A DNA stretch of 64,000 nucleotides from Dudresnaya verticillata (lineage: Eukaryota), in the NCBI GenBank assembly GCA_977862235.1, contig OZ374562.1, positions 682,001 to 746,000 of the forward strand, written 5' to 3'. Position numbers and translations under genes: made by a program. Shown piece after piece: positions 1 to 64,000 of this stretch. The notes under the pieces were generated by a model. That model was not told where the DNA came from. It made no database searches and saw nothing but the letters and a program-made list of their open reading frames with translations. Numbering within the stretch: position 1 is the first letter of the stretch; the number at the start of each line of letters is the position of its first letter.

Positions 1-1407
1 TGATGGCTGAGGTTGCTAGTGATTTGTGTCACGGTATGGGCGCTAGTCGTGGGTTGCTCCAATGGGTTGACCACAGTGCGTCCTCGTCTAGCAGAGGCAG
101 GTCACCCGTGCAAGGAGCGTTGCCCTGGTGTTTCTGGCGCTAGCACTAGACACTTGCCATTGCAGCATACCAATGCAATTGCCTTCGTTCATCGTACTTC
201 ACTGTTGAGACTGCTGTAGCATTATTAGTCTTAGGCTGTGTTAGTACTTAACACAGCCACAACCGAAGACCACCTCGACCCACACCTACTCTCCCAGGCC
301 TGCCTCCCGTGTCTCGTGCCCTCGTGCCACTGACGTGCGTCATGTGTAGCAATTGACGCACCAGGCAACTGCCCCAGCAAAATCACGCTGCCCAACTTTT
401 GGTCCTCCCCAGTTCTCTCATACAATCGCAGAATATGCTCCAAGCCCCATGATGAGAAGACCGCTTCGGACCACATCTCCTTCGACTAGGTTTATTATAA
501 CAGCTTCCACACTCAACGTTGCCATCGATGGGCATTACAGAAATGATGTGCGCCTTCTCGATGACATTCCATTCCCTGAATGTCTCCAACCGGTACCCTA
601 ATATGCAATCTGCGAACAGTCCTTACGGGAGGGAATTGGAGCATTTTCCAGGGCTAGTAGTAATCTCATCTCTGATGCATCTACAGTATTAGCCCTTTGA
701 TGGCAAACAGCCTTACGTGCAATATATGGTTCTGAAGACGCCACTCTCTCGGGAGCAAAAGCCCTGATGAGATCTCTTGGATTGTCCATTCCATTGCAGA
801 CCTGTTGTAAATGTCGACAGTCAAGACCACTCTTAGTGATGATAAACCATAAGCACTGTATAAGCCAACTGTTCGACTATCTAGGACTACTGAGTGTGGA
901 AACAATATACACGGGCTTCTGCACAGTTGCTGCTTTGCGTGACGCAGCAGTAGTGAACTTTTAACAATGCTCTTGCGGCAGCTCATACACAACTGATAGC
1001 CAAAGCAGGCGCTCGAACTGCAGGATCGTATTTGCAAGATTTCAGTTCTGCCATGCGGTTAATGGCATCAAGTCACGCTTGCTGCCAACAATCACTTCAG
1101 AGCGTATTGTTTCCCTGCTTTGAGAGCTGCAACGTGGAGACTCGGAAAAGAAAAAGCGGCCCCAGCGGTCACAGGCGTTTTGATTTTGGAAAGTCTCATG
1201 CTCTTAGTTTTGGTAGCTCTCCGTAGAACGCTTGGTGTTCCGTGAGTCTCCAGTGATGGGCGGCACACTGCGACAGTATTTATACAGCCGCTCAAGGTTT
1301 GCCGAGGTGAAGAGAGCTCAAACTGGTCTCCACAAGCAGGGACTATCACAAGTGGTCAATAACTGATCCCACGAGACTATCTTGTTCTGAAGGACTGCAC
1401 TGCCAAT

Positions 1408-1956
1408 ATGAAGACTACAGCATTCGCTCTTCTCCTCTCCGTTCTTTGCATTGGACTGGTACAAGCTCTCAAGGACACCGGTAAGGTCAGCTACAAAATA
1501 GAAGTTGGAGAGAAGTGCTCCGCAACGCGCCCAGAGTGTTGCCGGCTCAGATCAGACTGTTCCGTCGCGTACTCACTTCGCGCTATATGGAACACTCAAC
1601 TGGACGCAAAGCCCTCTCCTGAAGTGTGCAAAAGGGCTTGTGCACGCCACCGAAAGAAGTGTGACTTTGCATGTACATGCCTCGCAGAGACTGACGAAGT
1701 TCGGAGCTCCAAGATTTGCAAATGTGTCAGGACGGACAGTGAAGTTTTCGTACGCAACAATTGTATTCGCAGATGCATTGATGCTGAGAACGCTTGTGTT
1801 GAGAAATGTACAAAGGGAAAGAGATGTCCCGCCAAGGCTGTGACAAAAATTGGCTGGTTCCAGAAGTTCAAAGGAAGGTGCGACCGTATCTGTCCCAAGA
1901 TTGGTATTCTACGGATTTGCCCCGTCCTTGAGGCGCCTGCTACTACCACAACGTGA
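1408..1956 (+). CDS. Secreted, cationic, cysteine-rich small protein (182 aa)
   Basis: ATG-initiated intact ORF with a hydrophobic signal peptide (MKTTAFALLLSVLCIGLVQA), 20 Cys, two C-x3-C-x6-C-x3-C units and many K/R; TATA-like TATTTATA near 1277. Confidence 0.75.
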   Translation: MKTTAFALLLSVLCIGLVQALKDTGKVSYKIEVGEKCSATRPECCRLRSDCSVAYSLRAIWNTQLDAKPSPEVCKRACARHRKKCDFACTCLAETDEVRSSKICKCVRTDSEVFVRNNCIRRCIDAENACVEKCTKGKRCPAKAVTKIGWFQKFKGRCDRICPKIGILRICPVLEAPATTTT

Positions 1957-2474
1957 TCTAACGTAGAATCGCAGACCGTGAGCTCAATAGTACTCTATGA
2001 ACAAGTATTCCAGAGGAAAAGTAGAATGTGATGGGGGATTTCGATTATTCTGCGCTTGAGAAGATAAACAACATAGTTCCTTCGGTTTCTTTCCAGATCC
2101 TGTCGTATTGTTTTGACTAGCAGTCGTCTGAAGTTTCCTTTCCGACATGACCTCATGCTCAGTGATTATGACGGCTCTTAAATCCGAAAATGACGTGCTG
2201 GATGAAGGTGCGCGTGACCTAGCGGAGGAACAAGGTGGATAGTAAAAAAGGAAATTATTCTGAAGGGAATGCGCATTTTCTGCACGATAATATCAGTGGC
2301 ACTGAGCAGAATAATACCAGCAACATCTTGAAGCTCATTCCCTTTGTAGTTGTCATCCTATGTTTAAAACAGTTTTAAACTGCTTGAAGCCCTTGAAGCT
2401 GGATGCACCACTGACGCCGGCCGTGCACGCGTGTTTTGGTACCAGGTGATGGATGAGATTCGTGTGCATTAACA

Positions 2475-2555
2475 GTATTATTATTATTCTTATTCTTTTT
2501 CTACTACTGTTAATATTATTACTATTACTACTATTTGCTACTTTTATTATTACAA
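2475..2555. repeat. Degenerate (TAT/TAC)n microsatellite
   Basis: AT-rich run tattattattattct...actattactactatt. Confidence 0.7.
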
Positions 2556-4094
2556 TCTAACTAACTGAGTCAAGAACCTTGTGCATTGTTCAAAAAGAAG
2601 TTTTCCTTGGTACACATAGGCACGCGACCCAGAACGCATATATTATTGCACTACAACAATTAAACGATTTTACTTAGCGCCAGAGGCTCACGGATAGAAC
2701 CAGAGAAAATAATACTTATAGACTGAATTCCTGTAGTTACCTGCTGATCAGTCTGCCCGGTACCTTCACGTCTCCAACATTTATGAGAATCACGAGTCAT
2801 CTCCTTGGAGTACCGCGATTGAGATCCTGCTCTAAAAGGAGAGAGAGAGAGAGACTCTATATTTGCAAAAGCTGAAATAACGCCATAATCCAGGATGACT
2901 ACAACCTTCCAAAGAAGGCGTCCTGTCTTATGACCTCCACTGACCACTGTGACGGGATCTGCTACTGGAAAATTTTCTTCCACGGCATGTATGTGCTGCA
3001 TACGGGGAAACCTGCCGGGATGGCCACCCTTTGACCATTTACTTTCTCGAAAAATTGATAACACCTTTCCGTGATGATTCGAAACATCTAAACGAGCCTT
3101 CCAATCAATAATTTCATGACTGCTCCACTTATGCTTATTCCCGGAGGAGCAGAGAAAACGCAATTAGCGTTAAATGCCCCCAGTTGAGCAGTTTTTCTCT
3201 CGCTCGTATAAAGAGCTAGACATATCGGTGCGAGTCTCAACCACCCTGCCTGTGAGAAATTAATCAAACATATCCCAGAGCCGCTGGTCGTCATCAAAAA
3301 ACCTTAGATATATACAATGAAGTACAAAAGCAAAAACGAGCAATGGATCCAAACGGCATTCTATCTAAGTCATTCTCCTCTCTACTAGTCTATTTCTCAT
3401 CATGTCACTAACGGTTGGCAAGTCTCGGAGATGGATACTCGTTGTTTCCCTTTGCCATACACCGCACTGGCGGTTGGCCAGGTACGAACGTAAGTACAAG
3501 GCATCGTGAACTGCGGGCCTCGCGGTGTAATGAGCAGCGCAGGAGTGTTCCGTAAGAGATTCTTTCTGTATCTCGCTGCCGTGCTCGCCAACCCGATGCA
3601 GTTTGCCTGCTCGTCAGCGTGGCTAGATAGAATCAATGCAACTACAGTGCATTATTTTATGAAATGCAAAGGTTTCTAGGAACGTTTTGACGCGACCCAA
3701 AACCATATCCAAAAAGTAAGGTACCTACCCCCTTCGAAGCTGTCTCAGTAAACCCTATGAACTCACTATCGGTCTTCTTCTATCTAACAAAAGCAGTGAC
3801 CTTGCACATAGTCTAGTTTGTAGCTTACTAGAGAACCAAACCCCATTGCGTTCGTTCTCATTTTATCAGAACTCGGAAAGATTGTTCAGATAAACCATAC
3901 CTGAACCTTGGCAGACTGAAAGTTCCTATTTGCAACCGGATGAAGTACAGTGAGTGATGCCAAAATTTCGTTCCTAATCAGACTGGAGCACGGGGTAGAA
4001 ACGTTTGAGGACAAAGAACAACGGCATCATTCGAAACTCGTTTGCGTAAAACCGCAATAATAATAGAGGTAGTACTGTTACGGCAAGAAAATGG

Positions 4095-4775
4095 GTGCTG
4101 GGAGAAACAAAAACATGTGCACTACCAGCTGTATGTCGTGCGATTGACAGCTTGGATACAACCTTCTTCCGCCTTGTAACCTCCCAGAGGTCGTCTAGAA
4201 TGTCTGCCCAACGCTTGCGGAAGCTCAGGGCCCTCTTCCGCCTCGAACCTCCTCTCCTGTGCCAGAAGATCGTGCAACGGAGCTTCTGCGCTGCGCTAAA
4301 ACGTCTCGCCGGCTTAGCAGCGCTTCCTGCCTCCTGGCATGCCCAAAGAACGCTTTCTGCCCTCCAGGCCACACCGCGTATTGCTTGCTGGGATGCATCC
4401 CAACAATCCCGAACGCGGCGAGAAATCCGCGACTTGCTGCTACAGGAATGGCGTGCGGTGCTAGCTGGTCGACGTCCTGCCCCGGTGTACAACTCGCATC
4501 GATTGCCACCAGCCCTGGAGCTACCAGACCACAGAGACAGGAAACTAGCAATCCGTCGGCACCTGGGGACGTTCCCTATTCCGCTGCCCTGCCCAATTGC
4601 CCGCGAGGAAGTTCGACCCCTCGCCCAATCTCTCCAAGCCCTGTCGCTCCCAGCACCACTCGCCGCTGATCTCTGCGCCATCTCCGACACAATCTCGTCT
4701 ATCCGGGACGCCTGCAGCCACGCGTTTCCCCTGTCTACTTCCCACACACAACCCAGTCGGTCCCCACGTAACTGA
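4095..4775 (+). mobile_element. Possible 5'-truncated non-LTR retrotransposon (LINE) C-terminal remnant
   Basis: R/L/A-rich ORF with 'PPALELPDHRDRKLAIRRHLGTFP..PCP', reminiscent of LINE ORF2 C-termini; no RT motifs seen. Confidence 0.3.
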
Positions 4776-4947
4776 TCCCTTTCCGAAGGATAGCCCCACC
4801 CCCTTTACCGGTGATAGGATAATTTTAATGGGTGTCATTAAGAATGACTTTAACAACTGTACCTTACCGGTGTGCTTGCCCATGGGCCATCGTCGCCCGC
4901 ACAAGACCACCCTAAACAACCATTAAAATCAAACATTACTACAGGGT

Positions 4948-6810
4948 TCAAGAATCGCTTTTGTGGCACATGGCTGAAGTCCAATGAGAGCAAAGGTTCC
5001 TGCAGTGTGGACACTCCCACGATCTCATGTCGACTGCTGTCTCGCCGTGAAGCTTCTTGAAGCACTTGGTACAAACTGACTTCCTGCAATTAATTCTTGT
5101 ATCAAAGTTCACGCAGACCCGCTTTGGACAGTCTCGGATCAGAACCCTGGTGCGACAAAGATGACATGAGTAGGATAGAAATACTCGAGGGGTGGTGCTG
5201 CGCTTCCGCTTTCGAGCACCTCCCGTGCTTCCCTCTCCTGTAGATACCTGAGCAGTACGGGAAGAAGTAGCATCGGTATTTCTTGAAAGACCAGAGCCGC
5301 TTGTGTCTCCCGTCGTGATTCTCATCCGCGCAGTATCTCCCAAGCACTCCCCTTCCATCCTAGGGCTTTTCATAGACTTTACGTTATTGACGGAACTCTC
5401 TCCAATTGACTCGGAGACCTGAACAGATCGTGTGCTTTGGACAGCTTGAGCCATCGCGCCTCGCGCCTCCACAGCATCACCGCCCACCAGCAGCAGATGG
5501 GATGGGGAATGATCGTTCGGGTGCAACTTTGTCTTCACTGCATCTGAACCATCATCGCGATTGCTGTTGTAGTTTCGCCGTGTTCTATTAGAATCAGATC
5601 CATGATTGTCATCAATCTGATGAGTGTCGGTTAGACGAGGATTAGGGGGCGGATCAGCGGACGGAGCTGTCTTCTTGTCGGATAAGCTAGAAACCCTGTT
5701 CTGGGAAACTGGAATGGGTATGTCTACCGAATCAAGATTATGTATCGGCTGCTCCAGTGTTTCGCGGCCAGAATCTTTAGTCAGATAACCAAATCCTGCG
5801 TTCCCGGGGCTTTCTTCTATATTGAAACTTTCCAATGGGAGTGGTTCTGGTAATGGTAGCTCCTCTGAAGGCTCTCCAAAGAACACCTCGTCGAATTTTC
5901 GTTTCCAGTCTGAGCCAGACACAGGGTCAAATTCTTCATCAAAACAAGGAATCTCCGGAAGCTCATCTCCTTCCGCCGATATCCCCAATGCTTCTAGGTT
6001 GCCTTCTTCATTTTCGAAAAGTTTCTCGAGGGATACAATTTCATCTGCTACTACTGGTTCTGTAGTCAGTAGATCACCGCGGTCTGATTTGGAACGTTGG
6101 TTAAGGTGAGATGCCGGAGCGCAAAGCGAAAAGATATCATGGACTCCCTGATGTGTTTCTGAATCTTGGACAATAATCGCTTGAGTCTGTTCCAGTTGTC
6201 CAGTCCGAGCCGTTTTCGCAGATATACTCTCCTCGTCGTATTGTTTGGGTGCCAGACTCGCTGTAATCTCTTTTGTACCGTCCGATAGCCTTTGTACAGT
6301 GTGGTTTCTCGTCATGTCTGCATTCTTTACCGGTGGTCTCGCCATAGAGTTCAGAACGTCAAGAGGTTGGATGAGATCTCGTACGAACATGCCTTTAGAA
6401 ATGGTGACGGTGGTGGTCATGGGCTCCACAGCTGTCCCAAACATCTTGAATATCAACCGCTCTTCAGGTGAGCCTTTCACTGCAAGACAGTAGCGTGGCT
6501 TCTGCAATAGTTGAGAACCTCTGAGATAGTTTCCCGCCTTGCCCTGCTCCCCTTTATCTACCATCTTCTTCCAAGACTTGTTGACCTCCACGATGAATGA
6601 TAGTTTTGCTCTGAGGCCATCTTCGGTGAACTGGTCACCATGCTCTCGTTCCAGCGCCGAAGAATTCTCCCTCAACTGCAAACTGGTTTTCGTGAAGATG
6701 ACCGGCGCGATGGTCCTCGGGGCAGCATGGGTGAGGTCCAAGAGGCTTCCCTTTACTCTCCACATGAAGCTGGGATTCTGCTGAAGCCAGACAGAGAAGA
6801 TGAGTGTCAA
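4948..6810 (-). CDS. Protein with C-terminal zf-4CXXC_R1-like (CDCA7-type) zinc finger; true 5' end uncertain
   Basis: 620-codon ORF with an acidic, disordered middle, a basic NLS-like ARKRKR, and SCHLCR...C...C...CRKSVCTKCF...WECPHCRNLC, which matches the CHxCR...CxxC...WxCPxCRxxC pattern. No ATG at the ORF start. Confidence 0.7.
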   Translation of the reverse strand: MTLIFSVWLQQNPSFMWRVKGSLLDLTHAAPRTIAPVIFTKTSLQLRENSSALEREHGDQFTEDGLRAKLSFIVEVNKSWKKMVDKGEQGKAGNYLRGSQLLQKPRYCLAVKGSPEERLIFKMFGTAVEPMTTTVTISKGMFVRDLIQPLDVLNSMARPPVKNADMTRNHTVQRLSDGTKEITASLAPKQYDEESISAKTARTGQLEQTQAIIVQDSETHQGVHDIFSLCAPASHLNQRSKSDRGDLLTTEPVVADEIVSLEKLFENEEGNLEALGISAEGDELPEIPCFDEEFDPVSGSDWKRKFDEVFFGEPSEELPLPEPLPLESFNIEESPGNAGFGYLTKDSGRETLEQPIHNLDSVDIPIPVSQNRVSSLSDKKTAPSADPPPNPRLTDTHQIDDNHGSDSNRTRRNYNSNRDDGSDAVKTKLHPNDHSPSHLLLVGGDAVEARGAMAQAVQSTRSVQVSESIGESSVNNVKSMKSPRMEGECLGDTARMRITTGDTSGSGLSRNTDATSSRTAQVSTGEGSTGGARKRKRSTTPRVFLSYSCHLCRTRVLIRDCPKRVCVNFDTRINCRKSVCTKCFKKLHGETAVDMRSWECPHCRNLCSHWTSAMCHKSDS

Positions 6811-9800
6811 GGGTTGTCCTTGATTGATTGCTTCTGCGTTGAGCCGCAGTGCTTACGGTCGGCAACGTGAAGAGAGAACGCCAACCTAAGAAGCTACACA
6901 AAGGCTCTGGGCGTTCGGTCTTGAAACTCACTTCCAGACTTCTCCTTACGTGCTGGCACATGAGCGGGAAGCTTGCATGTTCGCCCGGGGCGGACGAACT
7001 GAGTTACTGCCCAGGTTCTCGACTACAGAATAAATATTCCGCCCCCGTTGGAAGCGCTCCAAAATTTTCATTTTTTTTTCCATTTTCCGCGCCGAATTGA
7101 CGTCAGATGCAAAGCATCTTGCTCAGAATAGCCAATGCTTGCACCTCCACGATGCCTCATTTCTCTGAACGTGACATGTAGGAATTCAGGGTGCATTTTG
7201 GAACTCCCCATAATTGGAACTGGATAGTAACGATTATCTGATTCCTGTTTGAAGAACAGAAGGTGTCGGGAATCAGTTTGAGTCACAATGACACATCATT
7301 GAGATGATTATATCAAGTTGTTGAGGTTTCTCGTGCATACAAACACCATTAATTTATTATAAGCAGCGGAATATTCATAGTTCATCATAGGATAGCGAGA
7401 TGGCATGCTACAGAGCGTCCCGTAACTTGAAGGTGATGTCCACCTGTACTTCCTGGAGGTCAAGAAAATGGGGCCGCTGAGAAACCGAACATGTTCGAGC
7501 TTTCCTAAAATCCTCGAATCATTCCTTTCTAGAAATACTTCCTACGGGCTTCAGGTTCAACTCGTTACAACGAAGCTGGAATTGGAGAACGCAAGTCTGC
7601 TCTATGATGTCGAAGTATCTTCCATCTTTTCCAACCACAACACCAACTGGTGTCAGAGAGCCCTCTCCTGTCAGTGTAGACAACAAGGTCACACAAAAGC
7701 AGCCCTTTGTCCGCGCAAAGTACATAGAAAAGAAAACCCGACTCCCGCATGCAGTGAGGGTTTGGGCAGTTGATTTCTAGTAAATATCCTTCGACGCCTG
7801 CGCTGGCGCGGCTGTTCTTCACTAGGGTTGTGTTTGGGCGGAAAGTTTGCCGTATTACCAAGGACCTGTTTCTTCAAAACAAGCTGCTCTTGAAATCCGT
7901 TGGCGGCAACGTTTTTGCGCCTGTACGCGATTCTGTAGCCGGTTCAGATCACTGCAAGCTCTTGTGGCTCTACACGCCCCGACCTGAGAATGAGACATGC
8001 TCGATGCCAACGACCGCGAGTTCTTGTCGAGCCATTCAAGAGGCAAGCGCGATATGTTCACCTTCAGATCCCAGCGCAGGAGTCTGAGTTCCAGACGGGT
8101 CCAGCAGGTTGATCGCTGGGCACGGCAGGCTCGGCGGTGCAGGCCTGGAATGCAGAGGGTCGGGAATACCAAAGGGCGGTCCGGGGGAATGCAATTGCCA
8201 TGAACGCACACAAATGACAAAAAACAAAAACCATAAAAATTGTAACAAAAAAAGGCAGGTTTGCATTCTAATCGCTCGCGTAGCCCACCGGGCGCTCTCC
8301 AACGTCGTACCAACATTCGCCGCTCAACCCTTCCCCTTCGGCACACCACCCTACCTCCCCCGCCATTGCACCTTCCACAAAGACGCCCCATCCGTCACAC
8401 GCCGCTGCCTCCCGCTCCGAGTATCTTATGTCCATTCTGCAGGCAGCCCTCAACCCCCGTTGGCGCCGCCGACCCTTCCTCAACCTATCGCCACGTACAT
8501 CTATCGCGACGCACGTAAGCTAGAGCAGCACATGGGGCTCGCAAAGATCTTGGCCTTCGCGGTAAGATACTTCGCCGCCACGTATTCTACTGTACTTCTT
8601 TTTGCATGAGCGAACCATCCACAACCGCTCCGCATGCGGCGACCAAGAGCAGTCAGGCCGCAACTATCCCGGCCACTTTCAGCACCTCGTGCCCGGGCGA
8701 GCAAACCTTCTATTCCTCGACAAGGGGAACTTGAGAACCCCAAGCAGCTTTATCCCCGAATAGAAGGAAGACTGGAGCGCGTGACGATGAAGAGCAACTT
8801 GGGCCTCAGGACGACATCCACTCTACTATCGACGCAGATCCAGAGCAGAAAGAGCGATTAGCGTACACTCAGGCTAGAAGAAAACTCACCGCGAAAACTC
8901 CGTTGAAGACGAAATATCGCCAGCTTGTATGTCATCCCATCGGGAAAGAACCCACGATCCTTCGCATGGATACCTCGCTGGCGTAGCTACAGTCAGACGG
9001 CTCATCTAACGCCTTCCAGTCTCGAAAGGCGGAGTGTCTTGTGGTTTTGAAGAAGTAGGATACCAGGATGGCACCCAATCTGAACTCTGGGTAGGCATTC
9101 TCAATAGGAAAGATATCACTGAGCCACTTGCGCTGGAATCTGTTGACAGTACAGAGCGATCACCCAGGATTTATACCCTAACAGGCATTGGTATACTTGC
9201 GATGGAGCTTGGAAGGCTCACAGAGGATGTGTAGAAGTTGAAATTCTGTGTTGTTGCATATGCACAAACTCGTCGTCGCCGTCCCCACCGATCAAATGTG
9301 CGTCCTGGTCGTTGAGGTGCCTTGGGTCGAACACTAGCCTTGGTCCGGGATCGGATGCAGGTCAAGCGCAGCGATATGCTTGCTCAAGACAACATAACTC
9401 TGTGCGGTTGCGCACGTTAGACACGGTAGGGAATAGTAGGATATAAGGACTTCTGTAGGTGCATTATGGCGGCGTGCGCACTACCAAGAGAAGAATTATT
9501 CATTCCCTGATGTTAAGAACGAAGAAGAGGTAGCCGCAGCCCAGTATGTGGTGGGATTACAAGGGGGGCCTGCAATCAGTTTTCCGGTCATTGTGGAGAA
9601 CAACTGGCTGGTTCTTGGTTTTTCCCTGCAATGGTAATCTGCTTATTCATGAGTGCCACAATTGTAGGCATTCGTTGAAGGCAAGCAGTGGAAAGAAGGT
9701 CAGCTCTTGGATGAGGGACTTTTTGGTACTGATAGAGCGTGGCAGCTTGCCGATGTTCTGTAGCTCTCGAGTGTCTGAAGGGGTTGCTGGGGTCAAGGTT

Positions 9801-11451
9801 TGAGGTGGTATGGATAATGGTGATCCCGACAGAAAGACGATGGGGACCAGGGGCTTTCGAGACTTGCATGCGAAAGCGTGAGTGAAGAAGAAGAGCACAT
9901 GTTGAGACAGAATCACGAGCCGCATAACAAAAAGATGTAGCACCAAACGAAATCAGTGACCTGAGAAGTTTCACAACCGGCGTCATCCGTCTACTCTACA
10001 AACACCTCCCATGATGTTGCCGGCGCACCAGGTTCCCGTTCCCCAGCGGCAAATAGAAGCAGTCCTTCAACAAGTTCCCACCACGATGCCCCTGCCTGGA
10101 TACGCGAAAGGTGGAGTTCTTCAAGGTCAGACCGCCACACCTTCGCCTTGATGTATGGAAGGGGAAGGACGACGTGCATCTAGTGGGCAGAACGTTTTCG
10201 TGCTTGAGGTTCGGTCCCAATTGCCTCGGATGGCAAATTTACGGTAGTGCCTCTGAATCCCAGCATTTGGAGCGAATCAGAGCTGGTGAGGCTATGGCGG
10301 AGCCAACGTCCGCTTTGCTGTTAACATGTTGCCAAGATGTGTTTATGCCGAATGGGCTTCAAGTTGCGGTCTCCCCCGCACTGTCCTGGGAGCTGCCACT
10401 GCCTATGGCTCAAACTACACTTGGGAACTCCTTGCCTCAACCTACTCAACAGGAGTTTGCCTGCAACTCTGGACAATACATCAAGATGTACGATGCTCTG
10501 ACACTGCTGTCACGGTGCTACACGGAACGACAAAAGCAAGATGCTTCAGATATTATTGCGGCAAACTTTCTTTAGGCTCATGCAAACACCATCATATGAG
10601 CTGGATGCAAATCCCACTCAGTAGCATCGTGAATAGGGCAATGCCGTAAACAGCCGTGGAACTTTAACATTACGGCATGGGTCATTTCCTGTCCAAGATG
10701 AGGCAGGTATCGTGCACACGGGCCTGACCCCTCATTCAATCCACGCATTGCAAGCAACACCACACGTACAGCAAGAAAGCATAATGGCATCTAAGGAAGC
10801 AATGTCAAGAAGGTCAGCAAAGTTCGTCAACTGCAGAATCATGTGCCATGTACCAGCGAGTCCTGCTTACCGAATACCGTCGATTGCACATACGGCGTGT
10901 TAGGCCAGTATTGAGCAGCTGGGCTGTTCTCGATCTCACTTGACGTCTGATTCCCGAAGAGGTCCTGGTGCGCCTGGAGAGTAAGTTCGTGGGGTTTTGG
11001 ATGCTATTCGCAACCACGATGCTCTTCTACAGGGTGTGAGTCTACCCCTCAAGGTTGAATGTAGTCATCAAAGACTAATTTTACTTCCTCCCGAAGGAGC
11101 TTGTGAGGTGAACACAATAGGTCAGCCTGCGGACAAGGTTGGAATGGGAGGTGGCGAAACCCTTGCGTTTGTTCCAACCCAACCTGTTGCGGGAAACCAG
11201 TAAGATCCCCAACCATTTCCCCCAAAATCAGAGCGTATGGCACAGTGTACAGATGCCTTCTAGAGGGTTCCCCGATCCAAGATCGGCACTTCACTGCTGA
11301 CTGATAAAAACAAGGCGCTCCAAACAGGATAATCTACGGCTGTACAGGAATCATAGAGGCTATGACAGTCAACATTTCATTTTCATTTCGTGTCACTTGA
11401 CAGACGTTGCCTACTAAGATGTTGCCTACTATCCGGTCTCTGGATTTCCCC

Positions 11452-11841
11452 TAACCTGTGGAGCACCGGTGGTGGTTCACGTTCGCGAGTCCAGTGAACA
11501 AATTCTTGCAATAGCAACACAGCAGTACTTCAGGCTCTTGGTACGCTTTCTATACCCAACCTTACATATTCCGTACTTTTCGTCGAAGTTCATTAGAAGT
11601 TCCGACAATGGGTTATGAGTGACCGCCCAGATTGCGCGATGGTTCTTATTCCGTGTGGTCTTGACTCAGCACCCCTCACTCAGATGATGGCAGAGCTTGT
11701 AAATGTCCGCTCGCATTGTCCGCAGGTGTATTGATTGTCCTCCGCCTGACTCTTCGCAATGCGGGAAAGCAGAGGCGCCGGGTCCTGGAGGATCACCTGG
11801 AGCATCATGGGGTTGGTGTAACCTTGATTCACTCTCCCGCT
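11452..11841 (-). pseudogene. Decayed 3' continuation of the zinc-finger gene (two more finger-like motifs)
   Basis: In frame after the TGA: SGRVNQGYTNPM...YTCGQCERTFTSS (to 11680); further on, LLCCYCKNLFTGLANVNHHRC (~11452-11540). Confidence 0.55.
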
Positions 11842-13758
11842 TCAACGGCCGTGGTTGGGAAGGTCGGTAGTCGGAGTCGTCGTCGGAGTCGTAGTCGGAG
11901 TCGTCGTCGGATTCGTCGTCAGAGTCGTAGTCGTAGTCGGAGTCGTCGTCGGAGTCGTCGTCGGATTCGTCGTCAGAGTCGTAGTCGTAGTCGGAGTCGT
12001 CGTCGGAGTCGTCGTCGGATTCGTCGTCAGAGTCGTAGTCGTAGTCGGAGTCGTCGTCGGATTCGTGGTCGGATTCGTCGTCAGAGTCGTAGTCGTAGTC
12101 GGAGTCGGAGTCAGAGTCGTGGTGGGAGTCGTGGTCGGATTCGTGGTCGGATTCGTAGTCAGAGTCGTAGTCGTAGTCGTAGTCGTAGTTAGAGTCGGAG
12201 TCGGAGTTGGAGTCCGAGTCATGGCCGGAGTCTTGGTTGATACCCCAGATTCGATAGCAAGTGTGCTCGCTCCGGTAACGCTGGCGCCACGGAAACGCTT
12301 TCTCGCCACTCTTGCTTTCGGCGCACCTCCAGTTGGCATGTGGCAGGCGTTGGCGACCCCGGACAACTTCATGGGCTCCGCTCCGGTGTGAGTACGGATT
12401 CCGTCTTCCTCGTTATCCTTTTCGTATCTGCGAATGGTATGCTGATAGAACGAGTGAACGTCCGAAAATTTCTTGGAGCAATGTCTACAGGTGACCTGAT
12501 CCTCCGTCTCGCGACTCTTCGTAATGGGGTGAAATAGGGTCCAGTCTCTGGCAGTGTCTGTGAGGAGGTCATGGTTGTTGGAGAAACTCTGTTTCTTGTT
12601 CATCGCAGTATCCAATGGCTTGGTATCATGTGGTGGAGATCGGGGATTGCACTGAACAGCAGTTGGGGTGTTCGAAGACGTAGCACTATCGCCATTGTCT
12701 TCATCGTTCGCATTGTCTTGAAAAGGTTGGGTCGCCACAGGTGATTCCGTCACAGTTGCCACGTTCGCGGTATTCCTCGACTGCGAGTAGTCATACACCT
12801 TGAACTGACATGGTTTGTCGGACTTCTTAATGAAAGGCTCATAGATCTTATCCTCTTCTTCAGAGATTCGTAAGTAAGCTTCCATTAATGATTCTATTGG
12901 TGAGGGCCCTGAAGGGAGCGAGGGATGAGAAGAGGCAGCATCCTTCCTCTTTGCTTTGGCGTTGGCTTCCGCCGTAACATCGATTGATTCCTGCACTTCA
13001 GCTCGATCGGACGGCAGTTTGGAGATGACAGCGTGGTCCTCCTCAGGTGTCATGGGGTTCATGAAACCTTGATTCACGACCCCACTAGAATGACCGTGGT
13101 CGAATAGACCGGTCCCCGGAGTCGTGAGGGACAACACAGATTGGACGGCATTAGTGCTCGCTCCAGCGCCGCCGATGAAACCGGGACGCTTTCTTAGCGC
13201 ACTTTCTTTCGGGGCACCACTAGGTGGAATGTCGAAGACTTCAGCGGCCCCGGACAGCCTCATGGGCTCCCCTCCCGTGAGATTCCCGGGAACGTTGCCA
13301 GGGACGCGAGTTTCGGGCCCATGCTGGTTCATCTGCTGGATTGCGGTGGGGTTCGGGTACATATTGGTATCCTCTCCTCGGCCTGCCTTCTTCTTGACCC
13401 CAGACCCGTCACTGCGGTAGAATCCCATTTCGGAAGAGCGTAGCGTCGCTGCGTCGGAAATCGCCTGGGGCTTCTCGAGCGCGATGTTGTCCTCTCCGCC
13501 CGGATTTGCAACCGCGATGGGGCAGTCGTACTGGAGCAATTTCTTGTGCCGGCCGGTGTCGGATGCTGGAGACGCACCACCGTTAACGGCAGCCTCGCTC
13601 GGCCCGGCCTCGATCGGCCCAGCCTCGATCGGCCCAGCGCGGTTAGTCTTGATCGGCGCGCCAGGGCTCGACGTTCCCGTGACATTCGCAACAGAACGGG
13701 GGTCCGGGGTGAGGGGGCCTTGGGAGGTCGACATGCGGTACGTGTTGATGTTGGTCAT
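11842..13758 (-). CDS. Modular C2H2 zinc-finger protein with a Thr/Pro-rich expansion; 3' part decayed
   Basis: ATG-initiated 638-aa ORF with a C2H2-like CRHCSKKFSDVHSFYQH and an internally duplicated module (GGEPMRLSG...TTP / GAEPMKLSG...KTP). Confidence 0.65.
   Translation of the reverse strand: MTNINTYRMSTSQGPLTPDPRSVANVTGTSSPGAPIKTNRAGPIEAGPIEAGPSEAAVNGGASPASDTGRHKKLLQYDCPIAVANPGGEDNIALEKPQAISDAATLRSSEMGFYRSDGSGVKKKAGRGEDTNMYPNPTAIQQMNQHGPETRVPGNVPGNLTGGEPMRLSGAAEVFDIPPSGAPKESALRKRPGFIGGAGASTNAVQSVLSLTTPGTGLFDHGHSSGVVNQGFMNPMTPEEDHAVISKLPSDRAEVQESIDVTAEANAKAKRKDAASSHPSLPSGPSPIESLMEAYLRISEEEDKIYEPFIKKSDKPCQFKVYDYSQSRNTANVATVTESPVATQPFQDNANDEDNGDSATSSNTPTAVQCNPRSPPHDTKPLDTAMNKKQSFSNNHDLLTDTARDWTLFHPITKSRETEDQVTCRHCSKKFSDVHSFYQHTIRRYEKDNEEDGIRTHTGAEPMKLSGVANACHMPTGGAPKARVARKRFRGASVTGASTLAIESGVSTKTPAMTRTPTPTPTLTTTTTTTTTLTTNPTTNPTTTPTTTLTPTPTTTTTLTTNPTTNPTTTPTTTTTLTTNPTTTPTTTPTTTTTLTTNPTTTPTTTPTTTTTLTTNPTTTPTTTPTTTPTTDLPNHGR
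11866..12220. repeat. Trinucleotide-derived tandem repeat (GTC/GTA/GGA) with a ~54-bp higher-order unit, encoding TTTP/TNP on the minus strand
   Basis: Repeated gtcgtcgtcggattcgtcgtcagagtcgtagtcgtagtcgga. Confidence 0.9.
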
Positions 13759-15463
13759 AAATGAGCGATAGTACGACTTCGTGGTGCGGTGTTGACGGAT
13801 GTTAGTAATCGAGACGAAGATACCGGAGATGGGGGGCAGCGGTGCTGCGAAGTTGGTGGGAAGGGTTGGGGAAGGGTAGGAGGGGTTGGAGTAATGGAGG
13901 TGGGGGTGGGGAAGGGGGTGGGGCGGGCGGGGTGAGATGGGGCGGGAGCGACGGCAGGCGGCTCACGGAAGTACGATCACGGTCGTCGGGACCGAATGGC
14001 CGGTTGGGATGGTTTGCAACAGGTTCCAGAGAGGCACACAAAAGCGAAGACAGTGGGGCTCGAAAATGGCGACAAAGTAGGGCTGAAGGGTTTCGGCGTT
14101 TCGTTTGTGTGTGCTTGTGTTTGGTTCATGGTCGTGGATCGGTGTTGCCGGGAGAACGGATGCAGTCAAGTGGTGATGCGTGACCGGACCGCAGAGACTA
14201 GAATGGTTGTTTGGAGAGCCGTCGGATGTGGAAGAACGATTTGCACAGTTGATGTACGATGTTACCGACTTCGATGGCTCGGCTGTCGTTTGCTGGTCTG
14301 TATGGCGTGTTTGAATGGAATGTTGAAGTAGACAATGCGAAGTCTGTCCAAGAGCAGGTGCCATTACTATCAAGCGTTCGAGGGAATGCTGAGACGTATA
14401 TGCTTGGATTCGACGCAACCCTGACGCGACCGAACGACGAGCTCCCTAGAGGGCTTCGAATTGGAAGGGGCGGGGCGTGCAACGGCTATAAGTATTCAAT
14501 ACGGGGGATGCGGTTTACTACGTTAAAAACATTATAGCATGCAGCGTGCGAATTGGAATCCTGTTCTCGAGTCTCTGACAAATGCGGACGACGTTGAAAA
14601 AGGCGAATTAAATACAAAGCAATGCTGAACTCATTCCGAATGCGCAGCTCAACTTCTCCCGCAAGCTCCTGCTCCAGAGCAGATGTCGGGACTCCATGGG
14701 GGCAAGTCAAGGAAGAAGGGTGCAAGAGAGCCCTGTAGCAGAAAGAACCCAAGAAAGCGCCCAACAGAAGAGGGTTTCTACGGGTTTGTGGAAGAATGAG
14801 CCGTAGCGAAGCGCCGAGGCACTGTAAGACGCGCACGCGTATCAAGGTGTAAGACACGGATATCAAGCTGTAAGGCGAGCACAAGCGCCGTGCGCCGTAA
14901 GGACAATACGCATTGCTGGTGTCACTACTGGCACCATTTTCATGGCAACTCACCATTGGGTAATTTATCATGACAGCTCACGCGGCCCGGAAGCATGTAC
15001 AGTACTTGCGCGGGAGCAGTGCAGAATGTGGTACAATGAGCCGCCAGGGCCTGTAAGCACTACACGTATCGTGCGCCTGTAATGCAAGGGTAAGAGCATC
15101 TCTACCGGTCGCTATTCGCGTCCGTGTACACGTGTGTATGCGGGTGAAGAGGTGAAGAGCTAAGAGCATCCCTATCAGTGTAACAGAACTCTATATTTCC
15201 AAAATTTTAGGTTTGGCACTCGAAATGGCAGCCCTATCAGGTGCGGAAAACCCAAATGATTTGGCCTGCGTCCTAAATCGCGTGCCAAACTGGACCCTTT
15301 TTGGCACTGCGTTTGTCTCCCGTGCCAAACTTGGGAGCGACTGAAGTTACGACACTTGGCACGCCGGACGTTTCGCGAAAAGGCAAAACGTCAGGGCAAA
15401 CCCACTCTGCCTTGCCTTCATTGCCCCTCTCCCACCCCCAACACCGCCCGCCCTCCCGACGTC

Positions 15464-16438
15464 ATGGCTGAGAGCTGCAGCGAAGGCCCCCAGAGGGGGA
15501 AGAATTTCACCCCGGACGAGGACCTCGCCCTTGCGCGCTCGTGGATCGCTGATTTAAACTCCACAATCGAGCAGAACGCAGACACATTTTGGAGCACCGT
15601 TTGCGACTCCTTCAAGGCACAACCGGAGTGTTTTCGCCCTCGCAGCGCTGGAAGCCTACACTCCCGTTGGGGCACCATGGCACGCGTTACACAGAAGTAC
15701 CTCGCTGCAGACAAACTGTACCGCTCCGCAGTTCCCTCTGGGGAAACTGAAGAAGACACCGTTAAGAACATAATGCTGCTGTACCGAAACAAGAACAAGG
15801 TGAACGTCAAAGGGGAGGAGAAGCTCCCCGGTGCTATTCGTTTCATATCGGCCGTGCGCTTGCTGTCCACGTGCCCAAAATTCTCTCAAAATATCGGCGG
15901 TGGCTCGCGAACTGCTACTGGCTACCGTCCCGGCGTCAAATATGAAGCCAATTCAAGGATGCCCGACCTTCTTCTCGAAACGTCCGCGGGAAATATCGAC
16001 ATGGAAAGGCCCACACAGTCGCGACCGGACGGTTCGAAGAAGCGTAAATCGGAAGTTGCAGTGGAACGCAACATGTCCAAGGTGTCACGTAGCATGGATC
16101 AGATGAACGAAACGCTGAAAGACTCGGCTTCCAGCAAGAAGAAGGCGGCTTCAATCTCGTTGCAGCTGAAGATTCTCAAACGCATGTCGCTTTCGCCCGG
16201 CGTCCTGAACGAACGTCTGGAGCGTCTGATGTCGCAAGCCGCATTTCTGGGAGATTATGGTCAGCCGGGGAATGCAGAAGCTCAAGGAACTGAAAACAGT
16301 CAAGTGCCTTCTGATACAGCTATAGAGCATGGCAGCACACCGTACGATTTTACCCAACACTTCGCGTTGGAAACGCTTCATCCTACCAGCAGTCAATTTC
16401 GGCTTCAGCGACCGCGACGGACGGCGACAGCTCTGTAG
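15464..16438 (+). CDS. Harbinger-associated Myb/SANT-like DNA-binding protein
   Basis: RGKNFTPDEDLALARSW...FWSTV...RSAGSLHSRW, a trihelix/Myb-like pattern; RPDGSKKRK; first ATG at 15464. Confidence 0.88.
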   Translation: MAESCSEGPQRGKNFTPDEDLALARSWIADLNSTIEQNADTFWSTVCDSFKAQPECFRPRSAGSLHSRWGTMARVTQKYLAADKLYRSAVPSGETEEDTVKNIMLLYRNKNKVNVKGEEKLPGAIRFISAVRLLSTCPKFSQNIGGGSRTATGYRPGVKYEANSRMPDLLLETSAGNIDMERPTQSRPDGSKKRKSEVAVERNMSKVSRSMDQMNETLKDSASSKKKAASISLQLKILKRMSLSPGVLNERLERLMSQAAFLGDYGQPGNAEAQGTENSQVPSDTAIEHGSTPYDFTQHFALETLHPTSSQFRLQRPRRTATAL

Positions 16439-16600
16439 TGGAGCCCCCTGACACCCCCTGCGCCTTGGACCCCTCTCATGTTTGAAAACGGGCATTTGAT
16501 GCACGCGCCGCCGGAGGCGCCATAGGTTTCTACAGATTGTAATGGTCTTGCTGGCGACGTTTGAGCGTTTACGGATGCATCTACGGTACTGTGGGGGTCG

Positions 16601-17955
16601 TCAACTTTTGTCCCCACGCATGGACCACAAATGGTGCGACAATGCCTCACATAAGCTATTGTGCGCATCTTCGCTCGTTACAAGGTCATGTCTATCTAGT
16701 AAAGCCATTAACCCTGCACCTTGACTACCCGTATTCGCGACATTGCCTCCAGTACTACTGCCAAAATCGCCGTTCGCATCTGCTTCTTCCGCAAACTCGT
16801 CAACCAGGCTGACAGCCCCCCGTCCACTGCCGTCTCATCCTTTAGCTCTCCCCTGCTGTCCATGTCCACCAGCATGTTGTGGAGAATAACGCAGACCTGG
16901 CTGATGAGGATTATCCGCTCGTCACTCCACTCAAAGCGCTCATGGCGGAGCACTTTGAAACGGCCTTGAAGAGCTCCAAAGAGACGCTCTATATCTTTCC
17001 TCGTCGACTCCTGCGACTCTGTCATGTGGCTCTCACGGTCGTTAATAGGAGCGTGGTTTGGTCCCACAAAAATCGCCCAACGCGGATAAATTCCGTCCAC
17101 CAAGTAGTAGAGAAGACCGTGCCGCCTTCCGCCGCCTATTTCGTATCCTTCCGGCAGTGTCATTACCCTCCTTCCGGATAGAATGTCTATGAATAAAGGG
17201 CTATTATCAACGACAGTTATGTCGTTGTTTGTCCCACAGCGACCCGGGAACCAGTGCCAACAATACAGACGTCTGTCACAGAGGGCTTCACAACTCATTG
17301 TAGCTAACTTTCTGTCCTTTGGATTATGATACGGTCCCTTTAAGGACTTAGGGCAGTTTTTCCAGTGAAGGTGCATGCAGTCCACACATCCAATGCATCC
17401 GGGGAAACCAGCGCTTGCGTACGCTGACTCGATATCGCGTAGCTCTTCTGTAGTGGGTTCTCTGTTCAGATAGATAGGACCATAACGTCTGTAAATGCTC
17501 TGCAAAACCACTTTGAAGTAATACCGTTGGCTTTCAGGTGACATGCGGACCATGTCATCCATTTGGTCAAACGACAGTCCGTTCGCCAGTCGATGAAGGG
17601 CACCGAGGAGTTTTTGATGCGTTGTGTGACCTGGTACTCCTGCTGCGTTTCGACGTTGCGCGAGTAGGGGCTCTTCTTCCAACAGCTCCTCATATAGTAT
17701 CCAGTACATCTTTAAAGGGATACGGAACACTTGTCGGAACTTTGATGGGGGATAAACCGGCGTTGGTCGCAAGTAGTCATCGTACCATGTGCAAGGACCC
17801 CGATTAATTGTTGTGCTAAACGGTGCGCGGCCGGGGTAGGGGCAGGGCTTGGAAGCTTCCTCCAGTACCGCTGTCAGTGCTGAGACTGCCTGCACTGCTG
17901 CTGCTTCTTCTTGATCGCTCAAGATATTGTCTTCATCGGACGTTGAGGCACTCAT
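16601..17955 (-). CDS. PIF/Harbinger DDE transposase (1-nt frameshift near the C-terminus)
   Basis: GFPGCIGCVDCMH (D), GTNND, YYLVDGIYP (D), RKDIERLFGALQGRF (E), CVILHNM. The typical tail HNSLCEALSHHLW lies in another frame after the C6 run at 16816-16821. Confidence 0.92.
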
Positions 17956-18648
17956 GGTGCGATGGGCGGAGGTGGAGGTGTGGTCGTCGGAAGAGGGGCT
18001 GGGTACGACTGTATTCAGCAGCTCGTACTCGCAAAGATACTCGCAAAGGCACAAAGGGATTTATTTGGCACGCACTGATAGGTTTGGAGGCTAACGTGCC
18101 AAATCTGGCAATGGAAATATGGCATTTTGGCATCCAGATTTAGGACCACTGATAGGGATGCTCTAAAGCGAACCCTTGAAATAACAGAGGTTGCAGACGC
18201 CAGTACTTATCGCTGCAGAAACAAAAATAGATGGAAGGTGGAAGTCGGGGGCCGTGGTGGTAGTGGAAGAGGTGAATCATAAGTCAGCAGTGTTACCGTG
18301 ACGTGACCCTGGAGGGTGTCAGAATTGGCACAGTGTCCTGTACGCATTTGGCACAATGTGTCATTTGTGTCATCCGGAAGTGACGCTGGAGAGGGGAGTC
18401 ACCGCAGGCACCCACAGAGTGGCGCCAGTCCGCAAGACAGCTCCAGCCCGGGGATGAATGCAGTAAACACCGCTTTTAGTAGCATAGGGATGCACTAAAA
18501 GATTCATTGGGCGGTGTGACAACATGGCGTGATACTATAGAGCCGTGATACTATAGAGTTCACGGCTTGAGAACAGCATCTATATGGCGTAGGAAACAGT
18601 GCCTCACGAGCCGCAGAAACGGTTTTCCACGACGGTTTGCCGGATAAT

Positions 18649-20223
18649 TGTGGTGTAGCGAAAACCCACGAACTCCGTAATGGACAGCTGGCCTGACGTT
18701 CCTACACGGGACGAGAGCGATACTACTTCCACGGGGTGGTAGAGCAGTTCGCACCGAGACGGGAGAACAGCGATCGGCTAACCGAAACGGATATTGACAG
18801 GAAGCAACAGACAAGGGGATGGTACAAGTGCAGGGACGGACTCGATAATGGTGGTGGTGGAAGACCTCAACGGGCTCGGCGCGGTGAAAACAGTAAAGGA
18901 AAGAGCTACAGTAGGATTGAGGCTCAAGGTTTACATGCCCGTTTACCCGAGGATCCGCTGCCGTGCCGCCCTGATATACAAGGCAGGGTCATAGTGCACA
19001 CTCCTATACCGTCCTAGGCGCCGTTACAACGTCTCGGACTGAGCTCTACGCCCTCGGCGCTACACCGACAACGGCGCTCAAGACGTGAGTTCGGTCGCGA
19101 ACCCGCTCGTGTAGTGCAAGGGGGATGGGGCCCTTTTTCGCTCTGATCTGTAAGCGTGGCCCAGATCCGGATTGGTTCAGGATTGGACATCGGGATCCAA
19201 ATCCGGATCACCCACACCGCTTTGCGCATGTCAGCGCACGCGCCTGTAAGCTACCCGCTAAACGCGTTCAAGTCTGTAAGTTACTCCTTATCCGCGGGTA
19301 CGCGAATGCACGACTACGACGACGTGTCAGACGCACGGTGGCGTGACACGCGTCTTGAGTTCCCTTACACCGCGCCACGCCACCGCCGCCCGCATCATAG
19401 TGGTATTATATTAGGTAACGCGTCTGAGACGTTCGAGTAGACCCCGGAAAGCCGGTCTGCCTTCACACTTCGCCCCTTCGCTCTTTAGCGTCAATGCCGC
19501 TACCCACGTTGGGTACGCGTTGGGACGATCGCGCTTCCGCGTCAATGTCCGTCTTTGACGTGTATACCATTTTTTCCCTCCGAGAAGCTCGGGAGTTCCT
19601 CACCCACAGCGCTCAAGAGCGTACATCGCCTCTATGAGTGTGGGCTACGTGCCGGACTACCACGCACTCATCCACTCCGTTGTGGACGTTCGTTTCCCCC
19701 TTTTCCATTTCTACCGCCTCGGGCGTTTACAGTCCGCCCTTGGCGTGTTACCAGACTCTACCCCCGTCTACGGCCCTCGGCACTCATCCGCCAGAGGCGA
19801 GCTACCGGCCGGGCTACGAAGGGCCGGGACAGTGTTTCCGTCCTAGACGTTTTGCACTACAAGGGTGGCACCGAGCGGTCCCGGTCCCTGGGGCCAGACC
19901 CTAGGGGTCTGATCCTATGGTGGAATCGGCCCTGCTGGTCCCAATCTCCGACACGGGCATGCGCAGCAATCTAATTGGCTGGCGCAATACTCTACACACT
20001 GTACAGGTACTCACTAAAAAGAAAGAATAAATACCACAAATACTCCGCTACGGTTGGTGCGCTCCACTTACAGTACAGCGATGCGTACCAGTGCACAGTA
20101 ATGTGCACACAACCGACACGGTTACACGTTGCCAGATCATCAGCGTGGCGTATTGCCACATCAGCCGTTACGGTTGGCTCGCCGTCGGTGCGCCGCATGC
20201 GCGCCAAGGCTCACTTCACCACA
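18649..20223 (-). repeat. 3' LTR of Gypsy-1, interrupted by a nested insertion at 18990-19861
   Basis: 18649-18989 and 19862-20223 align colinearly with 30226-30932. Confidence 0.92.
18990..19861. mobile_element. Probable solo LTR of another family nested in the Gypsy-1 3' LTR
   Basis: 872 bp absent from the other LTR; flanked by direct repeat AGGGT (18985-18989, 19862-19866); ends CATAGTGCA...TGCACTACA, a near-perfect inverted repeat ending in CA. Confidence 0.75.
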
Positions 20224-20224
20224 G

Positions 20225-20234
20225 ACCCCTCCTT
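20225..20234 (-). promoter_or_regulatory. Polypurine tract of Gypsy-1
   Basis: Minus strand AAGGAGGGGT immediately before the 3' LTR. Confidence 0.75.
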
Positions 20235-20353
20235 AAATGGCGCGCCCTCGGCCGCTCACCGTCACAGATTTCCATCGCCTCCACACCCACACATTGAACC
20301 GATACGGTTAACGCGCTCAACTTTGCCTTCTCCTGCGTGCGCCTTCTTCCAGT

Positions 20354-23183
20354 ATGGCAGGGGAGAAAAGCAAGCGCTCCCCTTCCCCCTTTCAACCAAC
20401 CCGGCGTTCCCGCGCGAGCTCCGCGACGAGAGCGCCGGGCGCGCCTGCAGTTACGGATGCGTCGACACAAGGACAGGCCTCTTCCTCGGCGGCTGCCGCA
20501 CGACTCATGACGCGTGGTCGTACGGACGTTACCGCATCGGAACCGTCTCAGGCACCATCAGCGGGCTGCGGCTGGTGTGTCTACGATCCGAATCGGTTTG
20601 CTGCGCGTGCAGACACCAGGACCGCGCTACCAGAAAATCCAGCGGCCCAATGGGACGGAGAAGCCTCGAGCAAGGACCGTGGTGATGAGATCCGACGTGG
20701 TGGTGAGGAGCTCAACTTGGCGGACCTACCATCCTTTTCCGTTACGGACGCCGTCGACCCCGATCTCAACGCCGATGCGGAGCATGAGTGTGAGCCCACA
20801 TCCGTCAGGCAGCACTCCGAAACGGTCGCGGGTGTGAGTGTGGAGCATTGCGCCTGCTTCAGGGTCTTGGATGCCGACGGCGCGTACCCGTAGCGGTAAG
20901 GGCCCTGCGCCAAGTGGTTGCTAGCCAGGGCACCATTTCGATCACCGTGCGGGTCGCCCGGTGAGATCCGACGCGGAACGGGCGAAGGTGACACCACCGA
21001 GGACAGTTTCGTACTTCATCGAGGGTTACCCAACCGTGTTGGAAGCGCGACGATACCAAGCCGTTTCGGAGCATCCATTCAAGGCAAACCAGCGAATTGG
21101 CTTCGTTCCCAACCGGCGGGTGTTTGTGTTGCAAAGCCGATGGGTGCATAGCTACTGCCAAGAGCGCACCACCACCGTTTCGGATTTGTTATGGTACCGT
21201 TGCCACGGAGAAGTTGATTATACCGCTAAGGCGTTCCATCTACGGGGTGCGCCGATCGGGGTGCAGTTCATCTGCTTCGACCCACCGTATGACCAATCAG
21301 TGCATTGGTTCCGCTATGCCGATGGGTGTAAAGACGACGCGGCAACGGAACACCGATTGCGGACGCGCTACCGAGACGGAATGCATGTGGGCGCACCTAT
21401 CTTGCACACATGGAATACCAAGGAGTTCTTCCACCTTCCGTATCGGATGCGACGTGAGCTCTACCTCACAGCTCCGTGGTGGTGGGATAGCTATGAGGTA
21501 ACCCGTTGGCTATCCGTGCCCACGCCTTCTTTGATGGCGTACTTCTCCGCGGACCTACTCACTGAGCGGGAGTGGAATCGCGAGCATCCGAACGGAGAGC
21601 GTCCCCCGAACCAAGATCAGCTCGACGTCCTTTAGCGCATCTTCCGATCGGAGTGGTCAATGCTGGTGCTGTTTTCGTGGCTCCAGGTTGCCTACTACGG
21701 AGTGCGGTACAATATCAAGTTATCCGACTGGCGGTGCTTCCCGCTTGACGAAGATGACCTACCCGGAGGAGACTGTGACTGCATCTTTCAACTACCTGTG
21801 ACGGTGCTGGCCCTAATTCGCCAAGTCGGCGTAGCCGATTTGGTGACTGGGTCGGCGTATCTCCTCCATCGGGTTGAGCGCCTTTTATCCGTACACGGAG
21901 AGCAGGATTGGCAACGCACGCCGGGATTTTTGGGGTATAATTGGGATGAGAACCGTGTCCTATCGGTGCCCGCGCTTAGGCCCAGAGTGGGTGAGCCATA
22001 TTTCCTTCATCGGGAAGATCCCCGTCCGGAATAGTTAATCTTAGAGGTCCAGACCCATCGGGGTTATGCGCCTCGCCAAGCATCAAGGGATACGTACCGT
22101 GACGTTTTGGAAGGGGCCGAAGATTGGGGGAGTTGTCAGGAGACAGCGGGGCGTTCACGTGCAATCGACCCGCGCGATTCCGTCAGGGTGAGGCAGCAAG
22201 AAGCTAGCCCCTTCTTGGAAGAGCAAGAGGAAGTCATGCCCGTCGCACCTATGGGAACGGATATTGAGAAAACAGCCGCTCCAGTCCTTCGGGTGGTCGC
22301 TACACCTACGTCGCGCGATGTAGATCGTGAGACTACTACTCCCGTATCGAATAAGTCTCCGACGCCCATTGACGTGGTTGCGCCTACTGTGGCGATGCCC
22401 AAGCCCGCGGCACAATCCGAGAAAGGGGCTTCTAAGGAGCAGACCGTTTCGGAAGCAGCGCCGGTTACTGTGCCGGTGGCACTGTCTCCTGTGAAGCAAA
22501 TGCCTGCTTCCGCCGAACCGCTCCCGACAAGTGCTCCGCTGCCGGCACCCACTCCCACACAAGTGGTGAGAGAGGCACCGATCACCGTATTGGAAGGGAC
22601 TCCAAAACGCCCCAGTGCCGAAGCAATTGGCGACAAGCCTTTGGCTCCCTCGTTGAGTCCTGAACCGTTACGGAAAAGCGATATCGTCTCTCCAGAGAAG
22701 GGTACGAATCCACCTCTGCGGAAAGAAATACCTTTACCCGAGTTGGTACCATCCGTAGTGGTGGTTTCCTCAACGGAACATTTAATCGAATCCTGGCTTA
22801 GGGATAAGCCGTCGATATCCCCGAAGGTAGAGTTTCAAGAAGATGAGGATCCCACCGTCACGGTTTCGGCTCACTTAGCCGCTACGGAAAGCGGGTTACA
22901 GGTGCTACGGGGTATTTGCCGTACACAGCGCTTCCCATTGCCAGGATGCGTTCAGAAGGCGCTAACCTTAGCGGATGGACTGATGGAGAAGGTGATTCAT
23001 CTCTACTCAGTGGTCCGTCGTCAGCGTCGGCGTACGGATAATGCGATACGCGTCTTGAGAAACAATACGCAGCGTGCATTCCAACCGGATCCGACTGGAG
23101 AACCCGACTTACGAACTGGGCAGGGGAGCAACGAGGAAGATATAGTTGCCCCCGCTCCAATGCGACGTCGCCGTGACTCTTAA
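20354..23183 (+). pseudogene. Extra antisense coding region inside Gypsy-1 (unknown protein(s), disrupted)
   Basis: Chain of same-strand ORFs (20354-20893, 20961-21635, 21660-22034, 22107-23183) with protein-like composition: aromatic-rich middle, Pro-rich linker, helical end. Lies between the pol end and the PPT. Confidence 0.65.
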
Positions 23184-23283
23184 AGTTGCATTTCGACGAT
23201 CTCCTTAACTGTTTCAAGTATACCCCGACCTTACCTTGCGATAAACGTTGTTCATCCCCATACCCTAGCACTCCAGCTGTCAG

Positions 23284-26200
23284 TTACGGTGAGCGACGTG
23301 TTGGATTAGCACTTCGCCGTAGCTTACCCTTAGCGGATGTCTTTTTCTTTTGCTTCCAATACCGGTAGATGAAAATTTGCCGCAACTCCTCAGCGGGCTC
23401 AAAAGTGTCCTGATCCGGAGGGTATCCATACCAGCCGACTTTATATGTCATCCCAGTGGGTTCGTCGCAGTGACCGACAATCTTGTTGATCACATATTCC
23501 GTATCGGTTTGCAATGGTTCCGTCGCGGCAGGAGCAATTCCTTCTGAATGAGGTAATGCAGTAGTACCTTCTGGAGGTGGTCCTACTTCTCCGTAGACGG
23601 TTGAGGGTGTGACAGGCGGCACCACTACAGGTGTCGGTTGAACAGCGACTCCGATCGGAACTTTCGTAATACGATCGATACTGACGGGGATTAATACCCC
23701 TTCCTTGCGGATTGTAACCACATTTTCCGTTGCGGATTCCACTTCATAAGGCCCCGTGGCTCTCGGAAGGATTTTTTTCATTGCCCGAGCCACCTCGCCC
23801 ACGTCATCCGGTTTGCCTTCCAATCGGTCCCGTTCACGGCGTTCGGCAGGCCGCAAGTTATGGGGCGGCCGGTCAACATACACTTGATCTCCGCTACGGA
23901 TTATGGGCCTAAAGCGCACCTTACGGTCGAACAGTGCCTTGGCTTTTTTCTGAGCCACTGTCTGCTTCGTGCGCGCTGTCTGGAGCGCATACCGTAAACG
24001 GCGCATGGTGCTCCGCTTCTGTAGCACCGGGGTCATACGCCCTTCCGTAACAGTTTCTTGATACTCGACAGGAGCCCCTCGTACAACAATGTCCGATGGG
24101 TGGCGTGTCAGCACCAAATCAAATAGCGTTGTTTCCGTAATACGGTGTACCTGCATGTTGTACGCATAGTATACGTATTACGTCAACGGTTGTAGGTACA
24201 GATCCCAATCGGAGTGATGATCCTCAACGTAATGGCGCAAACGCTGGTCGATTGTCTTATTAAATCGCTCAACTTGCCCATTTGCCTGCGGATGGTAGGC
24301 AGCGGTGAGTAGTTGCCTGACTCCGAGTACGGAACACACCGCAGCAAAGAACTTAGCAGTAAACTGCAGTCCGTTATCGGTTAGGACAAATTGGGGTGCG
24401 CCATAGGCCTACACCCAAAAACCCAAGAAGGCGTTAGCCACCACAACGGCTGTTGTTGTCCATAACGGAACGCAGCGCGTGAGCTTAGAGAAACGATCGG
24501 TTATTACCAAAACGTAGACATAACCCCGTTTTGTCTTCGGAAGTGTCCCGAGGATGTCGATAGCGACAAACCCCAAAGGTCCGCCAGTGGGGAAACGTTT
24601 CATAAACCTTGGATTCCGAAAGCGGGTTCCCTTCGTCTTGACGCAGGAGCGACATGTCCGAACGGATTCAAATAAATCGTTGGCCATATGAGGCCAGTAA
24701 TAATCCTGTCGGAGTGTATAATACATCTTAATTCCGCGTGGGTGACCCGACATCAGGGTGTAGTGGGATAAATACAATACCCGTCCACGGAGTTCGCTTG
24801 GCACACTTCTGCAGAGCACCATCCAATTGGGACTTGCGTACCAAGAATCCGTTTCGGTCATAGTCAAATTGAGATCCAGGGGAGCCTACCGTATCGGATT
24901 TGAGACGACAGAAAGGGTCCCGGGCTTGCGCTTCGAGGAACTCCTCCCTGGTTATTGTCTCATCCTTAACGACGGATTCTTGGATTACAGTAAACCGTGA
25001 CGGCATTGCGTCGGGCTTCTCAGGGGAGGCGGATGCACTTCCACTGGCGGGCTCCACGGCGCATATTACGTTACTTTCCGTAGCGGTTTCTTGCGATGTG
25101 GCCCAATCGGTTAAATAAACTCCATGCTCATATAATCCGTCGACGGTACTTTCGGCGACAAAGCAAGGTATCTCTTCATCCAAAGGTCTATCGTCACCGC
25201 CATCCGTTCGGAGTCGTGAAATCCCATCGGTGAGTTGATGCTTAATTCCTGGACGGTATGGCACCTCAAATTCAAATTCCGATAGGCGGAGCCTCCATCT
25301 GGCCAAGCGGCCAGATGAGTCTGCGAGGTTCAGGATCCATTGCAGAGTATCGTGATCCGTTAGGAGAATAAAGTTGTCACCGTAAAGGTATGGTCGGAGT
25401 GTCAACATGCTCCAGACCACGGCTAAGCATTCTTTTTCGGTTGTAGTATAATATTCCTCCGCATCGGTGAGGCTCCGGCTCCAGTATCCAATAGGGAGGT
25501 GATCGGCATTCTGTTGTTCCTGCAGAAGGACACAGCCGACTTGATGGTCACATGCGCCAGTGTCCAACGTATATTTATATCCGTGACGGGGTAGAGCCAA
25601 TATAGGTGGAGAGATAAGGCCTCTCTTCAGTTCCTCGGAGGCTTCGTATTCCGTATCGAATAATATACCAAACTCAAAGGGTGAGCCCTTGCCGGTTTTC
25701 TTATTCAGCGGCGCTGAAATCCGAGCGAAGTTGGGTACAAAGCGACGATACACGTTGCACATTCCCAAGAAGGATCGTAACTCCGTTTGGTTAGTCGGCG
25801 GCTCGCGACCTTAACGGATTGGATATTCCGATTATCCCCTTCTAATTTTCCGGGACGAATAACATGCCCCAGGTATTGTACAGACGCGTTGAAGAAGTCA
25901 CACTTTGACAACTTCAACGTTACCCCATCGGATCGTAAAAGCGTAAGGACTTCCTTTAGGTGGTGGTGGTGGAAGTGTTCCGTAACGGTTTTTGAGTAGA
26001 CAATTACATCGTCTAGGTAGACGAGGGCAAATTTCCGTTTAACCGTAGAAAGGATTATGTCCACTGCCCGTTGAAAGGTTGCCGGTGCATTCTTCAATCC
26101 GAATGGCATTCTCCGAAACCGCATAAGCCAAAATTCGTAGTGAAGGTAGTTTTATCCCTTTCCTCTTCCGGAATCTCGACTTGCCAATATCCGCTATTGC

Positions 26201-27630
26201 AATCCAGAGTGGTGAATACAGTAGCTTCCCCAAGGGAATCTATGCACTCATCCATCCTGGGCAAGGGGTATGAGTCCCTAACCGTTACGGAATTGAGCCT
26301 TCTATAGTCAACACAGAACCGCATGGTGCCGTCCTTTTTTGGAACGAAAACCACGGGACTGGTCCACTCCGATGAGGCTGGCTCAATTGCCTTAGCGGAA
26401 AGCATGCGATCGATCTCTGTCTTTTCGAGATCTCGGTGCTTATGTCCGACACGGTATGGGGCTTGATATTCTGGCTTCGCTCCGGGAGTTAACTCGATGC
26501 GGTGCTTGGCAGCTGTAATGTTGCCAAGATCGCCACTCCACATTGACTTGTATTCCTCGAGTAGGGTTAAAATCCGTTTACGGAGCGAGGCTTCTTCTGT
26601 AATCTGGACTTGATCCTTCCAGTCGGTAGTATTTGTAGTTTCCGTTACAGGTTTGCTTGCTTCATTGTCGTGGGGGATATGCTGGAGGCCTTTTCGGAGG
26701 TAAGGTTAGAATTAAATGATTGAATAATTCCTCCCTCTCCTTAAATGGATGTATACCGTCAACGGTAAAATAGCAGAAGGGGCAACAGGAGCCAGACCCA
26801 CGACAGTAGATTTGGGCAACCGTACCGGCTTGTTAGAAAAATTAGAGACCCAGATCCGAAACAGTTTGTTAGGTACAACATCCATAATACCATTAGCCGT
26901 TAACGTAAGCTGCTTAAAAGGGGGCTTAGGATGATTTTGTAGAAAGCATAACCCACCCGTGAGGTATTAACCGTTACGGAGGTTTGAGTCATAGGGGAAT
27001 AAGGGTAGATCTTGCTGAACGAATTTTTTGAGAAACCGTAGCGATGGATAAAGATGAGGGCTGTAGGGTTGCGGCGGTACCCGTCTTCGGAATTTTGGCT
27101 TGACCAACAAGAGATACCGGGGGGTAATGGTGAAAAACAACTTTCCGTAACGGGGGAAGGATGTCCTTCACATAGCGGGCGATGAAAGTAGTTCCCAAAA
27201 TACACGGAGCAGCTAAGTTCGCGACCACGAGGAAGTGGACGTGAGCACGGAGCTCTCCGATGCGGACGAAAAGGTGGATCTGACCAAGGGGGCGGATAGC
27301 GCGATTAGATGCATCCCGTAGCGGAGGACTGGTGGCGGGGCAAATGAGGGGTAGCCATTGACGGGGAACTCGCCTGGCACTAATGACATTTGGCCCCGCG
27401 CCACAGTCCAATACGGAGATTATAGGAAGCATCACGCTATCTGTCCGTCCCACGGTAATTCGAATCTTATAATTTTGTTGTTGCATAACACATATAGGAT
27501 CATTGGTGTGAAAAGCCGATGGGAGTTCCGTAACGGTATCTCGCCGATCCCCGGGCGAGTCCACGCTCACGAGAGGTGGAAAGCCGTGAGGCGGGGATGG
27601 CGGCGTCCCTACGCGTCCCCCCTTGCGTTT
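23284..27630 (-). pseudogene. pol: Gypsy-1 pol (protease, RT, RNase H, integrase, chromodomain), frameshifted
   Basis: LDCGAG protease; RFCVDYRRLN, MPFGLKNAPATFQR, YLDD; RNase H TGACDHQVGCVL/EKECLAVVW/RLARWRLRL; integrase GHPRG..CRSC, IDILG, TDNG, GQVERFN; chromodomain YKVGWYGYPPDQDTFEP. Confidence 0.95.
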
Positions 27631-30077
27631 TCCGAAATCAAGGGTGCACCAGTCGGATCCGCCTCCATGGGCTCGCGCAATTCCGCGTAGTCCACTCCGC
27701 CATGGTCCTCTACCGATAATATCGGGGAATTCGGAGGCAGAGGGGGTGTTTGCGGCTTGCCCCGATTCCCTTGCGGATTCGAACTGGTTCCCACGACAAA
27801 CCTGCGGCCTACAGGGTAGTGCCTCTGGACGTTGCGCTCACGCTCTTCCATGAACTTAACCCGATGTCGTTTATCGTCGTTTATCCACGGTAAAACGACA
27901 TGTTCTGCGGAAAGACAGATGCGGCAATTGCCACTTCCGTAAAGGTGTCGGACCCGAGGATCCGATTCATCCCGTAGCGGAGGTGCTGGTTGTTGCTGTC
28001 CTCGCCCATCGTGTGCATTATTTCCGTAACGGTGACTCGGCTGCTGTTGGGGACCAGGCGCCGGGCGAGATCCACCATAGGGGGACCTTGCGCGCGTATC
28101 ATCCTGGGCGGTGTAGGGTGAACGCGTTGCGGGGGTGAAGAGTATGGAGTTGAAAAGGTAACCCCCGTACTTGTTCCCATAGCGGCACCGTGGCCTCCCT
28201 CGCGTTCTAGTACTTGATTATCCGTAGGGGAAAGATTCCCTTGCGACTCATAGTGTACATCCGATATGGAATCCAGCGATAACACCTTAGACGGGCGCGC
28301 TTTAGTGCGCCCATCAAAGACGTGAGCTGGAACGGTTTGGCCTCGAGCTGCCCGATGGGACTGACCCAGGCCAGTTGCATAGCGAGTGATGGCCTGGTAA
28401 TCCAGCTGGGAATGCGTTGCAAGATAGTTTCGCATCTGTTTACGCGTCCCAGGTAGGAGCCCCTCGACGAACAGTGACTTCAATGCCCGATCGGAAAATA
28501 CAGTACCGCAGCTGAGAGCCTTTGCCCAGAGTTGTTTAGAGAACTGCTCTTCCGTCATGGCGGATGTTTGCCTGAAATTGCTGACATCCGTATAGGCTTC
28601 AGCGATCACTTCATCCGTAGCGTAAGTCCTCATTAGGAAATTCACCACCTCGGAGTAAGAGCGGAGTATCTCAGCCTGCTCCACGTCGACCGCCATGGTA
28701 CCTCCAGCAAGCCTAGCCTGTAGAAGGGCTTCGGAATTTCCTTTTAGGAAAAACTGGAAGCACCAGACGGCAACCCCTTCGGCGATGCCATTGATATTAC
28801 AACCGTCACGGAACTTGGCGAGAAATCCCAAGACGGTAATAGGGTCCGTCCCATCGAATGTATGCGACGACATCTGGACGTCTATTTTCTTCCGTATACG
28901 GCTCATGCTCTGTGAGAACTTAGAGCCGTACGTCTTACTCCTCTTATCCAATCGGTAGGTGCGGTAGTCCAGCGCCTTGACAAATGTTTCATGTAGCGGC
29001 CGGATTACCTTCTCCTTTCCTGATTTGGCACCGTGTTTTCTGGCCCGGTGCCTGTTCTCTATATCCTTTACGGAAGAACTCTCTGAGTCATAATCCGTAG
29101 AGGAAGAGGAGTCATGCCTTTTTTTGCGTTTCCGCGATCTTCTGTTTCTCCGTTTCCGCGAGCGGTGTTGGCTATCTTCTGAGCTTGTCTCATTAGATTC
29201 CATACCGGATTGGTGGCGTCGTCGCTGAGTGTGGTCGCCCATGTACGACCTACGGGGCGGGTCAGAGCGGGAGTGTCGGGCATCTCGATTATGCCGACCT
29301 CGACCGGTCCTCCGACTCGGATGGGCTGAGCTGGACGCATCACTGAGATGGTAGCTGCCTCCACCTGATCGAACCGGAACGGTATAGCGTCCTGGCGTAT
29401 GCACATCTGCGTATCCAGGAGAATACTGTAACGGTGGCTGAGTGTGTGTTGGTCCCGTAGGGGCGTATTGATGTTGAGAATCCGTTATGGGAGCCGGTGG
29501 CAGTGGCTCAGAGGGTACTGTACCCGTCTGCAATCCCACAACGGGGGGTTGTTGCGGCTGCTGCGTTCTTTCCTCGACCGGGAAGTCATTCCGTAACGGT
29601 GGTTGCTCAGTAAAAGCTTCCGTAGCGGGAGGCCTTTCCATGCCGGGAATAATCTGGCTCTCGAGCTCGGCGGCCACCTTTTCCTGTAGGATCAAAGCTT
29701 GCACTATTCGAGGAAGGTGCTGCTCCAGATAGGAACTAACCAAAGACGGAACAGTTTCCGAGAGGATATCGCCACTTCTTTTACCATTACAGGTTGTACT
29801 TCCAATCGGAGATGCTATAAAACCCTAGGAAGGACCTCCTACAGGACCCAGTGGACCCGATGGGATTCCGGCTTGGGTTGCGGAGCTGCCTTCTTCGAGG
29901 CGTCTGATCCGACACGGAAACGCGGAGCTTTACCAGCAGCACCCTCAAGGATGTCTTCCGGTTCTCCACTCCGGAACGGATTTCACCTCCTTCACTGCGC
30001 AGACTGCGCGCAGCGGGGGTAGTGTCACCCCCTTTTGGTTCCGTAACGGGAGGGTCCTTGTGTTCTTCTTTTTGCAT
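27609..30077 (-). pseudogene. gag: Gypsy-1 gag, frameshifted
   Basis: ORF 27881-29743 has FDGTDPITVLGFL...SYSEVVNFLMRTYAT, homologous to the gag at 60011; flanking ORFs 27609-27851 and 29787-30077 extend it. Confidence 0.85.
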
Positions 30078-30203
30078 GATACCTTAACGGAACACAACGA
30101 TTGTTCTTGCTTGTGTATCCAATATTCCGTAACGAGTTGTCGGTACAGCCGAAGTCCTACCGTAGCGGATTTCGACGGCTGTTTCTTCCAACCATGACGG
30201 TAT

Positions 30204-30220
30204 TCTAGGTCGGGAGACCA
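30204..30220 (-). promoter_or_regulatory. Primer-binding site of Gypsy-1 (probably tRNA-Tyr)
   Basis: Minus strand TGGTCTCCCGACCTAGA just after the LTR end; identical to the PBS at 59908. Confidence 0.8.
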
Positions 30221-30225
30221 AAAGG

Positions 30226-30932
30226 TGTGGTGTAGTGAAAACCCACGAACTCCGTAACGGACAGCTGGCCTGACGTTCCTACACGGGACGAAAGCGACAC
30301 TACCTCCACGGGTTGGTAGAGCAGTTCGCACCGAGACGGGAGAACAGCGAGCGGCTAACCGAAACGGATATTGGGAAGCAACAGACAAAGGGTGGTACAA
30401 GTGCCGAGACGGACCCCGTAACGGTGGTGGTGGTAGACCGCAACGGGCTCGGCGCGGTGAAAACCGTAAAGGAAAGAGCTACAGTGGGATTGAGGCTCAA
30501 GGGTTGCTTGCCCGTTTACCCTAGGATCCGCTGCCGTGCCGCTCTGATATACAATTCAGGGTGGCACCGAGCGGTCCGGTCCGTGGGGGCCAGACCCTAG
30601 TGGTCTGGTCCTATGGTGGAATCGGCCCTGCTGGTCCCAATCTCCGACACAGACATGCGCATAAATCCCATTGGCTGGCGCACTACTCTACAGACTGTAC
30701 AGGTACGCACTAAAAATAAAGAATAAATACCACAAATACTCCGCTACGGTTGATGCGCTCCACTTACAGTACAGCGATGCGTACCAGTGCACAGTAATGC
30801 GCACACAACCGACACGGCTACACGTTGCCAGATCATCAGCGTGGCGTATTGCCACATCATCGGTTACGGTTGGGTCGCCGTCAGTGCGCCGCATGCGTAC
30901 GCCGCATACGCGCCACGGCTCACTTCACCACA
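30226..30932 (-). repeat. 5' LTR of Gypsy-1 (707 bp)
   Basis: TGTGGTG...CACCACA ends; direct-repeat homology to the 3' LTR. Confidence 0.93.
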
Positions 30933-31250
30933 TTAATGGAGATGCTGTGATAGTATAGAAGCGTACATAAATCCTATAAGAGAGCGCACTCTACATGTAT
31001 ATGGCCTACCGGCCGTGTAGACAGATGCGGTGATGGACATGTGACGGATGTGTGGCAGGACGTTTGACACATCTCGGCCGCGCTGCGGTTTGGATCTTCT
31101 GTGGCTGCCCTTGACATCTAGGTCTCCTCCTGTTCCGATGTACGCATTTAAATGAGCAACGAATGATCGGAAGGGCTTCCTTGCTCCCACAGAACGTACG
31201 GGGGAGCGAGGACAGAAATGTCCAAAGGCTTTTCGCCTTCTCATTGGTCC

Positions 31251-31335
31251 GAAGGGTTGGAGTGCCGCCATAATATGGCGGCACTGCAACCATAATGGCG
31301 ACACTGTCGCCACTATGGCGGCACTGCAACCCTTC
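31251..31335. repeat. Nested inverted repeat (cruciform-capable)
   Basis: GAAGGGTTGGAGTGCCGCCATA (31251-31272) pairs 21/22 with TATGGCGGCACTGCAACCCTTC (31314-31335); an internal partial copy lies at 31274-31291. Confidence 0.85.
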
Positions 31336-31387
31336 TATCCAATAAAATTATGCCAAATCATTTTACTCTGGGAACGCTACGAATAGA

Positions 31388-33293
31388 ATGGATTGCAAAG
31401 GTTCGCACGCAGAGTCAACTTATGTGTACTCTCCGTACCCATGCGTGCGTCTGTGTGTTCCACTATTCATACTTCTAGCCAGGGTTCGGCGCAAATCTCC
31501 GCATTCAGGGCGATCTACTTTGTTCCAGGCGGGTTTCGAGAATATGGGAGGCAGTACCGCCAGCTGTGCCCAGTTTCTTTCCACAAATGCGGAGGGGCAA
31601 GAGGTCGAGTATATCACTGCTGGCCTGAACTCAATTGTCCAAATGGTCGCCGTTATCGAGGGGTACGCGAGGACACAAACCTCCCTCCGAACGCTCACCG
31701 TAGGTGTGTATGTGTGTTGTACAGTGGACGGTCAAGGTAGAAGGGCATTTACACTAAGTGTTCCTGAGCTTCCCAATGCTAATTCCTCAAGTGTACCATT
31801 TCGCACCCCTTCATCGGTACCAACGGCCGTGGAACCTCCACGATCAGCCGCGGAGGATCGCTCGCTTCCCAGGACACCCGCTTCATCCATCCGGGCACCT
31901 GTCCCGGGTACGGCTCCCTCCATACGTCTCGTGTCAACGATACCAACGTTTCCTACGACACAGCCTGACTGACGCGCACCGACCAGAGATGCAATCTCCC
32001 GTTACACCGGCCACCATGTTTCCGGAAGGTGGTGTTGAGGACATAAATGTCTCAAGATGTACAAACAGTATATCTGGTCAACTCGTTCGGACGGGGTGGG
32101 GGCCCAATTTCATTCCCCACGGAAGCTGTGAAACGGTCAAGGTTGGGAAACAAGCCCCTGGAATGAGCTTCTTTTGCATTCCTCCCAAGGCTGTTGCTAG
32201 ATGTATGTCATTTCTTCTGGATGCAAGCTTCGAAACCCGACACACAACCTCTTCAAATGTTCGAAACATTGGTTCTGTTAATGGGCGTAGAGCTATTGCT
32301 TTATTGAATGTCATCTACAAGCGGTAGACAGGAACACGGCGAATGCGCTATACTTCGCTAGTTCCTAAGGATGTATGGGGTCATGATATACACATTCCAG
32401 ACGTACGCCTGGTAAAGGGTCCAAGAGGTTCCAGATTTTCCTGCAAACGATTATTTCGTGTGAGCGCTGATATTGGGAAGCCGATTAGCAATGGGAAGGT
32501 GATGAACGTTGGGATAATTGCGCTCATCCTCAACGATAAAAACCACTATAGTTGGGTCGAAGAAGAGCTCGAGAAATTCGCGAACGAGGGTTTGAATTCT
32601 ACTTGATGTCGGAAAACAGTAGCCTGTACCCCACACTGCAAAGAACTTCCGCTTCCATTGTGCATGGTGTTCAGCTCGCAAATAATCGATGATACTACAA
32701 GAATTGGGAAGGGGAGTTTGGACCCCTTCACATCGTGCTTGAAAGGGGTGCCTGTCCCGGAGCACAGTGCTGTCCTTAAGTTTCATAGTGTGGAGAACCC
32801 CAACGTTGTTAAGGAAACAGCATACAAGGGGCTCACGGTACAGCAATTATTGGACCGCCCAGTAATATGGAAGAAGAACGCGATAAGCCGGGTAATTGTG
32901 AACCATGACTTCCCAGATACCCAACATGACATAGGTACTGCCATTCTTGTGAACAAGAACGTGCATTTGGGTGGTGGAGGTGCTGCGCGGAACATGGACT
33001 TGTCTGCAGCTGTAGAATTATGTGATTTTAGGCCGTTCCGTTTTGGGACAGAAATGTCCCAAACACTTCGAATGGCTTTGGACAGCAGGTACACATTCCA
33101 AGAGTGGTGCAGTGCTGGAGAGCACGCCAGGAAGCTACGGAACCGGCATTTTAGCACGTTTCCAGAAATACCACGAGATATATGCCACAGTGTTGTTTTC
33201 CTGTGGGACGGTGGCCACAAAACTAACTCTTACCCAAGGCCGGGCTTAGTACGAAACAGTCTCGGCTTCGTTCGGAAACAACTCACCTTCTAG
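31388..33293 (+). pseudogene. Unknown protein gene, disrupted
   Basis: Consecutive + ORFs 31388-31972, 31758-32327, 32343-32606 and 32658-33293; the last three are in one frame, separated by single stops. Confidence 0.5.
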
Positions 33294-33469
33294 TAAATAG
33301 CTACTTGTACCGTGCTCTCTTTGAGGGTTGCCGGTTCTGAACTTCTCGTAAAGTTTCACGGGTTGAGCCTGCTTCCCCTGATACCACTTTTTATTCTATC
33401 ATTCTTTGCGGGAAATGAGTTCTCATTCTTTCTAGATAGTTTTTCATGTACTGTGTTGCGCGTGGGCAT

Positions 33470-34789
33470 ACTCGGATACGATCTGCAGTCAACCCCGAAG
33501 CCCATACACCTTCAAGGAACGTACATCAGGATAAGGCTACATAAACCATTCCAGCAGGTCTCCACGTATGGGACGTGAACCTGATGCAGACGTTTTGCAA
33601 GGTTAGTCCCTAGCACTTATGCTCGGTGACGGCGTATCCAACAAGCAGCGTGAACTGTTCCCGTTTTGCGAGGATGCGCGCATCCCTATTCCTGATGGCG
33701 AACATTTGGGGCTCAATATTATACTCCCTATCCGCGCCTTGCAGTTTGTATAGCACGGTACCTCCATTTCTACCTACTTCAATCCTGGATACTTCCATCG
33801 CTGTACCTGGTATATGGTTTCCAATTTTCCTGGTGAGCAGGACCACGGCACCGACTTTCAACTGTAGCACCTGAGGCGCGGAATTCTTGAGCTTGTCCTC
33901 GATGGTAGGCCACAAATGTCCCGAGCGTGATGCGTGTAGAGTTCCGTATCAATTTCTTCCACCCTGTCTCTGTTGTACTTCTCAACATCAACCTTGTGCA
34001 AGAACAACCCCGTATTTGTTCGGAATGGTTCTGGTCCTTTGCTTGTTTCGTTAATACGATCTATGTCCTCCTGTTTGAAGTTCCCGTTCCGGATGTGCTG
34101 CAGTATGTCTTAGAACTCGCGATCCGCAGACTGAAATTGGTTCCTTCCCAAGATTGTAACAATGCCAGTTCCGTACCCACTGAATGTCAAAACCCAAGGC
34201 CGTGACATGTGAACTGACCTGCTCTCCTGAGGCAGGGAACCCTCGGTGGCTATTGGACCGAGTTGAAACGGGTCTCCACACAGAACGACTTGGCGACCCC
34301 CAAAGGGCAACGCCGATGATATGTCTGAACAAGCGTATGTGCGTAGGACGCTGTCAATTGACTCCAGTATCTCTGAGGTCAGGAGGAAGACTTCATCAAT
34401 AACTAGGACCTTTATCTTGGCTATCTCCTCTCTTTTTCAAGCACGCCTTCCCACCTCTCGCACAACTTTCTCCTTCGTGACATTCCAGTTCGTAAAAATG
34501 TTGAAGAGGCTCTGTACTGTATTCCGTCCATGTGTATTGCGGTTTCATGATCGTTCGCACATGCCGCTACGGAAGGGAATTCTCCCAGATTTCTACGGGC
34601 GTATTGAAGGATTTGCTGCAACAAGTAAGACGTCCCACTTCCAGCTCCTCCCAACATGGCAATTGACTTCCCATTCTTGCATTCCTTCAGAGTTCGAAGC
34701 TGCGTAGGGTCCAATATGCAGGTTTGATAATCCATTTCCCCTCTGAGTGGAGCCTCTTCGAGTGTGGATATTCGGCGAGCGCCGACCAT
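33470..34789 (-). pseudogene. Pif1-family (SF1B) DNA helicase, disrupted
   Basis: Motif I GGAGSGTS (degenerate Walker A), LVIDEV, PFGGRQVVLCGDPFQLGPI, LQLKVGAVVLL, REQFTLLVGYAVTEHKC*G, GMVYVALS. Confidence 0.88.
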
Positions 34790-35379
34790 TCTTCTTCGAG
34801 TGTGAACTCCGGAAAGGGCTGCTAGGAGTACTCAGCTGAGTACACGAGGGGAAGCGGAATCCACGTAGTGGCTTCGAACGTCTCGTACGATAACTGTTTC
34901 GCTTGTTTGCTTTCGGCACTGTAATATGGAGGGAGCAGACGCAATGGCGCCCCTCACGTGATTTGGACACCCCCTTCTGGTTAATACCCAATCAGAGCGA
35001 GACATAACTATCCCACTCAGACTTCTGAGTAACAGTACCGATAGACAAGTAGTAATCAATCAACATTGAAGCAGAGACGTTGTACTGTATACAGTACAAC
35101 CTCTCTGCTTTCTTCGTAGTGCTGTATCGATCCACTAAGCTGTAACGGTCCACAAAGCGGACCATTTGTGACAATTGGATGTAACGTTTCAATTGTCGAC
35201 GCATATGCGTAAGCTAATGGATTGAAAGTCTCGGTTTGTTAACAGCTATAGTCAGAAGGGAAATTATATCGTCCCATAAAACATTCTTTCACTGCGCGCA
35301 CAGGCAGTATACCGCTACCTGCAACCGTTTCCATAACAAAGCTCCGCGCCTACTTGGGTGGTCTCATCGTTTACGCAAA

Positions 35380-38300
35380 ATGAACTGGGAAAGCGAGCAA
35401 GCATTTATGGAAGCAGCCCAGTCCTACGAGGTGAAACGTGCTGGGGAGAGAAGGATGGGTCGGGACATAAATGTCCCGACCATGCCATACCCTGAAATAT
35501 CTTCGGGTGCGGAGATCCACAGCTTCGACTACATCAAGCTTGCAAGAATTGAAGAGAGTCTGCTTTCACTTCACGAAACCTTAGAGGATGAGGAGTCCCC
35601 GAATATTGAGTCGCGGGAGAGGGCCTATAAAACCATTTATCAGAACAGACCTGGTCTAAATGAGCACAAGGGGAAGGGTGGTCGCCCACGAGCACCAAGC
35701 GAACAGAGTAGAAGGGATACAGTTCCCGGGTATATTTCAAGTCTGTTATCATCTTTTTTCGCAAGGTCTGGTGGTACTGAAGGATTAATTTCAAGGATTA
35801 AGGGACATTTGGAGTCTCACGGAGTTTATTCACGCACTGGTGGGGAAGTTACACTTGGAGACTATCTGAAGGCTGTGAAACAGATTCCGTAAAGCGATGG
35901 AAAGTGGTTTTTTGTCCTGCCTCGAACCCGTCTATTCTGCGTATGCACAAGGCTACCTTTTTTGCAAGTGGGGCTGTCTAATACGCTAGCAATGGACCGA
36001 CATTTGGTCAGCTCTTGGATCGGAATTCAGGGAGAGATGTTCTGCACTTGTGTTGGTATTACCCAGTTTCGTATTCACGGTGATGCAGGGTAGGATAATG
36101 AAACTTCATCCATTCACGGGGAAGGTCTACGAAGGGCTATTGTTTCTATCGCAGGGCACATTGGGATACCAGAACTCATTTTTGTTCAGATACGTGCTGC
36201 AGTTCAGGCAGGCTTCACCGATTTGGGTACATTTATGCCCCAGTGTCCAAAGGCAGATACCATATTCAACGGGATGGGATGCCTTCTTACACGTGCAGTG
36301 TCACCCTCACACGCCCATATACACTTCATTCTTGTGCGGATTGTCTCTTCATTTTACGTATGCGCTTTCTGTGATACAACACATACAGGAGGCTGTATGC
36401 ACACAGCCTTACTGCGCACAATTCGGGAAGATATGAAGGAACCAAATGGCCCCGTGCGACGTACAGAGGCGACCGTGCCGTCAGGGACAGCAATGTCCCA
36501 TTGCGTTTCAAGTCTACCACTATCTCCAGTAAATTGCTCTCGTGCAGTACGAGTGGATTTGAAGGTAGCTACAACAGCATTACGAGGGCAAGCTTTCCTG
36601 GTAATAGCACCCGGTTTTTGTAGCTCTTGTGGGAGCCCAAAGAATCCAAAAACCAAATTTGTCATGAAGGGTGTTATTATGTGCACCATTGGACCTTGTC
36701 AAATGCATGTGGAACAATTAGATGGCTCTAATGAGAAGTGTTCGGGGAAGGTTCATTCAGAAGGAAAAGATTATTGCCTATTTTTCCAGTCTCTGGTAAG
36801 TGCGGCTACTCACATCCTTCTCAGAAGGGAACCTACTGGGGTTCTGTTGGGGAACGGGACATTGAACAGTATCTTAAATCATTATCATTCTCAAGCAGAA
36901 AGTGCTGCGAGAAGTGGTGTCCTGCCAGGGGGTGCTCCAAGTCGGTCAATTGAGACACTTCATGTCATGTGTTCTGCAATGGTGAAACTAATGACTAAAA
37001 AGCCTCCTCCCTCCCTATTCACGTGCTCCCAATGTGTAAGCGATGACATTCCCATTCTGTGCATCGATGGAATTCAGCTTGGCTACTTGAAGTCGAAGCA
37101 GGTTTCACTGAAGAATGTGTACGAGAGATGTGATCCGATACCCGCGTCTCGATCCCTCAGGAAAATTCAAACGAAGTGGCCCCTCATAACATTCGTCCGG
37201 AGAGAAACAGTTGTGAAACTGCTTCTAAAAGCGCTACATGGCACAGAAGTGGAATGCAGAGCAGCTACAGTGAAAGATTTTGTGCTGTGTGTACGGTTCG
37301 TGTGTCCAGAGGCCATCCCTTCAAACGTTGTTTGAGTTTCAATTTGTGGTGCAGTTGATGGAAATTTCTCAAGAGACGAAGGTAGGTATAGATACCTCAC
37401 ACCACTTCGAGAGCTGACCCGAGTCGTTTTTCATCACAACTCTCTAGTTTACAGATTGTTAAAACCGTTGGGGACATTTCTGTCCCAGATCACAAATAAG
37501 ACAATGTCTACGTTCTTGAGTTCGGAAAATTGCGAAGAGGTGGTAGCATCGGTCTCGCACAAAATAATGCAGTTGGAATCTCCACCAGAAGGAGAATTGA
37601 ATTCAGCTGGTGTTATTTGGAACTTCTGGTATAATGCAAGTCCGCGATGGATTAGGTCTGGATGCAAGGATGTTTTAAGCTTATACAAGATGTTTCTGCA
37701 GGGATCAGTATGTCAGGTCATCAGGAGGACCGACATCATGTCCGTCCTACGTTTGGGTGCAAGATGTTTAAATGGGACTATCGCCGAGGTACAAGAGCTT
37801 TCGCGAAAGCCAAACATTCTCGCTGAGACTGAGGGTGAAACAAGCATTTTAGCGGCACATAGACTACTACAAGCCGGCTTGGGAATACGTTTTGCAGTGG
37901 AAAGGGATAGCAATGCCATGCAGCACCGACAGGACGGACGGACGATGCGTTCATGGCTGGGTCACGTGTTAGGGGCTTGTTACCGCCTGGTAATGGACTT
38001 TTACACGTACTACGATGCTCCCCTCCGCACAAGTTCTGCGGTTGAATACGCAGCGAAATGGAAGGGTTAGGACAGAACTGTCCTGAAGAATTTATTACGC
38101 CAACATCATTCGGAGATGAAAACCGAATGGAACAGTGAATTGGAGGAGGCTTTCCGGACAGCTCAATAATTCCCAGGGAGGGAACGAGTATGGCCTCTTC
38201 CTTTCAACAAAGATGAGATATCATCTTGAATTGAAGGGCTAGGGCCATGTTCAAAAGACTTCAAACAAAAGCAGAACCATTTCACGCCAGGTGTGATGAC

Positions 38301-38849
38301 CATTTCATGCCGATGTCGAAATCCAATCATGTTTGGTACGAAGGTACTATACCGCATTGAGGGACCAAAACCAAAATAGTTTTGAATATGGTGCTATCCA
38401 GATTTCCAAAGTTTCCAAGGTTACTTGTCTACGACTTCTCAATGTGACTTCTCTCGTGTGGTCTATACAGCAGCGCTATAAACGTTTTATTGTGGGCACT
38501 AGAGGGAACCACAATAGTGAGTGACAAGTTTCATGTCGGCAACCATACAGCTTGCTCGCCGTCCTACAATCCGAAGGTGTACACAGAACTGGATCCTTCA
38601 AACACAGTGTCTCATGAGCAGCGAAACAGTTCAATTCAATTGATTACTAGAACATTACGAAACTGCGGCCATGAACTATACACAGTACTTCTTGCCTACT
38701 ACACTATGATAGGAAATGTGAAGGCAAAAACTCGAGCTTCCGTCAGGTTTCAAAGCAGGGCTAAACTCATATCCGAACATGACCTTGAATGGGGATACTT
38801 CGAGTGTTTAGAAATGCGTTGTTTATGTTGTCCTTCCAACTCGCACTGA
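35380..38849 (+). pseudogene. SWIM-finger + KDZ (Kyakuja-Dileera-Zisupton)-type transposase, disrupted
   Basis: SWIM-like CAFC...GCMH; CSSCG; FTCSQC...LCIDGIQLG; CSKDF...FTPGVMTISCRCRNP; RFPKFPRLLVYDF; DKFHVGNHTACSPSYN...NTVSHEQRNS. Several stops and frameshifts. Confidence 0.78.
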
Positions 38850-38999
38850 AATTGTGTTATGATAACATGCATGTAATAAATGTATTGCTAGTGCTTTTAC
38901 ACAATTGCATGCATCTGTGCGTCTATCGTTCAGTTATCTATATTGAATATTCTTATGAATCGGACCTAAATGTCTTAAATACAACAAAGAGGACAACAC

Positions 39000-40900
39000 G
39001 GGCGCCACAGAAAAGCGATATCGCTTTGCTGTGCGTATGAGCACGAGACAGAAATGTCCTCCACAAATGAAAGCTTTCATTTATGGAGGACATTTTTGTC
39101 CCCTAGGGGTCAATGCACTTTGAATATGGAACCATCCGGACGTAAATGTCTTCCACAAATGAAAAGTGTCAACTGACTGTGGATATGGTGTTATGTGCAT
39201 ATATGAGAATGCGTTTCACCCATATGGGACTCATATGAGTGCCCCTAGGTCTCCTGAAAGTCTTTTCTTCTGTTCACGTCATTTTCGTCCCACTCTGCAA
39301 ATACACGTAGTATGCAATGTATTTCACCAAATGGTATCTGAGAACGGCCGTTCGCCGACCCCCGGGTGAATCTCGATTCATCTGTGTGCAGCCATTTCTG
39401 TCTCACATGTGAGAGACAAATGTCTCTCTTGCCTCGCCAATGGGTGAGGTAAAAGCATTTGTATGTGATGTATCGAAACTTTGTCTAAATATCTACACAT
39501 CAATAAACAACTTCAATTGTTACTAATCTACGTATGCACATGATGCATGCATCATGATGCATCCATTATGTGCCTACATACAACAGTAGCATTATTTCAC
39601 CGACCAAAACAGCCACGCCTGGTTGTGTGTGTTAGTAGAATCGTATGATTTCAAATCATAACAGTAACAATGTTATATATCATAGGTTACTAGTCAACAG
39701 CTGTCCAAGATTCGATGCAAACGTTCATACGTATACGTATATATATATGTGTATACAAACTTTGCATATGCCGCGGAATGGGAAGAAATCTTTAAACTGT
39801 ACGCTCAACCGTCATGAATCATGTATGTGTCAACATCGCCAGACAGACGTCTGTGACGTCTGTGACGTCTGTCTGGCGATGTTACGTACGTACAGATATA
39901 TGTACATCTGGTCATGATATATGATCTGTCTATACATGTATGTATGAAGGTGACGGTGATAATACCATCTTCACATAGATGTTATGGAATGATATGACCT
40001 TTTGAAGTCATGATGCATATGAATGTGCACATTAATTTGCATGCACATCATCACAAAACTAGTTTTGCAACCATGGCCGCGGTTACTGTGCCCACAGTTA
40101 CGAAGGTTCGTACAACTGGCTTGCAGCACCCGGAGGTAGTCGTATTTCATCGCCTGTAAACTATAGTAGAGATGTATACAATTGCGACTTTATTTAACCC
40201 GGCCCATCTTTATATTCCCGCATAAAACTTAAGTTACCAACATCCAACAGAGATTACCCCAAAATACTAGAGTTTAAAATCTTGGATATGTCATATTGGA
40301 GTGACGATATTTTTGTGTCGACGCAACTGAAGGATCCTTCAGACCGGGACATAAATTTCCCAAGGCCCTGGTGGTCGTGGACAATCCAGAGAACCTTCAG
40401 AAACGTTTGATAACATATATATAAGATCGCTCGAGCGAATGAGAAAATCCATATATGCGCATAGGGCAATACTGTCTAGACATGATGATCAATATGCGCT
40501 CACGAAATCAGCATCTATGTGGTTATAACCGGATACATCCGTCCGGATACCAGTCATATGACCGGGTCATTTGAGCCGCACGCGGTGCACCGTGCTACTG
40601 AAATATCATAAACTAATCTTAATGTTAACATGTTAACATGATTAATTAACATGAATCCATAACCTCAGCCATGGTTTCATGGGTTCAACTTGATTTCATG
40701 AGTTCAACCTGCAGGTATACCATAGTAACAAATGATCATTTGTTACCATTTGTTCGGACAAATCCCCAGTTCTAATATAGTGTTGACCGCAAAAGTGTCT
40801 CACTCTTTTATCAGGAATTAATGTACATGTACAACTTTCTCAACGTTGAACTTTCACCACAGTCGCGACTTCTGCAACATGTTCTGCAAAACAATTGCAC
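39000..40900. other. AT-rich non-coding palindrome field
   Basis: Perfect palindromes at 39012-39027, 39065-39082, 39539-39556, 40054-40067, 40622-40639 and 40725-40746, plus a hairpin with 20-bp arms at 39832-39883. Confidence 0.85.
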
Positions 40901-42280
40901 CGCAACCATGTTTGTGACACAGCGGGCAGCCGGAAGATTTATTCTCTAAAAGGTTGGACAAGAATATCTTCGCTCCAGTATGTTATGGCAGTGTTAACAC
41001 AGATAATTCTCTGCACAATACGAGTTGCCCTCCCACACATTCCAACCGTGTACGCATTGAAATGATTCATGAATCCCGAGAATATTCTCGGGCTAAGTGG
41101 TTGCACGGCCGGCCGCATGGGTCCACTCTCAGTTCTCAAATCTTCGTGGCCTCTTCCTCTGTCGCCTTGGGTTGCGACGCGCCTCGCGCGGATCAGCCTG
41201 AACGGCCGGCTCAGAAATCACCGGTTCATGTTCGGCCGCCGCTGCCTGCGCCAAACGTGGCGTACCACTTTCCTCTCCACCCTGAGTATCTGCAGCCGCG
41301 TTAGGCCTGGCAGGAGCTCCACTGGGTCCCACACTTACCGTCTCCGACCCACTCTGATTAACTTGAGATATCTGCTTCGAAGCCACGAGGTCTGCCTGGG
41401 ATATGTGTTCCTTCCACTCCAGATCCAGCTTCTCAACCATGTCCTACAGCACGACTTGAAACTGTGTCTCTCCGCTTGGATGCTTTACTTTCTTGAGGGT
41501 ATCCGCACCATTCTCATCAACGGCCACCTCCAAACTGTCTACTAGCTCTAGAGCTTCTTTAGCTGCCGGAAATGTAGGTGATTTCTTCTCCTTGCACTCC
41601 CGACCGAGAAGGTCCTGGGACATTTCTGTCTCTACAGATGGCTTTGGTGCTTTCGATCCGCATATCCCATCTTTGGTACCAATATCTGCACCAGACAGCG
41701 TGCGCTGTTCCCGGAGAGTCCTCTATTCTTCACAACAACATCTCCATCATCATCACCCGTTAGCGACGCCGTTGACTTCTTCTCTCTGTCTTCGACTGCG
41801 TTCGAACCCGAATCTTTCTCGATCTCCTTCGGAGTTTCAACAGCACCACCGGCTGGGTTCGAAATCCAGTAGCGACATATGAATATATACTGATACCCAT
41901 TCTCACGCCATTTGACATAACAGCTGTGCTAGAAGTCGGTAGCACAGAGACGGCCTGTGCCCCGAGCGGAGTAGCAGCAGCGTCACGAATCGTACCACCA
42001 CCTGGCGGGATGCAGTTGCGCGACTGCGGGAATCGTGACATTATTCCCGCACTTTATTGAGTGCGCGTACCACGGGACATTTCTGTCTGAAGAAATGGTT
42101 TGCCTGCTGTACCAGCATCGACTGCTCAGGAACCACCCCCAGCATCCCTCAGCGCTAGCATGATACTAGCCTTCCCATTCCTACTTCCGACGGCACGCAT
42201 CCCGCGGGATTCAGCATCATCAGGAGTAGAGTCCTCCTTCACAGTTTCAGCAGCATACTTAGAACCTGCTCCTGGGCAAA

Positions 42281-43407
42281 TCACGGGAACAACTGCAGGG
42301 ACGCGCTGTCTGTCCCCAGGGACAGACAACGCCCGAGCGGAGCAGCCACATCATCATGTACCGGAACAGTTCCCGCGCTTCCAGCATTTTGAGTGCGGGA
42401 AATTTCTGTCCCAGGCAGCGGCGCGCCGTGTGTGGCAGCGCGTTCACGGATAGGCTCAGGGGTTTCAAAAACAGTATCCCTTTTTGTAGTAGCCGGAGAT
42501 CCTATTCCAGCCACAGCGGCGATGTGACCGGTGTCAATGTTACCAGCAGCTGCGCTAGCGCCGATTAGTCCCCTTGCAACACGACGACTCTCCGTAGCCC
42601 AGGAGGAACCCACATTTCCGAGCGGCACAACTTGTTGGCCACGCACAAAAAGTTCTGTTCTTTTCCTCAAGACTGTAATATCCTTATGCGTGAAACAGGG
42701 GTTAAAAACCCTCTCCAAGTGCTCCATTACCCACAGGACGTATACGCCACAAGACCCGGAATCGTTTTGGACTGGATATCTATGCAAGTGGGATTCAAAC
42801 ACGGGCCAGTCACCAATGTCACTGTACAAGTCCCCGACTGACGTCTCGAGGTACGTCTTGAAACCCCGAAAGATGTTGGCCAGGAAGTAACTGGATTTGG
42901 AAATTCCAAGGCTGTCGTATGTGAGGAAAATCCGCTCCTTGAAGTTAACAGATAGCAAGCTCCAGTGCTGCGGTGCTCCGACCCCCCGCCAGTCCAAGTT
43001 GATTGGGTACATGAGGACATTAATGTCCTCACGGGCCAGCTGCACTTGCTTATCCAGTTCCAGTTCCTGACGGCATCGTAGTTAAAAGAAGCTCTGTCCC
43101 CTCCCAGAAGCGCATCCATGAAGAAAACAGAGTATACAACAGTCTTCTCCACAACCCCTAAACGTTCGTGCCGTTCCTTGTTCCTGGCGTTAAGTAGGAT
43201 CCCAAAGAGGTCAATGACCTCATCGTTGAGAAAATATTCCTTCCCACGAATACCTTGAAGACTCTGATCATTCACAATCTGGCCATGGGCACTGAAGGGC
43301 ATGCCATTCGCACGAAGAAATCTGCGGTCCTCTCTTGTCAGCAGTTCCACCACACAGTCGTCTTGGTCCTGCTCGACATCTTGTGTAGGCCTACGTTCCC
43401 AGGACAT
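42281..43407 (-). pseudogene. Ulp1/C48 (SUMO-type) cysteine protease, one frameshift
   Basis: FLNDEVID, YSVFFM...FNYDAVRNW, then after a frameshift YPINL...QHWSLL (His), YDSLG (Asp) and QNDSGSCGVYVL (Gln/Cys). Confidence 0.9.
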
Positions 43408-43573
43408 TCCTTCTCAGATGGAGGCATCTCGATTTCAGCAGGCCCGCGTTCTTCCGCAATGGCCTCACTCCGAAGAATGGACACCCACGGATCTCCATAT
43501 GCCTGTTCCTCAGACGTATCCGGCATGATGGTCTAGAATGTTTTCCATACGACGCAGGCCGCTTTGGCGCGGA

Positions 43574-43735
43574 CGGGATGCAGCACGTAGGTGCTGATTT
43601 CACTTCGGCGCGCGCGCGTACGGGATGCAGCTCGCAGGTGCTGAGGTCGCTTCGGCACGCGATCGTGCGGGATGCAGCGCGTAGTTGTTGATGCCGCGTC
43701 CAGGATGCGCTTCGCAGCGCGTAGGCACTGACTAG
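43574..43735. repeat. 47-bp-period degenerate tandem repeat
   Basis: CGGGATGCAGC at 43574, 43621 and 43668, each followed by GTAGGTGCTGA-like sequence. Confidence 0.75.
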
Positions 43736-44133
43736 TACCTCGAAGTTAGCAGCCCTCGCAGCGTCAGTAGCACGTACGTTATCTCTCAAGAAGAGAGCAG
43801 GCAGGTATCGTGGAGGTTGAAGAATGGGCGGAGAGCGCGCCCGTCATGACGAAACAAATGGATACGACTAGCACAGGGAAAGATGGAGTTGGCATCGAAA
43901 ATTTGTGCCATTCGTAGAGACGGGCGTGAAAAACGCCTGTATAAAACAGGCGGCATGTCCGCCAATTGGGCACCTTCGCGCGCGCGCATCGAGCGCGGTC
44001 GCGACTAGGTGCAGCTGTACCCAGCGCGTCGGCTCGACAGCTGCATGCAGCTCAGTGCACTGTCGAGTGTTTATGGACGCCGCAATTTAGATTCGTTACC
44101 GACGACGTATGTGAGGCCGGCCGCAGCGGGCCC

Positions 44134-44290
44134 GCTTATAGCTCGAGACATTTGTGTCCCACTGGACGACCGGCTTTGCGGATCCCATGGGCTACGGAAT
44201 AGATCCCTTCCCGACGACTTATTTGGTGCCCAGCTTACAGCGAGACAATTGTGTCCCACTCGAGGCCCGGCTTTGAGGATTTCATGGGCT
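44134..44290. repeat. ~60-bp direct repeat pair in a divergent intergenic region
   Basis: 44134-44193 matches 44233-44290; each copy contains a GAGACA-N4-TGTCCC motif. Confidence 0.75.
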
Positions 44291-44589
44291 TTGCAAGCGT
44301 CAACTGCTGTGCACGGCAATTGGCGCGCCGGCGTGAACGGCATGGTGTATAAAGGTTATTCGACGTCTACATGTTTACCCGCTGCTCGGTCACCACACAA
44401 CACACCGACGTACCCAACACACCACACCGCCCTGTCCACCACACCAACACACCGCCCACCACCTCCCATCGAAACCAACACACCGTGTCGACACCGCACG
44501 AGTATCGGCCGGCCGACATACCGCCCGCGCAAACCCACCCTCCAACACTCCTCTGTGAGGGACCGCATCGGGATATCGCACGTGCGATA

Positions 44590-47346
44590 ATGAACGCCAA
44601 AGAGGGCGAGAGCGCCCGCCAACACACCAACCAGCCTTCGTACCAAGCATCTAAGTTTCAGAAGTTCTACCCTACAACCTACCGCAGGATGCCCACGTTC
44701 AAGGCGAGCCAGAGTCGTGCTCCACCCCGACACCTTACGGATGCGGAGTTTCTGGAAAACATCATTGACAGGAACCTTTCGTTGACTGGAACGGCCCGTC
44801 AAATAAGGAGTCGCGTTGACCTACGTAACCCGGTCCCAGTCGCAATGAGGCTCATAGAGCATATTCCTGGCTTCGGCTCCTCCTCTCGAGCTATGGACAT
44901 AATCAAAGTGCTTCACATGGGGGAAGTGTGTACCACGAAGGATTTCGGCGACAGCAGCCCCTAATCATTACTGAGCCCGTTTTTTGTCTGGACGGTCAGG
45001 ACATTTATGCCCCGAACCATACGAATCACCGAACGGCATGTGTGAGAGACACTTTGTTTCCCATTGTCCATGTTCGGGTGATTACTGAAGAGGAGTTTCG
45101 TGTTCTGTATCGGGCCGTAAAGAAGGAAGAATTGGGTACTGAAGGTTCAACAGGAGCTGTCACCCGCGAGACGATTATGAAGCGAGTGAAGATTGCTCTC
45201 AAAGTTCTTCTTCTGATGAGTAATACTCAGGTTAGAGTCGTCGACCGAGTTTACGTGGTTACAACAAGTAGCACTCGTCCGTACGTTTGTCCAGACCGAC
45301 TCCAGTGTCAAACGTAATGTGGGACGGAATCAGCCCAAGTACGGAGGGGCAGAAACACTGAAGAAACGTCTTCAAGGCTCAGAAGATTTCGTGGGAGGCA
45401 CGCAGCACTTCTTTCAGGATCAGAAGTGTGCCTGCCATAATATCCGCACAGTGGCCGGAGCATATTATCTCATTGAGACAGAAATGTCCCAACCGTTACC
45501 TGAACTTGGGGATCGGACTTCCATCCTAGACGCTCTCATGTTCTGGGAGCAGTGTAGCAAAATGCCGCCGTTTACGAGTACGATGCTTACAATAGCAGGA
45601 CAAGTACATACCTCGCACTTGAAGTTCATAGTACAGCAGTGTGCTATTGGTCTCGAGAACAAGACAGGAATGGAGTCTAACGGTGCCCTTTTGGATCCTA
45701 TTCTATCCTCCGCTGCCAAAACCGCGTCAGATGGAGACTACTTAGATGCCTAGTACATGCGAAAGCATTCCTCTGGCCCAGGAGATCCGCGTCAAGGACT
45801 AGAAGTGAAAATGAATCCTCGAAGACGGAAAGGAATCGTATCATACAATGAAGGGCAGTCCTTGCCTGCAGTTTATCGAAAGAGGAAGACGGCGGCAAAG
45901 AAAGCAGCATTAACCCGGAAAAGTAAGGTTACAGCAACGGAGTCGGGTTCAGGGTACAGCGATGGAGAAGTGAATGAAAAGGAAGGAGAAAGGGAAGAAG
46001 ACTCAGACGTTCACGTGCCTATTTCAACCACTAGTGCTGGTAACATTTCGCCTGGAACAGGAGGTAATAGGACATCGATTGGAAAAAGCAAGGAAGGGGT
46101 TGCAGATGAGTCTGATGATGAATCCGATAAGCAGCCCTTGAACAACCTTGGGGAGTTCGACCTCACCATTCCTGACGCCCTTGAACAGATTCCGGCTGTA
46201 ACCCGAGAAGAGCTGAAGAGTTCATATATCAAGACGGAAGATGGTGGAAGAGTTGAAGAAGAAAACAAAAGGGATGACCTGGCTCGGGACAGAATGTCCC
46301 AGTCGGCTCAGGGAAAAATCAGGACAGAAATGTCCAAGATTTCTCAGACACAGTTCTACCCGCAGGTGATTTCGTGAATGCCAATCCAGGCACCAAAATT
46401 CAGGCCCAGGACATAAATGCCCCGACGACTGCCGATAGAACCGCTCCTGGTACAATAACTGAAGCAGCATCTGATCCACGGGATGAAATTATCGCAAAGC
46501 TTCGGAAAGAGTTGGATGATCTACTGATCGTTCTTAGGTTACTTCCGCTGCGCCGGCGACAACAGTAATTCCTGAGAATGTAATCAATCAAAAAGTGCAG
46601 GAGAAGTTGGATATTATCCTCAGACAGATGCACGGGAACACGGCGATGGATCGCATCCGAGCAGCAGAAGCAGAGAAGCTTAAATTGCATGAAGAGCTTG
46701 AGAATGTAAAGCAAGAATTGCAGGCTCTGGAGTCTCAGGCACAAAGCTCTAGTGGGAGGGCAAGAAACCTTTCGCTTGAAGTGATGACAAGGGAGGAGCT
46801 TATAAAGTTGCAGAGGGAAATGGCTGAGAAGCTGAGTTGATGTCAGTACATAAAATCTTTCTTTGAAATGTACTTACACTGTAGTGCTGTAGCAACCTCA
46901 TTCAACAACAATTGTAAAGCGATCATCCCAATAGTGGCTGAGAAATTTGTGTCCCACCGCGCGCAGCTGCGCACTAGCGCGGCAGCGCGGTACATCATCG
47001 CGGACTGTGTTGCGCTTCCCACAGAGAGTTTTGATAGGTCCTTGGTTAAACGTTTTGGAGACCCCATTGAAAGTAAAGGAGACGGTCTGTTACCAGTTTT
47101 GACCCCCGTTCCCCTGGCGATGTCAGGGAAGACAACTTTTCTGTCTTTCTTTTGAAATGGTGCCGACGCCTTCCCATAGAACGAACAGCATATACGGCTC
47201 CGTACCGTTCGCAACTGGAAAAGGCGATGAATGCCATCCGTACCAGACCGCGTTCGGCTAAAACAACAGTTACTCGCTCTGAACAGAAACCTTTGCGACG
47301 CGATGCCACATTCTCCATAGTACCCGCTTTATTGTGGTTAATATGA
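44590..47346 (+). pseudogene. Long disrupted gene of unknown function; possible ParB/Srx-like N-terminal domain, acidic linker, coiled coil
   Basis: Chain of + ORFs; EGFRRQQPLIIT...CLDG..NHRTAC...VHVRV; heptad-like EKLKLHEELENVKQELQALE. Confidence 0.45.
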
Positions 47347-47727
47347 CAGAACAGAGCGCCGGGTCGCCACAGCAAACGACTGCGTCCCACGAAGCCCCAG
47401 CTCGACCAACTTTACTGGCACTACAACCACAACAGGCCATTTCACAGCACGCTCTACTATCCCGGCCAGCACTACTGTCCCCAAAGAGACCGACAGCGCG
47501 AGCCCATCCCAGTCCCAACCACCGGAACCTCCAGTACACTTCGCCAGTTACCTTAGCATCCCCATCACAGCCCTCCCCGCTATACGGCCATCATCATAGA
47601 TAACACGGGCATCGACACTGCAACGAAACAACTGAGATCTCCCCGCAGTCCTCGCCGAGAGTGCCAACAACGGCAACGCGCATCGGCGTATATCAGAAAC
47701 GTTCGCGAGATGAAAGCCCAGAAGTCT

Positions 47728-49116
47728 TTAAAGTTTCTCCATACAGAACGCTTCGTCTTCAGAAAGCAGCCGCGCAACCACAAGGCCAGCAAAACAAATG
47801 TCAGTTGCTTCTGTGTCGCTAGCGGTTCCCAACTCACCCTCACTTATGTTCCCACGATTTAACGCAATCTTGAGATCCTTGCTCAAGCGCAGGACGTCCT
47901 TGGACCACTGCGGAGCATGGGAAGACTTGACCCCTATCATTTTCCCGTCTGCTATCTTCTGCAAGTCCACCGTGATCTTGAGGCGGATCAATGAGAATGC
48001 GAAAATGCTGATTCTGTACTATCCCGGGCGTCTTGCTCTGGCGGAATCTCTGGAAGCACCGCCTCCCTGTTATACTGGAGGAGATTGGAGCGGTAGAACT
48101 CCGCAAATGAACGTGCCTCGGCTTGTGCTCTGTCCCACGTCCCTTTCCAGCAGACAACATACTCTTCCGCAATCTTGAACGAACCTGTTGAAAACAACTG
48201 CCTCGCAAGTTCCATATCCGGGCTGCAGGGCTCATCACTCTCACCTGATTATTCCCCATCGCTTCGCATCTGTGTAGATCTCTCGGCAACGGACTGCCTT
48301 CGTTCAGCATTAATGGTTCTCCTTTGTGCAGTTTGTCGCCCGTCATCTCGGGCGCGATAGAGCAGATGAGCATTCGGTAGCGCGGGATAAAATGTCTTGA
48401 CATGTTCGCAAGCAAAACAATGAAGGCAAGTCATCACGTTTAGTACTTGCCACGTTGCAGAGACCCTCAAATTCAGAAGGCACAACTTACAAACTGGGTC
48501 CTGACAGCTTCGATTGCTCTGCCTTGAGACTGTGCAATCTCCGAAAACAACCTAATCGGTTTGTTGCTCCTACTCACTTTATCCAAAGTGACCTTCTTTC
48601 TCAAAAACGTTTTCGCCTCGCTGGCCGTACATGGTGTTCCGTTCTGTTGTAAAGCGAATGTTGCAGCCTCCAGAACGATGGCGGGAGGAGCTAAAGAAGA
48701 TCCGCTTGTCGCTTCGAAGAGCCGCATCCCCTTTCCGTGTCCACAATCTCAAGGTTAGTGTAGAACGTGATGTAGTCGACTGCAGCCTTCAGGTGTTCGT
48801 GAATGCTGGGAGTGTTCGGCTTTGTCGGCTTAGCACCGAGCCCTACAGACGGGAGGAGAGCGAGTTGATTGTCGATTGACTTCAGTGTGTTCATTATATC
48901 CTCATGGCGGGAGGTCTGACGCTCCTCGGCCGCCTCAAGTTCTCTTTTGCGCGATCTCTGTAACTGCTCCCACTTCACTTCAGCATGCATCCATAGCTCC
49001 TCTTTCCATTCCGAAAAGCGGCGCAGAACGCCGTCTAAAGCGCTGTTAACGCCTGTGACGACGTCCCTTCCCCCGTTCAGCACGGCATCCTTGACCTGAT
49101 GCATGGCTAGAATCAA
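47728..49116 (-). pseudogene. Disrupted unknown gene (helical/coiled-coil)
   Basis: Chain of minus-strand ORFs at 48691-49116, 48473-48727, 48249-48485, 47988-48215 and 47728-47991. Confidence 0.4.
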
Positions 49117-49413
49117 TGTTTCAGTCCTGTTACGGTTTGCAGGCGGACGCTTGGTGCTTTTCTAAATTGTGGGCGCCTGGCTAAGGTCACGCGAACCAGA
49201 TGCCTCACTTCCACGGCTCATGCTGCCAGATGAAGAGAAGTGCCGCGGCACTTCAAGCGCTTGTGAACCTCGGGGTTCAGAAAGCGGTCAAGTGAAAGAG
49301 ATCCCTGGCTTTTGCACATCTGTGAGACACTGTCGTGAAGGTGGCTGAATACAAGCGAGCAACTCGCTTGAAGGTCACTTTGTAAACAAAGTTTTGTTAA
49401 CGCCCATGCCCGG

Positions 49414-52400
49414 GTGCCGACTTTGGGCCCAGACAGCCTGCTTTTGCGAAGCGAAACGTTAACAGCCGCGACGGAAGGCTCCACAACAGAAGATTCCCTT
49501 CACGACGATTGCACATTTTTCGTTCCGCGTCGCTTTCGTTCCGCGGCCGCAATCCCCAGAAAAGACTTTGATCAAGTGAAGAATGAAATAGACATTTCTG
49601 CACCCGAGGTTACAATCTCGCGAGTGAGAACGTCGTTCCTTCGTCGTTCCCTCAGCTGCAGCTGCCGTATCCCATTATCTCGTCACCGCAAGCGTACGGA
49701 TTACCCAAATCATCCCATTGTGCACTCTCTTCCAAATCTTGTAGGAATCCCTCTGAGCTCCCCCCACGCCATCACACGACACATTCCAGAGTACTTCTGC
49801 CCGGTCTGCAAGCGTAGATTCACGGACAAAGTCTGCTTTGAGAGTCATGTCCAAAGGATTCACGGCGGACACTTGGGTGATTCCGGCTCCGAAAGCCGCC
49901 AGCACTTGACGATACAGTCCCGGCTTGCTGTCGATCAATCTCCTTCTCCTTGTATTCAGCATTGCCAAGAACGGCAGGAATGTGGCGATCCTTATGTCTT
50001 CAGTAGTCCTGCGGACGTTCCTCCGGTGCGCCATGGAAAGGACTCATTGCCGACACGACCAGTCTCTTCGGGACGAAGGCACACTCTCTCAGATAATGAT
50101 GCCCCGAACGCAGTTGAACCGGGCGAACAACCCAACGCCGCCGCACCGAGTGAGTTCTCAGCCTTTGAAAGCTTCGGAGAGGCAAATGCCCTGGAAACCG
50201 ATCATTCGGCCGACTGTCAGGGCTGGTATGACCTCAGCAACGCCGTCAGCGGGTAGATCTGTCATACTGCCAGCAGAGCGCCTTTTGAAATAGCAACCGA
50301 GCTTGCCAACGGCAGTAGAAGCTGCGACGTGGCCCCAAACGCCAGAAACAGTGAAACGCTTAGAACCAACGTTGCTTGTGAGTTGTTTCGCTTCTATGAT
50401 TACTTCAGCGATGCTGGGGCTGAACTGTATCCCACGTCAGCTCCTCCTCGACCTACAGTCTCCGCACTGCTACCAGCGGTCAAGAATGTACTGCAGTGTA
50501 TTGCATCGCTAACTGCATGACTCTGGGCGAATCGGAAAGCCTGTACTCCCTTGTGGCCTCGCTAGAGCGCGCCCACGTGGAAGCAATCCGTCCGGTCTCT
50601 CGGCAGTTTGGACGACCGCAAGCATTTTTCGGATACCTTGACGCGTTGAGGAAGAACACCGTTCGAGAAGAAGGATGGAAGATGGCCTTCATAAAGTCTC
50701 AATACGGAGAAAACAGAACAGGAGTCTTTCTCTCAGTATATGAGCTCTTCATGAGAGAGCTGTCCAAAGCAGGTGACGTGAACGCCCTGATTCGGTTCCA
50801 AAAAGAGTTTAGGGACGGCCAACGAGTTTTCTCTGCGCCTTGGAACTCTTCGCGCATGGAAAGGTACTAAATGGTGCTTGACCAAGCTTCCATCCCGCAC
50901 GCAGGAGTCCGCTCTCCAGGAAAGGAGAAGATCGTAGTTCCCGTGGACTATTAAGTGATGGGCATATTCTGAGTAGTTCGGGAACGCAAACCGCCACACA
51001 GGGTAGGGTTAGATTTCCAACGATACGTGGCCAGTCCGAGGAGTGGTTTGAGGTAATGATTGCTCCAACGATTGACACTGGGGCTCTTCGGCTAACTCCA
51101 GACGCAACCAGGCGAGAGCACAACGAGCTTTGGCACAGAACGACCTTCTTAGCGTTCAAGGACTTCATAAAGAAGTCACACGGAGGCATCGAAATGGGTG
51201 ACGTTGTTCTGTACCCGCGACTCGGGATGGGCGTATTCGACTACGTTCAAGAGCGTCCAGCTTTAGGACTGAAAGGTCACGGGAGCTTTTGCCATTGCTC
51301 TCGTTGCATCATGCCCACAAAGCCGATGAAAAGAAAGAAACAGTGTGACGAAGTCCATCCGAGGAACCGGCACAAAACAATGTCAAGTGGTGAGAGTTCG
51401 TCCATTCGGTCACGCGCAACAAGTATTGGTTCCCGCTGCCCTGGTAGCCAAACCGAAGGAGAAGAAAACAGGCGATCGGAAACAACAGCGGTGTGAAAAT
51501 AACACAGATCTCGCCATAACCGTGGCCTGCACGGGATGCGTGCAAGACATTGCAATGCCAGCTTGACGTGGCAAAATCGAAACGAGAAAAGCACGGCAGT
51601 GGTGTGTCTTCACGTCGTCTCAGGGAGGCCAGAGGTTTTCTCACTGAGCAAAGCGCCCTAGACTGCCCCCCGGGGCTAGCGTCATTTGCAGGAGCCGGTT
51701 CCCATCCATTTGGACTGTACGATTCCATAGGATACGACACGTTACACGCGTTCGAGCATGGAATAATCCGCCAGTTGACGGACGACGCTTTCCAGGCCTT
51801 CGAGAGAGCACCGCAATATCAAGGCTTATCGAAAGGAGACGTTGCTTCTATAGCCAATCAACGGATTAAAGACCTCCCGCCCGCTGCTCGTATTCCAAAA
51901 TGGGCGCCCTTCAGGCGCAGATCAGACGAGAAGCATGCCGGGGTTACCGGAAAGTACAGTCGCGAACTGGCGCCATTTCTCTGGTATTCTCTAATGGGCA
52001 TCTCACATACCGTCACTCCAGATGATGACGACGTCGTACAGCTCATGCTGAAATCCGACCTTCTTCAACGCAGGCTCCTTGGAATCAACCAAGGTGTTTC
52101 GTATGCCTACAAAACGGAAGATCATATTGAGGAAGTCGGCAGGCTCGGCTTCGAGGTTGGGAGAGATATCGCAGTCATCTTTGACTGTCAAGTAAATACC
52201 AAAATGCAACGTACCATGTGTCACATAACCAAGCACCTGTTGGACTTTGGATGCTTGCGGAGAGGTGGCACGGATGAGAACGAAACGATGCACAAGCAGA
52301 CAAAAAAGGCTTATCAGTGCACAAACAAGCACATTGTCAACATCGCCCCGCAGCTCCTCAGCGCCAGATCATCGCTGTGCGTGGCTGAAGGTGGCTTGGA

Positions 52401-53152
52401 ATCGGGCTGCTTTGCCAAACAAACACGGCAACTGCTTCTCACAAGAGATCCGATTATCGAGCCGTCTCAAATCCAAACAGCGGATCAGGTTGCTTTGCAT
52501 TCTTCAAACAGTGAAAAGGAGCTAATATGGGCGGATGAAATGAGGAAACTTGTCCAAACTTGCACATCGCCTATCGATGCCGAAAAAGAGATCGAAGCAG
52601 CTGAGCATCCGTCCACAAACATGCAGCTGTGGTTTTTTAAAAAAGTCTGCGCGGTTCCGGGCAAGGTTTCCGTGGTCCAATGAAGTTGTGTGGCAAACAG
52701 TGTATGCCGGCAGAAACGTGTTTGGCGCTTCAAATAGAAGGGATGCACTCGAGTACTGCATAGACGGTGACAGGCATACACGCATCCTTCAAGCTATTTT
52801 CAGCAATCACGAGGATCAAAAGAGCAGAATTGCACTGGTTCGGCGCCTTCATGAAGTGGCGCCAGAACGTGGCAATGTCAAGGTAGTTGACATCTACAAT
52901 AATAGGCGTTTTGCATACGTCATGCAGAGACAGGATACGAAAGTAGACTGCGTTCCTTCTTGCAGTTTCATTCACAGTGTCCTTCTAGTTCCCGACCCCT
53001 GGACGGTGGTCAAAAACTTCTCGCGAAGTATTAGAATGAGTGACATCAATGACACTCCGCAAATCCGAAAGCTCATGCGGTTCTTCGAGGTCGCGGGGTT
53101 CAAAAAGACGTCCTTAGGAGCCCAGAAGATAGACGATGAAATCGCAAAATAG
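49414..53152 (+). pseudogene. C2H2 finger + Plavaka/CACTA-like transposase, disrupted
   Basis: CPVCKRRFTDKVCFESHVQRIH; YPRLGMGVFDYVQERPALGLKG..CHCSRC; IGYDTLHAFEHGIIR; KMQRTMCHITKHLLDFG...TDENETMHKQTKKAYQCTN. Confidence 0.8.
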
Positions 53153-54438
53153 TAAACCGAGTACAGGAATAGCACCTGACGGCAGCGGTGGGTTCAACAA
53201 TGCATTATACCGACGCTGAACTTCGCCCGGGTGGAGAACGCAGATTCTTGGGTTTAGTCATTGTTTCGGGATCATCCCCGCAATAAGACCTGGTGTGTTT
53301 CCTGGCCAGGGCAATGCGAAGGTCGGGTGGTTCCAGGTACCCCTCAGAACTCCGCGACGGTCAAAAGACAGCCCAGCGCCGGCGCGGTGTGTTGAAGTTG
53401 CTCTGTTCTGCCGCTCTGGCATCAAAAAACAGATGATAGGTAACACTATTAACATACCGGAGTTCCACAAAGGCCAAGTGCCGCCAGCCAATAGCCGGCT
53501 TTCCAAACATGCCCAGTAGTGGAACGACTCCTTGGGAGTGGGAAACGTTCCTTTTATCCAAGGAGGGTTTTATTTCCTCCATGGGGTGCCCAACATACTC
53601 CCTGATGATGTACCGCTACCGCGCGGTATCGCAGTATACCGCAAGCAATCTGCAGCTATATTTTCAGCTGAAGCCTAGGTGTTTCTGAAATGTACCAGCA
53701 TCCGCAATATTGTTGATTCTTTGGTAAATTTCTGCGGGACAGAAATGTCCCGGCATGCATATATACAAAATGTATACAAAATTACTACATTGGATATGAA
53801 TGCCATATGGATGCTGGGATATTTCTGTCCCACTGCGTTTTATTAATAGAAATTGACGGCATTTGGGCCCACCGGTAAGAGGAACCAAGGGAAGTGAAAG
53901 GACTGCTGCCACTTCCCACAGCTCATCTAATATAGGATACCATACGAACATATGTTCAAGTCCTCAAATTTGACAAGGGACATTTATGTCCCGGTGGCAT
54001 TTACGTGAGTTTGCGCGCGCAGCGCTGCGATAACGAGCCTGTTACCTCGTTAACCTAGGTTGCGCTACGGTACCCTAAGGTAGCGACCTCGCGCGGCGCT
54101 ACTGTACCTCCATGCTCAGGCTACGAGCACGCGACTTGTCCTAACTGCGCGCCATCATGTTAACGTGGTGATCATCCTCGCGTCGTCCCGCGTCACATGC
54201 AACCCGTCAACCAAACTCGTGCACCGGACGCATCTCCCACCTGCCAATACCCAGTCCACACAAAACTGCTTCGCTCCGAATCTAATTCGGTCCCAATTCC
54301 GGGAACAAAAACCCAACGCCATCTTTCGGTCGCTCGACCTGGTGCGATCCACTTCGCTTGCGCGTCCGCCATTGCACCTCGTCACGCCGGCCACAAATCC
54401 AACAAATTCCACCCTTCAACTGCCGCATCACACGTGCA

Positions 54439-55600
54439 CTAACGCTTCCCATTAGAGTTGCTTTCTCCCTCAAGAAGTACGGTACGACGCGGAGCCTTTC
54501 TGGCTCGTCTGCGAACAACCTTCTGCTCCTGATCGGAGTCTGTGACCGCAATACTTTCGCCTCCCAATGGCGCCATTTCACCCCTCGGAGCGCCAGATAC
54601 ATCGCCTTCCACATCTGACTCACCCACGTCGTCATCCCAAAACGCTGCACTGTGAACCTCAAAAACTTCCTCATCTTCCAGCAATGCTTCCTCTATCTAC
54701 TTTAGTGAGTACAAAGACGGAAACACCCGGCTATCTTCTAAGGATTCGAGAGGCGGGTTGTCGATATCCTTGTACTGTAGCAGTTTCATGTTGTTCTTGT
54801 ATAAAGTCTTCGCGTCCGGGTATTCCACGGAGAGGTCTTGAACAGGAGGGAGGGTATCTGGGATGTTACGTAGAACCACAAAGTTCCTCCCACCTCGCTC
54901 TGTACCCACCCGCACACCCGGTTTGTCGAATAGCCTCCACGTGATCATTCCAGCACCTTTGACACGGGCTGCCATGGGTAGATCCACAGAAAAGGGCACA
55001 CCACCTTTGAGGACCAAAATGTCCCCTGGATGCATTCTATTCTTACGCTGTCCCTCTGTGTAGTACGACATGGGAAGAAGAGCTTTGCGGACTGCGCGTT
55101 GAGGCTGGGTAACTGGAGCGATATCGGTCGGTTCAACACGTGTAACAGCTGCATACTGCCGATTCCACCCTATCTGGCTCAACAAGTGTTGCGGGGGGAC
55201 AACTTCATCACCCAAGTACGGGAAACAACGATACAGCGGCGTGATTCCTTCATCAATGAAATATGCATTCGCAAATCCGCCTTTAGACGGAAACAAGTGT
55301 AGCATCTCTAAAGCACCACCGCGTACGGCGGCCAAACGAGACCCCAAAAAGACCAAAAAGACCTGTCGGATTTCACCAAAAACTGGCCAGAACCTAGAGC
55401 GGACCTGCGCGCCGGTAGCAAGCGTGGTAGAGCGGGAGCGCGAAGACGAAGTCGTGGCCAGAATCTGTGATGAGGACAGAAAATCGCCAAGTCGGGGGTT
55501 CAGTTGCTAACTTTACTCCCAACCTCTGGCGGGACAACTTCGTACCTTTTTCGGCTAAGCCGTAGTATGTGGCCAGCCAAGTAGTCCCAAAATCGGCCAT
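54439..55600 (-). pseudogene. Unknown protein gene with in-frame stops
   Basis: ORFs 55394-55600, 54697-55356 and 54439-54684 are in one frame, separated by single stops; ATG at 55600; acidic then basic C-terminus. Confidence 0.5.
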
Positions 55601-58600
55601 CTGAGTTAATTTAGAGCCATTCTACAGTTAGTGGCCGAGGTTACCCCCGTCGGCCATAATATCTACTTGTGTTCCGGCGTCGGGCCAATGTAAGGCCCTT
55701 GCGAGACTAAACCAAGTACTTGTGCGTTAATGGTTGGCCATGCGAGTTAGATTTTGGGTGAAAAAGGTTGCAAAAAGCGTCCGCGCGGACCTGTGCGGTT
55801 ACGAAGTCGGAAAGGGTGCGCGAGGGAGAGAGTTTTCGGAAAATCTTGAGTGAGTGAAGCGTAGATGTGCACTCGGGTGTGTGCGCAGTTCAGAGGCTGG
55901 CAGGTAAACAGAGTCACAAAGGGTTCTTGAAGAGGAGAGGGGTCCAGGGAAATGGGATTACGGCGCGGCTCCAGTGCGTGAGAAAAGAAATCCGAACGGC
56001 TCAGGTGGCTCCTCTGTGCTTTTGCTCTGCGCGTAATACTGCCGATACGGCCGCGCTGCAATGCGCGGCAATGCACTGACTGCAGCGCTGCAGCAGCCGC
56101 GGTCGTGCCGCTGTAGCTCACAAGCACTGCTGCTGTAGATGGCAGTCCAGATATCAGTTTTACTGCACAAGCGTGATCGTGACCCCCTTCTATTACAGAA
56201 GTATCGTGCACTTTCAAGCGTTCCAACTCTGTTGGAACGCTCCCTTGGCGGCAGCCTGTTGGGCCGCCTGCGGCCAGAGGGGTCAGCGCGACGGTTGCAG
56301 CGACGGCGGTGCTAGCCACGACGCATACTAAATGATTGACTCAAATCGAGTGAAATTGGGCCTTGCCTTCTCAGAGGCAGCGTCGGAGATCCCAGTGCGC
56401 TGTTTGAAAATTAAGGCGGCGATAAATTGGGGCTGCCGCGATAATTACCGGCGTCTGCCACCTCTGTAGTTTCACAAGTTCGCTAAAGCAGAGAGTAGCG
56501 AGCAGGGCACTACTGTCAGGTCACTGTCAGCTGTTGATCAGCCGGCCGAGCGTCGCCGACGGCGGCGGCACTTCAGCAACTCGCTTCAGTCCTCCGCCGT
56601 CCCGCTGATCCCGGCATGTCTATTTCTCTCTTAAGATTGTTGACGAGAAATCCCCCTTTTGCCTGGGCGATGACTAGTTCTAAGCAGCACACGCAGAGTG
56701 TTAAAACGGATGTCTGAAGCTAAGAACGGCGCGGCCCAGTCCACTGCTCGGGCGGCGCAGGTCGCGTCTGGTGCGTAGGCGAGAGCGGCATAGAACGCCG
56801 CGAAGCCGGGGCGACGCAACTACGGCGCAGTCGTCGCTGAGCTCAACCCCCTTGCGGCACAATGGATGCTGTCAGCAGGAGCGCTTACAGGAGCGCACTC
56901 CTTTTTGCGGGACAAGCTGTCCCTTAATCGAGACAGCTGTCCTTCCACCGCCATACACGTGGATGACAGTCTGTACAGGTGGCCTACATGTGGCAGTACA
57001 GCAGCACATGTGGCCTACACATGGCATTACAGTGGCGCCAATTAGACGCCTCGTATTGGCTGATTTATGAAGCGCCGCTGCGCTCCTACTCATGCACGAG
57101 GAGCGCCCCCGCGCTCAGGGTATCGACATTGCAGTCGAGACGCCGGCTTGAGCACCGGCGCATCCGCCACCAAGTCCCCTAACTGGAACGCATTCCCACC
57201 TTTACCTTGTACTGAATGTACTAACCTACGTAGCTATAATCATAGACCAACTTAGACCCCCTTTCGGGCTGATAGATTTTTCGACTGTCAAGCCCTACTC
57301 ATGGGCGCCGGAATAGCCGGCGCCCTCAGAGGTGTCGCGCGCGTCTTTTGTACCACACTATCACGGTAAAGGAAGCCCTTTCCTTGAAGCAGACTACAAA
57401 TAATGACTTCTTCAAGAAAAGGAACATGGGTGTGTGATAATAAATAGCACATATTGTACTGTGCAGCGTAATGAGAACATCCCGTAAGGTATGCAAACGT
57501 TTATCTGAATGGAACACCCACTTTACGGGAACCAAAATTAGCCCGCCGAGCAGCTTCTCTAATCGAGACTTAACTGTACCCGTTCTGTCGTCTGCTCATT
57601 GAGGGAGCTCCGTTAGTGCCCAAGGTACCGAAAATACACTCTACTTTAGAGAAAACGGGACGGGAGCTTGTCTTCACATACCATTGTAATAGCAAGGCAT
57701 GTATGAGATCTGAAATTTCCTTCCAGTGGTTGAGGAAGTTTAAGCCTGCGGTATAACGTATTCGTAGTCCACTGAGACTCGGGAAAGCCGCACAGCTGTA
57801 AGCAAACACCAAAACATAGAGATAACGAATAAGGTGGTAGCGTGGTAAAACTGGGTGATCAACGCCAAGGACCACGGTTTCAACGTATGCGCGTGTGAAA
57901 GGGAGAACTGCGAGCAAACCATCACCGAGGATAACCCGATTGCGAGGGGCTATCGAAAGCGAGACTAAACCATATCCGTGAACAAACACTCGAAGGCACC
58001 GAAACACGAAGAAAATAATTTACCGAATACTCTGAGGTCCAGGCGCTGGTTGCTCACCGAGGATCTCTTGGAGTCCGAGCTAGACTATCCAAATACTATG
58101 TGCACGGGTATGAATGCGCGTAAACTCGGGAAGCGGCTCGCACCCAACGAACACGTAATGACCTCGGAGCCTACGAACGGTCGCCTCATGTATGGTGGCG
58201 GTTACGCATCACGCCAGCAATGCACACGGCGCGCACGCGCATCGTGGGCCTCGGAGTCCTTTGCGCAAGACGTATCCGGGAAACGGAAGTGTCAGCGATT
58301 TCGGATACTGTAGCGCACTGTAATGCGAATGCCACCGTGACACGCGTAATCACGAGTTCATCTCAAAATTTGTATTTCTAGATTGTTTTCACGTAGATCA
58401 AGGAGTTTTCGAACACGAATGGACCTTATACCACATAGCCTCCATTGGGATGATCTCGCCTAGAAGGAAAAATAGCACTACAAACGTTAGTACTAGCACC
58501 GAGGAACTCCCACCTCGCTCAACAGAGACGGTCACTGCCGCCCGACTTCAGGAAGAATCTCAGCGCGGCTACCCAAGCCTCACCACTAGAAATGCGTCTC

Positions 58601-59152
58601 CTCCCCAGCCCGGAACCGACAAGATGTATTACTGATGCTCATGAACACATGGAACATCGCCGGGTTGCACCATGCCCTCTCTGATGTCATAGACCTGTTT
58701 TCCAACGCCCTCCTCGACTTCCTCATCCTCACCGAAACCCACTTGCCTCCCTTTTCCGAGCCAATTCTCTCGCATCGCTCATTTACAATGCCTGCAACAC
58801 GAGCAGCCCCGTGAGGGCCATGGATCCGCGGAATATGCATGATAACAAGACCTTGCATCCGTGTCTCTCTCCGATATACATTTTCACCTCCGTCCACACT
58901 ACAACCAGCTCTATACAACTCCTATAAGTTCATATTCCCGTAATTGGAGACATATAAAACTACTTTCGAGATATGCAGAATCAACTTTGCAAATCAGTAC
59001 GGAATGGTACCCGTGTTTCTTTAGCTCGTTGGAAACAGGCGCGTAAGCTGAGAACAGTGGTCAAATCCGTTTGTCCATAGCTTAAGTAACGCAGAAGTTA
59101 CGGCATACTAAACACAGTCCGTTTACTCCCCGAAACTTTTCCGAAAGTTTCC

Positions 59153-59905
59153 TGTGGCGCAAATCGCCTTCGCGCCCTGTTGAAGAATTCTTCATAATGC
59201 CGCGGACGACGGACTCACCGCGGCCGGTTCGCGCGGATCAACCGCTGTGCGGGTGATTGAGCTCAGAGCCAATTTCTATAATGAGCTCTGGCACCGCGCG
59301 CACGCACCAGCAATGCTAATGGGGAAATGCCTCTGTAAGGCGCCCGGCCTGACAGTACGCGGCGCCCCCTGCCAGCAAGGATGGCCCCGCAACGCGACAA
59401 CGCGTACACGTGCACACGTGCGCCTCCTTGACGCACACCTTTCAGCCGCACTACCGCTAGGCTGACAGTTGATATTTTTAGATAATTATAGAATTGCGCG
59501 CGCCACGTAATGCCAAGTGGCGCGCCCCCCTTCCACTACCTTAATCCGCCACCAAGGCGCACCCGCCTCCTACATAGTATAATAGGGCCCTGAGGTGCGC
59601 CCTCATACAGTAAACGGCTAAGCTTGGGCCCAGCGAGACGTACCCTCCTACCCTATCGACTCCCTCTCTAGGCTGGACTCCAGTACATCCGCTACCCTTC
59701 TTCATCGTACAGAATCCTGTTTTCTCTTGTTTTTCCCTTGTTTTCTCTTCCTTTCTAGGGTAACCCCCTTTCTCGGCCTTGTAGTGTTTTACAGTCGCAC
59801 TACGGGGCTACTCCCCTGCTCTACCACTACTACCTCACCTGCTACCTCCAGGCCCCCGAACCGCCTGAGGTGCACCCTCAATTCTACCGAGTGGATTGCA
59901 CCACA
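59153..59905 (+). repeat. 5' LTR of Gypsy-2 (~753 bp)
   Basis: TGTGGCGCAAATC...GATTGCACCACA imperfect inverted ends, followed by the PBS. The left boundary is inferred from the inverted repeat only. Confidence 0.75.
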
Positions 59906-59907
59906 TT

Positions 59908-59924
59908 TGGTCTCCCGACCTAGA
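59908..59924 (+). promoter_or_regulatory. Primer-binding site of Gypsy-2 (probably tRNA-Tyr)
   Basis: TGGTCTCCCGACCTAGA 2 nt after the LTR-terminal CA. Confidence 0.8.
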
Positions 59925-60010
59925 AGTTCGGAAATTCCGATTGGCTACGTTGCCTTCGTTACGGAACTACCGTTCTTCTATTTCCTACCTTTCCGCTGCA
60001 GTTATCTGCC

Positions 60011-62410
60011 ATGCCCACCCGTCGACAGCCGTCATCGGCAAGGTCCGTACCAACGCAGACCGCTGCCAATATGGTGACGCGTGCGCGTGCGCAGGCAAGT
60101 CCTGCGGTCCAAGCCGCTTTTTCGGCAATACGCAATGAGGGGGTTCCTCGTATTCCCCCCTCGGTGGAGATCGTACCTCCTGCTCCAGCCGGGACTCTCC
60201 CGACTGGGCAAGACCAAGGCGGGCAGCCGGCACCTCCGCCGCCGCTGCCCAATCCTCCGCCGCCGATTTCGGCATCAGTTCCGCTGCCGGTGGAGCCACC
60301 CACAATCCAAGAGGAAGCACCTCGTGTTGCCTTCATACACGGGACAACTATTCCCCGAAGTGCAATTCAAGAGGTTTGCCTCATGGAAGACCAGGCTTTT
60401 GCCGCCCGGCTGTCGCGCCAAATAACGGACAGCCTGGCTCTGGTCAACCAACGGATCGACGAGGTTGGTGCTCGAATTGACCTCGTCCTGGAGAATCCTC
60501 CACAGAACAACCCGGACCTCGCCGCCGAGGTCCGCACGCTTCGAGGAGACGTTAACCGCCTCCTCGAAACCTACGGGGCTACTCCCGCAAGGGGGCCCCG
60601 TCCGAATCCCCCAAGCCTACCCGCGGAACTTCCGCTCGATGACCGCATTACGCGGGTTGCCGACCGCTTGGAGCGTCTAGAGGGCATATGCCTCAACGAG
60701 CGCGAACCGCCCCTGCCTCCCGATGGCCGAGGCGCGAGCAGAAGAAAAGTCGAATTCGACAGTCACGCTCGACATGGGGACACATACCCCAAGGACAGTT
60801 GCCCTTACGGGTGTACGGACCACCCTCATGATGACGACTACCGTCAAGACCACCGTGAATCACGACGCCAAAACCGTCATCGTACCTCAACGCGGAATAC
60901 CCGCAGTCGCCGTCACCATCGTCACGGCTACGGAAGTTCCTCCAGGTCGGCTTCCGACAATTCGGACTCAGACCGCTCCGACGGAGAAGTTTGGGGAAAT
61001 CCCCGTCGCGACAATGGGACACGACGCAAGGGGCCGCGGTATAAGCACCTCAAGGAGCTGAAACCAACGAACCCCTTGTACGACCAATTGCTGTCCTATA
61101 GGCACTACCGCCTACAGAATACGGAACAATCCCGTACGAGCCGACAGACCGGCAAGATCAAAGACCAGATCAAAAGGCTGGAGTTAACCATGCAGGATTG
61201 TTCCTTTAACGGGGAAGACCCCGTGTTGATTTTGGAGTTTCTCTCCCGGTTAGTCGACGAAGCCGACACTCTCGACATGTCGGAGGCACAGGCGTTCATC
61301 GCCTTGCCCTACTTCTTACGCGGAAATGCCGCTACTCAATTTCGCTCCGTTAAGGCCGCCCCGTCACGTTCTAATGGAGGAGTGTCCTCATGGCCCGAAG
61401 CTGTGCAGTATCTTCTGCGGACGTACGCGACACCGAGCGCGCTCCGTGAGGCAATCCTCGAGCTCCGTGCTCTCCGGCAGAACGTGGGCGATTCGGAAAC
61501 ACGCTTCGGGATGCGAGTCTCGAAAGCGTGTAACCGATGTGGCAATGTCCACAAAGCGTGGGAGAAGATGACGTACTTCATCGACGGCCTCGACCCCAGC
61601 ATCCGCTCGCTGGTCGCCCGGTATCGAGAGGAAACTCCTCGCCATGAATTGTCGTTTGAACGACTAGTGCATTATGCACAAGATGAAGGTGAAGCTCACC
61701 GTGGAAGAAGCCGCGCACCACGCGCCGGACAAGACCAATTCGCGGGCCGCACCGCAACTACAGGAGGACGTCGTCCAGGACGCGGAAATTCCGCTATGAT
61801 GGCCGAGTCGTCAATTGAGTTCCGAGACGGAAGTGGAGTTCCACGTAGGCAGGTGGGCGAGCAGGATGCCGAGGTGCACCTTTTGTACCCGGACGCGGCC
61901 CTGCTGTCGTCCGACCCACCTACCGACTCACAAGTAGAATCCTACGGAAGCGAAGATAATGCGCTTCTCATGCGCTCTCGTCAAGTCCCGGCCCCTCGCA
62001 TACCATACCAGGAGCATTCACCTGGTATGACATGCGCACGGCCGGGCTGGCAAGATAGGGGAAATCCCCAAAGGAACTTCGGTCCCAAGCAGACAATCAT
62101 CTGTCACATTTGCTACAAGCCTGGGCACGTTTCGCCAGAATGCTTCTTAGCATGGAAGGACTACCTGATGATTATCCTCAATTATGAGTCGCTAAGTGCG
62201 GTCGACCGCGAGCGTGTGCCGGTTACGTCTTACATGAAGGCGAAAGCACAGGCACAATACGATGAGGCAAGTCCTCAAGGCCGACCCCAGGGACCGCCCA
62301 ATGTGGTACCCCACACTAGCGAACGCCACCCTCAGGCGTTCGCGCCCGCTGGAAAGTCCCCTTCGAATGGGCGCGACGGACGAGCGGACATCCGCAATTC
62401 GGAAAACTAG
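60011..62410 (+). CDS. gag: Gypsy-2 gag with CCHC zinc knuckle
   Basis: Intact 799-aa ORF; FNGEDPVLILEFL, SWPEAVQYLLRTYAT; CHICYKPGHVSPEC. Confidence 0.92.
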   Translation: MPTRRQPSSARSVPTQTAANMVTRARAQASPAVQAAFSAIRNEGVPRIPPSVEIVPPAPAGTLPTGQDQGGQPAPPPPLPNPPPPISASVPLPVEPPTIQEEAPRVAFIHGTTIPRSAIQEVCLMEDQAFAARLSRQITDSLALVNQRIDEVGARIDLVLENPPQNNPDLAAEVRTLRGDVNRLLETYGATPARGPRPNPPSLPAELPLDDRITRVADRLERLEGICLNEREPPLPPDGRGASRRKVEFDSHARHGDTYPKDSCPYGCTDHPHDDDYRQDHRESRRQNRHRTSTRNTRSRRHHRHGYGSSSRSASDNSDSDRSDGEVWGNPRRDNGTRRKGPRYKHLKELKPTNPLYDQLLSYRHYRLQNTEQSRTSRQTGKIKDQIKRLELTMQDCSFNGEDPVLILEFLSRLVDEADTLDMSEAQAFIALPYFLRGNAATQFRSVKAAPSRSNGGVSSWPEAVQYLLRTYATPSALREAILELRALRQNVGDSETRFGMRVSKACNRCGNVHKAWEKMTYFIDGLDPSIRSLVARYREETPRHELSFERLVHYAQDEGEAHRGRSRAPRAGQDQFAGRTATTGGRRPGRGNSAMMAESSIEFRDGSGVPRRQVGEQDAEVHLLYPDAALLSSDPPTDSQVESYGSEDNALLMRSRQVPAPRIPYQEHSPGMTCARPGWQDRGNPQRNFGPKQTIICHICYKPGHVSPECFLAWKDYLMIILNYESLSAVDRERVPVTSYMKAKAQAQYDEASPQGRPQGPPNVVPHTSERHPQAFAPAGKSPSNGRDGRADIRNSEN

Positions 62411-64000
62411 TCGGGGTCACACCCCCTTTGACTGGGGAACTTCAATCGGAACCCTTTCCGATCGAAGCTCAAGGGTCACGACCCGACAAGCAGGAGGATA
62501 TAACTCCAAAGACTATACTGCAGAACCCTGCAAGGACTAGACGGACCTCGGCCTCGCCACCAGTGGCAGGATTACGCAGGCCCTGGCACCGGTACCGTCC
62601 ACCGCATGCACAAGGCGAATTGCTGATAGCGGCAAAGCGCAACTTTAAAGTATACACAGATACGGGTTTACACCCAAGCTACCTATCGCGTAAACTTACT
62701 GTGCTAGATACCGGTGCCGGCCCTAACTTTATCAGAAAATCTGAACTACCACCTCAAGCGGAGTCCCGCATTCGAGAAGGGGACATCCCCACCATCAGCG
62801 ACGCCAACAATCGGCCGTTGCAAACATCCGGCGTCATCGCCTTGGTCGTTCGGCTGGGCGACCGCATTGTCAAACTTGACTTTATTGTCTGCGAGAGACT
62901 CGCCGCCCCGGTCATCCTCGGGTGAGACTTCTGCGACCGTTTAGTAGAAGCCATCTACCCGAGGAGCCGTGAAGTCGAACTGGACAATGGGACTCGTGTG
63001 CCGATTACGCGGCGACCATTGAAGCGACCACCCACGGCTCCGCCACTACCTGATGATCAGGAGTATGAGCCACTGCGAGGTCACACCTCAACGAAAATAG
63101 GCGTAGCGGGACGAACCGTAATCCCAGCCCAAGCGCAAAAGTGGGTATCAGTAACCACCGAACGCGCGGGGCTGATTCGCCTTCAACCCTACGACAAGCC
63201 GTATCACCGGCAGGGAATCATCGCAACGAATGGAATAGCCCATGTTGAACCAAAGCGGCCATTCCGCATTCTAGTCGCGAACTTCACCTCGCACGACCAG
63301 GTACTCCCGAAGTACCAGGTCGTCGCTACCGCTCTCCCGCACCCCACCGCCGTGGTTCCCAGTCCCATCCGGCTGGCGGACGTGCTTGGGTTGGCTGACT
63401 TAGCGGACGATACCGCAACAAAACCCCAACGACTTGGAAGACTGTCGAATACGACAAACAAAGGTGACGCTCACGCGAAGACCCTTGAAGTTGAAAACGA
63501 ACCTCCACCTTCGGTGGACGACGTGGATTTATCCCACTTGACGGAGAATCACGCCGAGCGCGTGCGGGATTTACTTGGTAGGTTTTCTACAATGTGGGAT
63601 GGTTCACTAGGTGAGATCACCACTACGGAACACTACATCGATATGATTCCGGGTACGAGGCCGTTCTCGTGCCCACCCTATCGGGCGGGTCCGAAGCAAC
63701 GCCAAGTGGAACAAGCGGAAGTTGACCGCATGCTACGAGCTGGCGTTATAGAACCGGCACAATCTCCCTGGGCGTCTCCAGTTGTTTTGGTGCCTAAAAA
63801 GGACGGTACCTTACGATTCTGTGTCGACTACCGACGTTTAAATGCCGCAACCGTTCGGGATACCTACCCGTTACCTCGCATCGATGAATGCATCGATTCA
63901 CTCGGCGAAGCAAACGTTTTCACTACGCTCGATTGCAACTCGGGGTATTGGCAATCCCCATCAACGGTCGCGATCGTGACAAAACCACGTTTATATGCCA
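62401..64000 (+). pseudogene. pol: Gypsy-2 pol (protease, start of RT), in the -1 frame to gag; premature stop at 62923-62925
   Basis: LDTGAGPNFI; ILG*DF; SPWASPVVLVPKKDGTLRFCVDYRRLN; YPLPRIDECIDSLG; LDCNSGYWQ. Confidence 0.92.

Follow-up and report, generated by a model that had tools for sequence, protein, structure and literature searches.

What antisense ORFs do for LTR retrotransposons is an open question (PMC7264820), and several described systems come close to the locus analyzed. In the Mutator-like VANDAL elements of Arabidopsis, the target motifs of VANC are mainly non-coding tandem repeats in a single orientation, located in DNA transposons (PMC5735166, PMC10398659), and VANC has been reported as MAIN-like and dicot-specific (PMC13547354). 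In the red-algal DNA transposon Plavaka, inverted-repeat arrays adjoin the accessory gene PAG3, and a self-binding accessory protein has been proposed (bioRxiv 10.1101/2025.02.11.637652). For the antisense ORF of Retand-type elements (TRP28) a nuclear location or DNA binding has been suggested, and in Spm/CACTA the element-encoded TnpA activates cognate copies through sequence recognition (bioRxiv 10.64898/2026.08.24.746577).

The element described here, Gypsy-1, lies in a 64-kb stretch of DNA that was analyzed as a whole (the window). As in VANDAL/VANC, a dense short motif restricted to one family and differing in sister families occurs together with a fast-evolving accessory gene; however, the host is an LTR retrotransposon instead of a Mutator-like DNA transposon, and the motifs are spaced palindromes dispersed singly, in both orientations, through coding DNA and LTRs. 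Plavaka is similar in being a red-algal transposon with inverted-repeat motifs and a proposed self-binding accessory protein, yet as described in the preprint its tandem arrays lie beside a single gene and its accessory protein combines ParB with 2OG-oxygenase; in Gypsy-1 the array is dispersed over the whole element, and the protein is without a recognised fold. The antisense ORF of Gypsy-1 shares position (between pol and the 3' LTR) and orientation with that of Retand-type elements, but the available descriptions of the latter report family-specific tandem arrays, while Gypsy-1, a chromodomain element, has an element-wide palindrome in coding DNA. Activation of cognate copies as by TnpA is only proposed for Gypsy-1, and the regulators of Spm/CACTA are transposase-derived proteins of DNA transposons, unlike the antisense protein, which lacks transposase similarity. 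In the mostly open-access literature searched, no report was found of an LTR retrotransposon with a palindrome spread over the whole element.

Structure of Gypsy-1

Gypsy-1 is a decayed, likely red-algal chromodomain Ty3/Gypsy LTR retrotransposon (Table 1), its type being seen both from its LTRs and target duplication (5 bp with one mismatch, ATAAT/TTAAT) and from the succession of RVT_1, RT_RNaseH, Integrase_H2C2, rve (weak) and Chromo matches along the - strand; the RT, RNase H, integrase and chromodomain of pol were assigned by Pfam and the protease region by position. The analysis of this family is based on a single copy, whose 3' and 5' LTRs showed 45 differences over 665 aligned columns. 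The insertion that splits the 3' LTR is probably a solo LTR from a different family and, with its single CCG-N3-CGG site, provides an internal negative control for the array described below. Judging by its position, the 17-mer beside the 5' LTR would be the primer-binding site. Relatives of gag showed 34-66% identity, one of them named from Agarophyton chilense, and no relative was found when contigs from metagenomes, viruses and genomes were scanned with the gag alignment or when viral contigs were scanned with RT.

Table 1. Features of Gypsy-1 and of neighbouring elements in the 64-kb window.
Feature	Position	Strand	Remarks
Gypsy-1, decayed Ty3/Gypsy LTR retrotransposon	18649..30932	-	TG...CA ends, target duplication, Pfam
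3' LTR	18649..20223	-	two pieces, 18649-18989 and 19862-20223; 6 CCG-N3-CGG sites
Nested 872-bp insertion splitting the 3' LTR	18990..19861	.	AGGGT target duplication; 1 CCG-N3-CGG site
Antisense ORF, between pol and 3' LTR	20925..23183	+	two in-frame stops; 9 CCG-N3-CGG sites
pol	23284..27880	-	several broken frames; 19 CCG-N3-CGG sites
gag	27881..29824	-	7 CCG-N3-CGG sites
PBS-like 17-mer beside the 5' LTR	30204..30220	-	identical in Gypsy-2 and L081
5' LTR	30226..30932	-	8 CCG-N3-CGG sites, density 11.3 per kb
Dispersed array of W-CCG-(T/A)WA-CGG-W sites	18754..30869	.	13 exact, 60 CCG-N3-CGG
Neighbouring block with PIF1 helicase and Ulp1 protease	31209..55025	.	own palindrome GGGACA-N4-TGTCCC
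Gypsy-2, cut by the window end	59592..63089	+	own palindrome GAGG-N5-CCTC

A palindrome array confined to Gypsy-1

A previous sequence-only reading of this DNA had reported 13 exact copies of CCGTWACGG in Gypsy-1, placed in LTRs, gag, pol and the antisense ORF, with none elsewhere in the window and an expectation of about 0.1. All 13 were recovered where it had placed them and zero in the remainder of the 64 kb, against 0.08 copies expected under uniform composition, 0.12 by base composition and 1.6 under an order-4 Markov model trained on Gypsy-1 itself; they were distributed over the 5' LTR (2), the 3' LTR (1), gag (2), pol (5) and the antisense ORF region (2), as well as the leader (1). The 9-mer under-describes the motif, which is better given as CCG-NNN-CGG with A/T flanks and has 60 sites in the 11.4-kb element proper. 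Between positions 18640 and 30935 (12.3 kb) 61 such sites were counted, including the one inside the nested insertion, versus 15 in the other 51.7 kb. Alternative spacer lengths gave 3-18 sites, and alternative GC-only 3-bp stems with a 3-nt spacer gave 3-8. A weight matrix detected 119 sites versus 15 in shuffles (19863-30932), i.e., an excess of about 100. The densest parts, with 10-11 sites per kb, were the LTRs, the leader and the segment lying upstream of the antisense domain; 35 of the 60 sites fell in the gag, pol and antisense domain frames. Orientations were balanced in gag-pol (38/37) and all three reading frames were used. At one threshold, though not at stricter ones, the spacing of the weak sites was slightly more even than expected by chance (CV 0.72 vs. 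0.89, p = 0.009), and no periodicity at 3, 10-11 or 150-200 bp was found in Gypsy-1.

The enrichment, which according to the sequence-only reading might have vanished under codon or amino-acid control or been common to non-TE DNA, was independent of codon usage: 36 sites were observed versus 6.9 ± 2.4 expected under synonymous-codon permutation (maximum 14 in 2000 permutations), the excess also withstood codon-order shuffles, and CCG-N3-CGG was rare in the parts of the window that lie outside elements. Under the same synonymous permutation, 0.42 exact 9-mers were expected in Gypsy-1 coding DNA and 7 were present; in coding DNA, each element's own word amounted to 32 vs. 5.0 in Gypsy-1 and to 12 vs. 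2.7 in the relative L012, each matched by 0 of 500 permutations. The peptides of Gypsy-1 were somewhat skewed towards allowing the motif (92 vs. 60.9 ± 6.8 windows), and none of the 49 aligned cases at homologous codons of seven relatives retained the motif. An attempt to detect "ghosts" of motifs in protein relatives from the peptides only was discarded, its positive control having failed.

The array is neither an RNA hairpin nor a tandem repeat. Both orientations were equally frequent and site flanks were unrelated (mean 10/40 identical), which argues against an origin by tandem duplication, and no tandem array of the motif was present in Gypsy-1. Flank complementarity around sites was absent (14 pairs vs. 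21.7 expected), the local stems of the sites formed no more often than control stems (0.16-0.23 vs. 0.31), and Rfam gave no match. The palindrome of the neighbouring block, with which a parallel had been drawn earlier, is real; the Gypsy-1 motif does not behave as a hairpin. The earlier view that the persistence of CpG-rich motifs in a decaying element is notable finds no support: CpG o/e was 0.72-1.17 over the whole window, and transitions between the two LTRs were not raised at CG (0.065 per site vs. 0.078 at CHH).

The antisense ORF and its product

The antisense ORF comprises a conserved domain of about 350 aa, a low-complexity region and a basic tail, and a further frame upstream (20312-20893) may represent its N-terminal part. 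The domain had 52 database matches, and its conserved family is multi-copy in Gracilariopsis chorda (PXF39757.1 and near copies) and also occurs in a transcriptome of Gracilaria changii; its members diverge fast (22-38% identity). Naturally intact members are PXF39757.1 and the ORF of the relative L012 (L012:13196-15463). The domain is charge-neutral and predicted to fold confidently (pLDDT 87). Pfam searches of 54 family members at E ≤ 0.1 gave no relevant family: no DNA-binding family was matched, nor Transposase_28 (PF04195; 0 of 54, a difference from the Retand-type TRP28), nor ParB or 2OG-oxygenase. VANC/MAIN was compared through these Pfam families, and PAG3, which has no InterPro domain in its preprint, through the Pfam families and the type of array. 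Foldseek searches of the domain against PDB and viral structures gave 0 matches at E ≤ 0.001, VIA fold searches reached at best Z 3.1 for the domain (rmsd 4.0, 74 aligned) and Z 2.9 for the L012 antisense model (rmsd 3.8, 79 aligned), and an Atlas fold search gave no usable match; such blank results are no proof of a new fold. Word-based searches with the protein were blank, apart from one that recovered a sequence already in the query alignment.

A basic, NLS-like patch was present at the C-terminal end of 10 of 23 long homologues (7 of 16 clusters) versus 1.0 by chance, the pattern having been defined after viewing the tails, and the L012 antisense ORF lacked such a tail. A C-terminal helical motif noticed by eye did not extend beyond its six seeds and was rejected.

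Different words in different elements

Each of the two elements beside Gypsy-1, and each of two independent relatives, has a different spaced palindrome: GACA-N4-TGTC in the PIF1/Ulp1 block (18 vs. 0.4 expected), GAGG-N5-CCTC in Gypsy-2 (8 vs. 0.1), CAC-N7-GTG in L081 (17 vs. 2.7) and CCC-N3/4-GGG in L012/L024 (43-45 vs. 9-12). The palindromes of the relatives were chosen post hoc and tested against maximum-z nulls; cross-counts of each word in the other elements were near zero. An initial reading of relatives as devoid of such motifs, made from gag-pol only, was overturned by element-limited tests.

Among the relatives, clear homology of the antisense ORF was seen in one family only, L012/L024 (hhalign probability 95%, E = 2e-8; the ORF of L012 is intact, 756 aa), the contig of L081 ending inside its candidate antisense-ORF C-terminus. 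The word of L012/L024, CCC-TWA-GGG, is one symmetric base pair apart from the CCG-TWA-CGG of Gypsy-1, and the two exclude each other reciprocally. Within one mismatch, Gypsy-1 contained 52 CCG-TAA-CGG versus 4-8 of the three other CCx-TAA-xGG words, and L012/L024 contained 21/23 of the CCC word versus 4-6 of the others, with 0 in the L012 flanks.

Interpretation

We propose, with a probability of about 0.5, that the palindrome is a family-specific tag that marks the double-stranded DNA of Gypsy-1 for its own antisense-ORF protein, whose putative binding would keep its own family active in host chromatin or restore that activity, in analogy with VANDAL/VANC. Selection would have built the sites singly, by point substitution; the antisense protein, presumably nuclear, would read them, probably as a dimer, and the pay-off would be escape from silencing, as for VANC. 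A binding tag for an element-encoded protein had been suggested before. Its family specificity is borne out by the different palindromes of four other elements, its CpG argument finds no support, and the connection between protein and motif is suggested by two families, Gypsy-1 and the one homologous family L012/L024 with its one-base-pair variant. Against the proposal stand the neutral charge of the antisense domain and its lack of similarity to known DNA-binding families, and the clades in which long antisense ORFs occur with little or no palindrome (see below). More tentatively, a red-algal Ty3/Gypsy self-recognition code may be envisaged, in which a putative new-fold antisense DNA-binding protein would read a family word written about every 100-200 bp, protein and word would change together in steps of one base pair, and each family would lift host silencing from itself alone. 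If true, no earlier VANC-like system would be known from LTR retrotransposons, and the families would form a natural library of DNA-binding specificities that can be reprogrammed; a cheap and concrete test is offered by the candidate protein and predicted site of Gypsy-1, together with a sister family whose predicted site is one symmetric base pair off.

An element protein, possibly integrase or Gag, could instead read the tag for a replication step (cDNA coating or protection, import into the nucleus, integration selective for the family, or a copy control by which the family limits itself), which we regard as unlikely. The sites span the whole element including coding DNA, unlike VANC targets (PMC5735166), plant antisense ORFs have been proposed to resemble retroviral accessory proteins in action (PMC7264820), and the weak sites are a little more even than random at one threshold. 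However, RT is conserved between Gypsy-1 and Gypsy-2 (69%) while their words differ wholesale and the antisense protein diverges fast, and the density peaks in LTRs, leader and upstream stretch fit promoter or chromatin control.

Somewhat more doubtful still is that host factors recruited by each family (transcription activators, insulators, zinc-finger proteins) bind the sites and the antisense ORF does something else. The palindrome habit may be host-wide, because both retrotransposons of the window and the PIF1/Ulp1 block, a different kind of DNA with a palindrome of its own, show it. Clades with antisense ORFs and no strong palindrome exist (see below). AACGG, which we take to be the Myb/MSA core, is contained in 24 of the 60 CCG-N3-CGG sites; but the other 36 lack it, and outside full sites it is not raised above TACGG, GACGG or AGCGG. 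Moreover, a different host factor would be required for each of the five elements, CCG-N3-CGG is rare in the window outside elements, and the one-base-pair shift accompanies a homologous element-encoded ORF.

That the array is a by-product, whether of bias in codons or peptides, of a mutational hot spot, of tandem duplication or of selection for RNA stem-loops, is largely refuted and very improbable: the skewed peptides and the capacity of CCG-NNN-CGG to close a triloop would favour it, but the excess withstands permutation and shuffling, is densest in non-coding parts, comes with no tandem array, flank pairing, excess of other stems or Rfam match, and is replaced by other words in other families.

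Antisense ORFs and palindromes in high-GC clades

The high-GC RT clades 0 and 1 (78 of 81 loci) carry long antisense ORFs that are divergent and only marginally similar to that of Gypsy-1 (hhalign probability 7%, E = 0.005), and these clades have little or no palindrome: among 66 analysable loci, 64 were at z ≤ 6.7 (null maxima 3.8-6.6) and two at 7.8-8.0, level with L081. A palindrome signal in L054, strong in one test and at z = 5.9 when element-limited, was treated as a low-complexity GCC repeat. As at most one weak observation, CTCC-N5-GGAG occurred in clade 0 at inherited positions, each copy among the nine clade-0 loci listed having 1-8 sites.

Palindromic motif in Gypsy-1

Gypsy-1, a decayed chromodomain Ty3/Gypsy retrotransposon, carries a palindromic motif array that is element-wide, family-specific and independent of codon usage. 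The 13 exact copies of CCGTWACGG listed by the sequence-only reading were all recovered in a recount, and its statement that none occurs elsewhere in the window held over the full 64 kb (chance expectation 0.08-0.12, rising to 1.6 when an order-4 model is trained on Gypsy-1). The fuller word is W-CCG-NNN-CGG-W, with a spacer skewed to TWA. CCG-N3-CGG occurred 61 times within 18640-30935 vs. 15 times in the remaining 51.7 kb, and a weight matrix that was trained on Gypsy-1 itself, i.e., on the same data, and drifted to a loose symmetric form recovered 119 sites vs. 15 in shuffles (approximately one per 90-100 bp of the element). Four regions held 10-11 sites per kb: the leader, the 5' LTR, the right-hand 3' LTR piece and the region upstream of the antisense domain. 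The rest of the element had 2-7 per kb, except for the integrase core, which had none. Site orientation was balanced, the flanks of the sites were unrelated to each other, and no tandem array bearing CCG-N3-CGG was found in Gypsy-1. The element has broken frames, and 45 differences separate its LTRs over 665 aligned columns. The insertion nested in its 3' LTR, likely a solo LTR, possibly has its own word, CG(C/T)C-N3-G(G/A)CG (found 4 and 3 times, with 0.1 expected in each case), on a sequence too short for a firm judgement.

The enrichment persisted when synonymous codons were permuted with amino acids fixed: coding DNA contained 36 sites vs. 6.9 ± 2.4 (maximum of 14 in 2000), and 7 exact 9-mers vs. 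0.42, with the motif present in all three frames. Of 49 aligned cases at homologous codons of seven relatives, none retained the motif and one had the identical peptide. The array does not behave as RNA structure; the flanks of the sites lacked pairing (14 vs. 21.7), other GC stems were not enriched in Gypsy-1, and the predicted formation of the motif stem was no more frequent than that of control stems. The persistence of CpG-rich motifs in a decaying element, considered notable in the earlier reading, carries no weight, since CG sites show no excess of mutation between the LTRs and the CpG frequency is close to that expected throughout the window. Methylation in Gracilariopsis chorda is given as mainly non-CG in a review (PMC8566409).

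Palindromes in related and neighboring elements

The palindrome pattern is real, far over chance, and recurs with different words in independent relatives. From an RT scan, the best 80 of 262 metagenome loci (GC 61-73%) were taken, plus contig L081, which sits in a bacterial MAG record, probably as host contamination; these formed four groups of 64, 14, 2 and 1 loci. Palindromes were scored in the 69 loci of 4 kb or more, after removal of 12 that were shorter. The highest z value was that of Gypsy-1 (17.6), followed by locus L012 (10.0), Gypsy-2 (9.8), locus L024 (8.3) and L081 (8.0); among the remaining 66 loci, L056 reached 8.0, L038 7.8, and all others z ≤ 6.7, with null maxima of 3.8-6.6. 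Based on cross-counts, the words were mutually exclusive between elements. Gypsy-2, whose RT is 69% identical to that of Gypsy-1 and which has a 17-mer primer site in common with it, contained GAGG-N5-CCTC (8 vs. 0.1) in its upstream region, gag and pol, while L081 contained CAC-N7-GTG (17 vs. 2.7 overall; 8 vs. 2.2 within coding DNA, a count reached in 1 of 1000 permutations) and the PIF1/Ulp1 block GACA-N4-TGTC (18 vs. 0.4). Palindromes in host-like stretches of the window were no higher than the null. Palindrome enrichment was not found in the PIF/Harbinger-type transposon, and therefore not all transposons in the window are tagged.

L012 and L024 contained 21 and 23 sites, respectively, within one mismatch of a CCC-TWA-GGG-like word (0 in flanks) vs. 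4-6 for other CCx words, and Gypsy-1 52 sites of the CCG word vs. 4-8. Codon permutation upheld both the CCG and the CCC words (0/500 each). The RT tree did not resolve the Gypsy-1 and L012/L024 families as sisters.

Antisense protein

The Gypsy-1 antisense protein, encoded on the plus strand between pol and the 3' LTR, had 52 library matches at E ≤ 0.001 (repetitive match P0051 dropped), nearly all covering the first ~350 residues (identity 24-40%). Its named relatives, Gracilariopsis chorda and Gracilaria changii, are red algae, as is Agarophyton chilense, the one named relative among 21 matches to the Gypsy-1 gag. A red-algal host is therefore likely. No informative Pfam match was obtained in 54 family members, nor any match in a PDB sequence search; the predicted model of the domain was confident (pLDDT 87, pTM 0.88). 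The domain is not basic in net charge. An NLS-like basic patch, a pattern chosen post hoc, ends 10 of 23 long members vs. 1.0 by chance, and 0 of 21 gag relatives.

L012 and L024 have an antisense ORF at the same place, intact in L012 and homologous to that of Gypsy-1 (profile comparison probability 95%, E 2e-8). Two large high-GC clades, without strong palindrome, have long antisense ORFs of marginal similarity to the Gypsy-1 family (probability 7%; E 0.005, against 0.7 for a reversed control), which are at most its distant relatives.

Possible function of the palindrome

The array is very probably a selected protein-binding tag on double-stranded DNA (probability about 0.9). Its purpose may be family-selective escape from silencing, a proposal to which we give roughly even odds overall; that the tag serves a replication stage is rather unlikely. 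One telling comparison ties the palindrome to a candidate accessory protein: two families whose antisense proteins are homologous have words one base pair apart. For this reason, and since it looks nuclear and fast-evolving, the antisense protein would probably be the reader. Reading by host factors instead seems improbable.

The proposed mode of working would resemble that of VANC/VANDAL, from which Gypsy-1 differs in element class and motif layout (PMC5735166, PMC10398659). Plant antisense ORFs, of function not established, occupy the same position, but their TRP28 domain is absent from the Gypsy-1 antisense family (PMC7264820 and PMC11963269). The nearest red-algal precedent in the literature covered is the proposed PAG3 self-binding in Plavaka elements (10.1101/2025.02.11.637652), and no system of this kind is mentioned for retrotransposons in the consulted passages of PMC13547354 and PMC12844716. 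In the literature searched, an incomplete collection of main texts, no description of an element-wide palindrome pattern was found.

Additional features

The high-GC antisense ORFs (700-1250 aa) have a conserved central domain and a common C-terminal motif. Two pairs of antisense-domain and gag relatives, P0035 with P0010 (8376) and P0025 with P0015 (2919), have equally long longest contigs, hinting that each pair lies on the same contig.

Coordinates of features in the window and in related loci
Feature	Coordinates	Strand	Description
706-aa ORF	11842-13962	-	Long 6/12-bp tandem repeat at 11863-12232; no Pfam match
PIF/Harbinger-type transposase	15260-18060		PF04827, E 3e-54; convergent second ORF
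Gypsy-1	18649-30932	-	LTRs, near-perfect target duplication, gag, RT, RNase H, integrase, chromodomain
Insertion in 3' LTR, 872 bp	18990-19861		1 CCG-N3-CGG site vs. 6 in surrounding 702 bp of LTR
Gypsy-1 antisense frame	20925-23180	+	752 residues, two stops read as X
PIF1/Ulp1 block	31209-55025		~23 kb, decayed; GGGACA-N4-TGTCCC throughout; PIF1 helicase (E 1e-16), Ulp1 protease
Regions of PIF1/Ulp1 block	near 36.1-38.5 kb and 51.5-52.7 kb		By eye, similar to KDZ-type and Plavaka transposases; no Pfam match
Gypsy-2	59592-63089	+	Cut off by the window end
High-GC antisense ORF	L003:5097-7907
High-GC antisense ORF	L005:8209-10338
High-GC antisense ORF	L007:9671-12547
High-GC antisense ORF	L049:11045-14788
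Weak antisense-domain homologue	L007:14248-14784	+	Outside LTRs of the RT-bearing element, therefore probably part of a neighboring element
Weak antisense-domain homologue	L045:12144-12686	+
Probable end of L081 family's antisense ORF	L081:10190-10414		Contig end inside antisense frame; C-terminus with basic NLS-like tail

Follow-up and report, generated by a model that had tools for sequence, protein, structure and literature searches.

We analyzed a stretch of 64,000 nucleotides from Dudresnaya verticillata (contig OZ374562.1, positions 682,001 to 746,000; hereafter, the window) and found that a dispersed 16-bp near-palindromic motif, RRGACA-(G/T)AAA-TGTCYY, belongs to a single decayed DNA transposon, likely of KDZ type. 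The signal lies in the DNA, is confined to one mobile element and is fitted to its reading frames, and looks like the self-recognition tag that a first-pass annotation had proposed. That the tag is read by a dimer encoded by the element, probably for anti-silencing, is in our judgment about an even call. The motif counts come from one copy of the element.

Host element and nested insertions

The motif-bearing region is a single DNA transposon carrying a nested Gypsy retrotransposon and a nested Plavaka element (Table 1). It spans 38.3 kb, or 19,403 bp net of these two insertions. The target-site duplication (TSD) is exact on both flanks once a PIF/Harbinger insertion (own terminal inverted repeats [TIRs], TAA duplication, Plant_tran match at E 3e-54) is removed in silico. 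The nested element at 46,993–53,610 has the termini and duplication that define PlavakaB (CATCA..TGATG, 2–3-bp duplication; PMC12730594); its transposase was recognised by eye, and a Pfam search gave no match. The host transposon is a decayed copy, with 6 stops in 1,004 codons in one frame, plus frameshifts.

Table 1. Features of the host transposon and its insertions in the window.
Feature	Position	Strand	Remarks
Left TSD, GCTAAAGC	15159..18169		Divided at its TAA by PIF/Harbinger insertion 15,164–18,163
Host DNA transposon, likely KDZ (Zisupton/Dileera-like)	18170..56481	+	TIRs and 8-bp TSD
Left TIR, 49 bp	18170..18218	+	40/49 identical to right TIR; blastn E 1e-7 to 1e-8
Nested Gypsy retrotransposon	18649..30932	-	LTR similarity 91–94%; flanks ATAAT/TTAAT
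Motif-site range, 31 sites	31209..55025	18 in +, 13 in -	Consensus RRGACA-(G/T)AAA-TGTCYY
ORF1, broken	31545..33290	+	Red-algal family accompanying the transposase, candidate binder; 20 homologs; start codon set by eye; motif copies 32039, 32762, 33046
Pif1-like helicase, broken	33480..34990	-	PF05970 E 1e-16; ends approximate; motif copy 33908
Likely KDZ transposase	35218..38834	+	Broken by stops and frameshifts; homologs P0001–P0003 E 4e-126 to 1e-75; motif copies 35463, 36227, 36485, 37472, 38070
Intergenic motif cluster	38961..40361		38962, 39046, 39088, 39412, 40347; weaker 39138, 39390
Ulp1 (Peptidase C48) SUMO-protease gene, broken	41100..43413	-	PF02902 E 3e-11; long C-terminal tail, tail frames by eye; motif copies 43015, 42398, 42075, 41618
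Two motif copies (44146, 44243)	44145..44257	-	Within 50-bp direct repeat
ORF6, broken	44590..46840	+	Coiled-coil end; ParB-like motif by eye only; motif copies 44999, 45476, 46322, 46409; 3-nt-spacer variant 46287
Last motif copy ahead of nested Plavaka	46940..46955	-
Nested PlavakaB-type element, 6.6 kb	46993..53610	+	Termini CATCA..TGATG, TA duplication; 0 motif copies
Three motif copies directly after Plavaka	53736..53992		53737, 53817, 53978
ORF9, broken	54450..55506	-	Motif copy 55011
Right TIR	56433..56481	-	Pairs with left TIR
Right TSD, GCTAAAGC, 8 bp	56482..56489		Exactly at TIR edge

The transposase of the host element is likely of KDZ type. Its motifs run in the order SWIM-like Cys/His, CIDG, YDF.C, D.FH and NT...EQ, which we take to match the KDZ motifs, with about 450 residues between the first Asp and the remaining motif residues; the KDZ domain PF18758 had no Pfam match in the homologs P0001–P0003 or in pieces from the window. 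Ulp1 is known to occur on Zisupton elements. The element has TIRs and an 8-bp TSD, the length that KDZ transposons make (PMC12730594), and it further resembles Zisupton, Dileera and Kyakuja in its transposase of about 1,200 residues, giant size, accessory genes and nested insertions (PMC12730594, PMC12477816, PMC9297572). It differs from known KDZ elements in its cargo of Pif1 and ORF1, with no TET/JBP gene found, and in its dispersed internal motif, which the available parts of these three papers do not mention. In searches of the openly accessible literature, no paper was found that treats at least three of Zisupton, Pif1, Ulp1 and Kyakuja together or joins Zisupton, TSD, SUMO protease and subterminal; searches on the motif strings matched only two Streptococcus mutans preprints, and searches of titles and abstract starts found no such motif.

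Enrichment, confinement and spread

The ten exact copies of GGACA-N4-TGTCC that the first-pass annotation reported were all confirmed where it had placed them, and an eleventh, at 36485, had been overlooked. Among its 17 listed near copies, 13 have one mismatch and three have two (36227, 39412 and 46941), all lying within 1–2 bases of the listed position; the entry at 46286 corresponds to a variant with a 3-nt spacer at 46287. The full set of 31 sites was defined with a matrix trained on the block itself, and its cut is also cleared by one site outside, at 1816. The net element holds 11 exact copies and 26 within one mismatch, against dinucleotide-shuffle means of 0.055 and 0.76 (maxima 1 and 4; n = 200), and GGGACAGAAATGTCCC has 18 matches with at most two mismatches (0.05 expected; 0/100 shuffles). 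Eight coding frames contain 7 exact copies and 14 within one mismatch, compared with 0.005 and 0.32 after codon-order shuffling and 0.12 and 1.3 after protein-keeping synonymous permutation, in which the observed counts were reached in 0/1000. The counts are thus not accounted for by codon- or dinucleotide-preserving shuffles, which the first pass had named as a possible explanation, nor by synonymous permutation. The spacer is fixed at 4 nt, with 26 sites against 0–2 at spacers of 2–10.

Outside the net element, 44.6 kb contained no exact copy and two with one mismatch (1816 and 24081), which is the chance level. Twenty-six of the 28 copies within one mismatch in the window thus lie in the net element, with one, inexact, in the nested Gypsy, one in the flanks and none in the nested Plavaka, where 11.4 would be expected (P(0) = 1e-5). 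Contrary to the first pass, the motif-bearing stretch is no unbroken block of about 24 kb, since 46,993–53,610 is a nested element without copies; the real unit is the 19.4-kb element. No tandem array holds the motif. The sites are spaced more evenly than random (largest gap 1,470 bp; random median 2,334; P = 0.008). Such a spread would suit an architectural role no less than one against silencing. The first and last sites are 752 bp and 1,470 bp from the element ends and hence not subterminal, which rules out subterminal transposase repeats as the identity of the motif.

In an architectural role, the transposase or a helper would bind the sites to condense the 19-kb element, drawing its distant ends together in an enhancer- or matS-like manner, rather than to counter silencing. 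This role would equally account for the confinement, the even spacing and the operator-like form; the element is very long, no recurrent subterminal motif was found near its ends, and MatP/matS and KorB operators are architectural analogues. We nevertheless consider this role unlikely: the element retains its ends and TSD despite 18.9 kb of motif-free insertions inside it, giant KDZ elements are reported to be still mobile after such insertions (PMC12477816), and a more distant element, L001, has the transposase gene without the dispersed motif.

Fit to reading frames and nature of the site

The signal was described earlier as acting at the nucleotide level, and our results agree: occurrence in two phases, occurrence in both orientations and the synonymous test reject a protein-level motif. 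Coding frames contain 18 of the 31 sites, nine in phase 0, nine in phase 1 and none in phase 2 ((2/3)^18 = 7e-4); with homology-supported frames only, phase 2 is used by 0/10 sites (0.017). Sense TAAA loops take the phase avoiding a stop in 3/3 cases, and sense GAAA loops take the other phase in 6/6.

This fit bears on the possibility that the motif is a functionless tiny mobile palindrome, insertion footprint, or product of biased repair or gene conversion. Some copies lie in local duplications (44146/44243 and 39046/39088) and one has a 3-nt spacer, but one codon phase and stops are avoided, the motif ends strictly at the element borders, and persistence at orthologous codons is likely (see below). 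Moreover, sites 32762, 36227 and 37472, in conserved alignment blocks, show no gap against homologs and are therefore not insertions, and the flanks of the sites share no sequence. We regard a functionless origin as very unlikely, and the "tiny selfish palindrome" suggested in the first pass is not upheld.

The sites had also been called hairpins. Their 6-bp arms, GAAA-like loop and presence in both orientations (18/13), together with an element-encoded Pif1, would suit hairpins of single-strand DNA or RNA, acting for instance as priming or pausing signals in Pif1-driven unwinding. However, an A–T at pair 2 occurs in 1/31 sites against 1.2 expected, G.T and A.C departures number 5 and 5, and outer positions tolerate purine/pyrimidine changes without compensation. 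Native arms form 151 pairs against 148 for permuted arms (P = 0.18), with no gain in energy (P = 0.49 and 0.33). The extended stem noted at 35458–35481 is real, but stems beyond 6 bp are no commoner than chance (52/186 outer pairs complementary, p = 0.20); sequence and spacer are fixed, and the motif had no Rfam match. Because the stems do not covary, a hairpin is unsupported, and an operator-like double-strand site fits better; we give hairpin function, already disfavoured, very little credence. Helitron 3' hairpins were also rejected, no common CTRR end following the sites.

Relatives and likely persistence of the motif

Two related loci were found in the metagenome contigs searched and none in the viral contigs or prokaryote genomes searched. 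The ORF1 of the window clusters with Gracilaria domingensis proteins (100/99), two G. domingensis footprints fall exactly on sites 33046 and 36227 of the window in the alignments, and KAYA-type loops are predicted in that species. The peptide class [GER]T.MS, picked after inspection, occurs in 5/5 G. domingensis homologs (0.09 expected; 0/300 shuffles) and 0/20 other homologs; this test is post hoc and on proteins, P0004 and P0024 form one 90% cluster, and P0004 and P0005 share a position, leaving four independent positions. The unrestricted class gave 6 against 3.2 expected, and peptides expected from the window's own loops were not enriched (3 vs 3.56 expected in 25 homologs). Judged from these protein alignments, the motif likely persists at orthologous codons across proteins 34–40% identical.

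In L001, four related palindromes with a 6-nt spacer lie within 150 bp beside the ORF1 homolog (0/500 shuffles reach 3; post hoc). ORF1 and transposase are present there with no motif dispersed through the genes, and a further locus, L002, has no motif; the family as a whole thus does not share the dispersed tag. The spacers and loops of relatives seem to differ, which fits drift of the site together with an element-specific binder. This also counts against a host protein, be it a transcription factor, an insulator or a chromatin opener, whose motif the element has hijacked, as does the finding that copies are not enriched in the 44.6 kb beyond the net element. A host reader would accord with the finding of no recognisable DNA-binding domain in the element proteins by the searches run. 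ComR probes of S. mutans hold GGGACATAAATGTCC exactly (10.1101/291088), most likely a coincidence, and the same 15 bases in such a probe mean that the site needs no special origin. On this evidence, a host reader seems quite improbable.

Candidate binders and comparison with known systems

Besides the likely KDZ transposase, Pif1 and Ulp1, the element encodes three uncharacterised genes, ORF1, ORF6 and ORF9. The 20 homologs of ORF1 came from a full HMMER scan, an earlier word search having given none. An ORF1 homolog adjoins the transposase in L001 and, judged by gene number, in G. domingensis (FGB62_124g012/g013). Pfam, NCBIfam and PDB sequence searches gave no match for ORF1, and its model (pLDDT 74) had weak SAP-like and SH3/Tudor-like fold matches, of which none reached Z 5 and the strongest had Z 4.7 with an rmsd of 4.9 across 116 residues. 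ORF1 was the only by-eye candidate for a TET/JBP dioxygenase (HxD..H..R), a suggestion dropped after homolog alignment: 21 aligned sequences had no conserved HxD, Pfam gave no match, and the 2OG fold was absent among the ORF1 fold-search rows. ORF6 shows a ParB-like pattern by eye; no homolog turned up, searches of Pfam, NCBIfam and PDB gave no match, and fold searches with its single-sequence model (pLDDT 46) came back empty. ORF9 had no Pfam, NCBIfam, PHROG or meaningful PDB match, and a check of it for a 2OG oxygenase gave no match either. Methylase, SET and 2OG-oxygenase domains were likewise not detected in the host element.

Read as a self-tag, the system would work like VANC/VANDAL of Arabidopsis without being a member. 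According to the first-pass annotation, VANDAL transposons carry a Ulp1-like gene. VANC binds element-specific motifs of 8–9 bp in non-coding tandem repeats, and the likeness is that both are large DNA transposons which carry accessory genes and are enriched in copies of a short motif of their own that varies from family to family, this last point being indirect here (PMC5735166). In contrast, our site is a 16-bp near-palindrome, mostly single and in 18 of 31 cases inside genes, while the available text of PMC5735166 never calls VANC motifs palindromes and contains neither "ulp" nor "sumo". The transposase also differs, and VANC DUF1985/DUF287 had no Pfam match in the block ORFs or the ORF1 homologs scanned. 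Giant Plavaka elements of the red alga Bostrychia carry PAG1-3; PAG3 (ParB-like plus 2OG oxygenase) has been proposed to recognise inverted repeats of its own element, and PAG genes are also reported on Zisupton elements (10.1101/2025.02.11.637652). The Bostrychia repeats form tandem arrays beside PAG3, whereas our sites are spread over all genes. ORF1, ORF6 or ORF9 could be PAG homologs. Bacterial matS/MatP sites, KorB operators, parS and DNA uptake sequences are likewise short palindromes dispersed over one delimited stretch of DNA, frequently within genes; they differ in that our context is a eukaryotic transposon, and no homolog of their binders was found.

If the motif is a self-tag, sites would have arisen by point changes at positions that the proteins tolerated, and selection would have kept them while the element's genes still worked. 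The nested insertions presumably lack the tag because they were never under this selection. One site per ~570 bp might let a bound factor cover the entire element. The candidate binder is most probably ORF1, a constant neighbour of the transposase with a basic core, and otherwise ORF6 or the transposase; the Ulp1 SUMO protease of the element could serve as effector, or the binder could act on its own. Tentatively, and with clearly less than an even chance, the tag may be a second code in the element's own genes: an operator-like site overlaid on codons, as matS or uptake sequences are in bacteria, and recognised by a novel DNA-binding family of red algae (ORF1), which drifts with its site and recruits the SUMO protease against silencing. 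Sequence-specific anti-silencing would then have been invented independently outside the land plants. Silencing in red seaweeds has, to our knowledge, hardly been studied, and the tag bears on the persistence of giant transposons there. According to the Bostrychia preprint, no transposon other than VANDAL is known to bind its own sequence and modify it (10.1101/2025.02.11.637652); a KDZ element with a codon-embedded tag along its whole length points to a second system of this kind. An exact site and three candidate binders are available for direct tests, and the tag serves as a practical marker that tells the element's own body from later insertions.

Distribution and statistical support of the motif

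The GGACA-N4-TGTCC motif is a real, well-bounded feature and would represent a novel variation on transposon self-recognition motifs. In a scan of the 64-kb window, all 11 exact copies fell within 31,210–53,978, and 15 of the 17 one-mismatch copies within 32,039–55,011; the ten exact copies located by the first-pass annotation were correctly placed, and an eleventh, at 36485, had been overlooked. The oriented consensus was RRGACA-(G/T)AAA-TGTCYY, and the flanks of the aligned sites carried zero information content. The net element, i.e., the host DNA transposon without its nested insertions, contained 11 exact copies and 26 with at most one mismatch, compared with means of 0.055 and 0.76 in 200 dinucleotide shuffles. 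This enrichment was limited to the 4-nt spacer (26 sites versus 0–2 at the other spacers of 2–10). In eight coding frames, 7 exact copies and 14 with at most one mismatch were observed, versus 0.005 and 0.32 in codon-order shuffles and 0.12 and 1.3 in synonymous permutations that left the proteins unchanged, none of 1000 of which attained the observed counts. The earlier proposal of a nucleotide-level signal stands, and the shuffle check suggested with it left all three nulls far below the counts.

The window consists of transposons nested in one another (see table). Once the PIF/Harbinger, Gypsy, and Plavaka elements were removed, inverted repeats of 49 bp (40/49 identical) delimited a host element with a net length of 19,403 bp. 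GCTAAAGC abuts both repeat edges exactly as an 8-bp target duplication; the duplication search also returned 130 chance 8-mer pairs, from which this pair was singled out because it coincides with the boundaries of an inverted repeat identified beforehand (E 1e-7 to 1e-8). The PIF/Harbinger insertion point is a TAA within the left target duplication. The host element is likely a KDZ member as judged from sequence: three transposase homologs (P0001–P0003) show motifs that we take to match KDZ, and Pfam PF18758 had no match in these homologs or in the window transposase pieces. Every host-element gene is broken, the transposase having 6 stops among 1,004 codons of one frame. Homologs bearing species names were from Gracilaria domingensis and Eucheuma denticulatum, which suggests that the host is a red alga. 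According to PMC12730594, Zisupton elements are reported to combine inverted ends and an 8-bp duplication, and a Dileera family likewise duplicates 8 bp; the termini and TA duplication of the nested Plavaka fit the PlavakaB definition given there.

Features of the window (window coordinates)
Feature	Position	Strand	Remarks
Open frame	4,951–6,852	-	634 codons; terminal zf-4CXXC_R1-like finger, E 6e-4, under the curated cut-off
Open frame	11,845–13,962	-	706 codons; Thr-rich tandem repeat 11,863–12,232; internal duplication
PIF-like terminal word pair	~15,096 / ~18,497		GAGCATCTCTA / TAGGGATGCAC, each beside TAA; straddles left end of host element; possibly chance or an older MITE
PIF/Harbinger element	15,164–18,163		TIRs, transposase, convergent second gene
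Host-element inverted repeats	18,170–18,218 / 56,433–56,481		
Nested Gypsy	18,649–30,932		~870 bp of left LTR (18,990–19,861) missing from right LTR
20-bp units	31,243–31,343		inverted and tandem, ATGGCGGCACTGCAACC-like; upstream of ORF1; not related to motif
ORF1		+	host element
Pif1 helicase		-	PF05970, E 1e-16
Large transposase-like gene		+	
Tandem 47-bp units	43,567–43,707		three, upstream of Ulp1 domain
Ulp1 protease		-	PF02902, E 3e-11
ORF6		+	host element
ORF9		-	host element
Nested Plavaka	46,993–53,610		CATCA..TGATG termini, TA duplication; palindromic insertion target
Broken frames in nested Plavaka	47,300–49,200	-	divergent from its transposase; no Pfam match; possible accessory gene
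Second Gypsy	59,600–64,000	+	opposite orientation; LTR-adjacent 27-bp stretch common to both Gypsys

The motif tracks the host element, not the continuous 24-kb marked block described in the first-pass annotation, a span that includes the motif-free nested Plavaka. That 6,618-bp insertion contained no copy within one mismatch, versus 11.4 expected at host density (P = 1e-5), and the nearest copies lay 38 bp to its left and 125 bp to its right. Elsewhere, the nested Gypsy and the outer flanks each held a single one-mismatch copy. Finer tests used 31 in-element sites scoring at least 14.5 on a matrix trained on the block itself; of its 41 hits, ten were dropped, namely a site outside the element at 1816, which scored 15.9, and nine with lower scores, including two inside Plavaka (12.2 and 9.7). 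The 31 sites were spaced by ~570 bp, with a largest gap below the random-placement expectation (P = 0.008); the first lies 752 bp inside the left end of the element and the last 1,470 bp inside the right. These distances and the even spread rule out subterminal repeats.

Form of the sites and their fit to genes

The sites had been described as hairpins, which was not borne out. Departures in the outer pairs were uncompensated (A-T in 1 of 31 sites at pair 2; G.T in 5 and A.C in 5), no stem extension was found, and exchanging arms between sites at random gave pairing and folding as good as that of the native arms (151 native versus 148 permuted pairs, P = 0.18), a test somewhat blurred by decay, with G>A or C>T making up 30 of the 53 departures. 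That the sites work as single-strand hairpins is highly improbable. An unvarying sequence and spacer with half-sites of 6 bp make the kind of target that a dimeric protein reads on double-stranded DNA. One parallel in form is streptococcal: the motif-consensus sequence GGGACATAAATGTCC occurs exactly in the S. mutans ComR-binding probes (10.1101/291088), an identity that is probably a coincidence illustrating an operator-like form. A 54-bp near-perfect palindrome at 39,047–39,100 comprises two oppositely oriented motif copies, and a related unit lies at 39,139.

Coding frames held 18 of the 31 sites; homology supports the frame in 10 cases, 5 sites fall in long open frames, and for 3 the frame was assigned by eye. 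Phase 0, which gives GTEMS or GTFLS, and phase 1, which gives DINV or DILV, were each used by nine sites, and phase 2, which would encode Gly-Gln/His-x-Cys-Pro, by none. Sense TAAA loops, a stop in phase 0, occurred exclusively in phase 1 (3/3), and sense GAAA loops exclusively in phase 0 (6/6). Sites 32762, 36227, and 37472 showed no gap relative to homologs in a comparison limited to conserved blocks, other sites lying in variable linkers. The sites may thus have been gained by substitution and retained during selection on the genes. Functionless drive is very unlikely, and the gap-free sites speak against it.

Proposed function and candidate binders

An element-encoded protein probably reads the double-strand sites, self-marking and architectural roles taken together; that a host factor hijacked by the element reads them is quite unlikely. 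Such an element-encoded protein would bind the sites and mark the element as self, and this marking would protect it against silencing, a role to which we give about an even chance. We prefer anti-silencing because site coverage is even and because the element carries a protease for SUMO, which has a role in silencing. Further reasons are that the motif seems to vary between families, like VANC motifs (PMC5735166), and that moving KDZ elements are reported to tolerate large motif-free insertions (PMC12477816); the latter also argues against an architectural role in transposition via an element-encoded binder, which is unlikely.

The proposed mode of working would resemble that of VANC, the anti-silencing protein of Arabidopsis VANDAL elements. 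However, no VANC domain was found in the ORFs of the element that were scanned, and VANC motifs are tandem and non-coding (PMC5735166), whereas the window sites are dispersed and occur in coding sequence; the host element accordingly falls outside VANDAL/VANC. PAG3, an accessory gene product of giant red-algal Plavaka elements, is described in 10.1101/2025.02.11.637652 as ParB-like and adjoining inverted-repeat arrays, and that proposal differs likewise, with repeats in arrays there and sites dispersed through coding sequence here. The repeat and PAG sequences of that study may bear on the novelty of the window system. Searches of the literature outside subscription journals and Repbase turned up no KDZ element described as having a motif scattered through its interior.

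Regarding candidate binders, the ORF1 model (pLDDT 74) has a helical part weakly matching SAP and EIN3 folds (Z 3.9–4.1) and SH3/KOW/Tudor-like barrels (Z < 4); the fold search gave no match at Z 5, and the weak matches may reflect merely a common arrangement. The C-terminal 340 residues of window ORF1 are basic overall, as are those of 17 of the 20 homologs. In the homolog alignment, ORF1 was not recognisable as a TET/JBP protein. ORF6 has a ParB-like pattern, seen by eye only, for which further searches and tests were empty or of low confidence; it is noteworthy because of the ParB-like PAG3 beside inverted-repeat arrays.

Relatives of ORF1 and the motif

ORF1 has 20 homologs and adjoins the transposase in three of four checkable places: the window, metagenome contig L001, and G. 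domingensis FGB62_124g012/g013 (consecutive gene numbers). Metagenome contig L002 shows just one decayed fragment of the transposase, next to what is left of a Gypsy. In a tree of 21 rows of at least 300 residues each, window ORF1 clustered with four G. domingensis proteins on a long branch (support 100/99). The peptide class [GER]T[DY]MS, picked post hoc and with four independent positions only, occurred in 5 of 5 G. domingensis proteins versus 0.09 expected (0/300 shuffles) and in 0 of 20 other proteins, P0021–P0023 being left out of name assignment. The five are KAI0560123.1, KAI0560124.1, KAI0560280.1, KAI0558022.1, and KAI0566663.1, the last an intact ORF1 homolog. Window sites 33046 and 36227 each coincide exactly in the alignment with one position of this peptide class, and two further positions lie in unalignable linkers. 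The unrestricted class gave 6 versus 3.2 expected, and peptides from the window's own loops were not enriched (3 versus 3.56 expected over 25 proteins). From these peptides, the G. domingensis relatives are predicted to carry a sister motif, RRGACA-KAYA-TGTCYY, in which the loop reads KAYA.

No motif was found in L002, and no dispersed motif in the genes of L001. Just downstream of its ORF1 homolog, at 117–268, L001 carries four GGAC(A/G/C)-N6-YGTC(C/A) palindromes with window-like arms and a 6-nt spacer; in this post hoc comparison, 0 of 500 shuffles reached three.

Follow-up and report, generated by a model that had tools for sequence, protein, structure and literature searches.

A probable, decayed KDZ/Zisupton-type transposon with Pif1, Ulp1 and a dispersed palindrome, and with nested Gypsy and Plavaka elements

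Within the window, the whole 64-kb stretch of DNA analysed here, a single TIR pair and an exact TSD surround a set of genes in the order unassigned ORF (ORF1), Pif1, transposase, Ulp1, ParB-like gene and gene X. The architecture is read from this single copy, and its ends and genes are as follows.

15,159-18,169, plus strand: left TSD, divided by Harbinger into 15,159-15,163 and 18,167-18,169
15,164-18,163: Harbinger, with a TAA duplication, within the left TSD of the KDZ element
18,170-56,481, plus strand: KDZ/Zisupton-type DNA transposon
18,170-18,218, plus strand: left TIR, starting GAAC
31,346-33,293, plus strand: ORF1, broken gene of a family without assignment, tail-to-tail with Pif1
33,397-34,831, minus strand: Pif1 helicase, stand-alone core
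35,380-38,849, plus strand (start approximate): KDZ-type transposase, with Cys/His clusters and CIDG, VYDF, DxFHxxNH and NTVSHEQRN motifs
41,129-43,843, minus strand (outer limits approximate): broken gene with a Ulp1/C48 protease domain, the domain within 42,281-43,413
44,590-46,992, plus strand: broken ParB-like gene with an acidic and coiled-coil tail, cut by Plavaka, its frame briefly resuming after 53,612
54,282-55,506, minus strand: gene X, a conserved accessory gene
56,433-56,481, minus strand: right TIR, 49 bp, pairing with the left TIR
56,482-56,489, plus strand: right TSD, GCTAAAGC, an exact 8-bp match to the rejoined left copy

The element occupies 38,312 bp in place and 19,403 bp, the 19.4-kb core, when both nested elements are removed. 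Its ends were first detected as an inverted repeat at E 3e-7, the left TIR is similar to the termini of related elements, and a TSD match is expected by chance at about 1 in 65,000 per register. The duplications give the order of events: the KDZ element inserted before Harbinger entered its left TSD, and Gypsy and Plavaka each entered the KDZ element. The original prediction of a single cargo-rich DNA element is retained in that one TIR pair and TSD enclose everything, with borders and gene list altered: the left border placed at 30,933 simply marks where the nested Gypsy stops, and the TIRs and TSD that had been sought in vain are present. Alternating gene orientation and the lack of housekeeping genes, none being detected by Pfam among 41 ORFs, were as predicted. 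Decay, claimed to be similar in all genes, is uneven, with 6 stops and 1 frameshift across ∼1,000 aligned aa of the transposase, 4 stops and 2 frameshifts over 450 aa of Pif1, and 1 stop (at the alignment edge) and 1 frameshift over ∼520 aa of Plavaka. Rfam gave no matches, and no relatives were found among viral contigs.

The transposase, ∼1,150-1,200 aa in length, has 134 relatives at E≤1e-3 and upholds the predicted SWIM-KDZ enzyme as a transposase, the Pfam KDZ and SWIM models being silent on the window ORFs. Among 15 relatives tested with Pfam, matches are observed in four, all below cut-off (CxC4 at E 7e-5 and 0.005, CxC3 at E 0.04 and KDZ at E 0.002). Acidic and Cys/His motifs, the latter including CxC..CxH and CxxC..CxH clusters, are conserved in the transposase alignment and are presumably akin to those of KDZ transposases; in the KDZ superfamily (Zisupton-type), a SWIM finger precedes the catalytic domain. 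TSD length is 8 bp in Zisupton and Dileera and 7 bp in Kyakuja (PMC12730594), in agreement with 8 bp in the window and with two complete relatives, L006 (12.2 kb) and L012 (11.2 kb), in each of which the TSD measures 7 bp, or 8 bp when the initial C is assigned to the target. The TIRs, 49 bp with 40 positions identical, also agree with the superfamily. Combined, the weak matches among relatives, the motifs and the element ends point to a KDZ-type enzyme.

Pif1 is a recognizable helicase (Pfam PIF1, E 1e-13), as predicted, and is 39-50% identical to an intact 507-aa ORF at the related locus L004 (E 2e-77). Relatives were compared at 80 loci in 38 families, of which 31, with at least 3.5 kb of downstream sequence, are informative. 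Pif1 is found at 50 of the 80 loci, in 29 of the 38 families and in 28 of the 31 informative families, which are not independent lineages since 75 loci form one high-GC group and the other five (low-GC) come from one assembly; three informative families are without it. Pif1 was also found at L081. Transposase and Pif1 distances are correlated (rho 0.83, 351 pairs, 27 elements, 0 of 2,000 permutations), and within the high-GC group rho is 0.87. Pif1 matches cellular PIF1 (E 2e-34) far better than Helraiser (E 6e-14), and the stand-alone Pif1 ORFs of the window and L004 gave no match to a Helitron Rep domain.

The remaining cargo differs in how readily it is assigned. The Ulp1 protease is confirmed by Pfam (Peptidase_C48, E 3e-11) and occurs in three of the five low-GC loci (L001, L004 and L068), while gene X occurs in two (L001 and L068), being 26% identical to the L001 ORF (E 3e-15); neither is found in any of the 75 high-GC loci. 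Gene order differs among the low-GC relatives. At other loci, members of this transposase family are again accompanied by Pif1, Ulp1 and gene X, which speaks against unrelated relics, the case named as refuting the original prediction. ORF1 has no weighty match in Pfam, NCBIfam or PHROG; its link to the equivalently placed gene of relatives is not significant, and homology to C4, the third gene of high-GC relatives, was considered but not accepted (best E 0.005 on 12 targets, 0.18 on six frames). For the predicted ParB-like gene, the Atlas top matches are ParB_N (score under the cut-off for such matches), which keeps the assignment as a lead, while the Pfam ParB model has no match to the window ORFs. 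The ParB-like piece has no Pfam, profile or PDB sequence match and a predicted structure of pLDDT 37.5, and no relative of it was found, including at any of the 80 related loci. Gene X possibly has a 2OG-Fe(II) oxygenase fold, again an Atlas lead scoring under cut-off and slightly lower than that for ParB_N, with a predicted structure of pLDDT 30.1; a SET domain received no support from Pfam, a PDB sequence search gave no match and gene X has no similarity to the ParB-like tail. Both the ParB and oxygenase identities are treated as leads only.

A short palindrome is dispersed through the core.

31,207-55,027, both strands: palindrome GGACA(G/T)AAATGTCC, ∼1.9 per kb of core, within and between genes
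38,959-39,428: six clustered copies of the motif between genes, in AT-rich sequence

At ≤1 mismatch there are 27 matches versus 0.61 in shuffles, figures which overstate significance because the motif patterns were picked after viewing the data. Sites number 25 in the 19.4-kb core, none in Gypsy, none in Plavaka and one in the 25.7 kb outside, and within the core the motif is absent from the outer 0.75 kb on the left and 1.4 kb on the right. Sixteen of 32 sites lie inside listed ORFs, with both strands and three phases represented, and those in the transposase show no gap against homologues, which suggests that substitution created the motif. For the four transposase sites, the gap-free alignment leads us to reject a small inserted element or an intron as the origin. 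One site falls within the putative ParB DG..HR motif at 45,000. The original prediction had described a hairpin motif shared by all genes. A shared motif is present, but base-pair covariation is not observed outside the palindrome core (65 pairs versus 60.0 shuffled, p 0.19), indicating that it is not a hairpin, and the 6.6-kb Plavaka is devoid of it. In the complete relatives L006 and L012, neither a ParB-like match nor a comparable palindrome was found.

Two transposons are nested in the element.

18,649-30,932, minus strand: Gypsy LTR retrotransposon, with RT, RNase H, integrase and chromo domains
18,649-20,223 and 30,226-30,932: Gypsy LTRs, ∼91% identical, with TSD ATAAT/TTAAT
20,925-23,183: ORF antisense to Gypsy
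46,993-53,610, plus strand: PlavakaB-type (EnSpm/CMC) transposon, 6,618 bp, with CATCA..TGATG ends
46,991-46,992 and 53,611-53,612: TA TSD of Plavaka
47,728-49,161, minus strand: broken accessory ORFs of Plavaka, of a family without assignment
49,372-53,152, plus strand: Plavaka transposase in frameshifted pieces (joining inferred), with a C2H2-like finger in the first piece

Gypsy has a private palindrome, CCG(T/C/A)TACGG, unlike the KDZ motif, with 27 of 29 copies inside Gypsy. As Gypsy carries no ParB-like gene, such a pattern does not need ParB. PDB sequence searches gave no match for the antisense ORF or for the Plavaka transposase. The latter is 34-46% identical to five relatives, including Chondrus crispus CDF37391.1; the Pfam Plavaka model matched neither the window pieces nor four relatives. 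CxxC, D..H, H..H and E motifs were read by eye, with CHCSRC in the ORF at 50,882-51,496; H..H is present in all five relatives and is Q..H in the window copy, while E is invariant. Among 1,866 CATCA/TGATG pairs these ends rank first, with 25 of 34 positions identical against 20 for the runner-up, and together with the 2-bp TSD they are as described for PlavakaB, in which the TSD is 2-3 bp. The predicted Plavaka holds as an EnSpm/Plavaka-type transposase but not as cargo, since separate TIRs and a separate TSD bound it and it splits the ParB-like gene. These ends, together with the lack of the motif and of any copy at the 80 KDZ-related loci, indicate that the apparent composite with two transposases arose by nesting in the window copy.

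A true composite, in which Plavaka is fixed cargo moving with the KDZ element in the manner of nested inserts in giant KDZ families of Ectocarpus, is improbable. Plavaka is enclosed by the KDZ TIRs, and giant KDZ elements have been reported to contain fixed nested inserts (PMC12477816); however, Plavaka cuts the ParB-like gene, lacks the ∼12 motif sites expected, appears less decayed and is without a match in the related loci. Far less probable still is a pile-up of unrelated relics with Pif1 as a Helitron remnant. The broken state of every gene, the many transposons in the window and the differing gene order of relatives all favour such a pile-up, but it conflicts with the one TIR pair and TSD around the gene set, with a stand-alone Pif1 closer to cellular PIF1 than to Helraiser and without Rep, and with the linkage and co-divergence of Pif1 and transposase; it is already refuted by these unless the TSD match is due to chance.

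The reader of the palindrome is a separate matter, which leaves the architecture unchanged. It is rather unlikely, though far from negligible, that the transposase or a host protein reads it, in compaction, end pairing or as a chromatin signal, and not the ParB-like protein for anti-silencing. The Gypsy pattern, of the same kind and independent of a ParB-like gene, and the weak ParB assignment argue for such a reader. Transposase binding sites usually cluster near the ends, as in En/Spm, precisely the zone in which the motif is absent, and relatives sharing the transposase family are without the motif; in addition, a single host factor fails to account for two private motifs whose distribution follows the borders of the elements.

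Starting from the observed ends, TSD, nesting, gene content, Pif1 linkage and co-divergence, and motif distribution, we consider it probable that the region is one decayed KDZ/Zisupton-type transposon with Pif1, Ulp1, accessory genes and nested Gypsy and Plavaka, that moved by cut-and-paste with Pif1 as a working partner, the palindrome being bound by an element-encoded protein. From established KDZ biology, the DDE-type transposase would cut at the TIRs with a 7-8-bp stagger, and cut-and-paste is the likely mode of movement. Pif1 would unwind DNA in excision, integration or gap repair of long elements, and we lean towards a direct role in transposition. Ulp1 may lift SUMO-dependent silencing or process an element protein, a suggestion that we hold to be evenly balanced. 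The palindrome is likely the binding site of an element-encoded protein. By analogy with VANC for VANDAL, a ParB-like dimer might bind the palindromes over the full length of the element, tagging it as self and recruiting the anti-silencing activity of gene X, if an oxygenase, a scheme we regard as slightly doubtful.

That Pif1 is a separate gene which co-diverges with its neighbouring DDE-type transposase hints that KDZ elements transpose with a helicase step not yet described, a role made testable by the intact 11-12-kb relatives L006 and L012. A Pif1-KDZ transposase partnership was not found in the literature searched, the supplementary family lists of 10.1101/2025.02.11.637652 lying outside that search; Supplemental Table 6 of that report may include Pif1-bearing Zisupton families. 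Dispersed coding-sequence barcodes in transposons were likewise not found in the literature searched. The palindromes in coding DNA are a candidate target for ParB-like accessory proteins thought to bind their own element, the separate Gypsy motif suggests that the trick arose more than once and, if true, motif content sorts nested transposons, as done in this window. Speculatively, and with low expectation, red-algal transposons as unrelated as the KDZ element and Gypsy might each write a private palindromic barcode across the coding sequence they carry, read by an element protein for self-recognition and anti-silencing, and a Pif1-dependent KDZ lineage across both seaweed classes might use the helicase in DDE transposition.

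Helitrons share with the KDZ element a transposon-borne Pif1 helicase, there fused to HUH Rep and here a separate gene by a DDE-type transposase (PMC8788227); Helitrons are without TIRs and TSD, whereas the KDZ element has both and no detected Rep domain. The nested element shares CATCA..TGATG ends, 2-bp TSD, and CxxC and H..H motifs with PlavakaB, which was described from fungi; the nested element differs in lacking a TET/JBP match and in having Q for the first H of H..H (PMC12730594). VANDAL/VANC (PMC5735166) offers a parallel, in that short motifs peculiar to the element have a proposed reader encoded by the element itself, although VANC sites lie in non-coding regions and tandem repeats, whereas those in the window are single palindromes in coding sequence with putative binding.

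Further giant DNA transposons for comparison are the red-algal Plavaka and Zisupton elements with PAG1-3 of Bostrychia, Chondrus and Bangiophyceae (10.1101/2025.02.11.637652), whose cargo is ParB-like and 2OG-oxygenase-like and whose inverted-repeat units are proposed binding sites, PAG2 and PAG3 being reported on Zisupton in Bangiophyceae. There, PAG3 unites ParB and oxygenase in one protein and the repeats are tandem arrays beside it, whereas in the window each lead is a gene of its own and the sites occur throughout coding sequence. The window ORFs have no N6-methylase/SET (PAG2) match, and the nested Plavaka is a compact 6.6 kb, not a 17-19-kb carrier, with the ParB-like gene outside its TIRs. 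For ParB-like proteins encoded by algal transposons, binding to the element that carries them has been proposed (10.1101/2025.02.11.637652; PMC12477816).

In Ectocarpus, giant KDZ elements reach 30.3 kb (PMC12477816), and Zisupton-3_cRei of Chlamydomonas measures 31.7 kb (PMC9977147); these have, like the window element, a KDZ-type transposase, often broken, a length >10 kb, accessory genes and nested unrelated transposons. Pif1, Ulp1 and a dispersed motif, present in the window element, are not reported in the available portions of those two papers, and the host here, unlike theirs, is likely a red alga, and no fungus, judging by named matches from Chondrus, Gracilaria, Porphyra and Pyropia. 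Algae are already known to harbour giant KDZ elements that are rich in cargo and contain nested inserts, and this is the ordinary part of the present element.

A single cargo-rich element had been placed by the original prediction at 30,933-56,000, and a real element is present, carrying one pair of terminal inverted repeats (TIRs) and one target site duplication (TSD), but its borders are corrected and its Plavaka portion is reduced to a nested insert. The TIRs and TSD, which were to be sought, have both been located. The TIRs correspond to an inverted repeat joining 18.17 and 56.48 kb (E 3e-7), with 40 of 49 positions identical between them, and the same flank, GCTAAAGC, is observed on both sides of the element once the Harbinger element at its left end is skipped. 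The former left border at 30,933 is merely the end of a Gypsy element. The KDZ element measures 38,312 bp; subtracting Gypsy and Plavaka leaves 19,403 bp, referred to here as the core. The features of the window are as follows.

4,948-6,852 (-) and 11,842-13,962 (-): two long, uninterrupted ORFs to the left of the element, probably host genes, one with a terminal zf-4CXXC_R1-like finger (E 6e-4), the other combining a weak BED/C2H2 finger with a Thr-Pro repeat and an internal duplication of 167 bp
15,164-18,163: near-intact Harbinger, two tail-to-tail genes, 16-bp TIRs, TAA duplication, lodged within the KDZ element's left TSD
18,170-18,218 and 56,433-56,481: TIR pair of the KDZ element
18,649-30,932: Gypsy
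18,990-19,861: 872-bp insert within the left Gypsy LTR, probably a solo LTR, with inverted ends and a duplication of 5 bp (AGGGT)
20,925-23,183 (+): antisense extra ORF in Gypsy, about 750 aa, two stops
31,243-31,343; 35,069-35,110; 39,006-39,033; 39,518-39,591; 39,832-39,883; 40,722-40,749: short palindromes or MITE-like inverted repeats in the core
46,993 and 53,610: ends of Plavaka
59,924-64,000 (+): another Gypsy, with gag, a protease-like part and RT, continuing past the edge of the window

The window TIRs align with ten ends of related elements, and in the two relatives whose ends are both visible the TSD is 7 bp, or 8 bp when its first C is counted as target. According to PMC12730594, TSD length is 8 bp in Zisupton and Dileera, as against 7 bp in Kyakuja.

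Among the 41 ORFs scanned, the predicted Pif1 helicase and Ulp1 protease were both recovered with Pfam (Pif1, E 1e-13; Ulp1/C48, E 3e-11); Ulp1 and SWIM domains occur in Zisupton. Between 35.4 and 38.85 kb lie ORFs of a protein family about 1,150-1,200 aa long (134 matches at E<=1e-3), in which Cys/His clusters and acidic motifs, which we take to resemble those of KDZ, are conserved in alignment. The predicted KDZ identity is retained in qualified form: no Pfam match exceeds the cut-off, and the putative assignment rests on below-cut-off matches to KDZ-associated models in 4 of 15 scanned relatives, on these motifs and on the element ends. The ParB-like piece is an Atlas lead alone (score 0.89) and gene X has an Atlas lead to an oxygenase (score 0.87). 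Named relatives are red-algal for both transposases, Chondrus crispus for the Plavaka type and Gracilaria domingensis, Porphyra umbilicalis and Pyropia yezoensis for the KDZ type. The closest transposase relatives are low-GC, florideophyte-type sequences, which makes a florideophyte seaweed the likely host.

Conservation of the cargo was followed in one metagenome scan (154 pattern matches, 107 confirmed, best 80 kept), comprising 75 high-GC loci, likely Bangiales, and five low-GC loci, all from one assembly. Pif1 is present in 50 of these best 80 loci, in 29 of 38 families and in 28 of the 31 families for which 3.5 kb or more of downstream sequence is available. Gene order is fixed in the high-GC group, transposase being followed by Pif1 and then by a gene (C4) on the opposite strand, whereas order varies in the low-GC loci (Pif1 3/5, Ulp1 3/5, gene X 2/5). 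Transposase and Pif1 distances are correlated (rho 0.83, 351 pairs, 0/2,000 permutations), which shows joint inheritance and says nothing on function. The pairs come from the window and 26 of the 29 families with Pif1, L002 and L065 being omitted and L001 excluded on account of short Pif1 pieces. Pif1 is present here as a stand-alone helicase, which resembles cellular PIF1 more closely than Helraiser. No match to ORF1 or the ParB-like gene was detected in the best 80 loci. C4 (L012 16,225-18,969 (-) and equivalents) has three conserved blocks, occurs in 38 of the 80 loci, lies tail-to-tail with Pif1 and gave no family match. The transposase-Pif1-C4 order, with a right TIR, occurs in L081, an 11.5-kb, 62% GC contig filed under a bacterial MAG and likely algal contamination. 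In L006, the end of one KDZ-Pif1 element (1,224-4,819) immediately precedes a complete second one (5,178-17,381). MuDR-like fragments with weak SWIM and DBD_Tnp_Mut matches between Pif1 and transposase in L001 (866-1,574 (-)) are probably another nested insert.

The core carries a private palindrome, GACA(G/T)AAATGTC, a pattern picked after inspecting the data. Allowing up to one mismatch, it is matched 27 times in the window, where shuffles give 0.61 (core 25, Gypsy 0, Plavaka 0, outside 1). Scoring with a weight matrix yields 32 sites (1.9 per kb), of which 16 fall inside listed ORFs, on either strand and in each of three phases; in Plavaka, where 12.3 were expected, there is no strong site and one weak score at 51,263. 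The motif had been described as a hairpin shared among the genes; we reject the hairpin reading as the arms do not covary, and the sharing does not extend to Plavaka. Transposase sites align without gaps to homologues. These features would fit a candidate dimeric-protein site that originated by point substitution. In related loci, 24 of the 80 being searched de novo, no comparable palindrome was found; all 80 were also checked for the core motif, with no more than one copy in 8. A different palindrome, CCG(T/C/A)TACGG, likewise chosen after inspection, is characteristic of Gypsy, with 29 window matches against 1.2 expected, 27 of them inside Gypsy at 20,045-30,749, in gag-pol and LTRs on both strands; nothing comparable was seen in the right-hand Gypsy, Harbinger or Plavaka. 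The Gypsy antisense ORF, a candidate reader of this motif, had no match in Pfam, NCBIfam, PHROGs or PDB.

Plavaka, previously counted within the composite, is a separate nested element. Inverted repeat I2 leads to CATCA..TGATG ends flanked by a TA duplication, the top of 1,866 such pairs in the window (25/34 bases, runner-up 20), and these are PlavakaB ends in an excerpt of PMC12730594 (section 3.2.2). Plavaka interrupts the ParB-like reading frame, lacks core motif sites, and its peptides had no match (300 window peptides, E<=1e-3) in the best 80 of 107 confirmed related loci.

Family knowledge together with the TIRs and TSD suggests that a DDE-type transposase would act by cut-and-paste at the ends. 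From its linkage with the transposase, Pif1 quite plausibly participates in excision, integration or gap repair. More tentatively, the ParB-like protein might bind the palindromes as a self-mark for anti-silencing, a possibility raised by the shape of the motif, by its lack in elements that lack the gene and by what has been proposed for similar proteins. Because the Gypsy palindrome occurs without ParB, a pattern of this kind does not depend on ParB.

Pairing of Pif1 or Ulp1 with KDZ/Zisupton was not found in the portions of the literature searched, and supplements of 10.1101/2025.02.11.637652 may bear on novelty; PMC8788227 had no match to the six transposon terms tried. Ectocarpus (PMC12477816) and Chlamydomonas (PMC9977147) are already described, in the excerpts consulted, as hosts of giant KDZ elements that hold accessory genes and nested inserts. 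VANC sites are non-coding and tandem in an excerpt of PMC5735166, and ParB/oxygenase cargo with tandem inverted repeats is described, also on Zisupton in Bangiophyceae, in 10.1101/2025.02.11.637652.
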